Positions 1 to 64,000 of a stretch of 64,000 bases of DNA are shown here, in pieces. The DNA is from Chiloscyllium plagiosum (Eukaryota). Position numbers and translations under genes: made by a program. The DNA lies in the NCBI RefSeq assembly GCF_004010195.1, contig NC_057755.1:2519246-2583245 (forward strand), written 5' to 3'. Below the pieces are notes generated by a model that saw nothing but the letters and a program-made list of their open reading frames with translations, ran no database searches and was not told the DNA's origin. Each line of letters starts with the position of its first letter. Position 1 is the stretch's first letter.

Positions 1-2
1 AA

Positions 3-69
3 ATGCATCTTCCAATTCAGAAGGCGCAGCAAACATTTTACACAGTCCTTCCAATTCCAACAATTCCTG
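3..69 (+). CDS. Exon 1 of a GPR139-like class A GPCR gene (N-terminus plus start of TM1); exon 2 not visible in the window
   Basis: ATG at 3 gives 22 codons MHLPIQKAQQTFYTVLPIPTIP plus G, then canonical donor GTGAGT at 70. Same length, phase and similar sequence as the exon 1 at 57761-57695 (MHRPIQHVEKVFYTILVIIGVP). Confidence 0.75.
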
Positions 70-2055
70 GTGAGTGCGTTGTGTCATTGAATGTGTGTAA
101 ATCTGTCTTGAGCATTCCCTACGTTTTAACGCTGCAATTGAAAGTGACACATGGGCATTTTGGGGCACTCTCAAACATGGGTAGATGATCTGTGGTCTAG
201 TCTCAGATTACAGATTACCGTGCAGAATCGCCATCACTACAGACCCGGAAGAATTTGCTTGAGTAATTGAAATTTCCATTTTATAATTCAGTTTGTCACG
301 CGACAAATATCCAATTCAATTGGAGACTACAGAGAGTTTCGATGAAATTAAGTAAAATGCTCACTTTAGTTTTTTCGTGTGAACAACCGTTAGGTTTCTC
401 GATTTATCTGAAGGTAATAGTTAATTTATAGGTATTTCTGCAAGCACACATTTTTCCTCTTCAAAAAACCGTGTTTATATACTGGCCCGAGGTTGAATGG
501 GTTTATGCACAATAAACGTTTGTTGTTATTTTCTGATTGAATGCAACCTCGCATTCTGGAATCTGAGTTTAAGGAAAACACCATAAATTGACAAACCTTT
601 TTACTACACTTTTAACTGTGAGTCATTTCTATTATCCGTTGGAACACCCGGGAACTGGGTGTATGTATAGATCTGTGCTCATGAGAAGTGGCCCAGAGAA
701 TTAGTCAATTCGACTACCATGATTTGAAAAGTTCTTGTTCCTCCCAGACCAAAAGTGTTGGAATAAAGGAAGCCCTGAAGAGTTTACTAAAAGCTGAGTA
801 GATTGACGCTCAGCTGTGTGTTAGATTGCCGAAGAAACTATTGCAGTTCCGCTCTAAGAGTGGAAATCGCAACTGACATAACCAAGTGTAAAATCCAGGT
901 TTTCTGGTGTCAGTATTATACGAGAGGTGGTTTTTTGAACAGCATCACTGGTGGCGATCTGTATACATTATATGTTTTTTTTTCAATTTATCGGGTGTTT
1001 CCAAATTAATGAGGTTATAGATTTACTGTGTGCTCAATGCGTTTGAATCTCTGTTATGAGTACACAGTTTGCATTATTCTGTTTTATCATCATTTGTTTG
1101 GTACAGAACTGCTGTTTTGTTGTTGAACTAAAATTTGAGCATTGTCTGTTTACGAGTTGTCAAGAAATCATGTTGTTCAAAACCAAAACAAATACTGTTC
1201 TGATCCATCACGTTTTATTCAGGTCCCGCTTCTGGCTTGTACTGCAGTTAATTCAGCTCATATCAGACCGAAGAAATGTTGTTAAACTCATACTCTAACA
1301 TCTGAGTAACTGATTAACTGACCCCACACCACCCTCCAGCCGTCCAGGTCCAGTACATAGCCCAGACTTTGACCAGACATCTTCTCTGGGAATCAATTCC
1401 ATATTTACTCTTTCCCAAACGACTCCTCCCTTACCCTGGATGTCATCCAACCTGAAACAAACCGCCCCCATTCCTGCAAAACCTGTAACTCTGCTGTCAC
1501 TTAAATCAGTGGGTAGATTACAGCTGCAACGTTGTGCACAGTTGTAGTCACCAATGTACAGGAAGAGCAGAATTTCACTGGGATGAACACACAGTAGACT
1601 TACAACCAAATTACCAGCACTTGGAAATTAGAGCAGCATTGAGGGAAGATTGGATAGCGCTAGACTTGTTTTCTGGAGAGCAGAGGAGAATGAGAGCTGA
1701 TGTAATTGTGGTGTACATACTCAGAAGGGTTTTGATGCAGACCTGTACCCACTAACGGAATGGAGCATTTATCACGGGACACACATTGAGGCTAACTGCT
1801 GAAGGATCATACGGTTCATGAGGGCTAACCCTTCCATCCAGACAGTCGTGGTGTGTCTGGACCTCATTCCCAGTTTGGGGTCGTGAGGTGGCAATTCTCA
1901 ACGTATTTAAATGCAACCAGGATCTTGCATTGAAGTGTATTAACCAAGAAGACTGTGAACTAGGTATTGGACATTGGAATGAGAATAGGGAGCGGATTCA
2001 ATTTCCTTTGAGATAAAATCAAGGACTGCAGATGCTGAAAACCAGAGTCCAGATT

Positions 2056-2556
2056 NNNNNNNNNNNNNNNNNNNNNNNNNNNNNNNNNNNNNNNNNNNNN
2101 NNNNNNNNNNNNNNNNNNNNNNNNNNNNNNNNNNNNNNNNNNNNNNNNNNNNNNNNNNNNNNNNNNNNNNNNNNNNNNNNNNNNNNNNNNNNNNNNNNNN
2201 NNNNNNNNNNNNNNNNNNNNNNNNNNNNNNNNNNNNNNNNNNNNNNNNNNNNNNNNNNNNNNNNNNNNNNNNNNNNNNNNNNNNNNNNNNNNNNNNNNNN
2301 NNNNNNNNNNNNNNNNNNNNNNNNNNNNNNNNNNNNNNNNNNNNNNNNNNNNNNNNNNNNNNNNNNNNNNNNNNNNNNNNNNNNNNNNNNNNNNNNNNNN
2401 NNNNNNNNNNNNNNNNNNNNNNNNNNNNNNNNNNNNNNNNNNNNNNNNNNNNNNNNNNNNNNNNNNNNNNNNNNNNNNNNNNNNNNNNNNNNNNNNNNNN
2501 NNNNNNNNNNNNNNNNNNNNNNNNNNNNNNNNNNNNNNNNNNNNNNNNNNNNNNNA
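2056..2556. other. Assembly gap (run of N)
   Basis: Uninterrupted N run; ORFs spanning it are artefacts. Confidence 1.
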
Positions 2557-3879
2557 ACAATCGATAACAGATTTAGGGTCCATATTTACATTGACCCTGT
2601 GGCCAGATTCAAACCCAGGTCCCAAGAGCCTTTCTTGGTCTCTGGATTAACCGTCCAGAAATAATATCACTTGGTCATCACCGCCCCTACAGACCCGTGT
2701 CATTGTTGGTTAATGCTGGTCATTGTCATTTCTTTGTCAGACTTAGAAACAGAGAAACTAATGCATGAGGGCAGACTTAACAAAATAAACAAAAACTCGG
2801 CGAAGCAAAGAGGTTAGGATGTAAAGTTATTCAGCACAGTGTTGATTCCAGTTGCCGTGTCAGTATATTACTTCGTCACACTGAACTCAGTGAAGGCAGT
2901 CCACACATTATTTCTGCAATCTCTGGACCAAAAAAAAACACTTTCTTCGCTGTTCACCTAATCAACACAGTTAAAGGTGAAGGTGAAACTTTGTGATGTC
3001 ATCCCTGAAAGGTAAATCCCAAATGGGCTGAATGGCCTGTTCCTGCTCTACTGTCTTATGGTCTTTTGAACTGAAGAGGGGCCACTGGGAGAGAAACGCT
3101 GCTTCAGACAGAATTCACATACTTAATTAATTAATTGATTAGCTAACCTTTACAGTGACCTAAGTACCAATCATTTAGAATAAATAGTGAGCAAGGACAA
3201 CCACAGGCCAAATGTCAGCAGAACAGTCCTGAGAATTATGCTCATAACTTGGAAATTTAAGTACGAAATACCAAGAGTTAAAGGGATGAACCACATTACA
3301 GAGCTCCTGTCCTGCCACTCCATCATTTAGACGTTCATTACTGACTGGTCACAATTGAACACAGGATATTTCTCAAACACTGGAATGACCAGTTGAAGGT
3401 GATGGCATTGGATGAGCTTTGGAAATTCTACTGTAATGGTGTGAATTCCAAGTTCCATGTTTCTGGGGCAATCGCATTTAAAATCAGAAAACAGGGCATG
3501 GGAAAAGTTCATTGTAGAATTCTTACCATTTGCCTATTTCCTCTCGTTACCACAGTGTTAGCTCTAAATATATTCAGGAGTGTAGCATTCAGGGTGGAGG
3601 GAGATGGGGGACTCTCCTCTGTCTGTGTCTGGCCCTCTTGTGTTTAAAGTGATACAATGCCACCCTCTGCTAGCCTCCCCGTGAAACTGCACAATGGTCT
3701 GAATGACGCAAAGGCGCAAGGGGCTGCACGGTGATGTCACCCCAAGATGGCCGACTCATGGGGAAGGAGTGACGAGGAGGAAGCGGGAAGAGGCAAGAGG
3801 TGACTCGGACCAGGGCCGTGAGGTAAGGAAGAGCGGCTCCCTCTGGTGGCCAGGAGGAGCCGCTGTCTGAATGAATGAA

Positions 3880-4598
3880 AACCGGAAGAACTGTGGATGC
3901 TGTAAATCAGAAACAAAAATAGACTTTGCTAGAAAAGAGCACAGTTAAAAATCACACAACACCAGGTTTTAGTATGACAGGTTTATGTGGAAGCACTAGT
4001 TTTCGGAGGGCCACTCCTTTACCAGTCCAACACCAGCACCTCCAAGTCACTGAAAAGAGCAGCAAATCTGGCAGCATCTGTGAAAAGAAATCAGAGTTAA
4101 CATTTCAGGACCGATGACCCTTCCTTAGAACTGGTGGTACCTAGAAAATGTCAGTTTAATTGCAGAGGAACGGATAGTGGAGAGGGGGTAAGGCGTAAAC
4201 GATAGATGGGGATAGAGCCCAAAGAGAGAGAAGAACAGTTGAATAAAGGAGTGGATAATTATCTGGTTGGGAGGGTGAATATCTGTTAATGGAGACTGTT
4301 AGTGGCTAACAATAGGTAGTATATAATAGCAGACTGTGTGATAACAAGGCCTGGTGTGGGGGGTATGGGGCTAGCACAGGGGAGAGTTCAGACCCTAAAA
4401 TTATTGAACTCAATATTAAATCCGGAGGGCTGCAGTGTCCCCAAGTGGAAAATGAGATGTTGTTCCTACAATTTGTGCTGACCTTTAGTGGAAAACTGCA
4501 GCAAGCCTGAGACAGAAATGTTGGCCAGAGAACAGGGTAAGGTGTTAAAGTGGCAGGCAACTGGAAGCTCAGGGTATTTTTGGAGGCTGAACGTTGAT
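3880..4598. mobile_element. Penelope-like retroelement relic, left part (continues at about 7762-8060 beyond the Tx1 insertion)
   Basis: Begins with 'aactgtggatgctgtaaatcagaaacaaaa...agcagcaaatctggcagcatctgtg', a terminal motif shared with copies at 25860, 31853 and 41325. Sequence resumes after the LINE at 'gttctgtgaagcagtcacccag'. Confidence 0.55.
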
Positions 4599-4605
4599 GT
4601 TCTGT

Positions 4606-7600
4606 CTACCCACTCAAGGATAGATTACCTGTTTGTGTCCCGAACGCTCTCGGTCAGATTTACTGGCGTCAAGCCGGTGTTCTTCTCTGACCACTGCCTC
4701 CGGCTGGCCGACTGTCACCTACAGGACGAGCAGCGGCTTGGAAGCTGAACACAAAGCTGTTGACCCCGGGAAACGTGGAGGAGCTCAAGAGAGACTATGC
4801 AAGTTGGAGAACCGTGAATCCCCTATTTGAGTCACCAGCGGACTGGTGGGAAACAGTAAAAGGGAACATCCTCAAAGGTGTTCAGGAGGCGAAAGAGGGG
4901 CGGGGGAAACTGTCACAGCTCCAGGACCTGCTCCTGCTGCAGACGATGGGGGTCGATGTCACGGAGGACGTCAAGGAGGGCTAGGACCAGCCAGCCTCGC
5001 TCTTTGCCTCGGAGGTCTCCAAGATAATCTTCCAGTCCAAGGTGCACTCCGTGGAGCAAGACGAGACGTGCTCACATTTCGTCTTCCATAAGGTGTACAA
5101 AGAGAGCTCGGTGCTCAGCAGCCTGAAGGAAAAAGATGGATCGATAACGTCATCTCAGGCTGACATCATGAGGATCAGCAAATCCTTCTATGCCAGTCTG
5201 TATGATGCGAAGCCAACCGACAGCGCGGCTTCCCAGTCATTCCTGTCCTCTATCACGGAGGTCTTGGACGACAGAACACGGGAGAAGTTGGACCAGCCGC
5301 TATCTCTGGAGAGCTGACGAAGGCCCTCGAGTCCTTGGAAAAGAATAAAGCTCCCGGAAACGACGGCTTACCGGTCGAGCTCTATTCTACTCTGTGGGAT
5401 CTGGTTGGCCAGGACAAGCTGGAGGTGTATGTCGGTATGCTTCTGGCAAGTACCATGAGTGAATCCATGAGGAAAGGCATCATCAGCCTCATCTACAAGT
5501 GCAGGGGGAGAGGGAGGAAATCAGACATTGGAGACCAATCTCACTATTGTATGCGGATTACAAAATATTGTCAAAGTTTATCACCAACCAGGTCAGGTGT
5601 GCTCTGGGGTTGGTGATTAACCCTGACCAAACCTGTGCTGCACTGGGCAGGAAGATCGCTGAGAGTCTCGCACGCCTCATGGCTACGATCGACTACGTGC
5701 AGGACAGAGGGTTGGACAGCTGCTTGATCAGCCTGGACCAGGAGAAAGCCTTTGACAGGACAAAACACACATATATGAGAGATGTTCTCTCCAAAATTGG
5801 CTTTGCGGAGGTAATCTGCAATTGGATCAGACAGCTGTACACCAACATTGTCAGTGCAGTCTCAATCAATGGGTGGGAATCAGATAGCTTCCCAGTCAGA
5901 TCTGGAGTCAAGCAGGACTGCCCTCCCTCTCCTGCCTTGTTTGTGTGCTGCATAGAGCCATTTGCCGAGTCCAGCTGAAGGATGCGAGCCTGAGATGTGT
6001 GATTATTCCTGGCAGCGGGGGCCTGCAGGTTATGGCTTCCCTGTATATGGATGACGTCACCGTTTTCTGCTCAGATCCGCTGTCCGTGCACAGACTCATG
6101 TGCATATGTGACCAGTTCGAACGGGCCTCGGGGGCCCTGAAGGATGCGAGCCTGAGATGTGTGATTATTCCTGGCAGTGGAGGCCTGCAGGTTATGGCTT
6201 CCCTGTATATGGATGACGTCACCAGCGGATCTGCTCAGATCCGCTGTCCGTGCACAGACTCATGTGCATATGTGACCAGTTCGAACGGGCCTCGGGGGCC
6301 AAGGTAAACCGAGGCAAGAGCGAGGCCATTCTCTTCGGGATCCGGGCCGACCAGTCCTCGATCCCCTTCACCGTCAGGACCGACCACTTGAAGGTGCTGG
6401 GAATTTGGTTCATGGTGGCTGGGGCGTGCTCCAAGTCATGGGAGGAGCATATCAGCAAGGTGAGGCAGAAACTGGGCAGATGGAAGCTACGGTCGCTCTC
6501 CATCGCGGGGAAAAACCTGGTCATCAGGTGTGAGGCACTGTCATTGCTGTAATACGTGGCACAGGTCTGGACCTGTGCCACTGCAGTCAACCGGGCCATC
6601 TGCCAATTTGTATGTAAATCAGAGGTGGACTGGGTCCAAAGGGATTCGATGTATAATGGTCTGGGCAACAGGGGAAAAAATACACCCAATGCCACCCTCA
6701 CGCTGATGACCACCTTTGTGTGTGGCTGCATCAAACTGTGCGTGAATCCCCGTATGCAAACACCAAGTGTCATTACGTACTGAGGTTCCACCTGTCCCCG
6801 GTTTTGCGAAGGATGGGCCTGGCCCCGCTGCCGTGGAATGCTCCGAGTAGTTGGACCGTTCTGTATCATCTGTCCTTCGTGGAGAAGTTTATGAAGAAAA
6901 ACACCTTTTCCCACAAGTCCATCAGCAAGTTGTCAGCACGTACTGTCCTTGAGACCCTTCGGGAAAAGGAGAGGGCGGATTCTATCGAGCGGTTCTCTGA
7001 GCAGACTGTCAAAGTCATTTGGCAGAATGCCTCATCGCCAGAACTTTCCAACAAGCACCAAGACATGGCTTGGCTGGCGGTGAGAAGGGCTCTGCCTATG
7101 AGATCCTTTATGCACGCCTGGACTCTCTCCCGCACCGCACGCTGCCCTCGAAGCGGCTGCAGGTGGGGGGGGGGGGGCGTACTAGACTGTCTCACACCTC
7201 CTTCTGGAATGTGCCTATGCAGAAGAAGTCTTGAGAGGAATGCAGTGGTGTTTGTCGAGGTTCGTCCCGGTCAGTGCCGTGACGCGGGATTACATGCTCT
7301 ACGGTCTGTTCCCCGGGACGGACACTGAGATGAACATCAGTTGTGCCTGGAGTATCATCAACTCGGTGAAGGACGCTCTCTGGGTGCTCCAAAACCTGTT
7401 GATCTTCCAGCTGAAGGAGTTGACCCAGACTGAGTGTTGCAGACTGGCATATTCCAAGTTCCAGGACTACGTGTTGAGGGACGCGCTGAAGCTTGGGGCA
7501 GCTGCCGCCAAGGCGCGGTGGGGAAACACCACCGTGTAACATTTGCCTGCCTAAGCAGAACAGGGGGTCCACCCAGTCATTTGGGCTCCGCTGACGCCTC

Positions 7601-7761
7601 AGCTAAATATATGGATATTTGATTGATAAACATACAGTCCTGTATATACAATTGATAAATTCTGATCTCTGTATGCAAATGTTTACGTATATATGGCATG
7701 ACCAACTGTACAGACCAACAAAATAATTTATGAATAGAGTATATTTTTGAAATAAAAACGA
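4606..7761 (+). mobile_element. 5'-truncated, frameshifted Tx1/L1-clade non-LTR retrotransposon (ORF2: APE C-terminus, RT, C-terminal Cys-rich region)
   Basis: SRIDYLFVS and FSDHC (APE end); KAPGNDGLP, WRPISLLYADYKIL, DQEKAFD, GVKQDCPPSP, LYMDD (RT); CPRSGC; stop at 7539, 3' UTR ending aataaaaa. Flanked by direct repeat GTTCTGT (4599-4605 and 7762-7768). Confidence 0.9.
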
Positions 7762-8119
7762 GTTCTGTGAAGCAGTCACCCAGTCTATGCTTCATTTTCC
7801 CAATGTAGACGAGACTACATTGTGAGCAGCGAATGCAGTGGATTAGATTGTGGGAAGTCCAGATAAATCGCTGCTTCACCTGGAATATATGCTTGGGCCT
7901 TTAGATGCTGGGGAGGGAGGAGGGAAATTGGAAAATGTTACACCTTCAGCTCTTGTTGGGAATGAAGTAAGAGTCGACCAGGATGTCCCGGGGGGAACGG
8001 TCACTGCAGGTGTTGGGGAAGGGAGAGGAGGGGAATTTACAGCATCTGCAGTTCTTCAAGAGACAGATAGAGTCGGGGTACAACCCTAATTCAATCAATA
8101 CATTCCCCAAAGCAATAGC

Positions 8120-8520
8120 GAGAGACCATTGCACAGAGATACAGCCACAGAGAGACACACAAACACTCATTCACACACTGAGGCACACAAAGGCAAACAT
8201 CTCCCTTCAAACAGATGGTCAGACAAAGATAGACGGATACGCACAGATATAGAGTCAATGGCACATGCAGGCATACATATGCAGAGCCACAGACAGAGAG
8301 ACACACACAGACATGCTGACACGCATATACACGTGATACACAGAAACATACCCTTCTTCGCTCTTTAATACCCAGTCTCACAACTTCACTTCTACTCTCG
8401 TGCAATCTCTCCATACTCTTTCATGCACATTATCACTCTCTCTCTCTAATTAACTCTCGCACTCACACATCCTGTCTCTCTCGCAAACCTCCACTCTCCC
8501 TTTCGTAGTCACTCTTGCTA
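8120..8520. repeat. Degenerate (CA/GA/CT)n microsatellite region
   Basis: Runs such as acacacagacagagag and ctctctctct. Confidence 0.8.
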
Positions 8521-8524
8521 TCCT

Positions 8525-8866
8525 GATCTAGAATCCCGATAGTGTGGAAACAGGACCTTCGGCCCAACAAGTTCACTCTGACCCTTCGAAGAGTAACCCA
8601 CCCAGACTCACTCCCCGCTATTTGCCCTCTGACTAATGCACCGAAACTGCAGATCTCTGAACACCATGGATAACTTGCCACGGTCAATTCACCTAATTCG
8701 CACATCTTTGGATTGTGGAAGCAAAACTGGAGCACCTGGAGGAAACCCACTCAGACACGAAGAGAATGAGCAAACTGCACACAGACCGTTGCGTGAGGCT
8801 GGAATTGAATTTGGGTCCCTGGCGCGCTGTGAGGCAGCAGTGCTAACCACTGACCAACCTTGCCAC
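8525..8866 (-). mobile_element. tRNA-derived SINE (HE1/V-SINE type), diverged
   Basis: Reverse complement reads ggttggtcagtggttagcactgctgcctcacagcgcgccagggacccaaattcaattccagcc...gggtttcctccaggtgctccagttttg; homologous to the copy at 28583. Confidence 0.85.
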
Positions 8867-8919
8867 TTCAACCAAGTTCAAAGCAGCAGAATAAATAGCA
8901 GATGCAGAAAATAGCTGGC

Positions 8920-8959
8920 TGGCAGTGGTGGGATTCGAATCCACAACTCCAAAGAGACT
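8920..8959 (-). pseudogene. 3' half of a tRNA-Leu-like gene (relic)
   Basis: Minus strand agtctctttggagttgtggattcgaatcccaccactgcca resembles the vertebrate tRNA-Leu variable arm, T-arm and acceptor strand. A TTTT run follows downstream. The 5' half is absent. Confidence 0.65.
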
Positions 8960-9539
8960 CGTACACAATCTCATACACAATCTCACTATCTCTCTCGTGT
9001 ACACAATCTCACTCTCTCTCATACATAATCTCACTCTCTCTCATGCACATTCTCACTCTCTCTCTCTGATACAAATTCTAGGTTCCCTTCTATCCAGCTT
9101 GCCCAGGGGATATTGGGAGTAGGGTGGGTTTAGGGAACTGAGCTCGATGATCAACCATGATCATACTGAGTGGAGCAGCGAACTCGAGGGACTGAATGGC
9201 CTACTCTTGCTACTACCTTCTATGTTTCTATGTAATGTCCCCAATTTCACTGACAAGATGCACGCTTGGTGGGCGGGAAATCTGTGGGGATGACCGAAGT
9301 GGCTGTAAACAGTTAAGGACAGCTTCACTGAGTGGGCATGGATTTGTCAGATGGGTTAATTGGTGGAGAAGTGATCGTTTGTGGCAGAGATTAACAAACA
9401 CACTCAGTGACACATCAAAACCTCCATTCCCTGTCTAGTCGACATTCCCAGACCTGGTGAGGTTTTGTCTCTGAGGAAGGCCAGGTTTCTGGTTGGATAT
9501 TATTACATTGCAACCTGAAGGTACTGAGTGCAACAGAGT

Positions 9540-10380
9540 TTGTTACATCTCATCATATCATCTACTGGTCTCTGAGTAATTTTCTGCTTTACGAAATCAG
9601 TGCATTTGTGCAGCAACTTAAGTCCGTCGGCATAAATATGACTTGTTCAAACTGATAGAATGTCGACCGATCGAAGGAATAACCAGCATTAAAGAAATAT
9701 ACAACATACACTAACCAGAGAAGGATGAAGCTGGCAAAGAGTAAAATCACAGGTTTCTTTCTGCTGTCTGGCTCTGGGCCATTCTCTGTTTTTTCTCTGA
9801 GCTCTCAATTCCTTCTGCAATTTAATGGCCTCAGAGACATGTCTAACAGTTAGAACATTGATAAAGACAATGAAAGTAAAAGGGAGCAGTGGTGCTAAAA
9901 ATGTGCAATACATTCAAAACTTGCCCACTGATTCTCTTTGAAAAATCTGGACCTAATATAACAGTTCCATGGAATATTGTTGATGATCTTTCCAAGATTA
10001 AATTGAAAGTAGTTACGAATATTCTTGATAGAAAATAAAATGCAGAGTGTTGCTAGAAACTTCATTGTAGTTTTCTCTGTGCAATACTTAGTTTTCATTT
10101 GATGAAAACAAATGGTGACAAGTCGATCATATGAAATGGCAATGGTGAAATAGACAGAACATTCAATGGCCAAACTGCTCAGGACATGGATAACGATACA
10201 AACAGCAGTGATGTCCAGGAAACGCGGTGGATAATAATAATATCAAATTCGGTTAAGCATAACATCCAAATTAATGAACTGTAGATCAAACGCTGCCATG
10301 GTCACCAGATAACAAGTGCTGCATGTGGAAAGACCATACTTGCCCCAAGCTGAAAATATGATCACCACGGGACTAATTTT
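9540..10380 (-). pseudogene. GPR139-like GPCR pseudogene (exon 2 only)
   Basis: Translates in pieces as GKYGLSTCSTCYLVTMAAFDL...RI*YYYYPPRFLDITAVC...CSVYFTIAISYDRLVTICFHQMKTKYCTEKT...PWNC / LAPLLPFTFIVFINVLTVRHV / LSCCTNAL. In-frame stop, frameshifts and a degraded acceptor after a polypyrimidine tract. End coordinate approximate. Confidence 0.9.
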
Positions 10381-11356
10381 AAGAGACCGAGAAAGGAAAA
10401 AAAAAAGTTGACGTTATTAATCAAATAACACTGTGCCTGAAACCAGACAGTAAGGGATAGATTGTAGCACAAAGATAATTGTTGTTCCATGTTATGTGAA
10501 GTTTAAAGTATCTGCACTCTTGAAATGAATCATTTGCACTTTTAAAAGACAGAGGGAAGAATTGGAGGAGTTGATTACCTCCAGAAGCAGAATCATGTAC
10601 TCAACATTTGAATGGGGTTGACCGTGGTTGATTTCTTCTGCTTTATAGGTTATTCCATTTGGCTGGAGTCATCCATTAGACCGTAACATCCACACAGGAA
10701 CACCGGGAGTCAGTGAAACATAGAATGGGATATATCTAACACAGTCATGGATTGCAAAATTCCTGTATTCGGTTTTGCAGCCTCCATAGTTGCGATTGCC
10801 TCTGACATTATATGAACTACAGTAGATAGCAATGAATCACTTCACAGCGTCTAGAAATGGATGGTTTCTGCAACATGAAGAAATGATCAGGCATTTAGTC
10901 ACTCCGTTTGAACATGGTGACAATCTGAACTATGAAGGTACTCAGCAATGAATCCAACCATTGTGAATACCCATCACAATCAAAATAACTTCAACGTTTG
11001 GCACGGACTCCTTCCACATGTCCAACACTGTACACCACAGCCCTCACCCAAATAAAGTTTGAATCCATGCAGCATTGGCCATTGCAACTTTGCAGTTTAG
11101 AAAGCAGACACTCTTCCGCTGATTAAGCAAAGCTTCCTCCTTGATGTCCAGGCTCACATATCCAAGTATCACTCTTAGGTCCTCTCCTTGTGAACAGACA
11201 TCTCCTTCCCAGTTCCAGAGCAGGCCCTAAGGTTTGAAATCTCCATAGTTTAACGGGCACTCCTCAAGGAGAATAACAGCTCTGTACCACAGCTTGGTCT
11301 TGGAGATCCAAACATTGTCCTGTTGCTTTGTATCAGGGACTGCTTCTGTGGATTCA

Positions 11357-12484
11357 GGTCAATGCTGAAGGTTATGACCTCATGGCCTTATCACTAAATT
11401 ATTAATTAAGTGATCCAGGTAATGTTCTGCCGAGCTGGGTTTGATGTCTGTCATGGCAGATGGTGAAATTTGAATTCAATAATTATCTGGAGTTAAGAGT
11501 TCAATAATGATGATACAATTGTTGTCAACTATTGGAAAAAAAATCTCATTCACGAATCTCCTTGAGGGAAAGTCAGCCATACCTGGTCTAGCCTAAATCG
11601 GTTCCAAATCTATAGCAATGATTGACTCTTACCTTCCATCTGGGCAGTTATGGAAGGGTGGTAAATGTTGACCTAACCAGTAATACTCACATCCCTTCAA
11701 TAAATAAAAGAAAATTGAATTCCCCAATGCACAGCCAGCTCCCCCATCGCAGATGACTGCTCCCTTTTTTATATCACTCCCTTGGATTTGATCGCCCTTT
11801 ACTGAGTCTATTATCACAAATAAGAGGCTCTCACAATATAACCACTTTCGAAGATAAGAGATACTCCATTCAATTCAGCGTAGTTTCCTGGAGTAGGGAA
11901 TACAAAGACCAGTACTCAACGGTCAATGCTGAAGGTTATGACCTCATGGCCTTATCACTAAATTATTAATTACGTGATCCAGGTAATGTTCTGCCGAGCT
12001 GGGTTTGATGTCTGTCATGGCAGATGGTGGAATTTGAATTCAATAATTATCTGGAGTTAAGAGTTCAATAATGATGATACAATTGTTGTCAACTATTGGA
12101 AAAAAAATCTAATTCACTAATCTCCTTGAGGGAAAGTCAGCCATACCTGGTCTAGCCTAAAGCAGTTCCAAATCTATAGCAATGATCGACTCTTACCTTC
12201 CATCTGGGCAGTTATGGAAGGGTGGTAAATGTTGACCTAACCAGTAATACTCACATCCCTTCAATAAATAAAAGAAAATTGAATTCCCCAATGCACAGCC
12301 AGCTCCCCCGTCGCAGATGACTGCTCCCTTTTTTATATCACTCCCTTGGATTTGATCGCCCTTTACTGAGTCTATTATCACAAATAAGAGGCTCTCACAA
12401 TATAACCACTTTCGAAGATAAGAGATACTCCATTCAATTCAGCGTAGTTTCCTGGAGTAGGGAATACAAAGACCAGTACTCAAC
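11357..12484. repeat. Head-to-tail duplication, 564-bp unit
   Basis: 11357-11920 and 11921-12484 both begin ggtcaatgctgaagg and end cagtactcaac; few substitutions; identical 62-aa ORF appears twice in the track. Confidence 0.95.
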
Positions 12485-13699
12485 AGCCAACCTTGGTAAA
12501 AGGAGCTGTCTCCTGCCGTTGAGACCAGACAAGAGTTCGGAAACTCATTGGACGTGGTGAAATAAGCTATGATACAGATGATGCACTGGAATTGATGATG
12601 CCTTGAACTCAGCACCAACCATCCAGCCTTTCACTTTAACATTTCTTCTGCTCTCTCCCATTCGGAACATTCCCTTTGACACTCACCACCCCTTGGGTTC
12701 AGAGACATCCTCTTGCAGATGTGGGAATACTGATCACTTTAAAAAGTACTCATGGAATGGGAGCTTTAGTGGTTTATGCAGTGTCCATTATCTGGCTCTA
12801 ACTGTCTTTGGGATGGCATTGGAAATCTGCCTTATTGAACGCCTACATTTCCTGGAGTGCAGGAAGCCCAATGTGTTTTTGAGGGAGAATTGCAGAATTT
12901 TTCCCTCGTCGCAGTGATAGAACAAGCATGAGGTCCGGCTTGAAAGGGAATGTTCTTGTGATGGCATTTCTGTGCATCTGTTGCCCTTGTTCTTCCAGGG
13001 AGCGGAGGTCTTGTGGTTTGCCAGGTGCTGTGAAAGACGTTTTGAGATTATAGACATCAGAACTTTAATAACTAGGATTGAATGAATCAACGAAGGATAA
13101 ACTGTTTCACAGAGATGGAAACAGCAATAACTCTGCCTGGAATAAACCATTAAAGGACAAGGACAAATAGATTCGGAATTGAAAGTAATAACTCCGTCTG
13201 GGAAAAAAGGGACTGAACAAAACTGATTTGACACCTGCTTCATAAACTGACTGCTTTCTTGCCACAAAGGACAGGGATAGCCCTGCAGAACAACGTAAGG
13301 AGTTAATCACAGGATTACAATCACAGGGAAGCTGTGTCTTCAAACAGACAGTTAATGCCAAATGGAACCAGGAAGCTACTTCTGAAAGAACGCATGTTAC
13401 AGATGATCAGTAATTGGATGAAAGGACCATAAAGAAATCATCAATATATCACCTTGGAGACTGAGGGATGAAAATTTGTATAAGAATCGAACATTAGAGC
13501 TCCCGCCCATAGACTGTCGAAGAACAACACTGCATGAAGATTAAACCTTTCACACTCCCAGAGACAGATTACTGTTGTTTGAATCCTGGACAGATTCCAC
13601 CATTAACTGTATAATCGTCAAGTTGCATTGTGAGACTTAACTTGCTTACTTGGGGGCCTTTATTTCGACATGCAATAAAGTTTAAATCATAATTTCAAT

Positions 13700-14500
13700 A
13701 CTTTGAACATAAGAAGCAGGAGCAGGAGTACGCCATTTGCCCTTTGTGTGTCCGCTCAACCATTCAATAAGATTGTGGCTGATCTTTTCATGGCCTCAGC
13801 TCCTCTTACTCACCCTTTAACGAGAATCCACAACCCCTTTTCTGTTCAATGCACTTTCTACCTTAGCTTTAAACGTATTCAATGAGGTAGTCTGAACGAC
13901 TTCACCAGGCAGGAAATCCCACAGATTCACAATGGTTTCTCTGAAAAGTTTCCAACTGAATTCAGTCCAAACTCTGCTCCCCATAATCCTGAGGCGATGC
14001 TCTCTTATCCTGGTTTCATCTGTCAGTGGAAACATTCTCTCTGTTTCTATCTTTTATATGGTTCTATACGATCCCCCTAATTCTTCTCAATTCCAATAAA
14101 TATCCCAGTCTGCTCAGACTTTCCTCATAAGCCAACCCTCTCAACTCTGGAAACAACCTTGTGAACCTCCTCTGCACTCTCTCCAGTGCCAGTACATCCT
14201 TTCTCCGCATGCAGTACCCTATACAGCTGCAACGTAACCTCCCTGTTTGTAAACTGAATCCCTGTAAAAATGAGGGACAAAGTTTAATTTGCCTTTTTAA
14301 TTACCAGTTTCAACTGCAGACCAACTTCCTGCGATTCATGCGCAAGGACACCCATGCACAGCACCACGCTGCAATGTTTTACCATTCAAATAATAATCCT
14401 TTTTAGTGTTATTCCTACCAAAATATATGACTTCACATTAATTAACACAGTACTCTATCTGCCGGACCTTTGGCCACCCACTTCAAGTACCTACATCCCC
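13700..14500 (-). mobile_element. CR1-type LINE 3' fragment
   Basis: Minus-strand ORF 'REHRLRIMG...VNLWDFLPGEVV...LNTFKA' is the typical CR1 ORF2 C-terminus; tail near aacataagaagcaggagcaggagt. Confidence 0.75.
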
Positions 14501-15300
14501 GTACAAATCTAAGTCCCTGTGAGATTTCTGAATATGTAGCCAAATTAAAAGGAACAAGTGGTGATTTACATAGCACACTATATTATTCATTGCTAGTTGT
14601 ATGCATCATTATTGAAGGGCGTGAGTAATGAATGGCATGCTAATCAATCGGCTGATTATCCTGTTCGTCGTGGAGCTTAGTGAATGTTACCCTCAGTGTT
14701 ATATTTGAGCTTCTCTCAGACAGATAATTGGACAGCATTCCATCCCAGCCCTGAGCTATACTTCCGGGATGGTGGACATGGATTGGAGAGGCAGGCGGGG
14801 AGTTCATTGCCACAGTAATCAGAGTGTCTGACATACTCCTGTGGCCACAGCAATTACAAGGCTGGATCAGGTCATTTTCCTGTCAATGGTTGGCCCCGAT
14901 TGTTGATAGCCATGTATTCAGTGATGGTGATGTCATAGTAAACCAGTGGGAGATCAGTAAATTCTTACTTTTTGAGTTGGCCTTTGCCTGGTGCTTGTGG
15001 GATGTGAATGTTACTTGTCAATCATGAGCTCAGGCTAGATGCTGTCTCACTGTATATGGACACAGATCTCTTCTTTATCTAAGGAAATGTAAATGGTGCT
15101 GAATATTGTCCAATTTGGAGGAAAGGGCGTTGTTAAGGCACATTGACATTTTGAAGCCTCGGTTATGAACCTGACGACCTGCTGCAGAGATGCCTGATGG
15201 CTATGCGGATTGATCTCCAACAGCCATAACCATCTACATTTGTATTCAGGTTGAAACCAAACATAGTTGCAATCTCACTGACGCATTTTTCCTCGGCTCT

Positions 15301-16032
15301 TGTTATGACACGCGGTAAACTCTCCTGCTTAATTTAAAACCAGAAACACAGAAAAGATTTATCCCGTGCATTATTCTGTGAAAGTTCAACAGAATTATTC
15401 AAAGTCAAAATTAATAACTTTATTTCTTAAAGTATGACAGAGAATAATTAATTAACAACTATTTACAACTCTGTCCTCTAACCTATCACTTGTCTTCACC
15501 TTCACAATACAAATCTGATACAAATTCCCAATTAAGATTTACATAACAAAACTACTTCTTATCTCTAAACAAAGCATTTTTCAATTCTTCCAGTTGGATC
15601 TTCCAATGTCTTCTTTTCTTTTTCTTAGGGGTTCTGCTTCATAGGTTACTGATCGATAAAGTTATGTCTAAAAGAGCTATTTATCAGGCAGTCTTTATAC
15701 GTGCTTGTAGCTTGGCAATTCTCTTCCCAACTGTTCAATTCTCCACAGTCTTATGCCCCAACATCATTAGATTGTGTCGTGGCTTTTAAGATTGCCAATA
15801 TACTCAATTCAAACTGGATTAGAGTTTGGCATTTTTTTGGGATATAATTTAAACTGATCGGTATAATTCGAATCTGTTCTTCCATTTCCAGGCAACTAGC
15901 TGCATTAGCTTTTGAACAAGTGTTATATTGTTAACTTATTGAGAACACTTGTTGCTGTCAGGTAGCTCTACCAGCGTTTAAATCTCTTAACGATAGAGTA
16001 CACCCACATCTTCATAATACCTCCCCCACCTT
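15301..16032 (-). mobile_element. LTR with adjacent polypurine tract (3' LTR relic, probably Gypsy-like)
   Basis: Terminal inverted ends TGTTATGA (15301) and TCATAATA (16012-16019). Minus-strand PPT aaggtgggggagg at 16032-16020 directly precedes the LTR; minus-strand AATAAA near 15420. Confidence 0.7.
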
Positions 16033-16229
16033 AAGAAAAACAAAGTGAATGATCATAATTAAAAGACGGTTTTATTTTTTTCTCGACATTTTAAACATAA
16101 TATTCTAACATACAGATAACTTCAATATATACGTGAACAGGCATTTGGTGTCAGTTTTCACAGTAGTAGACACAAACATCCTGCAATAATTGATGACAAG
16201 AATTCAGTTGCCAGTGAGGAACAAAAAAA

Positions 16230-17830
16230 AAACGATCATGCTCACTGAGGAAATAGTGTTGAGCAAGCTATTGAGGCAAAAAGTAGAATGCATCATAAGG
16301 TTCTAAAAGAATTGGCAGAAGAAATAATAGATGCGCTCCTGGTAAATTACCAAAATTCAGTGGACTGTGGTTTTGTCCTGCCAGATTGGAAAAGTGCAAA
16401 TATGACACTGCTGTTTAAGAAAGGAAGTAGACAGAAGACGGGTAGTTATGGGTCCATTAGCTAAACTCCTGTATTGGGGAAAATTCTTGAATTAATAATC
16501 AAGGAAGACATTGCGAGACATTGGGATTGAAATTTTCCAATTGGCAGACATCGCATGGCTTTATAAAAGGTGGGTTATGTTTAAGTAATGTACTGCAATT
16601 GTTTGAGGACATTAGAAGCGCAATGGACATTGGGGAACCAGAGGATGTGATGCACCTTGATTTCTAGAAGGCCTTCAATGAAGTAATCTACAAAAGGGTG
16701 ATGTGTAAGATAAAGGGACATGGCATTACGAGTAATGTATTAATATGGATAGGGGATTGGTTAACTAATAGGAAGCAAGGAGTGGGAATAAATGGGTATT
16801 TTTTGTTGATGATGAGTAGCTAGTGGTGTGCCTCAGGAATTCGCATTGGGACCGCAATTGTTTACAATTTGCACCAATGATTTGGAGTCAGGATTCAAGT
16901 GTAATGGGTCAAAGTTCTCAGATGACAATACAGTTGGAGACCAGAATGTGCGGAGGACACTGAAATTCTTCAGAAGAATATAGATCAGTGAAGTGAGTGA
17001 GCAAGGGTCTGGCATATGGAATACAATTTTGGTAAATTGGAAGTCATCCATTTTGGTACAAATAACAGAAAAATAGACTATAGTTTAAATGTTAAAAAAT
17101 TACAGAATGCTGCTGTGCCGTGTGACCCATGTGAACTTGTGCATTAATCGCACAATTGGTTTGCAAATGCAGCATGGAATTAAGAAAGCAAATGCAATAT
17201 TGTCCTTCATTGCTAAAGGAATGGGGTTTAAAAATAAGGAGGTTATGCTGCAGTTGTGCAGAGTGCTGGTGAGGCCACACCTGCAGTACTGTGTACAGTT
17301 TTGGTCTCCTTATCTGAGAAAGAAAGTAATGGCACTGGAGGGGTTGCAGAGGAGCTCCACTAGGTTGATACCGGAATTGAGAAGTTTGCGTGATGAGGAG
17401 AGACTGATTAGACTGCGACTGTACTCACTGGGATTTAGAAGAACGAGGGGGGAATCTAATAGAAACATATACATTATGAGGGGAATATATCGGATAGAAG
17501 CGGGAATTCGTGTCCACTGTCGGATGAAGCTAGAACTATACAGCATAGCCTCAAAATAAGTGGAAGCACATTTAGAACTGACTGCAGGAGGAACGTCTTT
17601 ACCCGAACGGGTGTGAATCTGTGGAATTCTCTACACAGTGAAGCAGTTGAGGCTATCTTATTCGCTGCTTGTTCAGGCAAAGACTTCAAAGCAGTAAATG
17701 AATTAAGGGTTGTGGTGAGCAGGTGGGTAAGTGGAGCTTTGTCAGTCATGATAGTATTCAATGGTGGAGCAGGCTCATTGGGGCAGATGCCCTACTCCTG
17801 CTCCTATTTATTCTGTTCTTGTGTTCTGTT
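16230..17830 (+). mobile_element. CR1/HER1-type LINE RT and 3' end, degenerate
   Basis: DWKSANMTLLFKKG, LDF*KAF, GVPQEFALGP, KFSDD, VRPHLQYCVQFWSPYLRK, VNLWNSL motifs. Confidence 0.85.
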
Positions 17831-19550
17831 AATGTTCATTCAATGGGCTTCAGATTTTAAAGATCCCATTGATTTTCAAACCAGATCTACGAGTGCAATG
17901 CCGAAGCAGGGAATCAATGTGGACGATTTCTGATGACTAAAAGATACACCCCTTCCGAGCACCATACTTTAGAAAAGATGTCAGAGCAAGTACAGCAAAT
18001 ATTTGTGACAATGTGCTGGAGATGGGGGACTACAGGAAGAGCGGGAAGCTGGAGTGCCCTCCCCCACAACAGAGGGTGTGCGGGGGAGGTTTTATAGAGC
18101 CGTTGAAATGCTGAAGACATGCTGAAATGAATGAGAACAATCTGTTTCAATTGAAAGATAAGGAGAGAACCAACGGATAGAGAGGGAAATGAGAACAGTG
18201 TCTTTTAAGCAGGTGATTGTTTTGATCTGGAATTTACTGTAGAAGGGCTGTGGGAACAGATTCATTAATAACATTCATTTTTGGATTTCAGCAAATACCT
18301 GATTTTGGGCTGTTACAGTGTACAGTGTCATGGATTAAGGAAAGAGGAATGGAATTATTTGGATACATAGGACGAATGGCCTCCTTCTATGCTCCATTAT
18401 TCTGCATCATCATTACAGCCGATATTTAAGTTGAGCTGGGCGACTATTGCACCCTCTCTTCAAACTTCTCTGACTGTCCTTATCCCTCTCTCAGACTACT
18501 CAGTTGTCTGTCCTGTTTAAGAAATATTCTTAACTCTACGTTTTTGAGTAAGTTATTGTTATGTGGCCACATTTTACCTTTGATGGCTAAAGCCAACTCT
18601 GTTTAATTGTCACAATAAATGCTTTGTGTGGTATATTTGGGGATTGTGTTGAATTACATTGCAACACCACGGTGGCATTGCTTTGTGCATAACTGCATTC
18701 CAATCAGTTCATCTTGTTTTTATTCCCGGCTGTTGCAAGTCTGGAACTTTAAATCTATCAACATGAAAACCTTGGGGTAAAATTCAATGTTTTCATTGCT
18801 CGACTTTGTTCGGAAAACACATGCAATGCTTGTTTAACAAAACATTATCCCTCCCTCCACCACCACCTGCAGATCCCCAGTATTCCTCATTTTTAACATT
18901 GGTGATTCAAGATTTCCTTTCGTTTTCCATCATAGTTTGTTCAATGGTGTAAAAATAATTCTTTATCCCTGTTGTAGGAGGACGTCAGGCAACATTTGCC
19001 ACAGGATTGTCTGACAAAGACACCAGGTACACATTCTTCAGAAGGACATTCACGACTCAAGTAAGAGATGTTTCCATCTACTTCACTGTCTAATATGGAA
19101 TTGTCACATAAAATTTATCGTAACATATTATCCGACATAAGATATGATGAGTGAAGGACAAAATGTGAGCGAGTTGCATAGAGTAAACAGGTGATCGATG
19201 GAAAGCCAAGACAAGACCGTGACTGACTGAAACATTGGCAAGCAGGATTAGTATGAGAGTGAGTGTGCAAGGAAAGGACACGGTGCAGGCAAGAAGTGGA
19301 CAATGTCGGAGTGAATGAAAGAAAAGGGTGTATTAATAAACAAGTGAGGAAAAAGTGGCAGTTGAGTGAAACAGACTGAATGATGGCAAAACGAAGGAGC
19401 AAGAAAGGGACAGAGTGTGAGCAGTTCACCGGAAGTGGAATAACATGAGGAAGTAAGCGAGCACACAGACATCAGATGCAAGATAGTGACAGCAATGCAT
19501 TACTTCGGGTCTCACTTTGATGCACACATGTAACATAGAACATGACTAAA

Positions 19551-20464
19551 TTATAGACTAAGTAATGTTTTTTTTAATTGATTTATTTGAATAAAGGGAT
19601 ATTGCAGCACTTTCTTCCAGTGCTCCCTGAACTTCTCCTGTGGGACAGCATAAATTGCGGAGTTTGTGCAGCAGCTCAGGAGCTGGAGCATGAAGCCTAA
19701 TTCCTGTACAAATGGATGCAGATACAAATCATTATATCCCAATCCCCTCATTCGGTACCATATAACGTAAATCATGAACATCGACCATAACAGGATGAAA
19801 TTTAACGAGATGGCAAACAGTAACACTATGGATTTCCTTCGACTCTCCATTTCTGGATCACGGGAACTATTCCCACTGCTAGTGGCTCGGAGTCTCCTGC
19901 GGGCTCTGCTGGTCACCAAAATGTGTCTGACAGTGAGAACATTGAGCAGCAGAATTAGGAGGAATGGGACAGCTGGGGTTAGAATGTGGTGGAGGAACTC
20001 GATTGGTATCCACACCGGAGAGTAGAGAACAATCCATGAAAATGTACAAAACCAGGGCACATTCCCCAGCTGATAGTGACGCTTTAACATAAAATACCAG
20101 AAAATATTTTTTAAACAGCTCAGCGCAGTCACTGTTCCCAGAACCACAGCCGCTGCTTTCTTATTGCAGTATTCACTTTTCAGCTTCTGGCAACAAATGG
20201 CCACAAACCGATCAAAGGTGAAAGTGACGGTGAACCAGACAGAGCAGTCAGTGGCAGCATAAAGCAGGACAGCGTGGATATTACACACGGGAATGTCTCT
20301 CAGCAAATAAAACTGTTCCTGATAAACAATGGGAATGTGTCTCAGTATCAGATCGAGGATAACGACCAGTAGATCCGCCACTGCCATGGCTCCCAGGTAA
20401 CGTCTTACACATGGAGACAGTCCACAATCTTTATAAAGCAGCACGCAGATTGTCACTATGTTAA
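19551..20464 (-). CDS. Exon 2 of an intact GPR139-like class A GPCR (end of TM1 to C-terminus)
   Basis: Acceptor ttttacctcactcacAG then TT AAC ATA; open frame to TAA at 19551. Motifs MAVADLLV (TM2), PVC, TFDRFVAIC (DRF), PWFC, PAVPF (TM5), NFILLW (TM6), SCCTNSAIY (TM7), KFRE (helix 8). The first 21 aa of the tracked ORF are intronic. Confidence 0.93.
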
Positions 20465-21654
20465 CTGTGAGTGAGGTAAAAACAAACAATTGAACTGTGG
20501 GCCAAACATTGTCAGTTTTAATGTGCATTTACAGACAACATAAAGCATGTTTCTGCATTCAGTGATCTATTGAAATACGTGTACTTGAAATAACAAATGA
20601 GATGGTTTGAGGTATTTGAAAACATTAAACTCAAAAGATAGGAAGCACTCACTCGTCCCACAAGTTCAAATGCAGAGGCATAAGTGATTGCGAGACAAAG
20701 AAAATGCATTGCATTACTGGAGCCCAGACCAAGTGCATTCTGGTATGTCGGTATTTGCCATACAAGTTGTGTCCCAGGCAAGTAACCATGCTGTCGGCTT
20801 TCCAATTTCCACACGTTAACAAATCCATTAGGTCGACCTTCCTGAATCTGAAACAGCCATCTCTTTAAAATCTACACGAAACTACAAGAAGTGAGAGGAA
20901 GGAGTTCAAACATGCGTCAGATCCAGTCAATCAGCTCACATTCAATCATCGACACCAGATGCTTGTCCACCAGTGATTGGAAAAACCCTGGGAATTAATT
21001 TACAAAGCAGGGAAGGAGACCATTCCACCATGTGAATTTGTTAAAGAAGCATGGGCAGGCCACATTTTGCATACTTTCCGTATTGCTCTCCCCGGCACAT
21101 ACCTGACAGGGTAACATATTGTCTGAGATATCCCCATCCTACACACACAAAAAGGACAAACTGGAATAATCCAGCCTCTTTTCAGTCATTAATAAAGTGT
21201 TGGAAAGAGACATCGGCGGTGCTGCCAATCTGTATTTAAAGTGCAATATATTGCTGACTGGCCACTCAGTCTGTGACCTCATTCTGCCTCTGAATCAAGC
21301 AAAGACAAGAGATGGAACACCACAGAATAGTTGAAAGTGATTGTCTTTGACTCACAGATGCATGGATCAAAGCGTGGCAACACTGACAACCTGTCAAACT
21401 GTAATGATAGTGAATCAAGGAAAACCTCCATTGGTTTATGTTTGTTTGAGGTTATTCACCACGGCTCTGGTCTTCTCTGCAAGAGTCACTTGGTGCAGAA
21501 TTTCTAATTTAACTTAAACGGCACAGAAATGTGATCATACATGCGTGGGGTTGAGTGACACTTGAATTGGGAGCTTCTAACGACACTACTAATTTGCCAA
21601 ATGAAAACTAAGATGTTCTTCAGCGTAGTGTGTTCAGCCCAACAATATTCAGTT

Positions 21655-23330
21655 AGAGTCATAGAATCATAGCGATTTACAGCATGGAAACAGACCCTTC
21701 GGTCCAACCCATTCACGCTGACCAGATATCCCAACCCAATCTAGTCCCACCTGTCAGCACTGGTCCATATCTCTCTAAACCCTTGCGATTTATATACCCA
21801 CCCAAATGCCTCTTCAATGTTGCAATTGTACCAGTCTCCACCACTTCCTCTGGCAACTCATTCCATACACGTTCCACACTCTGAGTGAAAAAGTTGCCCT
21901 TTAGGCCTCTTTTATATCATTCCCCTCTCAACCTAAACCTATGCCCTCTAGTTCTGGACTCCACGAACCCGGGGAAAAAAAAGTCTATTTACCTTATCCA
22001 TGCCCCTCATAATTTTGTAAGCCTTTATAAGGTCGTCCCTCAGCTTCTGACGATCCGGGGAAACCAGCCCCAGCCTGTTCAGCCACTCCCTATAGCTCAA
22101 ATCCTCCAACCCTGGCAACATCCTTGCAAATCTTTTCTGAAACCTTTCAAATTTCGCAACATCGTTCCAATAAGAAGGAGACGAGACTTGCACGCACTAA
22201 TCCAACAGTGGCCGAAACAATGTCCCGTGCAGCCACAACATGACAACCCAACTCTTGTACTCAATACTCTGATCAATAAAAGAAAGCATAGCAAACGCCT
22301 TCTTCACTATCATATCTACCTGCAACTCCACTTTCAAGGTGCTGTTAAACTGCACTCCAAGGTCTCTTTGTTCAACAACAATCCCTAGGACCTTGCCATA
22401 AAGTGTATAAGTCCTGCTAAGATTTGCTTTTCCAAAATGCAGCTCCTCACATTCATCTGTATTAAACTCCATCTGCCATCTCTCAGCCCACTGGCCCATT
22501 TGAACAAGATCCTGTTGTAATCTGAGGTAAGCTTCTTCGCTGTCCACGACACCTCCAATTTTGGTGTTTTTGCAGACTTGCTGACTGTACTTCTTATGCT
22601 CGCATCCAAATCACTTACGTAAATGACAAAATAGTAGAGGACCCAGCACCAATCCTTGTGGCACTCCACTGGTCACAGGCCTCCAGCCTGAGAAACAACC
22701 CTCCGCCACCACCGTCTGTCTTCTACCTTTGAGCCAGTGCTGTATTCAAATGGCTAGTACTCCCTGTATTTCGTGAGATCGAAGCTTGCTAATAAGTCTA
22801 CTATGGGAACGTTGTTGAACGCCTTACTGAAGTCCATATAGATCACATCTACCGCTCTGCCCTCAATCCTCTTTTTACTTCTTATTAAAACTCAATCAAG
22901 TTTGTGAGACATGCTTTGCCACGCACAAAGCCATGTTGAATATCTATAATCAATCCTTCCCTTTACAAATACATGCACATCGTGTCCCTCAGGATTCCCT
23001 CCAACAACCTGCCTACCATCGAAGTCAGGCACACTGGTCTGTAGTTCCCTGGCTGTTCTTCTTAAACAGTGACACCACGTTAGCCAACCTCCAGTCTTCC
23101 GGCACCTCACCTGTGAATATCGATGATATAAATATCGCAGCCAGAGGCTCAGCAATCATTTCTCTAGCTTCCCACAGAGTCCTAGAGTACACCTGATCAA
23201 GTCCTGGGGATTTATCCACCTTTATGCGTTCAAAGACATCCAGCACTCCCTCCTGTGTAATATGGGCATTTTGTGAGGTGTCGCCACCTATTTCCCTACA
23301 TTTTATATCTTCCATATTCCTTTCCACAGT
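21655..23330 (-). mobile_element. CR1/HER1 LINE, RT plus 3' end (intronic)
   Basis: DKSPGLDQVYSRTL, VPEDWRLANVVSLFKK, WAERWQMEFN, RMLPGLEDLSYRE; tail (tcatagag)n at about 21655. Confidence 0.9.
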
Positions 23331-25857
23331 GAACCTGATTATTCGAAACACGCAAAAAGTCCAAACGATACGTGTTTGCTTTGGAAGGGCTCAGTCTGAA
23401 GTGTATTTAATTATTTCCATTTGGCTGCTCACGGGTCTCTTTCTAAATTGTCATCTTTCTTTTGTTGCAATAACTGATTACTCGTGTTCAAAATAACATC
23501 AGACTTGCAATGTTTCAGGAAATATCAATTATAGAATGCTTCAGAGAATGCCAGGTGCAGATATTTCCGAATGCATGGAACAGAAATGTAAGATTCAATT
23601 TGCAACCATAATAATTCACCCAACCTAGTGATGACAGACCAAATGAAGATGTACATCATAGCCTACTTTAAACGAATATGCAATAGACAGATACATTTAC
23701 TCGGTCATAGAGTCATAGGTGTCTATAGCAATTAGCCACCCAGTGAAACAAAAAAAAGGACCTAACTTTTATTCCCGGTTTCCAGCACTTGATCCATGTA
23801 CTCGAACATCTTGGCATCACAATTGGACGTGTACTTATTGCTTAACTGCTAAGACAGTTTCTGCCTTAACCACCTTCACAAACCATGCTTTCCAGATTCC
23901 CATCATACTCTAATTGAAAATAACATTCACATCACCTTTTAAATTCCTTCTCAGTTACACTGAATGTATACCTCTTTGTCAATGACTCCTCCACCACTGA
24001 TCAAATCATCCAGCCAGTTTGCTTATATCCTCTTGTAATCACTATTTATCACCCCACCACTTTTTTAACATCCTATAATTTATTGATCATCTCTCCTAAA
24101 TCACGTCTAAATCATTCATGTATAGCACACTTAGATAGCTTTAGACTGACTGCAACATTAAAAAGCGGATTTCAGAATAGATTAATGAACATCTTAATTT
24201 GGTCAGCATCACTCCCATCATGACCATGATCATAATTTGTATGTGAAGGTTATGCAAGTAGCTACCCAAAGTGGCCCATCATATCCCATACACTATGTAG
24301 GCTCTGCGATGAGATCAGCTGAGTATTGAAGAAACTCATCAGAGGCATTCAGGTCTATATCTGAAGCTTTGGAAGCAACACTGACATAACCGCTGACAGA
24401 AGTGAAGCTTTTATTCTGATTTTATTCTCATCTGAGCTCATGATGTGCTTAGAAGGAATTCACTCACACAAAAAGGAAGAGAATCAGATGAAACTCATGA
24501 GGAAAACAACTTTATGAACATGAAATCTTGCTAAAACTATCAGTCAATCACAATGACAGATTAACATTAAATGGTGTCAGGAAAACGCTGTTGCGGCGTA
24601 GGGAGATCTCAATGGGAAACCAATCCTCAAAAGCTAGTCTTAACTGGAAGTGGGTTCTCATTTAAATCAGATTAGGTGAAGCAGCAAATGCGTAGAAAGA
24701 CCAGATAATTATGAAACGCTGGCGAACAATTTGGCTTTGATATTGTTAACCTGTGTGGCCTGATGCCCTGTGTGAGTATATATAGACTTATAATCTTAGT
24801 CACACAGCACCTTAGTGTGTGTATATTTAATTGAACAGACTCCCATCAGGATTTGGACTAGGAGCAAAAAGGAGCCAACGTTTTTTTCATCAGCTGAAAT
24901 TTCTGAACTCAAACAAGGCAGAAAATTTCAATAACATTGGAAGTGAGAGCTGGCAGGCGGAAGGAAACAGTATGGCTTTCACTGAAAATGAACATAAACA
25001 AAACTGTGAACATGGCCAACAAATGGGCTGTTACACAATGGAAATCGGGGATAAAGCATAACTTACAAACATTTCTAAATATGGAGAAAAGGCTTGTGAA
25101 CAGCAGAGAAAACACTTCAAAACAGAATAATACAGTGAAGATTCATTAAAACCGTAAGAGTTCGTTCACAAAATTTCATTGAAGACACAACCAGGAGGAT
25201 TATTGTTGAATGTTAAAATGGTGATTTGAAAACGTTTTTCAGAGGAATACAACTCCACATTGGTAACAAAGGAGGTGACAGAACATCACACAGCGTGACA
25301 AAAAAAATCATGAGTTTTTGGTTTTGACCCAAAAGGCAGGAAAATTATTTATGCATGCAATAATCAGCAAGAAATTCACAGTACAATTAAAATGAATTAT
25401 GAAACAATATCAAAAGTTGATGAGGTTCATTGTAGAATAAAATGTTCTGTAATCAAAATGATAATTGTAAACAGCTTTGTTGCATCTTTAAATATATAAT
25501 AAAGACAAGGCATATTTGTGAAAGAAAAGAGACTGTGTGTCTTAAAGGTATATACAAGGTTAGTCTTTTTCAAAAATCAGAATATTATCTGCATAAAAAA
25601 CAATTTATGCAATTGTGTTCTAATACATCAAGTCATTTAATTCAGGTTTGAAGTATAGAATCATTTAAATAGATTTATTTTCTCACTGCATCTGTTGAAC
25701 ATAAATAACAAACTAATTTGACTCACTCACGATATGAAGAAACAGCTGGAAACTGCAAAGATAATAGCTCCTGATTACATTCCAAGAGTAATACTGAAGG
25801 TTTCATCTCCAGAACGAGCCGCACTCATTGACAAGGTATTTTAGTACAGTCCAGGAG

Positions 25858-26835
25858 AAAGTGAGGACTGCAGATGCTGGAGTTCAGAGTCTATGGGTGT
25901 GGTGCTGGAAAAGCACAGCAGGTCAGGCAACATCTGAGGATTAGGAGACTCGATGTTTTGAGTATTAGCTATGCATCAGGAATGTGAGTGGGTAGCCCAA
26001 GGGATCCGAGAAACAAATGAAGGGAGTGTGGGTGGGAGGAATGTAGCTGGAAATCCGGTAAATGAATAAAGGTGGGGGTGAATGTGATAGGTTTGAGAGG
26101 ACGGTGCAGCGGATAAGTGGGAAAGAAGATGGACAGGTAAGCTCGTTCAAGAGGGTGGTGTCGAGTTGGAAGGTTGGATCCGGGAGGAGGGGAAATGAGG
26201 AAACTGGTGAAACCCACCTTGATCCCATGTGGTTGGTGAGTTCCAAGGCCGAAGATGAGGTGTTCTACCTCCAGGGGACGGGTGGCTAGAGGTTGATAGT
26301 GGAGGAGGTCCAGGACTTGCATTTCCTTTGTGGAGTGGGAGGGGGAGTTAAATTACGTGGCCACAGGGCGGTGAGGTTTTTCAGTGCATGTGCCCCAGAG
26401 ATGTTCTCTGAAACTTTCCACAGTGTCCTATCTCCCCGATGTAGAGAGGACCACACTGAGAGCAACACTGCATCTTTCACCTGGGGATCCTCCAACCACA
26501 TGGGATCAATGTAGATTTCACCAGGGTCTTCATTTCCCTTTCCCCCACCAGATCCCAGACCAATCTTCCAACTTGGAACCACCTTCTTGATTTGTCTGAG
26601 TTGTCCATCTTCCTTCTCACAGATATGCTATAAAGTCCTCTACGACCAATCACCTTCACCCCCACCTTCGTCCAACTGTCGCATTACCAGCTACTTTTGC
26701 TCCAGTACCACCATCTCCAATTTACCTTTCAGCCCCCTTGGGCCACCTTCTCAATCTTGAAGAAGAACTTATGATCGAAACATCGACCATCCTGCTCCTT
26801 GATGCTGCCTGACCTCCTAGGTTTTTCCAGCACTT
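25858..26835. mobile_element. Penelope-like element relic with inverted terminal arms
   Basis: Left arm gtgaggactgcagatgctgg...gctggaaaagcacagcaggtcaggcaacatc; right end gatgctgcctgacctcctaggtttttccagcac is its reverse complement. Minus ORF 'ATRPLEVEHLIFGLGTHQPHGIKVGF' resembles the Penelope GIY-YIG C-terminus. Confidence 0.75.
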
Positions 26836-28582
26836 TACAACTATGTTAGTGCGGTTTCAATATCTGTTTCAACTGGAATATGGAAAACCTATATGGCATG
26901 AATGAAAATCAAGCACAGAGAAAAATCCTATCACAGATAGAAAAGCATATACCCAGTGATAACTTATTGGCAAATATTCACGTGTCTCCATTAAGACCGC
27001 TCATATTTTGACCTTCTTTCGGAGTTGGATCAAAAAGGAATAATGATCTGATCTCGAGCAGTTGTTTGAAACTGATTAGTCTTGATTTCAAGGCTATATT
27101 TGACTGAATCCCAAGTCCAGCAATCTTTAGGTGCGTCATCAATGTGTGACCACGCTGTCACTTAAAAAACGTTATTTTATTATATTTTCTTTCAAGAGCG
27201 GCTGTCAAGACAGAAGTACTGAACTGGCTACTGGAAGTGGCACAATTCAACAACTTATTAGACTTTTTTTTTGTTTGAAATAATGGAAAGACAGTGGCCA
27301 TCTCCAATAGACCAGGCTTTCAAGTTTTTTTTAGCTGTGGCAGTCAGAAGCTGTTTGGAACCTCAGAACAGTTGGAGCTTCAGTGAATTATTCCCAGCTG
27401 CTGCTTTCTCTGAAATCTCCCTGGACTGGATAACTGCATGTAAGAATCTGCGTGAACATTTACCAGTTTTGCCAAGGGGTGTGTTTATGGGATGTTACCA
27501 TATTGGAACTGTTAATTAGTAATAGGTCCTATATCTATTACTCGATTAAGTTTACCATTCATTATGTTAGTTTAGATTCCTATTTCTTTTGTTTGTATTT
27601 TAACTGTAGTGTTTAAATAAACTATGTTTTGGTGAACGTCAAATAGTTTGACGAGTCCTATCACACCTGGAACAAACACATCATACCCGACCTGAAAATA
27701 AGAAAAAGGGTAGGGTGTGGTTTATTTCTTAAAATAATTTGAGAGAGTTTGGTTTCATCAGGTCCATAAAAAAAAGTCCTTCCATCAGAAGTTCAAAACG
27801 GGGACGCTCACTGACAATTGCATTATGGTCATTTGTGACTCTTCGAATACAGACATACTATCTTTTCAGCTGAAACAAAACCTGGATAGTATTAGATTAT
27901 GCCAACAAATATCAAACAAGGTTTGCTCCACGCCAGTGCCACCTTTTATACAGATTAATTCTGAAATCTGTTACATGGAATGAGAAACTAACACTGTGCG
28001 TCTCTTACGTTTGGGAAACGATTGAAGGAAAAGAATCTAAAGATAAGTATGGTCTTCAGGTTTTAGCTTTTGCATTGAATTATTTATTAGAAAAACTAAA
28101 ACTAAACACATGAAAGCTTCTAATTTTACTGTTACGTTATTTGAAGAAGCAACTTGGATCATACAGCTTAAATTGGATTCTGTTTTCACCAGTTGTACTT
28201 CCGTGGAGACTTTCAAAATCTATTTGGGAGAAGGAACATCGCAAAACTTTATTTATGTAGAGTGATCATTTACTTTGTAACAGTGTTACGGGCTGTGTCA
28301 AAAACACCATGAGACAACACTAGTCAATGTGTATCTCAATTCGACCAACTATAAAAATTCCAATGACACAGATTGGTGTGCAATTAATGAGGTGAGTAAC
28401 TCACCTCATGCAACCCTAAAACCTATCCACTCATTCAAGCCAAACCTCAGATGTGTCATAGTTTTGGAGTATACCGAGTGAAAACAGACCTTTAGATCAA
28501 ACCAGTCCATATTGTTTTTTTTTCTTGAGTAGTGATCATTTGCCTGGATACGTGCAGATTCAACATCATTCAAGAATGCTGT

Positions 28583-28897
28583 GGGTGGCACGGTGGCACA
28601 GTGGTTAGCACTGCTGACTCACAGCGCCTGAGACCCGGGTTCAATTCCCGCCTCAGGCGACTGACTGTGTGGAGTTTGCATGTTCTCCCCGTGTCTGCGT
28701 GGGTTTCCTCCGGGTGCTCCGGTTTCCTCCCACAGTCCAAAGATGTGCAGGTAAGGTGAATTGGCCATGCTAAATTGCCCGTAGTGTTAGGTAAGGGGTA
28801 ATGTAGGGGCATGGGTAGGTTGCGCTTCGGCGGGTCGGTGTGGACTTGTTGGGCCGAAGGGCCTGTTTCCACGCTGTAATGTAATCTAAAAAAAAAG
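28583..28897 (+). mobile_element. Young tRNA-derived SINE (HE1/V-SINE type)
   Basis: Pol III A box tggcacagtgg, B box ggttcaattcc, V-domain core gtgtggagtttgca...gggtttcctccgggtgctccggtttcctcccacagtccaaaga, HER1-like 3' tail gggccgaagggcctgtttcc, A-rich end; CpGs retained. Confidence 0.92.
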
Positions 28898-29459
28898 CTC
28901 GATTCTATCCAGAGAAGCAATTCACTTGGCTTCCATCAAACTACAAGTATTGGTTCTCTCTGAACCCCATTGGCACTGGACTCATTTTGTAATACATACA
29001 AGATGAATCGTGGCAATTTACCATGGAGCTTCGACAGCACTTTGTGAACTTCTGCCTGATATTCCCAGATGGAAAATGGCAATTGGCAATTCCACAACAT
29101 GCAATGTTCACCTCCAAACCATGGACTAACCTGATTTGGAACTGTATTCCTGTTCCTTCATTTCTGCTGGATTACAACCGTAGTATGCAATTCTATAACA
29201 TGGACTGCTGCCTTCTAAACAATAGATCATCACAGCATTCAGAAGACTAATCAGCAATAAGAATTACATGCTGGCCTGGTTATCGAAGCCGACATTCCTT
29301 AAATGAATTTAAAACAAGAAAAACCTGTTGCAATAATAAGAAGCCATGCAATGTATTGAATCCAGTACACATGAAGGGCATTAATCGTGGTGCGTTGTTG
29401 TTTATTGTCAGAGGAATCAAGTACAAACGTAGGGACAGATTCTATTTTCTGTAAAAGTT

Positions 29460-30040
29460 TTATAGAGTCAGAGATGTACAGCATGGAAACCTTGCTTTGG
29501 TCCAGCTCGTCCATGCCGACCACATATTGCAACCTAATCTATCCCCACCTTCCAGCGCCCCTCCCACAACCCTCCAAATTCTTCCTATTCATATATCCAT
29601 CAGATGCATTTTAAATGTCCCAATTGTACCAGCCTCCACCATTTCCTCAGGCAGCCCATTCCACACATGTACCATCCTTTGCATAGAAATGTTGCCCCAC
29701 AGATATCTTTTATATCTTTTCCCCTCACCCTAAACTTATGCCTCTAGTTCTCGTCTCCCTCGCCCCAGCGAAAAGACCTATTTTTGCAATCCATGCCCCT
29801 CTTGATTTTACAAACGTCTATAAGGTCAACCCTCAGCCTCTGACACTCCAGGGAAAACAGCCCCAGCCTAATCAACTTCCCCCATTGCTCAAATCCTCCA
29901 AACCTGGCAACATCCTTGTAAATATTTTCTGAACCCTTTCAAGTTTCACAACATCCTTTCACTAGGAAGGAGACCAGAATTGCATGCAATATTACAAAAG
30001 AAGCCGAACCAATGTCCTGAAGATCCGCAACATGATCTCT
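29460..30040 (-). mobile_element. CR1/HER1 LINE 3' fragment
   Basis: Homologous to 21655-22260 (agagtcagagatgtacagcatggaaac...aatcctccaaacctggcaacatccttgtaaat). Confidence 0.85.
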
Positions 30041-31852
30041 CATGCATTGTTCAGTTTTCACCACCTTACATGAAAACTAAATTATTGGTGTGGAAGCAGG
30101 TCAGAGGAAGTTCAGTCCATCAATTTATGGAATGAAGCGTTAACCTTGGTGCAAGAGTTTGAACAAGTTCGATCAAGGTCGATAGCGTTTATCAGAATCA
30201 GATATGATTTTGTTTAAGCATACGCAATCCTAAATGGAGTTGGCTGGTGGATGATCAATGAGTTTTCCCCAAACTGGTGAAGTAAAGTGACAAGAGGAAG
30301 CGCTTTCAGCTCATTCATTCCCTTACAGAGATTAGCATGATAACCTAGTCCATCAGGCATGTTACAGGTAAACACGGAGAGTTCATTTAACCATTCTACA
30401 ACTTTCCAATTGCAGAAAACAATCAGAAACCTCATTGTTTTCATTTTCGTGTGAAGTCCTTTTAAATAGGAATACTTGGGTTACTTCCTATTATTGAACA
30501 CATTCAGCTGCAGGTGGTTAAAAGGCGCATTTGGTGGATAGCCATAAAAGAGTGTCAAGGACATTTATCAAACCTCAAGAAATGCCCTTCCAAGCATGGA
30601 ACAGCCTTTGGGATACATTATAAAATGAAGAGAAACCAATACCAATTCATTATCAACCAACTTTTTAAGTTCGACACCACTGATACTATGAAGAGAAGAA
30701 CCATGATTAGAAAGTAACAGAGAGAAAATATATCCACAAAAGGATATTTTCAATGTTCACAGGAACAACAAACACAATTACATAACTGTATATACCATTT
30801 CCTCATATGTTTAATAACTGGACAGTGAGATTTGATGGGATTGTACAATCATCGAATAATCGATATTAATATGGTGCCAAAGTTGTTCAATGTAGCAAAT
30901 CATAATAGATGTAGATGTACATGTACATGTACATAATATATGTGGCACCATTTATTGTCCACTATATTTGACGTGGAGAGGGTACGTTGAGCCTATTTCA
31001 TGAAATACTGCAGGTGTACAGTAAAAACATAGAAAATTGGGGCAAGCAGGAAGGTTAACATTATTAACTCGGTGACAGTGAAGGATTTGTCAATAAATCC
31101 TGTAGTAAGGATGTAGTATTGTATATAGAACAACTGGTAGATGGTGTTTGTGCATGTGTTTCCTGCACTTGGAGCTTCCAAGTGCTAGACTTCGTGGGAT
31201 TAGAAGATATTGTCGATATCACATTTTAGCTCTTACCATTCACATTTTAGCATGTGGATGACGATCTTAAATTTGAATTTAGGCTGTTGTCTGAAGCAAC
31301 AAGTATATGTAGATTTTATTAACCACAAAATGGCTTTTCAATTTCAAATAACATAACAAAATGGCTTTAGATTTTTCTTTGACACTGTGTACGTGAACTG
31401 AAGCTTTGCTGAGTTGGTTACATTTAGAGATAAGAGAAAACAATGGACTTTTCATAATATGAATCATAAGACAGCGATTTGGTACTCAAATTAACCTTGA
31501 ACTGGCAAGCTTAGGATGATTTTGTGCAATGGAACGGTGTGATTCTCAAGAAATAACATTGGATTAATCTGTTGTAAATCATGTCACCATATTACATTTG
31601 ATTGGTCTTTTCTTGTAATTAAGGCTGTGCTGTCTCTTAAAAAACTTATAAATAATGTGTAATTTTCTAATGTAATTGCGCCATTTCTCCATCGAACACA
31701 GAAGTTTTTAACCTCTGCGTTGCTGGACAAATCTCTGCCAGACTGCCTTCATTTATTAAACTGGTAACCTTGCTTTAAACATACCATACTCGTAGTGATA
31801 CCTTTGACCGATCTTGACACTGAAGGGACCCCCAGGGATTCTAGATCTTCAA

Positions 31853-32945
31853 GTGAGGACTGTAGATGCTGGAATGTTAGAATCGAAAAGTGTAGCAGTG
31901 GAAAAACACAGCAGGTCAAGCAGCATCTGAGGACCAGGAGAGTCGATGTTTTTGGCATAAGCCCTTCATCAGGGATGTTGAAGGGAAAGGGAGCTGAGAG
32001 ATAAATCGAGGGTGAGGCTTGCTGGAAGGTAGCTGGGAAGGCGATAGATGGATGCAGGTGGCCAGTAATTGTTATAGACCAGTGAGAAGGAAGATGGACA
32101 TTTTGGAGATGTCAAGTGAGAGGTGCTGAGTTGGAGTATTGGATCCGGAATGTGTTGGTGGGGGGATATTTGAAAACTAATGGTGTCGACATTGATGCCG
32201 TTGGGTTGAAGGGTCCGAAGGTGGAAGGTGAAGGTGTAGTCAAGGTAGCTGTTGGAGTCGATGGGTTTGAAACAGATATATGTGTTCAGCTGGTCGACAG
32301 AGTTGGAGACAGAGTGTTCCAGGAAGGGAGGAATGTTTCCTATATTTTCAAGGTGAGCTTAAGGACAGTGTGAAAGTTGTCACTGAAGGTGATGAACTCT
32401 TTCACCTCCCCGAGAGAGCACGAGGTGGCGTTGATAACGTAATCAATGTAGTGGAGGAAAAGGTGAGGAATATGCCATGTAAATGCGTAAGATGGACTGT
32501 TCCATGTAACGTATAAAGAGGTAGGGTTAGCTGGGGCCCACGCAGGTGGCTATAGCTACCCCTTTCAGCTGAAGAAAGTGGGATGATTCAAAATAGAAGA
32601 TATCAAGGATGAGGATAATTTCTGCCAATCGAATGAGTGTGGCAGATTAAGGGTACTGCATGGTCAGCAGAAGAGGAAGAAACAGAGGACTCAGAGTCAT
32701 TGCAATTGCAGATGGGCATGCATAACAACTGGATGCCCATGTGAAGATGAGGCATTGCGTCCGAGGAAACGAAAGTCATGAAGCAGTTGGAATGTGTGGG
32801 ATGTGTCCTGAATGTATGTGGGGAGATCCTGGACCAAACGGGTGGAGTAGGAGTAGATGGAGACAAAAGGTTGACCGAGGCAGTCAGTGTTGTGGATTTT
32901 GTGTGAGGATGTAGAGGACAATTGGCAGCAATAAACTTGATTTCA
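31853..32945 (-). mobile_element. Penelope-like element relic (terminal repeat plus RT fragments)
   Basis: Same terminal motif as 25858; minus ORF 'PHKIHNTDCLGQPFVSIYS...LVQDLPTYIQDTSH' and a gvAiatcvGPS-like segment resemble PLE reverse transcriptase. Confidence 0.7.
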
Positions 32946-33722
32946 AATGTAACCTGCAACATTATGCCCGGCATATGCACATTCCACCGTTCCCATTCAG
33001 TCAGGTGGACAACTTCATTTAAACAATAATTCAGAGCAATTCGTCATTAACGGGGGAGAGGGTTGGTGGGGAAACATTTATTTATTGAAAACAATTGACA
33101 ATCTATTCTTAATATACCAAAAAATATTGATTGATTCGTGATGACTATTAATAAATTAGCTTTTAATTCCAATTTTTATCCTTTGACTTTAATTTTAATC
33201 AGCAGCTTTGGTGGGATTTGAATCAGTGCCTTGAGTGTAATAACCATGCTTCTGAATTAACCATCCAGTGACATTACTACTCCAACATCTGACTTCCCGT
33301 TGTGAAGTAACTTCAGAGCCAAAACAAGTTAACGTTTCTGATCCAAATGCTTGCAGCTGGGCAAGTAATCAGAAGGGAACTGTGACAGTAAATTTTGGAT
33401 TGAACAAAAATGTAAATAAAGACTTATTCAACAACTGTACTGAAGCAGAGGTGGAGATTGAAGATATTCTGGAAGTAGCAGAGGACAAAATTGGTCATGG
33501 AAAGGGTAAGTACCGATACTTAAATCAACTCAGAGCATAAGGGACTGATCAGGTTTTGAACAGTTTTGTTTCTTTTAGAAATTTCTGAGTGAGATGTACA
33601 AATTTTGTGGATTAGCAATGGAGTTTGTGATTGAAACTGAAGATAATAGTTTCTGTCTCTGCAAAATATAGACAACATAAATAGCAATACAATTCGTCAT
33701 AGTTAAGTAACAAGAGACTTAC

Positions 33723-33939
33723 CAGGAACACCAACAATAGCCAGGATGGGATAGTAACCCGCCTGAATAATCATCAACACGGCTTCGATCTGCCGTGGTA
33801 ATGATGCCCAATCCTGAGAAAGAAGGTAAGTGCCCCAGGATAAACTCCTGTTCATTGTTGTTATATTCCAGTCGAATGTTCTCAGATTCTCATCCATTAT
33901 TGTAATATTCAAATCTATTGCTCTCACTTTCTGAATCAT
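33723..33939 (-). CDS. Exon 1 of the intact GPR139-like GPCR (glycosylated N-terminus plus TM1)
   Basis: First in-frame ATG 33939: MIQKVRAIDLNITIMDENLRTFDWNITTMNRSLSWG...YYPILAIVGVP plus G, then donor GTAAGT at 33722. G plus TT AAC of exon 2 gives ...GVPVNIVT in frame; about 376 aa total. A downstream ATG (MDEN) could be the true start. Confidence 0.85.
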
Positions 33940-35803
33940 CGGTCGAATATTCCAATATATTTGTCTCAATTCTCCTGTCTTCTCTCTCCCTCTTTCTGGA
34001 GCCCCTGATCCCTGTTCAGTTCAGAGGTGATGCTCCCGCTGATGCAATTCGAAAATACATTGATAGTACTCCCTTATTAATACGAGAGTGCAACCATTCA
34101 GTGAGACGATAGATCCATGGAGACTGATATTAATCATGGTCATTAAACAAATATATTCAGTTAACCCATGTCAGCGCAGCGCTTTTATATTACAATAATT
34201 CAGGGTCTGCAGAGGTTGTTGACATTATTGACTTTTGGCCTTGTCGCCCATTTCACATTGCCAAAAGGATGTTATTGGTGAGGCGAAAAATAATGTTTTC
34301 GCTCTGCAAGTTGGTTGATTATTGTTGTTTTGTTCACATGCAACGCTGCAGCCAAATACGTAATAGCCAATCAAGAGGTTGTTACCATGCTGAATTTCCC
34401 ACCACTGCAATAGATTCCAACCAAACGATTATTTCTAGGCAGCATTGCCCGGAACACACAAAGGAAATGTGGTGTGTATGAACTTTCCACTTTCTGTTCA
34501 TATAGTACTCACAAAGTACTTTATCAGCTTTTAAATTAAATCTGCTGACATATTCTCGCACAGCTTATTTGCTTTAAAGCAGGATCTTTCCAGTCTTTTT
34601 GTCCTCAGTCCGAAAACAAATATGACATTCATAGTTTTCTTGTTCAATGAAACCCATGGAATAAAGATTGAGTGACAAAATTGCCCACACGTGGACAGTT
34701 TCTGTGGAGACTGAAAGCGCAAAACTGATATTCCACAGATACAGTAATCAAACATGACCTTTTCCTCACAGAAGAACAAAGATTGCCCCAAAAAATAGAG
34801 CGGGAAACATTCGGGAGACGAAATAGCGAGGGTTATATTCCAGTCGAATGTTCTCAGATTCTCATCCATTATTGTAATATTCAAATCTACTGCTCTCACT
34901 TTCTGAATCATCGGTCGAATATTCCAATATATTTGTCTCAATTCTGCTGTCTTCTCTCTCCCTCTTTCTGGAGCCCCTGATCCCTGTTCAGTTCAGAGAT
35001 GATGCTCCCGCTGATGCAATTCGAAAATACATTGATAGTACTCCCTTATTAATACGAGAGTGCAACCATTCAGTGAGACGATAGATCAATGGAGACTGAT
35101 ATTAATCATGGTCATTAAACAAATATATTCAGTTAACCCATGTCAGCGCAGCGCTTGTATATTACAACAATTCAGAGTCTGCAGAGGTTGTTGACATTGT
35201 TGACTTTTGGCCTTGTCGCCCATTTTACACTGCCAAAAGGATGTTATTGGTGAGGTGAAAGATAATGTTTTCGCTCTGCAAGTTGGTTGATTATTGTTGT
35301 TTTGTTCACATGCAACGCTGCAGCCAAATACGTAATAGCCAATCAAGAGGTTGTTACCATGCTGAATTTTCCACCACTGCAATAGATTCCAACCAAACGA
35401 TTATTTCTAGGCAGCATTGCCCGGAACACACAAAGGAAATGTGGTGTGTATGAACTTTCCACTTTCTGTTCATATAGTACTCACAAAGTACTTTATCAGC
35501 TTTTAAATTAAATCTGCTGACATATTCTCGCACAGCTTATTTGCTTTAAAGCAGGATCTTTCCAGTCTTTTTGTCCTCAGTCCGAAAACAAATATGACAT
35601 TTATAGTTTTCTTGTTCAATGAAACCCATGGAATAAAGATTGAGTGACAAAATTGCCCACACGTGGACAGTTTCTGTGGAGACTGAAAGCGCAAAACTGA
35701 TATTCCACAGGTACAGTAATCAAATATCACCTTTTCCTCACAGAAGAACAAAAATTGCCCCAGAAAATAGAGCGGGAAACATTCGGGAGACGAAATAGCG
35801 AGG
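33860..35803. repeat. Head-to-tail duplication, about 972-bp unit, covering the 5' part of exon 1 and the upstream promoter region
   Basis: 33860-34831 and 34832-35803 both begin gttatattccagtcgaatg and end gaaatagcgagg(g); a small number of substitutions. Confidence 0.95.
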
Positions 35804-36559
35804 GAAAATATGAACATACCAGGATGATTTGTATGGCTGACGTCACAGTGAACACGGAGTGAATAGAAATGGTGAAGAAAAAAATAGAAAGAGGAGGGCA
35901 TCGTTCCTCAGACTGCAATGACCAACACTTATCAAGTGCAATGTCTGTTAGTGTGACAGGCGGCTTGAATAATGGGATTTGAGAGATTTTTGAATTTTTA
36001 TCTGTGAGAGGAGAATATGCAGGGCTACGAGGAAACTGCAGGAGAATAGCAGCAGAGGAATAGCTCCGTTCGAGCTGGTGCAGAGACGACAAACTGAATG
36101 GGAACCATCTTTGCTGTGAGGTTCTTCAAGAGTTCTTAAGTTTTTTTTAGGAGTCTGAGGACATTTGCTGTTTCAGTATTCCACCTTGTGTTTCCTTTAA
36201 CCTGTTATCTCTGCCTGTTCTACCATGAAGTGAAATTGCCTGTAAAATGAGTTTTACAGACTAAATTGCCTGAGAATCGACCACTTGGAGTGGATATTTA
36301 CAAATGTTTTGTTTCTTCGAATTTATTAAAGAAGCAGATTCAGTGCATTGCAAGTGATACGGGGAGAGGTGATGAAGTAATGGGAGCAACAACACATGGT
36401 ATGATCCACATATAACGAAATTCAACAACCAGACGCTGTCAGTAAAATTAAAATGCTGGAGATGATGATAAACTGAAATGACAACAGAAAAATGTGAAGA
36501 CATTCAACAGATCAAGCCGCACCTGTAGAGAGAGAAAAACTGTGTTAACAATCCGTGTG

Positions 36560-38825
36560 TAATATGAATTGAATTTTAACTGAATTTATTGTCACATGTA
36601 CTGAGGCACATTGAAAAGCTTTGCCTTACAAGCAATATAGGCAGATCACAGAGTTCAGTAGCTTAGATAGTAAATAATAATTCAACAGCGGCAAAAACAA
36701 AAACACAGGTACATGCGAATATTAAGAGTTGTAAGTCCATTCAGCATTCTAAAACAGTAGGGCAGAAACTGTTACGAAATCGGCTGGTGTGTGTGTATTC
36801 AGGCTTCTGTACCTTTTTCCCAATGGTAGATATTATAGAAAAAAAACATTGCTAGGGTGGGATGGATTTTTGAGAATGCTGGCGGCCTTTCATTGACAGT
36901 GGGCCTGGTAGATGGATTCTGTAGATGGGAGGTTGACTTTTGTGATTGTTTGGGACATGTTCACCACTGTCTATAACCGTCTCTAATCTCGGATGGTAAG
37001 TTGCCATACCAGGTAGTGATACGTTCAGACAGAATGCTCTCGAAGCTCACCTATAAAAGGTGGACAGTGTATTCGCTGTCATGCCAAATTTCCTCAGCTG
37101 CCTGAGGAAGAAGAGACATTGTTGGGCCTTTGTAACCAGTGTGTTTTCATGAAGAGTCCAAGAAGGCTTATTGTGGATGGCCACTCCCAGGAGCTTGACA
37201 CTCTCCACTCGTTCCTAGAGCCAAAGAGTCATAGAGATGTACAGCATGGAAACAGGCCCTTCGGTCTAACCCGTCCATGTCGACCAAATATCCCAACCCA
37301 ATCCAGTCCCACCTGCCAGCACCCGGCTCATATCCCTCCAAATGCTTCCTATTCATATATCCATCCAAATGCCTTTTAAATGTTGCAATTGTACCAGCCT
37401 CCATCACTTCCTCTGGCAGCTCATTCCACACACGCACCACCCTCTGTGCGAACAGTTGCCCCTTAGGTCTCTTTTATATCTTTTCCCTCTCACCCTATAC
37501 CTATGCCCTCTAATTCTGGACTCCCCGAGCCCAGGGAAAATACTTTTTCTATTTACTCAACCCATGCCTCTCATGATTTTGTAAACCTCTATAAGACCAC
37601 CCCTCAACCCCGATACTCCAGGGAAAACAGTTCTAACCTGTTCAGCATCCCTCTATAGCTCATATCATCCAACCCTAGCAACATCCAATACACTGACCAA
37701 TAAAAGAAAGCATATCAAACGCCTTCTTCACTATCCTATCTGCCTGCGACTTCAATTTCAAGGAGCTATGAACCTACATTCCAAGGTCTCATTGTTCAAC
37801 AACACTCCCTGGGACCTTACCATTCATTGTATATGTCCTTCTAAGATTTGCTTTCCCAAAATGCAACACCTCACATTTACCTGAATTAAACTCCATCTGC
37901 CACTTCTCAGCCCATTGGCCCATCTGGTCAAAGTTCTGTTGTATTCTGAGGTAAACTTTTTCGCTGTCCACTACACCTCCAATGTTAGTGTCATTTGCAA
38001 ATTTAGTAACTGTACCTCTTATGCTCACATCCAAATCATTCCTGTATATGACAAAAAGTAGGGGACCAGCACCAATCCTTGTGGCACTCGACTGGTCATA
38101 GGCCACCAGTCTGAAAAACAACCCTCCACCGCCACCCTCTGTCTTCTACCTTTGAGCCAATTCTGTATCCAAATGGCGAGTTCTCCTTGTATTCTGTGCT
38201 GTTAATGTGTATGGGGATATGAGTAACATCCCGCCAAAATTCAATAATGAGTTCCTTGTTTTTGCCATCATTAAGAGCTAGGTTGTTCTCAGTGCACCAT
38301 TGTTCCAGGTCTTCCACCTCCAGTCTGTAGTCTGTTACATCGCAATCTGAGATTCGATCGACTATGGTGGCATCATCAGCAAATTATAAATGCCATTACT
38401 CTGGTGTTTGGCAATGCAGTCATTGGTATAACTGAGTACAGTAGGGGACTGAGTATGCACCCCGGGGGGCTCGAGTGTTTAATGTTAGTGAGGATGAAAT
38501 ATTGTCCCCAGTCTTCACTGACAGTGGACTGTGGGTCAGGAAACGGAGTATCCTGTTGCAGAGAGTGGGGCATAGACTGAGATCACTAAGTTTAGTAATA
38601 AGTCCCGAGGGGATAATAGTGTTGAAGGTTGCACTGTAGTCAATGAGTAGTATTCTGACGTAGCTGTTCTTGGTATCAAGATGTTCCAGGGAAGAGTGAA
38701 GGGCAAGTAATATAGTATCTGACATGGCCTGTTGATCCAATGGGCAAGTTGGAGTGAGTCAAGAGTAGAGTGGAGGCTAGAGTTGATTAATGCCACGACC
38801 AGCCTTTCAAAGCACTTCAGCACAT
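36560..38825 (-). mobile_element. Rex1/Babar-type LINE fragment interrupted by a CR1/HER1 insertion
   Basis: KCFERLV, LDSLQLA, DYSATFNTIIP, PPGCILSPLLYS, NNLALNDGKNKELII motifs; 3' tail with aataaattcag near 36580. Confidence 0.8.
37225..38190 (-). mobile_element. CR1/HER1 LINE fragment nested in the Rex1/Babar element
   Basis: Tail agagtcatagagatgtacagcatgg; ORFs VRVWNELPEEVMEAG and KFANDTNIGG...WAEKWQMEFN. Confidence 0.88.
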
Positions 38826-40597
38826 CAGAAGCAGCTCTGATGAAAGATTATGTTGGACTCCAAGCGGTAATTTGGATTCAGTCTCCACTGATGCTGCCAT
38901 AACTTCTTTGTTTCTCCAGCACATCCGATTTTTAGTTCTGGACTGGTGGCAGGTTGTCTGATTTGAACCAGAAAATCAATCCCCTCTTTTAGTTGAATCT
39001 AAAGTATTTGATTATTGGCATCAAAAAAGAAATTTGTAAACTTGCTAAATTTGAAATGTTAGTAAACTTCGATTTTGGTGGTATGTTGATAAATTGTCAT
39101 TGAACGGTTAAATTCAGTGGCATTGAAATTGTAGTGTAAATCCCCTGAAAGAAACTGTTTCAAGTTATTGTAATAATAATCTTGTTGTCCTGTCACACTC
39201 CAGTCGGGTGAGATCTGCACTAGCAGCTCAGTTTGGATTATGACACCCCTATTTTGGATTCATTTCAAACGTCAACACAGCCAGAATCCTCTTTCCAACA
39301 CTTTTGAACTGATAATCTGTAGAGTATCTCCAAAATCAGCCTCTGCCTTAACACAGTGTCGACTTTACTTGCTGTCCTTCCGGAGGTTGGAACCTGACAA
39401 AGAGATGTGTCTTTATCAGTTCCTGTTTATGAACTTTCACTCAGAAACTGGCTGCTTTGTGGCTGTAATGTTCCGATGTGGTTAGAAATCACACAACATC
39501 AGGTTATTGTCCAACAGGAAGTGTTAGCTTCCAGTACTTCGAAATAAACCTATTGGACGATAACCTGGTGTTGTATGATTTGTAATTTTGTCCACCCCAG
39601 GCCAACAACGGGCACCTCCAAATCTTGTTTTGATGTAGGTGTGGCACATTCATGCAGTAAAGACGTACCTCCCTGAGATTTAATATAAGAGTGCGAAAAG
39701 ACAAATGATCCTATGAATTTAATAGGTCGCATTTATCTAAGGCCCTGCAGGCCGCTGGCAGACACAGAGTTTATTGGTTCTCCCTAATTACTCTGGAGAA
39801 GGTGGCAAAGATCCACCATCTTGAACATCTTCTATTGAAGAGTTGTGGATACACGTAGAGAGCTGTTTGGAAGGGAATTCCAAGATTTGTAACTTTGATA
39901 GTGAAGGATCGGAGATTTAGTCTCTATTCGGGATGGCATATGACGTGGAAGAAAACTTGCTTTTCCAAGTCTGGGCCATGTCTTTGATGAACCTCTTGTG
40001 CAATGTACAGGGAGAGAAATGATTGATCTGTAAAAACAACAATATTGCTTTTTTTGGTATTTATGACACTGACCAGAATTTACTCTAATTCCTATTAATC
40101 ACAATTTTGCTCATGCACAAAGAGGTTCAGGGCAGGCACTCTCTGCTCGCCTCACATGACACAGGGACATCTGCTGCAATAATAAAGAATGAAGAAAAAT
40201 ATAACTCAGTTTGTTGGAACAATGATCTCACTGAATTCTCAATATTCAAAGGATAATCAATGCGTGGAAGTTAGATTCTGTTGGGAGACATTGATCCAAT
40301 TTGAACTCAGGCCGTTTTATTAAGTGCCACGATAGAGGGACGGAAAGAAATTCCTTGTGGTACAATGTGCATGATATCTGGAAAATAGAAAGAAATTGAC
40401 GTGATGCATTCTGAACCTACAATTGACGGTTCTTGTTGACAATGCACAGTTAGCAGCTACAATACAAATTCACATCATTGCATGGAGTATCAACCGTTAC
40501 TGAGTCCAGCACGGTCCATCAGTGTTTGAAAACATTGAGCATAATTCACATACTTGTAGCAAGTCGCCTAAAAATAGAACCAGCACTTTTTTCCAGC

Positions 40598-43360
40598 TGT
40601 TTGCGTCAGAGAAATTAACCCAATAAGTTAGAGATCACAAAGCACAGTTCGAAGTAAAATTGACAAACAGTCTATTCGTGCGGCGATATCGCGGAAGTGA
40701 AATTGACGAACCTGAAATAGCACAGACAGTCTGTCCAGGGAGCTGAAAATTCTCTTACGCTGAGGATGAAGCCAGGTTTTATAGCAATCTTGTACAATAA
40801 GGTTAATTGAAATGGGGAAAAATACAATGTATTTGGAAATGGAGTAATCTAGTTACAATGATGATAATTGAAAAACAGTTATAGGATGAATGTCCTGATT
40901 CTCGATACAATGCAACATCCTAACTGTATCAGTGGGATCACGAGCTTCCAGCCCTCTTCACAGGAAGGTGAAAGTGTCTCTTTTGAAACAGTAAGGTGCT
41001 TCCATTGTCTTGTCCTGGCGACAGTGCTCTTGGTGGTGCCTCTGTCTGACCTGTTCTTTGTGTGGCTTTGGTATTACTGTGTTATGGAACTGCCTTCGGG
41101 GCTCTAGGATAGCCGTGTTGCTCTGACATTAGTAGTGTGTTTTGGGAAGTGTATTCTCTTGTCCGCGAATGCTCTCTGGTTTCACGTGTCAGCCTACTTG
41201 GTCCCTGCTGAGGCATTCTGGGTGTTATCTATATAATTTGGCCAAGTTTGCTTTCCTATGTTCATATGAGCCGATTATTGGTTGACAGGGTGGCAGATCG
41301 TTTCCCACAATTCCCCCCTTTTTAGAAGCAAAATACTGCGGATGCTGGAATCTGAAACCAAAACAGAAAATGCTGGAAAATCTCAGCATGTCTGGCAGAA
41401 TCTGTAAGGAGAGAAAATAGCTGATGTTTCAAGACTAACTGAATGCAAAATAAATCAAGTCATCTCCGGATGTTGAGCTGCAGTTATTGAAACAGACATT
41501 CAAACACCAGCAACCAAATGTGCATACAAGGCCGACCACAAACAGTCAAAGTTTCTCCAAGGGTCAGTGTATACATGCATCCGGGCACTAGGACCCCTTT
41601 GAGTACTAGCATGAATTGTGACAGGCTGCAGGTCAGTCTCTGTCTCTCTGTCTCTCTGTCTGTCTCTCTCTCTCTCTCTCTCTGTGTGCTGCCCTGTGCA
41701 GCTGGAAGCCAGTACCATAGCCACCTCATTCCACCCGCCCCCACCCCGGATCAGGTCCGTTAACAACAAGGTAAAGTGTGGGATACTGAGGGAAGGGGGC
41801 TGGGAGGAGTCTGTGATTTTAACGGTGGGGGAGGGAGGTGCTGACTATTCCTTAAACTTTTCTAACCTCAGGCCACGAAGAATTGCAACCCTCTCATCCC
41901 TATTCTACTCCGAAACAACATTGTCTGGTGACCTGTATAAACAAGGTCTTCCCTACCTTACTCTCCGAGCAGCAGTGTTTACATTGGCGCTTGGTACTTC
42001 CTTGAGAGAGTCAGTGTCCACGGACCGCTGCCTCAGCAGGACAGGTTAGACTTGTTCCCGAGGCGCTCCTTCTCCCGAGGGTTTGGGTCCCACAACCTCA
42101 TGGACCTTTGGTTCGAGCTGAGAATAGAGAACAGACTACAGCACTGACAAACACAGAAACAAACAGGACAAACTGAAGAGAGAAGTACAGGACAAACACA
42201 ACACAGACAAACAAAACAGCAGGCCCCTGCCAATTCCCCACAACCTGTAGATTTCTTAGTACTAAAGTGAAAATTTAATCGGCAATCTCTCTGCCTATCT
42301 TGCCAGACTTTCTCTGACGGCTCGTCTTTCCCCTGGCTGGATCAGGATCGTGAAACATGTCCTGGCTCAAAGCGGATCACCGTTCTGCCAAATTAGTTAA
42401 ACTTTAATTGGTTGATTAAGGAGCGTACCCGACTACTTCCCCAGACCAAGGCTGTGGTTGTTTAACGCCGAATTGCCGCAGTTGCTGGTTTAGAATTGTG
42501 GTCACCCTTCACAGTCATCCAGCCTTTCTCTGGTCTGACCTGCTGGGGCAGGGCTTGCGGCTAGGTCCGAATTGGACTAAATTTAAAATATCAGGATCGC
42601 TGACCCTGTTTAAAGACACAAAGTGCCTGCTGACTAACGCTAAGCTGTCAATGAAATTTTCCCAATTATGCAGGGACCACACTAACTAATTTTACAAGTT
42701 GTTTATTACAAGCGATATCGTTGGAAACTAAATTGACTCGGCTGACACAGAACTGATAATCTGTACAGAGATGTCAAGGGTCTTCTTCTCTGAGCAGAGA
42801 ATCATGCCAGTTTTTTTTAACAGGAATATTGTACAATAATGCTATTTGAACAGAGGGAAAATACAATGCTCTTAATAATTAAGTAATCCAGTTCCCATGG
42901 TGATAATCACAAAGCAGTTATCGGAAGAATCTCCTGAGTGTAGATACGATGACGCATCCTGGCAGCATCAAACACATCTTAATGGGATCAGGAGATTCCA
43001 GCTCTCTTCGAGGGTCAGTGAAAATGTCCTTTTCCTTGTTGGTCTCCTGTGAGCGAGGTATGCTGGTGCCTCTCTCTCTGACCTGTCCCTTGGTTGGCTT
43101 TGATATCACTGGGTTACAAACTGCCCTTAGGGCTTTGAGACAGCTGTGTTCATCGGGATCAGGAAGCTTATGGTGAGTTGCTATTGGGAAGTGTATTCCC
43201 TGGTCTGTGAGTGACTATCGTCATGTCTGGTTTCTCTTGTCAGCTTGTTTAGTCAATACTGAGGCATTCTGGGTGTTCCTTGTATGGTTTGGACAGGATT
43301 GATTTAGTGTGTTCTGTGTGACCATGCTGTGGGTAGGCAGGGGGGCAGATGTTTCCCACA
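40598..43360 (-). mobile_element. Internally deleted LTR retroelement/ERV: 5' LTR about 43360-42646, tRNA-Ser-like PBS 42642-42626, about 1.3 kb internal region, PPT 41324-41310, 3' LTR about 41309-40598
   Basis: Both LTRs start TGTGGGAAAC on the minus strand and align over about 710 bp. PPT aaaaaggggggaat abuts the 3' LTR. TAGCGTTAGTCAGCAGG after the 5' LTR resembles PBS-Ser TGGCGTAGTCGGCAGG. Minus-strand AATAAA at about 42705. Confidence 0.8.
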
Positions 43361-43384
43361 TACACACACACACATATATATATG

Positions 43385-44620
43385 TAGATCATGGATCATA
43401 AAACAATATAGCGCAGAAAAGGCCCTTCGGCCCTCGATGTTGCACCGACCTGTGAACTATTCTAAGCTCAACCCCTAAACTATCCTAAAAGCATCCATGT
43501 GCTTATCCAAGGACTGTTTAAATGCACTTAATGTGGCTGAGTTAAGTACATTGGCAGATAGGGCATTCCACGCCCTTACCACTCTCTGAGTAAAGAAACT
43601 GCCTCTGTTATTTGTCTTAAATCTATCACCCCTCAATTTGTAGTTATGACCCCTCGTACAAGCTGACGTCATCATACTAGGAAAGTGTCTTTCACTGTCT
43701 ACCCTACCTGATCCTTTGATCATCTTGTATGTCTCTATCAACTCCCCTCTTAGCCTTCTTCATTCCAATGAGAATAGACCCCCAAGTCTCTCAGCCTTTA
43801 CTCATAAGACCTTCCCTCCTGACCAGGCAACATCCTGGTAATCTCCTCTGCACCTTTTCCAATGCTTCCACATCCTTCCTGTAATGGGGCGACCAGAACA
43901 GTACACAGTATTCCAAGTGCGGCCACACTAGCGTTTTGTATAGTTGTAGCATGACATTGTGGCTCCGGAACTCAATCCCTCTAACTATGAAACCTAACAC
44001 ACACATGTATGGAGAAAATGCAGAGGCATAGGAATGAGGGTGATTTAGCAATTTGAATTAGAAACTGGCTTTCTGAAAGGAGGCAGCGAGTGGTGGTTGT
44101 TGGAAAATATTCAACCTGGAATCTGGTTACCAGTGGTGTGAGACCTGGGTGGCAACTTTCAGGGATCTATGTACATGGAATCCAACATCCCTCTGCATAT
44201 CCACACTGCCAAGAATCTTTCCATTGACCCAGTATTCTGCTTTCCTGTTATTCTTCCCAAAGTGAATCACCTCACATTTAGCTGCACTGAACTTTATTTG
44301 CCACGTCTCAGCCCAATTCTGCAGTTTATCCAAGTCCCCCTGCAACCTGTAACATTCTTCCACACTGTCCACTCCTCCACCGACTTTCGTGTTATCTGCA
44401 AATTTACTAAATAATCCAAGTATGCCTACATCCAAGTGATTTATAAAAATGACAAACAACAGTAGTCCCAAAACAGATCCCAAAACACACCACTGGTAAC
44501 CGGACTCCAGGTTGAATACTTTCCAACAACCACCACTCACTGCCTCCTTTAAGAAAGCCAGTTTTTAATTCAATTTGCAAAATCACCCTCAATCCCATGC
44601 CTCTACATTTTCTCCATGTA
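43385..44620 (-). mobile_element. CR1-type LINE 3' fragment within a (CA)n tract, containing an internal inverted segment
   Basis: KFADNTKVGG, WAETWQIKF, VWPHLEYCVLFWSPHY, RVVRAWNAL motifs. Confidence 0.88.
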
Positions 44621-45689
44621 TGTGTGTGTTTGTGTGTGTGCGTGCGTGTGTGTGTTTGTGTGAGCAAATGTTTATTATTCTCCCTCTCTGTTTCTAGCTC
44701 TTGTCTGCGAATTCCTCTAAGCAAAGCAATTTGATTCTCTCCATCTCTGCATCGTTCAGGTTTCAGTTCCCAAATCTAGTGCTGAACCAGCCATGGTCCT
44801 GATGAACAACAGGTCAGGCTCTAGGGGCTGAATGGCCTCTTGCTGTTCCTCGTTCGTATGGTCTTATGTTCTTAATGCTATATCCCAGCTCTTCGCCCAA
44901 ACCCTGGAGGCTATGACTAAAAAGGGACTGATCTGAAGAGTTCTCCAAACTTCCAAGAGTCTCTGAGTGAACCAGCCTTTCTGGATTGGAGGTCCAGACT
45001 CAGAGTGAGAAGTGAAATCTCCTCAGGGCTCCACCTAGTTTCTGACTGCATGGTGCAGCAGGCCAGTCATAGGGTAGTGAAAAACAGGCCAGATGTGCTC
45101 TCTTCCCCATTTCGAAATGACATGCAGGAGTATATTGCGTCCTTCATCAGATTAACGTGCTATCCCTCCTGGCTGCTATAAAGGTGTGGGCTGCCTATGA
45201 TATGGAACATACAGCGTATGTCCCGGCACTGATTGGTTAGTTCAGCTGGCGAGGCGGTGGTTTATAATGCAGAATGAAGCCAACTGACAGCGGTTACCAT
45301 GGAAGACTCTCCTTCTCAACCATTGACTGAGGTTCGGTATCCCCCCACGGCCCCACACACCCACCGGTTAAAACGCCACCAATCATCTCTCTCTCTAATG
45401 AGGGGCTGCCTATGGTCTATTAAGTCTTCAGTGACATTGCATCTGGAGCACCGTAGACAGGGCTGGTCCCCGTAGTGACAGAGGGATGTTAATGTGTTGG
45501 AATCATCAGCGATGGTCTTCTTGACTAATACCCTCTGGAATGAGTCGCGTTTATGATGAGGAAAGGGCCTTCATGTGATCATTATCACGAAAGGTCAGAT
45601 TTATAACGATAAACTATTTCCACTGGTTGGGAATTCTGAAACGCATGCGCAGAGATTGAGACTTGGGGCCATCGTGTTCAGGCTTTGCT

Positions 45690-48600
45690 TTCCACACCCC
45701 TACGTCTCTCTGAGTGAAGAAACTACCTCTGACATCTGTCCGATATCTTTCACCCCTCAATTTGAAGCTATGCCACCTCATGTTAGCCATCACTATCCGA
45801 AGATAAAGGCTCTCACTGTCCACCCTATCTAACCCTCTGATTATTTTATATGTCTCAATTACGTCACCTCTCAACCATCTTCTCTCAAAGGAAAACGGCC
45901 TCAAGTCCCTCATTTTTCCTCATCGGAACTTCCCTCCATACCAAGCAAGCTCCTCGTAAATCTCCTCTAAACTCTTTCCAAAGCTTACACATCCTTCTTA
46001 TAATGAGGTGGCCAGAACTGAATGCAATACTCCAAGTGAAGCTACATAGAGTTTGTACAGCTGCAGCATGATCTCATGGCTCTAATGCTCAATCTCTCTA
46101 TCAATAAAAGCTGACACACTGTATGCCTTCTTAACAAACCTATCAGACTGCGTGGCAACTTTCAGGGATCTATGTACACACGGAGATCTCTCTGCTCATC
46201 CACAGTACCGAGAACCTTACCATCAGCCCAGTACTCTTTATTCCTGTTATTTCTTCCAAAGTGAATCATCTCACAGTTTTCCACATTAAACTCCATTTGC
46301 TCCTGCTCAGCCCACCTCTGCAGCTTATCTTTGTCTCTTTAAAACGTACAACGTCTTACAGCGCTATCCACTACTCTATCAAACTAAGTATCATCTGCAG
46401 ATTTACTCACACACCTGTCTATGTCCTCATCCAGGTCACTGGTATAAATGACAAACAACATTGGCCCCAAAACAGATCCTTGTGGTACATCGCTTGTAAC
46501 TGAAGTCCAGGATGAATATTTCCCATCAACCATCACCCTCTCCCTTCTTTCAGTTAGCCAACTTCTGATACAAACCATTAAATCACCCTCTATCCCATGT
46601 CTCCGTATTTTGTGCAATAGCCTACCATGCGAAACATTATCAAACGCCTTATGGAATTCCATACACACACCATCAACCACTTTACACTCATCCACCTGGT
46701 TGGTCACCTTCTCAATTATTCGTCTCGACCACATTGTCGTTTTCTAGTGGGAAAATTGACAAATATATTCATTTAGCGCTCCCCTATTTCCTCTGACTCC
46801 ACGAACAACTTCCAATATAATGTTGATTGGTCCCAACGTTACTCTCTCATTCTTTTGTTCCTGACATAATTGTAGAATCCATTAGGGTTTTCCTTGATCC
46901 TATTTGCCAATGATTTCTCATGTCTGGCTCTTCTCTCTTTAGGTCTTTCCTGGCTAACTTGTAACTCTCAAGCACCCTAACTCAGCCTTCACATCTCATC
47001 TTAACATAAGCCTTCTTCCTCTTGACAAGAGATTCAACTTCCTTAGTAAACCATGGCTCCCGAGCTTGACCACTCCATCCCTGCCTCACAGGTGCATACT
47101 TATCAAGGACAAACAGTGGCTGTTCCTTAAATAAGTCCCACATTTCAATTGTGTCCATCCTGCAGTTTCCTTCCCCATCCTATGCATCCTAAATCTTGCC
47201 GAATCGCATCGGAATTGCATTTTCCCTCGCTATAACTCTTGCCTGTGATACATACCTATCCCGTTCCATCGCCAAAGTAAACATAACTGAATTGTGCTCG
47301 CTATCACCAAAGTGCTCACCTACCTGCAAATCTAACACTGGCAGGGGTTCATCACTCAGTACCAAATCCAATGTGGCTTCGCCCCTTGTTGGCCTGTCTA
47401 CATACCCTCCTGCACACATTGGACAAAAACTGAACCATCCAAAGTACTTGAACTATGGTATTCCCAGTCAGTATTTGGAAAGTTAAAGACACCCATAACA
47501 ACTACGTTGTCACTCTGATCTTTGCTATCTTATCCTCTACATCTCTCGAAGTATTCGGAGGCCGATAGAAAGCTCCCAACGGGGTGACCTCTCCTTTCCT
47601 GTTTCTAACCTCAGCCCATGCTACCTCAGTAGAGTCCTCAAAACTTCTTTCTGTCACTGTAACACTGTTCTTGACGAACAGTGCCATGCCACACCCTCTT
47701 TTACCATCTTCTCTATTCTTATTGAAACTTCTAAATCCCGGAACCTGCCACAACTATTGTTGTCCCTGATCGACCCTTGTCTCTGAAATAGCCACAAAAT
47801 CGAAATCGCAGGTGCCAACCTATGCTGCACGTTCATCCATCTTATTCCGGATGCTCCTGGCATTGAAGTAGACACACTTCAAACTACCTTCCTGCTTGCT
47901 GGTGCATTTTTGCGACTGGAAAGTTTAGTTCTGTCCTCATTATTCTCATCCTCCCATATATTTGAAGTTCCCATCCCCCTGCTGAATTAGTTCATACCCA
48001 TCCGAATGCATTAGCAAATTTCCCCCAAGGATATTATTACCCCTCTGGTTCAGGTGAAGATCATCCCCAGAATGAGACCCAGTTATCCAGGAATCCAAAC
48101 CACTCTCACCTGCACCATTCCTGTAGCCATGTGTTCAACTCCTCTTTCTCCTTATTTCTCGCCTCGCTAGCATGTGGCAAGGGCAACAAACCAGAGATAA
48201 CTACTCTGTTTGTTCTCGCTCCAAGCTTCCACCGAGCTCCCTGAATTTCTGCCTTAAATCCCCATCATTTTTCCTACATGTGTCGGTGCCTATGTGGATC
48301 CTGACTTGGGACTGTTCCCCCACCCCCTCAAGGATCCCAAAAACATTATCAGAGAGATCACAAACACTGACACCTGGGAAGAAGCACACCAACCGTGAGT
48401 CTCTCTCGTCCCCAGAAACCTCCGATCTATCCCCCTAACTATGGAGGCCCCAATGACTAATGGTCGGCTCCTCTTCCCCCTCCCTTCTGAGCAAGAGGGA
48501 CAGCATCTGTGCCAGAGACCTGTTCCCTATGTTTTACCCCTCGTAGTTGCCCTCTCCCCCGCAAAACAGTATACTTGTTATTGTGGGGAATGACCATAAG

Positions 48601-49100
48601 CAATCCCTGCAGTGTCTGCCGGTTCCCTTTCAGTCCCCTGATGGTGGCCCATCTACCTTTCTCTTGTATCTGAGGAGTGACTACCTCCCTGTAACTCCTC
48701 TCAATAACACGCTCGCAGCCTTCCGAATGATCCAAAGTTCATCCAACTACAGCTCCAGTTCCCTTACGCGGTTCTCGAGGAGCTGGAGTTGGGTGCACTT
48801 CCCACAAACGAAGTCACCAGGCACACTAGTGGTGATCCTTACCTCCCACATTCTGCAGGAGGAACATTCTACTGCCCTAACAGCCGTTTCCACTATTCTA
48901 AATTCCTAAAGAGGCCACTGAAAATCTAAAAAATAAAGTAACCAGCCACCTTTCCAGCTGCCGCACAGAACCTTTTTTGTTTGTTTTGAGGAGGGCGACG
49001 GGTGAGAGACATACCTGAACAGTGTCACAGGTGAAGCAACACCCAATATAAAGCATCACTTATCCATCATTACCGTGTCTGCTCCTGTTCAGTGTGCCTT
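45690..49100 (-). mobile_element. Near full-length degenerate CR1 LINE: ORF1 (zinc finger/leucine zipper plus esterase), APE, RT
   Basis: Minus 48890-48700 reads AVECSSCRMWE...FVCGKCTQLQLLENRVRELEL; esterase-like VCFFPG...[48 protein letters not shown]. Internal deletions present. Confidence 0.88.
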
Positions 49101-49149
49101 TTCCCAGAATCCATTCTTTCTTACTCCACTGAAACACATCAGAGCCCGT

Positions 49150-50316
49150 GGTGTTGGGGTAGAACATTAACATGGACTGAGGACTGACCAAATCCATAGA
49201 ACAGAGAGTGGCCATGAAGGGGTCAAGGTAAATCAGTGGAGAGGTAAGTGGGGAGGATGTCAGAGTCTGCCGAAGGTTCTAGAAAGGTTAAATGTGTGGC
49301 TGAAAACATGACAGGTGGAATATAAGGAGGAGAAATGTCAGGTGATGCACTTCAACAGGAAGAATAGAAGGGTTGAATATTATAAAAAGGGAGGAAGACT
49401 ACAGAAAGCGACAGAAGAGAGGAATTTGGGAATCCTCATGTGTGAATCAGAAAACACCATTATCTGAGTTCAAAGGGGAGCAGGGAAGGCAAATTGGAAT
49501 ATTGGAACCAAAATCAGAAATTGCTGGAAAAACTCAGTTCTGAAGAAGACTCATTTGACCTGAAACATTTACTTCGTTTTCACTCCACAGATACTGCCAG
49601 ACATATTGAGTTCCTCGACCAATTTCTGAATTTGTTTCTGATTTCCAGCAACACCAGTCCTTTGTTCTTTTTTCAAAATGCATTGTTGGTCTTTACTTCA
49701 ATGGGAATGAAACATAGCAGTGGGGAAGTTTAGCTAAAACTATACAAGGCTGTTGTGGGACCACAGCTGGAACAATGTGAATAGTTGTGGCCTCTTCATC
49801 GAGGGGAAGATAGATTGGAGACAGTCCAGGGAGGGTTCACTCAGCTCATCCCAGGGATGGATGAACTGTCTAATGGAGAGAGGTTGAGTCGGTTGGCTGT
49901 GCAGTCATTTGAGTTCAGAAGAATGTGAGGTGACCTAATTGAAATGGGCAGGATTCTTCGAAGACTTGCCGGGGGAGGGGGGGCGGGGGTGGGTGGAAAG
50001 TTAGTTTCCTCTTGTGGGAATGTAGAGGACCAGAAGAATAAGAAGTCATCATTTCAGACAGAGATGAGGAGGAACATCTTCCCTCTGAGGGAGGTGAATC
50101 TGTGGAATGCTTTCCCATAGAGTGCTGTCGAGGCTGGGTCGTAGAATATATTCAAGGCTGAGACAGACAGGGTTGTTTCATCAGGAAGGGAATCGAGGGG
50201 TTCAGGAGAAAAGGACGATTGTAGAATAGGGGGTGATCAGTCATGATCTCATTGAATAGCAGAACAGAGTCAATGGGCTAAATGGCGTTCATTTTCTCCT
50301 GTCCCTTACGGTCTTA
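49150..50316 (+). mobile_element. CR1-type LINE 3' fragment with a short Penelope-derived insert (about 49500-49660)
   Basis: ctatacaaggctgttgtgggaccacagctggaacaatgtg, gtgaatctgtggaatgc, tail cccttacggtcttaa. Confidence 0.75.
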
Positions 50317-52667
50317 AAATGACTATTTGGGCAGGATTTCTCAAAGAATGGCAATCTCACGCACATTGCCAATCTGCCAATTACTTAATTTATTCTTGAA
50401 AGGAGCGTACACAACATTTCAGACCGGAGACACTTCACAAACAGGCACACAGAAACATATCAATATGAGTATATCTACAATTATATTATGCCATCAACAA
50501 CGTATAATTTAAGATTACTGTTATCAACTCTGCGAATCGGAACTTTCAATTCGATGTTTAGTGTTATCCAAATGTGGGCTCATAGATATAGGCACGATAT
50601 TAAAATCTGCTTTTATAACAATTGCTTTTGACAGTTTATTGAACGGTACATTAGAATATAGATAATTGTGACATTACTATCCTGCTTAAATTTCTACACA
50701 TTTTAAAATCCGCAATTTTAAAAATAATTTACTTGACACCATAAGATTGAAAGAAAACTATCCTCATAATCCTGTCGAATTTCTTCAGAATGCCTTTGTT
50801 TCAACTTTTCAACAGAGAGTTAGTGATGTCACAGCTCCCTGGGGCCTTGCATGAGAAAACAAGCACCGCTATTCTCACAGAAGTTAATGTTTTCATAATA
50901 TACTGAGCATTCCTCAATATAACTGTCTTTTAGACCAAAGTTAACAGGAAGCATGGACCAGGCTTCTGTACCGATTGGAACTTGCAGTTTATCACAAGTA
51001 ATTAGACTACAGCTACAGCCAAACTACTATGATCCATCAGCCTATAGCCCAACAAATTAAATGTCAAATTCCTTACAGACACACTCTTACACACTCCCAC
51101 ACACAGATGCATGCATGCACACACACAGAGACTCATACACACACAGCAACACAGACACCCACTCACGCAGACACGCAAACATACATGTATGTACACCTTC
51201 ACACAACCATCCTGACACCTGCACACAGAGAAGCACGCACAGACACAGGAGAAAAAACATGTGGATAGCGGGAAAGATAGAGAAGTGTGCTCTGTGGTTC
51301 CACTTCAAATGGAAGATGAGATGATTGTGTTGGCTCTTGTGCTGCTCAGATTGCTGCTTCCCAGTCTTCTTTCTCTAGGGGCTCTCAGTGACTTGCAAGA
51401 GACACACGGACTGGGTCACACTTATAAACGGTCTCTAACAGACTCAGCAAAAGGCAGAGCTCACAGAACTGCTGAAGGAACAATAAACCAGGTTTCTTTA
51501 GCCTTTAGGTAGTTTTTACTGCAGAGAACATAGGGAGTTCCTGAAAGTGTGAAGGCTTCTCTGTATCTGGTTCATAGCGCCAAGCTGTTCAGCTGTCTGA
51601 AAACCAATTACATTGCTACTGGCATCTGAAGGCCTTTCTCATTGAGAATTGGTCACATGTTCACAAACCAATCAGTTACTTGTTGCAAACCGAAAATCCA
51701 TCTGTAAATAAATCCGTTCATTCACAACCACACTTCAATCATTGGGTCACCCTCAACGTCAGGTGAATTGCTTTCACATCATGTAACAATTCTCCACTAA
51801 TGCCTTGTTTTTAAAGTGTTTCTTTTCTCATTTTGAGGCCACAATTAAACTCCAGATTTTTGCAAAGATGATCATGAAATGCCTTAGAAGCATGAAATGC
51901 AATTTCAAAAATGCATTTCCTTACAAAATAAATGATATACAATAAATCCCAAGACGGCAATCCATTTATTCTATTTCCCCTCGTACAATGTTATACAATT
52001 TGAGCATTCCAAAAAAACTTTCCTTTATTCCAGCATTTAACACTTGGGACAATACATCAGTAATTACATCACATGTTCCAGCGATGTTCTTTACATTAAG
52101 TGTTTGCAACAAAAGGCTCCAACAGAATAGTCTTGAATTCTTTGTTTGAAATTTTTCAATGAAGCCCAGTCAATTATGATCAGTGTCACTTAGCATTTCA
52201 CTTTTCTTTTTCGGATATAGACTTCAAAGTGTCAAAGAGCAAACAGCAATTCCAACGCCGCCCTTCTCTATCAGAGAGTAGTTTCCAATGACTGGCATTG
52301 TTTCTAAGAGAAGTCCCCGATGGGTTTCTCTATACCTGATTCACCATCATGTAACAGGAAAGTACACAGCACCAGGGTACCAGCATCAACTGTCATTTTG
52401 AAAAGTCAGGAAAAATCATGGGTGGCCAGCATTAGTTCATTTTGTTTTCAATTTGTCTTCATCCTTTCAAAGGCAGCCTTGTGTTCTGCGAACTGGACAA
52501 CGTTTTACTAGATTCCTTCACAGATTTGTTAAAAACACAGCTTATCCAGGTATAATCATGCACACATTTCCAGTAAACTCACACATTGCAATAAATATTC
52601 TAATTTCTCATTCAGTTTCAACAACTGCAAATTCTATTTGAGTCTTCATTTTTGCTATCCTCAGCAA

Positions 52668-53192
52668 TATGCATGTGTGTGTTTGTATATGTATGTGTGT
52701 CTGTGTGTGTGTACGTGATTGTGTGTCTGTGAATATCTGTGTGTTAGTGTCTGTGTGTATGTGCATGTGTGTCGGTGAATGTTTGTGTGCGTGTGTCTGC
52801 ATGTGTGGGCCTGTGTGTTTATGTATGTGTGTCTGTGAATGTCTGTGTGTGTGTCTGTGTCTATTTGTATGAGTGTCTGTTGGTGTATGTGGGTGTGTCA
52901 GCCTATATTAGTGCCTGTATTACAGTGTTTTTTTGTTTATGCATATATCTGTGTGTGTCTCTGTGTGATTTTGTTTGTTGTATGTTAATGTGACAGTCTG
53001 TATCTGTATTTGTGTGTATCTCTGTGTCTGAATCTCTGTGTCTATTTCTGTTGCTCTGGGTGTGAATTCACTGAAATGGGGTCAAAACTCCCCTCTCTGT
53101 TCATCTTGTGTTCAAGGTGATGCAATGTTGATGCTTATGTTGACGTATGTCTCTATGTGTGTGTGTTTGTGCGTGTGTGCGTGCGTGCGTGT
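52668..53192. repeat. Degenerate (TG)n microsatellite
   Basis: Long gtgtgt/ctgtgt runs; similar (CA)n tract at 51080-51250. Confidence 0.9.
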
Positions 53193-54295
53193 TCACCTCT
53201 GCCTGCAATGGGAATCACTGTGTCCGAATGGAAGTTTGAACAAATAAATTAAAATTAAAATGTGTTGAATCAAAGGCTCAGAGTTTTGACTCTCTATTCC
53301 TCTGTGTTTCAAGTGATGCAATGCCATGCTCTGCTGGACTCCCCATGCCACTGTACAAACATCAGATTTATTTTGGAGAAAACATCCAAGTCAGTGAGTG
53401 TCTTCAATTGCCCGTTTGTTTCATTCTTCAAAGAACGTCTTTGGAGTCTCAGAGCAATTTTGCAGGGTCCCTTGTGAAGTCATAAGTGAGTAAGCGTGGG
53501 TAGCAGATGCTGGCGATTAGAGTTAAAAAGTGTGCTGTTGGAAAAGCACAACCAGTCAGGCAGTATCCGAAGAGCAGGAGTGTCAACGTTTCAAGCATAA
53601 GCTTCTCATCAAGCCTCTGCCCTAAACTTCGATTCTCCTGCTCCTCGGGTTCTGCCTGACTGGCTGTGCTTTTCCAGCACCACACTTTTCGACTCTGGGC
53701 GTCTGTGTGTTGATGGTGCTGTCAACTTAGATTATGTTGTTAGCTGCTACAGTCTCTCTCTGTCTCTCTCTCTGACTGAACCCTTGAGGGAATGAATCCT
53801 CCGCAGCACCACGTGTAGTGTCTTGGAGGGGATAGTAGAAGGTAACGTTGTATTTTTTTTAAACTGAAGAGAGATCTATTGCATGGTTTTGAATCTTCAC
53901 TCCATGATAGGAAATACTGTACATGTTGGTGGGCTGCAATGGTGTAGCAGCCCATTGGAAGTCGTAAGCTTGATGTTAAAAAAGAAATCCCAACTTTTGT
54001 TATTATTCATATATTTTAATGTGTTACTGAACTTCTCTCTGAACCGAGAAAATGTTGCTGCATAAATTACCTTCAAGTCATTATGTGGGCCAACATGGCA
54101 CCAATTGTTAAAGTTCACTTGAGACTAACTTTAAGAAAGTTCTGGAATTTACATAAGAAAGAACTGAAGCCAAAATGCCCATTCTAAAAGAAGAGAGAAT
54201 TAACAAATGATTCAGGTCTTCTTCAATATATAATTTCAGTTACATCACACTGTAAATTTTTGCTATAAATTATGTGTCTTACGATCCTGCTACAC

Positions 54296-54335
54296 AACCA
54301 CCTGATGAAGGAGCAACGCTCCGAAAGTTTGTGCT
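54296..54335 (+). ncRNA. Minimal hammerhead-ribozyme-like core in a Penelope terminal repeat relic
   Basis: CTGATGA-A-GGAGC-AAC-GCTCC-GAAA: both conserved core boxes flank a perfect 5-bp stem II. Stem III/cleavage triplet appears mutated (gaaagtttgtg). Confidence 0.55.
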
Positions 54336-55305
54336 TCCAAATAAACCTGTTGGACTATAACCTGGAGTTGTCTGATTTTTAACTTTGCCAAAATAAATAT
54401 GGATTGTTTCTGATAATATCATACAGTGACCTGCCACAATTTCTAACATTGAAAGACCTCATCGATGGCTGTTTATGACATAGTATGAGGTCTGTTGAAT
54501 TGCTACTGAGCAGTGGGATCATGTATTTAATAGACAAACATTTTCTGATTAACTATTCTATTTAATTTCATTAGCACCCTCTGAAGGATTTGATGGTGAT
54601 GGAGAATTACAGTGGGATCCACGCTGATAGGAATAATCCAGTTGGATATTCCATTTCCCTGGACAATTCCATTTAATTGTGCTACAATGGGAAATCTTCA
54701 GGTACCCAACTCAGCTCTCTCCCTGCTCTGGGATAAGGACACTCTGTCAGCAGTGTGAGTGGAGACTTCCCACTTGCCTGGATGGGGGCATCTCCAAAAA
54801 TCGCTCAAGAAGCTCAACACCATCCAGGACAAAGCGACCCATCTGATTGGTCCCACATCCACAAAAATCCACTCCCTCCACCTCTGACACTCAGTAGCAG
54901 CAGAATATATCATCTACAAGATGCACTGCAGAAATTCACCAAAGATCCTCAGACAGCATCTTCCAAACCCATGACCTCTTCCACCTGGAAAGACAAGGGC
55001 AGTTTATATCTGGGAACACCAAGCCCCTGCAAAGTCCCCTCCAAGCCTCTCATCATCCTCAGTTGAAAACTTATCGCTGTTCCTTCAATGTTGCTGGGTC
55101 AAAATCCTGGAATTCCCTCCCGAAGGGCATTGTAAACTGCAGTGGAATAAGAAGGCAGCTCACCACCACCTTTTCAAGAGGCAACTATGGAAAGGTAATA
55201 GATGACCCAGCCAACAATGCTCGCATCCCATGAGTGAATATTTTGAAAACATTGTTCCATAGTCTGGAAAATATAGGCCCGTCCTGTTTTGTTAACTGTG
55301 GAGTT

Positions 55306-56308
55306 TTATTTATCTATAACACAAGAAATGTATGTAACCATGTGTTTTCCTGGATTACTGAACTTTGCTCTGAGCCCAGACAATGTTGCTGCATAAATAA
55401 ATGTGCTTGTGCAACAACTTAGGTTTCGCAGCATGTGACCAATATTCCTGAAGTGATACAGAAAATCCGAGTAATCGTTAGGATTGATTCCTTGAATGGC
55501 ATGAGATAAGAAACCTACAACATTGATTAACCACAGGAGGATGAAGCTCCCAGAGATGGACAACAGCAAAATCACAGCTTTCTTTCTGCTCTCCATCTCT
55601 GGATCTCTGTAATTCTCTCCATTGCTCTCACCCTTCAGCCTCTTCTGGACTCAAATGGTCAATAAAATACGCCTGACTGTCGGAGAACTGAGCGACAGAA
55701 TTAAAGTAAATGGCAGTAAAGGTCTTAAAACCGTACCAAGCCAATCTAATGCGACCCACCAAGCTTGACTTTGTTCTACAGTAGAATGGAATATGGATTA
55801 TTATCTTCAGAGGCTCATATTGAAAATAGAAGGGGATGTTTTTCAAGCAGAACAGGGTGCAGGTTGTTGCTAGAACCACACTCGCAGTTTTCTCAGTGCA
55901 ATATTTTGTTTTTAGCTTCTGACAACAAATGCTCACAAATCGGTCAAAGGAGAAAGTGACAGTGAACCAGACAGTGCAGCCAGTAACAGGGCCCCAGTAA
56001 CACTGCACACAGAAGTAATGTCCAGGAAAAAGCGTGGGTAATAAAAAATATGACAACAAATGCTCACAAATCGGTCAAAGGAGAAAGTGAACCAGACAGT
56101 GCAGCCAGTAACAGGGCCCCAGTAACACTGCACACAGAAGTAATGTCCAGGAAAAAGCGTGGGTAATAAAAAATATGAGATCTCCCGAGTAAAACACTAG
56201 TGATAATGACCATCAGATGGGCTGCTGTCAAAATCACCAGGTAGCGAGTAGTACAAGACGAATCACCGCATTTTTCCCGGGAAAGGACAACAATCGACAT
56301 CAAATTAA
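55306..56308 (-). pseudogene. Exon 2 of a GPR139-like GPCR pseudogene
   Basis: Acceptor cccagAG then TTAATTTG: VNLMSIVVLSREKCGDSSCTTRYLV..., CTVWFTVTFSFDRFVSICCQKLKTKYCTEKTA, DPEMESRKKAVILLLSISGSFILLW, LSCCTSTFIY. Frameshifting deletions plus an internal duplication of about 131 bp. Confidence 0.92.
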
Positions 56309-57694
56309 CTCTGGGAGACAAAAGGGAAAAGATGCGGTGAATTGCTGATCACAATTTCCTCCTGCCTGTTCCACAGTGTAACAATAAGATTTTACCAGCA
56401 AAAACCGCTGTACTGTGTGATTGGAAATGTGTGGTATTCAGTGAGTTTGAATTTTAGGGCTTCCACACTCACCCCAGATTGTGCGGCTGCCCAATACTCC
56501 AGACATTATTGGTTTGGAGAGAGCCTGAGCTGATGCTTCCTCCTCAGGGAGCAGAAGGAAATCTGTGATTTTGTTTGGCTGCACGGGCACTATCTGTATA
56601 AGTGTAGTAGATTCTGACAATTCTCAGCTCCAACTCTGGTAGGCACAGAACCCAGTTAGAAACCTCGGTCCCTGTTCAGACACAGGATTGGAGAATGGAC
56701 TGTCAATAAATCAAACGCACCCGTTCTCCATAATCCGGTCACCCCTAGTGCTTTGTATTGGACCAAATCCTGATCAGAACCACAACAGGATAAGGAAACA
56801 GGTCATTAGAGCCTATTGAAGATCTTGAACAATACTCTATATATATATGACGCAATTTCAGCCCCTTTAGTGACAACGTGTGAGTGTTGGACTGTTCTGG
56901 TATTTCTACTGTAAATCTACACATCGTACATGACAAACATCTTGAAGTACAGGGATCATGAGAGCAATCTGTCAAGTTTTGAATCCAATGGCCAGAGACA
57001 ATGAGGGAGAGAAAAGGTCCAGGAGGGATGATAGTTAGACGAAGCTATGCAAAGTGAAACGGGGCACATATCCCTCAGTTCCTTTGCTTCAGAAAAAAAT
57101 CCCACCTCAGATTTAAAATTCTAAACTGATCCTGGATCCACTGCCATTTGTGAAAATTATTTCCAACACATTACCACCCTTTATGTTTCAAAATGCTTCC
57201 GAAGCCAGAACACACTGACCCGAACTCTCACACACTGCTCCCTCACTCTAGAATCGCCAACCAATGAGAATAGTTTGCGTTTTCCAAACTTTTTTTCTTA
57301 ATATCTTGTGGAATCTTGCTCAGGTCACCCCTTAACCTTCTCAATTCAAGAGAAAACAGGTCTCATTTGTGTAACAGAAACAGAAAACCTCAGCTGGACT
57401 GGCATCACTTTGGGAGAGAAAATACAGTTACAGTCTGGGTCTCGTGATCCTTCTTCCGAACTAACGTACCTGATATCTCTCCTTTTAGCTTCCTAAAGTA
57501 TGAAACCGGAACAGATGACAGAACACTGAGATCAGAGAATGCTGCAGCGGCAGTGAGGTTGGGAGTCTCTGTCAGTGGAGAATTGTACCGAGAATGCTGC
57601 TCATTGAATTGTTGTCACTTTTCCCGTGTCTGAATAAGACTGACCAGCAGATCAACAACAGATAAAGGCAATTCAATTCTCATTATGCCATTCT

Positions 57695-57761
57695 CAGGGA
57701 CGCCAATAATAACAAGGATGGTGTAGAACACCTTCTCCACGTGTTGAATTGGTCGATGCAT
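57695..57761 (-). pseudogene. Exon 1 of the same pseudogene; splice donor destroyed
   Basis: ATG 57761: MHRPIQHVEKVFYTILVIIGVP plus G, followed by AGAATG instead of GT. Phase matches exon 2 at 56308 (intron about 1.39 kb). Confidence 0.82.
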
Positions 57762-59299
57762 TTTTCCGTGCGAGGTGATCTGTCCATTCAGGCAGCTGAC
57801 AAGCCCCTTGTTTGAGACTCTGAGCTGATGCATTCCCAGAGACGCTGCCTTATGCTTTGTGGAAGCCCCTTAGGGAGATCGAGGTGACAGCATTACTCAG
57901 CTTTGTTGCTGTTTTTCAACTTTCTGTCAATGAACAAACTAATTGCAATAACAAGTTTAATCCCAATAATGAAGGAATGTTGCTACTCAGTACATCATAA
58001 AGAAATAACAAAAGAATAGAATCGGGAATCTGCCAACAATAACACTGTCCATTCAAACATCAGGCACTGTATCCTGAGATCACAAATTATTTCAAACGAT
58101 GCTGCATTGAGACAGTTTACTCCAAGTGTGAAAATATATCTCAGACCTGTCCTTCGACACTCCAAGGTAGGAGCTGCCCTCTTTAAACAGGAGCATTTCA
58201 CTCACGGATTGAAAAGTGAATCTTCTCACACACAGAATGTGTGCATTGCTGCTGAGGTCAGCATTATTTCCCCATTCCCTATTTCTCAGCATCCGGAGTC
58301 ACATGGAGGACAGAGTGAGGAGAACACACCGCCTTTCCTGGGGGAAGGGGACTCAGTCAATAAGATGGTCTTCCAACAATGGAGACATCACTGACCTCAC
58401 TCTTACTGACACGCCCTAACCAGATATATCAATGATCAAAGACTCCCTGCAGTTTGAAAGGTGGCCATTCAACTGATTGACTTCAGACCGACCCTCCGAA
58501 TACCTCCCACACAGACCCACCCACCTACTCTCTCCCTGTACCTCACACGGTAAGTCCACTTAAGCAACACCTCTCTGGAGATTATGGACAATGGCTATGG
58601 TAGCTGTGTGGATGGATCATGTGAGACATACTGATAGTCCTTGATCTTATCCGAGAAATATACATTGCCATCCGCTTATGCATGAAATGGACCGTACATC
58701 ACTTTTCACCTAAGCCAAAGAGGAATCTGGTTAATCAACCCTAGTCTACCCATGTACCTCCGTGCCCGAACTCCCATGGTGAAATCCAGTATCTTTCAAA
58801 CTCTGCTCCTAAGCATGATGAGTCACTAGAGGCGGCACTTGACTTACTGAGAATAGAAATCAACTAAATATACTAATTACACTTGTATAAGCTATGTAGT
58901 TGTCATGAAATGAAAAAGGAGGGAATGAGAAAGTCTATAGCCTTAAAACTTGTCATAGAGTCATAGAGTCATAGATATGTACTTTAAACATTTAGACTAC
59001 AATGTAATGTTGAATGATAGAACACATATGCTGCACATTAGAAAACTGACAGGTAGGGAAGTTAAGGGAATTAAGAACATTTGCTTTAACCCAGTTAGTT
59101 TAGCTTCTAAGTATCAGTGTTACGTTGGAACAGTAATGTTATTAGTAAATAAAGGGGATTACTTAAATTAAACTAAAGTGTCTGTAAGAGGCGTTTTTAT
59201 TCCAGACCAACAAAAAGTGCAATCTCTGGGACGAACCAAGAGAGAGCTTTACAGGTTGAGTCCAAAAGGGATTTCCTTGTTGCAAATCTGTACTTTAAC

Positions 59300-59786
59300 A
59301 GCTGCACTTAGAGTATTCTGTACAGTTCCAGTCTCCGCATTATAGAAGGGGTGGGGAAGGTTTGGAAAGTGGTCAGATGAGATTTACTTGCATGTTGCCT
59401 GGTATGGAGGGAAGGTCTTATGAAGAAAGAAGTTTGAGAGGTGACCTAATTAAGACAGATAAGATAATCACAGGATCATATAGGGTGTACAGTGAGAGCC
59501 TTTTTCCTCAGATGGTGATGGCTAGCACGAATGGCATAACTTTAACTGGAGGGGTGATAGATATAGGACACATGTCAGAGGTAGTTCCTTTACTCAGAGA
59601 GTAGTAAGGGCGTGGAACGTACTTCCTGTAACAGTAGTAGACTCACTAAGTTTAACGGCATTTAAATAGTCATTGGATAAACATATGGAAGAAAATGGTA
59701 TACTGTAGGTTAGATGGCTTCAGATTGGCTTCACAGGTCAGCGCACTATCATTGCGCTGTAATGTTCTATGTCCTATGTTCTATGA
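59300..59786 (+). mobile_element. CR1-type LINE 3' fragment
   Basis: MLPGMEGRSYEER, LRGDLIK; tail ttctatgtcctatgttctatg. Confidence 0.8.
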
Positions 59787-59899
59787 AAATATCATCAGTA
59801 TATTCTTAATTCCAAACATATATTCAGGACGGATTCCATAATCTGTATTGCAGGAATTTAGTCTCACCTTGTGGGTTAATCTCGAATTTTTCTCAAACC

Positions 59900-61090
59900 C
59901 AATACCCCTACCCCATTACCTCCATGACCTCTCACCCTAGCTACACCCCCTCCATATCTCTGTAACTTCCTCCAGCCCTGATATCTCTCCCCTTCGATCT
60001 CGATGACCTTGCCACTAGCTACACCCCTCCATATCTCTGTAACCTCCTCCAGTCCCTACACCTCTCCCCTCCTACCGGCATGACCTCTGACTCCAGCTAC
60101 ATCCCTCCTATCTCTGTAACCTTCTCCAACCCATATACCTCTACACAGTACCTGCAACTCTCTACCTCCATATAACCTTGTCACAACCTCCAGCCCAACA
60201 TCCATCTTATCTCTGCCACCTCCTTCACTAAAGTCAAACCGAGCTGATCTTGTTAATATTGATTTTGCTTCATGCATCTCTTGTTAAATGTAACCATTGT
60301 GTGTCACTTTGTCTAAGCACCCTATGGTCTGTATGCCCTTGCTTATTATGATCTACTTGTACTGCTCACAAACTACGATTTTCACTGTCCTTAGGTACAC
60401 CTAACCACAATAAATCAAATCGAATAATCCAGCCACAATGCACCTCGCTATCTCTGTACCCACTGTGAGCACATACACTCACCCTATCTCTGTCACCTTC
60501 TCGACAACCTACATCCTTCCCTTTTTCCATAGCTTCTTCCAGCATTTACATCTCTATCTCTAGAACCTCCATATTTACCTATCTCTGTAAAATTCTCCAG
60601 CAACTCCATCCCTCCTTATATATTGAACCACCTCCACAATCTACATCATTCCTTATCTCTGAGGTATACTCCATCCATCACACCACCTCCTCCATGTCAT
60701 ACATCTGTCACTTTAATCTCCACACCCCAAGAGCCTCTCTAATTCTGTAATTTCATCCAGCACCAATGTCCATCTGTGTAACCTCCTCCAACATCAACAA
60801 ATGCCCTTATCCCTGAAAACTCCTCCAGCTCTCACACATCTTCCTATCGCTGTCAGCTCCTCCAGATACTCCTGACCTCTATATCTCGGCAAACGCCTCC
60901 CATCCTTGCCACCCGCAGCATCTCTGGAAATTCCTCCATCCCCTACATGCGTCCAGATTAATGTTATATCCTCAATTCCCCGCAACTCTCCGTATCACTG
61001 TGTCATCTTCCAACCTGTACACCATTCCTAATCGCTATAGCTTCTTACAGAAACTTCATCACTTCCTATCTCTCTATCATCCTCCAATGA
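59900..61090. repeat. Degenerate C/T-rich tandem repeat (motif tatctctgtaacctcctccagc) interrupted by a LINE 3' tail at about 60240-60425
   Basis: Motif variants recur roughly every 35-45 bp, e.g. 59955, 60031, 60109, 60449, 60485, 60580, 60771. Confidence 0.8.
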
Positions 61091-61120
61091 TGCAGGAATT
61101 GGCAAGGTGAGAGGAGGAAA

Positions 61121-61789
61121 TTTACATTCCTGATTAAAATTTCTGACCCACGTTAACAATCAGTTCTGGATAATTTGCAAGTTTGAATAAACTCTGTGGA
61201 ATATAGGTAAGGCAGTGCTACTTCTGCAACCATAATTGCTTCTGCAAGGTGAATGAACAAACCGACACCAGTGGAGAATTGTTTCAGCAAAGAGCTGAGT
61301 TAGCTCAAATGTGCATGCAAGAATGAAGACTATGTAAAGGGATATATAGTCTCTTCTGAGTCAGCTAAAATTGTATAAAAGAATGGAATGTGCCTGCAAA
61401 CAATGGAAGATGTTACGGACAAATAGTTAAGTTGAAAAAGAACATCAAGATATTCCAAGCTCAACAAATTTCCTTCATGTCAGCACTGAAGCGAGACAAG
61501 TAGCTTACAGGGAGGAGGGTTGCCGGGCCTGGAGTACGGGGAGAAGTAAACAAGGGAGGGGCGCAGCTGGGCAGGGGCAGAACACAATAAGGGATAGTGA
61601 TAATTTTGAAGGCCAATGAGGTAAACGGGGAAGTACCGAGAATTAAACTGTATAAATTGTGGAGTAATTTCTGGATCGGGGTGGCTACTTGCTAGTCACC
61701 CCTTCTTGCAAGAGCGTTTCAATAAAATTCGCTGCTTCAGAATTTGACTCGGACTGAAATTTATTATAATGTGAGCTCTGTTTCTCACA
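61121..61789 (+). mobile_element. Probable LTR (solo or 3')
   Basis: Preceded by purine tract gagaggaggaaa; TATAAA at about 61651, AATAAA at 61721, ends ...ctcACA. Confidence 0.5.
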
Positions 61790-62999
61790 AACTCTAAATG
61801 CCTTTTTCATAACCTCTGGAGCATTAATTCCCATTGCCCGTCCAACCTCAGTCAATTCAAGAAGAAGAATTTTAGATTAAAATTTCAAACCTCACTACCT
61901 TCTGCCTGGTCACCTCCGTGATAGTCTTTTCACGGCATTGTGTTGTGTAAAGTGAAGCTGCTTTGATCTTCTCTCTGATCACACTCACTCCCAGACAGAT
62001 CAGCCTGAGACACAGTCAGTGCAGTGACCTTGCCTTCCCTGGATTACCTCTTGCAGCCTCGTGCCTCAGACAAAGCCAGGTTACAAACTGACTGTGATGT
62101 CAGGTCTCTCTCTGTGATGTAAACGGTGAAGTCACACTGACACTGTGACGTCACACTTTAACCTGTCCAGTACAAGGGGCCTGACTGCAATCAAACAGAG
62201 AGTTACTGAAACCCTCACTGTCATCAGGTTACAATATGTTCACATTCCAGAATGTGCAAAGTCTTTCCAGACGTAGACACTGTGGGGTATAGGCAATATA
62301 CAGTATTGGGATTATCATCACCTTTTGTGCCTTCTTTTACTAAGAGCATAATTAGCCTTTTGCTCTGGGTAAATCGGTGACATCTGCACAGCAGCGAGAG
62401 GTGCGTGGAATAGCGGCAGCCTCCTGACAGTCTGAGGTGGTGTGTGTAACTCGTCTTCAGACTCGCAGGCTGACCAAGAGTCCAGGCCATGGCTGGGCCC
62501 GTGTGCCTGTATTGGTAGTTCCAAACACACTTTAATATCTGGATGTTTTGCTTGCTTTTTGGCTTTATGTTATTTCTGCTGTTTAATTATGGTTTTGTAA
62601 CCAAGGTTGTACCAGAGAATGGAGATTTTGTATATTTTTCAACGTACTCATGTATTCCTATTCTTCAAGACACTTGACATTAAAATCTAATTCTGGATCT
62701 AATTCTCGCACTAAACCTCAAGGGAGTCAATTGTGTCAACTAAGTACTTACATTATTGATAGTCATTTAACAAATATACTTAGTTTGTTTTATATGCTTC
62801 ACATTGAAAGGAAGAGTTGGCAATGACTTTAGATAATTCAGTAAGGCAATATTTACAACTGGAAGCTAAGATTTTGAAATACTGACAGCGAGCCTCTCTC
62901 CACAAGTGATGGGAGCTATTCTCAGACAGATATCCCTGAAACAGCTCTTGAACAAGATCTCGTTCCCTATCTCCTTCAAATCAGTACTTTTGTTATCAC

Positions 63000-63290
63000 A
63001 GAATCCCCAGAGTGTGGAAACAGAGCATTTGGCCCAATAAGTCGACGCCATACTTGAAAAGAGCAAACCAACCAGAAACATTCCCTTTTCTCTTACTCTA
63101 TATTTCCCTCTGACTAATGCCCCTAAGCTGCACATCGTTGGATTGTGGGAGGAAACCCGAGCACGCGGAGGAAGCTCATGCAGACACTGGGAGAATGTGC
63201 AAACTCCACATGCACAGTTGCCTGAGACGGGAATCAAACCGAGGGCCCTGGAACTGAGGCAGCAGCACTAATCACTATACCACTATATCC
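63000..63290 (-). mobile_element. tRNA-derived SINE (HE1/V-SINE type)
   Basis: Reverse complement of the 28583 SINE core (gtggagtttgcacattctcc, gggtttcctcccacaatcc). Confidence 0.85.
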
Positions 63291-63579
63291 TTACACTAAC
63301 AGAAAGCAAACATTGCCGGTTTGAATGTAGAACTGCTCACTCTAGCAGGTACTGTACTCTCCTGATACTTGTGTTACCTACCAGTTACATCAGAGATAAC
63401 AATACTCTTATCATCCAACTGCAGCTTCAGTTCTGGTTACAAAACACACTCTCATTGCAATAACAGTCAGAGATTTGCTGCACTGTTGAACAGGCATTAT
63501 GTTTAATTCCTCTCAAGTACAAACACTGACCAATCTTAGATCACGAGAACTATATTTACATCTGAGACACAAGGATTCG

Positions 63580-64000
63580 ATGCCAGCCTAAGAGGTATAG
63601 TTAGTAAGTTTGCAGATGACACCAATTTTGGAGATGCAGTGGATAGCGACGAAAGTTACCTCAGGTTGCAAAGTATCTTGTTCAGATGGGCCAGTGGGCT
63701 GAGAAGTGGCACATGGAGTTTAATTTAGATAAGGTCGTAGGGATGTTGCTGAACAAAGCGATCTTGGACTGTAGGTTCATAGTTCCTTGAATGTGGAGTC
63801 ACAAGTAGATAGGATAGTGAAGAAGGCGTTTGGTATGCTTTCCTTTATGGGTCAGAGTGTTGAGTATAGCAGTTGGGAAGTTATGTTGCGGCTGTACAGG
63901 ACATTGGTTAGGCCACTGTTGGAATATTGCGTGCAACTCTGGTCTCCTTCCTATCGGAAACATGCTGTGAAACTTGAAAGAGTTCAGAAAAGATTTACAA
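63580..64000 (+). mobile_element. CR1/HER1 LINE fragment running off the window end
   Basis: KFADDT, WAEKWHMEFN, LVRPLLEYCVQLWSPSYRK. Confidence 0.88.

Follow-up and report, generated by a model that had tools for sequence, protein, structure and literature searches.

Two-exon class A receptor genes of Chiloscyllium plagiosum form a birth-and-death family distinct from GPR139 and GPR142 and a candidate chemosensory repertoire

GPR139 and GPR142 are class A receptors activated by L-Trp and L-Phe, and the human GPR139 structures are 7vug and 9m42. The srw chemoreceptors of nematodes are presumably an expansion from the same FMRFamide/peptide-receptor-related group, an independent one in another phylum, and seven loci of the family described here pass the Srw Pfam cut-off. 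Among vertebrates, the chemoreceptors (OR, TAAR, V1R/ORA, V2R/OlfC and vomeronasal FPRs) are the closest parallel in organization. The family appears to share with them clustered birth-and-death evolution, many pseudogenes, a variable extracellular face and promoters with an Ebf-like site close to the TATA box, and differs from them in its independent origin, its coding intron in TM1 and the lack of any Pfam match beyond 7tm_1. Known shark repertoires are small, with 6-13 ORs, 3-5 TAARs, 2-4 V1Rs and 8-43 V2Rs, and the catshark nose has already been explained as V2R-dominated (PMC10116579). In this study, we analysed a 64,000-nucleotide stretch of the C. plagiosum genome (the window; NC_057755.1) and found that it holds members of a class A GPCR family whose two-exon genes evolve by birth and death.

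The window contains one intact gene, locus C, on the minus strand. Its exon 1 (33723..33939; 72 codons plus 1 nt) encodes an N-terminus that carries N-x-T sequons as well as short repeats and ends at a GT donor, a phase-1 intron of 13,258 bp (20465..33722) interrupts TM1, and exon 2 (19551..20464, with an AG acceptor at 20466-20465) is open from the second half of TM1 to the stop and matches Pfam 7tm_1 at E 7e-19. As the first-pass annotation stated, the two exons yield an intact protein of 72 + 304 = 376 amino acids, with splicing inferred from the splice sites and annotated homologues rather than from reads. A 973-bp tandem duplication (33860..35804, 98% identity, as assembled) takes in the promoter and the first 80 nt of exon 1.

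That annotation had also placed two pseudogenes and a lone exon 1 in the window, and the positions of all four loci are correct; with a TM7 end/helix 8 piece of a further copy that it had missed (54008..54067, minus strand, 82% identical to locus D over 60 nt), the family copies in the window, whole or partial, number five. The exon 1 of locus A (3..69, plus strand; 22 codons plus 1 nt) retains its GT donor and has no visible exon 2. Described earlier as an orphan, it is indeed alone in the window but is in fact a duplicated gene start: bases 1-2055 are a 95.7% copy (2,058 bp) of the beginning of a neighbouring gene, intact and located 13.6 kb upstream of the window. The duplicate ends at an assembly gap of 500 N (2056..2555), within which exon 2 may be hidden, if it has not been lost. 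Locus B, closest to the L026-type subfamily, consists of a pseudogene exon 2 (9595..10376, minus strand, the 3' limit of ~9595 being approximate) with stops, a frameshift and an acceptor that reads AA in place of AG; a search for its exon 1 found none. Locus D, a D-type pseudogene on the minus strand, has an exon 1 (57695..57761; 22 codons plus 1 nt) with AG instead of GT at the donor, and an exon 2 (55309..56308) with a 125-bp tandem duplication spanning 55920-56178, deletions of 10 and 14 nt, and a TGA. This region belongs to a segmental duplication (55079..64000 in the window; 94-96% identity, at least 12.7 kb long) whose second copy, 35 kb downstream, carries a second broken D gene. The proposal that every visible junction is the same phase-1 site in TM1 was sound as to position; two of the five splice sites, the D donor and the B acceptor, are broken, and the locus A junction reads TIP/G, not GVP/G.

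Simple orthology to GPR139, which would have counted against the first-pass annotation, does not hold for the family. The shark genome carries a GPR139-like and a GPR142-like gene, each at its own single locus (L097 and L096), and we rejected orthology to GPR139 given that GPR139 and GPR142 form their own 100/100 clade, separate from the family, whose members are 19-25% identical to them. The phase-1 intron lies at the TM1 P|(V/A)N position, with the same acceptor position in L096, L097 and locus C, and the GPR142-like exon 1 ends GLP-G|GT. The family forms a lineage of its own next to those of GPR139 and GPR142, whose TM1 intron it shares. It also has in common with them N5.58, W6.48, the absence of P7.50 and some of the Trp/Phe pocket, and differs in having a C3.25-ECL2 cysteine pair and thousands of copies and in lacking P6.50 and R6.51. 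As to whether the family is nearer to GPR139/GPR142 or to invertebrate peptide receptors, the deep branches of the tree are weak (92/42), with two outgroups only, which join as long branches. In the PDB, GPR139 was the sole sequence match (E 8e-6).

The description of the family as shark-specific proved too narrow. Chondrichthyan members occur in sharks, rays, a skate and one chimaera, and the nearest relatives outside this group, at 25-32% identity, are in salamanders (newt and axolotl), coelacanth and teleosts. The salamander proteins join the family at 100/98 and the coelacanth and teleost proteins at 100/99; therefore, the expansion is chondrichthyan, whereas the lineage is not. These bony-vertebrate relatives have the C3.25 cysteine, the ICL1 motif and a short N-terminus, as well as an ECL2 cysteine in 4/5, and form one 50%-identity cluster each among the 30 representatives looked up. 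Labelled 'probable GPR139', they may correspond to the clades that PMC6504862 calls GPR210A/B and identifies by Ensembl ids only. Automatic naming was anticipated correctly for the family as well, since its members are the RefSeq 'probable G-protein coupled receptor 139' and 'neuropeptides capa receptor-like' proteins of sharks and rays, and such labels conflate it with true GPR139. Our literature search found no paper describing the family: the full texts of PMC11979771 and PMC10620051, searched for GPR139/GPCR terms, yielded nothing, and the supplements of PMC13188829 and PMC10529500, which hold little, gave 0 matches.

The claim of an expanded family is borne out by approximately 3,500 motif-matching copies. 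A TM3 motif pattern that finds 68/69 known family loci, and from which GPR139, GPR142 and five other GPCR loci differ by at least 7 mismatches, has 3,552 genome matches at ≤3 mismatches, compared with 3 for a control pattern, and 2,354 at ≤1 mismatch. An earlier pattern (535 exact matches, 2,301 at ≤3 mismatches) was dropped, having missed most E-type and L026-type loci. Exon 2 is open in 29 of 65 gap-free sampled copies and broken in the other 36, so that about 1,000 family genes may be intact in the C. plagiosum genome. No internal stop was present in 222/261 best matches (two non-overlapping searches, counted by hand), and protein clusters at 90% identity matching at E≤1e-20 number 1,998, the best 120 coming from at least ten shark species. 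Many matches lie on unplaced scaffolds of an assembly of 101,977 contigs, and the scaffold copies may include some allelic duplicates; among the first 100 exact matches listed, 86 lie along one placed contig. The terminal branches of 29 sampled copies measure 0.02-0.29 substitutions per site.

Whole genes, intron included, have been duplicated at the DNA level, both in clusters and dispersed. On a single contig (C8), where copies are spaced at ~1 copy/Mb and carry minisatellites, their introns align collinearly over 20-29 kb with 76-88% identity, and their exon 2 sequences are 88-92% identical. Retroposition was ruled out as the copying mechanism because the copies keep their introns. The GT donor is retained in 15/20 E-type, 15/20 D-type and 18/20 C-type loci.

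Subfamilies differ in how selection has acted. Among 29 C-type exons, M2a was favoured over M1a (2ΔlnL 619), with 6.5% of sites at an omega of 7.3, and the 17 sites with posterior >0.95 are all extracellular, falling in ECL1, the ECL2 hairpin, 45.51, 6.58/6.61/6.62 and 7.32/7.35. The result held when each half was given its own tree (258 and 289), whereas non-extracellular sites alone gave 5.3, which is not significant. Second-position difference is 0.60 at the 17 sites, versus 0.17-0.21 at 4-fold sites. When the extracellular region is given its own synonymous rate, its mean omega falls to 1.43 (ECL1 0.97; TM6-TM7 tops 1.34, not significant); with the synonymous rate raised there, part of the signal may come from gene conversion or multi-base changes. 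Away from the extracellular face omega is 0.35, and in TM3 it is 0.12. The divergence ascribed to TM3 thus exists between subfamilies but not within that of locus C, where TM3 is the most conserved helix. Likewise, the expectation that selection would not be uniformly purifying holds for C-type genes but not for the E-type subfamily (23 exons, omega 0.19), which shows purifying selection without positive selection. C-type receptors combine a conserved deep pocket and cytoplasmic face with outer positions that diversify under positive selection.

The pocket itself retains part of the GPR139 arrangement. The pocket residues of GPR139 named in PMC5430874 are F3x33, H5x43, W6x48 and N7x38; the equivalents are Y, H, W and F in C-type and Y/F, D, W and N in E-type receptors, and are mostly changed, except for the W, in D-type receptors. 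W6.48 is present in 61/61 sequences, Y3.33 and H5.42 in all 29 C-type sequences, and N7.39 in 16 of 23 E-type ones. The AlphaFold model of a homologue (P0004; pLDDT 88.7) has seven TM helices and a helix 8, and this fold and the 7tm_1 match make these proteins class A GPCRs. Foldseek returned class A receptors but did not discriminate among them, with GPR139 36th among near-equal peptide receptors, and similarity of the model to peptide and to chemokine receptors is about equal. In a Pfam scan of three proteins, each matched only 7tm_1 at E≤0.001 and none matched an OR, TAAR, V1R or V2R family profile.

Upstream of locus C, a promoter footprint on the minus strand (34071..34151) contains a TTTGTT-type element (34151-34140), a homeodomain-like TGATTAAT, an Ebf-like TCTCCATGGA (34123-34114) and a TATA-like sequence (34081-34071), the factor names being our inference. 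The locus D footprint (57848..57945, minus strand) has a TAATT/TTTGTTCA-type element, an Ebf-like site that departs from the TCCCCAAGGA of its subfamily by one change, and a TATA-like sequence. The Ebf motif YYYCARRRR occurs without mismatch just 5' of the TATA-like sequence in 8/16 E-type promoters versus 1/32 intron controls, and in 11/17 D-type promoters versus 3/34. Ebf factors are active in other neurons and in B cells, too. Of the Ebf-like sites, 9/14 D-type and 6/21 C-type ones lie within one base of Ebf EMSA sites (PMC5608512); against two validated Ebf 10-mers, 0/14 E-type sites came within one base, no better than controls. Conserved in three subfamilies, the Ebf-like site by the TATA box is strong in D-type, moderate in C-type and degenerate in E-type promoters, and its placement, like that in olfactory genes, is suggestive; the promoters, being paralogous, are not independent of one another.

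Reads were searched with positions 18300-20700 at 80% likeness, a region that covers exon 2 and its flanks, exon 1 lying outside it. A single-cell run of unspecified tissue contained 0 reads at ≥99% likeness to locus C; exon 2 drew a small number of paralogue reads, most of them antisense, of which 15 extended into the intron. Some 2,000 of the 2,173 reads were set aside because they derive from an abundant, unrelated transcript that matches over 43 nt. Another run gave 0 reads over the same region. Paralogues are present in two contig sets (45 and 24 contigs, with an RNA origin that is a guess), one contig being 2,042 nt long. No GPCR is among the 50 top genes in a brain and olfactory library from catshark (PMC11979771), which says little, since the same is true of V2Rs.

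The size of the family and the diversified outward surface of its C-type members suggest that these are likely chemical sensors, far more numerous than the known smell receptors of sharks. With moderate confidence, we predict from sequence that the repertoire is chemosensory and detects peptides or derivatives of amino acids in the water. Every receptor would hold a common chemical group, an aromatic residue or a peptide end, deep in the pocket, and ligands would be told apart at the variable rim, while the older purifying subfamilies would have fixed specificities. Each gene would be turned on in few cells, from a compact promoter in which an Ebf-like site adjoins the TATA box, and signalling might proceed via Go/Gq, PLC and TRPC2 in microvillous olfactory or other chemosensory neurons. 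A narrower version, held more tentatively, is an independent olfactory family of ~1,000 GPR139-related receptors, one or a few per microvillous neuron, expressed from Ebf-driven promoters. If true, it would exceed the known shark olfactory receptors more than 20-fold and overturn the view that sharks rely on a few dozen V2Rs.

The same features can be read otherwise. An omega of ~7 at the rim above a conserved deep pocket fits host-pathogen conflict at least as well as smell, and could reflect an innate immune or barrier-tissue repertoire for microbial or parasite peptides, comparable to formyl-peptide receptors or MRGPRs, in which an arms race drives change of the outer rim in granulocytes, mast-like cells or B cells. 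We consider this unlikely, though a serious contender. The equal nearness of the model to peptide and chemokine receptors and the role of Ebf as a B-cell factor speak in its favour; a repertoire of ~1,000 genes would lie far above known immune GPCR families. In the supplementary text searched from a single-cell atlas of bamboo-shark immune cells (PMC11372145), 'receptor 139' appears 0 times and 'coupled receptor' 46 times; this counts only weakly against an immune role because sparse or multi-mapping genes would not show as markers. Alternatively, a conserved core with a variable rim suits peptides in general, and the kinship of GPR139 to sex-peptide, MIP and FMRFamide receptors would fit receptors for the animal's own diversified peptides, whether reproductive, social or for neuronal identity, in the body or on gametes. 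We know of no peptide family with a corresponding expansion, however, and endocrine receptors seldom have pseudogenes for about half of their copies, as this family does; we regard this as improbable, even though PMC12208981 gives the invertebrate relatives of GPR139 as peptide receptors.

Collinear introns and minisatellites on C8, the 36/65 broken copies and low read support would also be expected if the copies were mostly silent, drifting passengers of segmental duplication on repeat-rich chromosomes with few functional members. Drift does not account for site-specific omega >1, and the constraint outside the C-type extracellular face and across E-type genes, the greater conservation of exon 2 than of intron, and the retained GT donors and promoter blocks make this quite improbable. 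As for the count being an assembly artefact, with haplotigs and false duplications inflating a modest family, the fragmentation of the assembly, the many unplaced scaffold matches and the 98% tandem duplications in the window point that way; the run of listed exact matches along one placed contig, the lengths of the terminal branches, and the 1,998 clusters, with at least ten shark species among the best 120, leave it a very slight chance.

Altogether, ~1,000 possibly intact GPCRs mislabelled as GPR139 make the contrast between the small known receptor repertoire and the keen smell of sharks directly testable. To our knowledge, no larger ligand-sensing GPCR repertoire exists in the vertebrate immune system, so that this would be by far the largest should the family prove to be immune. 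Under either reading, gene catalogues need correction, and a low-profile vertebrate receptor lineage, represented in salamanders, coelacanth and teleosts, gains context.

Translating the window in six frames and searching it by tblastn recovered all four paralogous loci reported by the first-pass annotation, and its observation of a receptor cluster is confirmed as a whole. Locus C is intact, an open two-exon structure of 376 codons on the minus strand: exon 1 (33939-33723) holds 72 codons and exon 2 (20464-19551) holds 304, separated by a 13,258-bp phase-1 intron with GT/AG sites. Its predicted splicing follows from those sites and from annotated homologues, in which this stretch reads ...YYPILAIVGVP-VN.... 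Loci B and D carry stops and frameshifts, as expected of the pseudogenes they were taken for, and have broken splice sites, the donor in D and the acceptor in B. Locus A is a solitary plus-strand exon 1, lying in a 2,058-bp duplicate (95.7% identical) of an intact gene located shortly upstream of the window; the duplicate stops at a 500-N gap. A fifth family remnant, of 60 nt, lies at 54067-54008. Of the six exon-2 loci in the 124 kb around the window, three are open; locus D is duplicated there at 94-96% identity.

Several other features of this region were recorded. Exact head-to-tail duplications (98-99% identity, 315-973 bp) occur at 11357-12490 and 33860-35804 and, beyond the window, at window-relative 68636-69264 and 86423-87532; they may reflect assembly habit rather than biology. 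A broken LINE retrotransposon with reverse-transcriptase-like frames occupies ~4985-7536 (+), and the many shorter pieces across the window are presumably CR1/L2-like. In first exons of the C-type subfamily, to which locus C belongs (33723-33939; also L236-L255), short DQNLRT-DWNV-T repeats bearing N-glycosylation sequons vary in number, and the helix ahead of TM1 is variable as well. In run X19, from unspecified tissue, paralogue reads on exon 2 (19515-20486) were mostly antisense and some were unspliced; read direction was set with a decayed intronless piece at ~18960-19100 (-), which draws ~2,000 reads of the real transcript and which we take to resemble the ribosomal protein S27a part of RPS27A.

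Although labelled 'GPR139-like', the family is distinct from GPR139 itself. Human GPR139 was the sole PDB sequence match (E 8e-6), and this genome has a single GPR142-like locus (L096), which matches human GPR139 at E 7e-92, and a single GPR139-like locus (L097, at 56% to L096); both names are assigned by sequence likeness. Family members come next, at 24-31%. Both loci have their TM1 phase-1 acceptor at the same position as the family. In a 53-row tree, GPR139 and GPR142 formed a separate clade, with deeper branches unresolved, while the chondrichthyan family grouped with salamander proteins (100/98) and then with coelacanth and teleost proteins (100/99). The family is a third lineage related to GPR139 and GPR142.

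Nor is it shark-specific, as had been proposed. At E<=1e-20 a public protein search yielded 1,998 clusters; the top 120 were shark proteins without exception, nearly all labelled 'probable GPR139'. The 30 representatives looked up, out of the 150 best at 50% identity, included proteins of rays, a skate and a chimaera, the nearest non-cartilaginous sequences being from newt, axolotl, coelacanth and two teleosts. These bony-vertebrate proteins share with the family the C3.25 cysteine and the ICL1 motif, and four of the five share the ECL2 cysteine, whereas GPR139 and GPR142 lack all three features; they may correspond to the 'GPR210' clades described in PMC6504862. Given the tree grouping and these shared features, the expansion belongs to chondrichthyans, and the lineage itself is gnathostome-wide. 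A metagenome protein adjoining the C-type subfamily in the tree (P0182) is probably animal DNA shed into an environmental sample. Near a contig end, only 0.5-0.7 Mb separate the true GPR139-like gene L097 (58.73 Mb) from a D-type cluster (L022, L217; G000:C21:59.2-59.4 Mb), of the subfamily to which locus D belongs; this cluster may have originated beside GPR139 or have landed later in a subtelomeric position. Elsewhere, L034:211-2007(+) (G000:C9:94.39 Mb), presumably somatostatin-receptor-like, has a 599-aa open frame with a ~210-residue in-frame ECL2 insertion of Ser/Val/Gly/Pro repeats.

The family's size far exceeds what this window would imply. In own-genome protein searches with three subfamily queries, every scored candidate among the best-scoring matched (130/130, 150/150 and 131/131), and by hand count 113/130 and 109/131 of the best matches in two listings had no internal stop. 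A 35-base TM3 motif allowing <=3 mismatches, which retrieves 68 of 69 known family loci and lies >=7 mismatches from GPR139, GPR142 and five other GPCR loci, had 3,552 genomic matches (reversed control, 3), 2,354 of them at <=1 mismatch. Eighty loci were sampled from exact-match lists and 15 with assembly gaps set aside; exon 2 was open in 29 of the remaining 65. Scaling by this 45% suggests roughly 1,050-1,600 copies with open exon 2, an estimate that leans high: sampling drew on exact matches, exon 1 was unchecked per locus and unplaced scaffolds may repeat alleles. A first exon with a GT donor lay within 4-5 kb of 15/20 E-type and 15/20 D-type loci, and 18/20 C-type first exons had the donor. 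Copies are grouped on small contigs (C44-C49) and dispersed along contig C8, where they share a collinear intron of 20-29 kb, so whole genes were duplicated as DNA. The C8 C-type copies (L108-L116, L128-L139) span the whole contig at ~one per Mb in both orientations, and their long introns contain 65-bp and 40-bp minisatellites. Similarity among them stops only 0.1-0.5 kb past the stop codon, a boundary that hints at a defined duplication unit.

The suggestion that these receptors diversified under selection, to be sought by site-wise dN/dS, held for the C-type subfamily and not for the E-type. We analyzed 29 open C-type exons, leaving out 6 of 35 candidates as truncated or frameshifted, with a codon code whose M0 likelihood was -8969.2 against -8969.0 from IQ-TREE. 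M2a exceeded M1a by 619 and M8 exceeded M8a by 595, with omega 7.3 at 6.5% of sites and 0.12 in TM3. Of 17 sites with posterior >0.95, two fall in ECL1, nine in ECL2 and six in the TM6/TM7 tops and ECL3 (enrichment p 4e-13, for an extracellular set of 61/290 positions drawn after the sites were seen); loop and helix boundaries agree with the AlphaFold model of homologue P0004 (pLDDT 88.7). We take 45.51, 6.58 and 7.35 to be known selectivity positions in peptide receptors. The signal persisted with trees from each half (258 and 289) and was 5.3 in the remaining 229 non-extracellular sites alone. With a free synonymous rate, mean extracellular omega was 1.43 (ECL2 1.8, ECL1 0.97, TM6-TM7 tops 1.34); the synonymous rate is itself raised in this region, and therefore part of the signal may come from conversion or multi-base changes. 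Even so, second-position difference was 0.60 at the 17 sites and only 0.17-0.21 at 4-fold sites. Across 23 E-type exons omega was 0.19 with no site class >1, a result that doubles as a negative control for the method and suggests a non-uniform family.

Relative to the four Trp/Phe-binding residues of GPR139 given in PMC5430874, C-type receptors retain aromatic 3.33, H5.42 and W6.48, and E-type receptors retain W6.48 and mostly also N7.39 and aromatic 3.33. D3.37 is present in 61/61 members; D2.50, DRF and the N..Y of TM7 are intact, and P6.50 is gone.

Promoter identity within subfamilies is 50% (E), 74% (D) and 67% (C), and upstream of exon 1 all three have a TTTGTTCA-type element, then an Ebf-like palindrome, then a TATA-like box. 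A perfect match to the Ebf consensus YYYCARRRR lies 4-32 bases before the TATA-like site in 8/16 E-type and 11/17 D-type promoters, against 1/32 and 3/34 intron controls. PMC5608512 describes two Ebf sites validated by EMSA and a prediction that Lhx2 and Ebf bind most OR promoters. Within one base of those two sites are 9/14 D-type (shuffled, 0.4%), 6/21 C-type (13 within two) and 0/14 E-type sites. This pattern of putative Ebf-like sites is suggestive of olfactory-type promoter logic, and only suggestive, because the paralogues are non-independent, flanking elements also fit Fox, Sox or Pbx/Meis sites, and Ebf is active in B cells too. Against an immune role, which we consider less likely, 'receptor 139' is absent, versus 46 'coupled receptor' entries, from the part of the bamboo-shark immune-cell marker table seen (PMC11372145), a weak argument.

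No description of the family was found in the literature searched, most subscription papers lying outside that search; according to PMC10116579, the olfactory families known in chondrichthyans add up to a few dozen genes. In size, turnover and selection, the family behaves like a ligand-diversified receptor repertoire. Our best inference, held at about even odds and ahead of immune sensing, is that sensory neurons use these receptors to read chemicals from outside the body. PMC10116579 places Go and TRPC2 in all catshark olfactory neurons; in neurons of this type, the family's receptors would use the Go/TRPC2 pathway.
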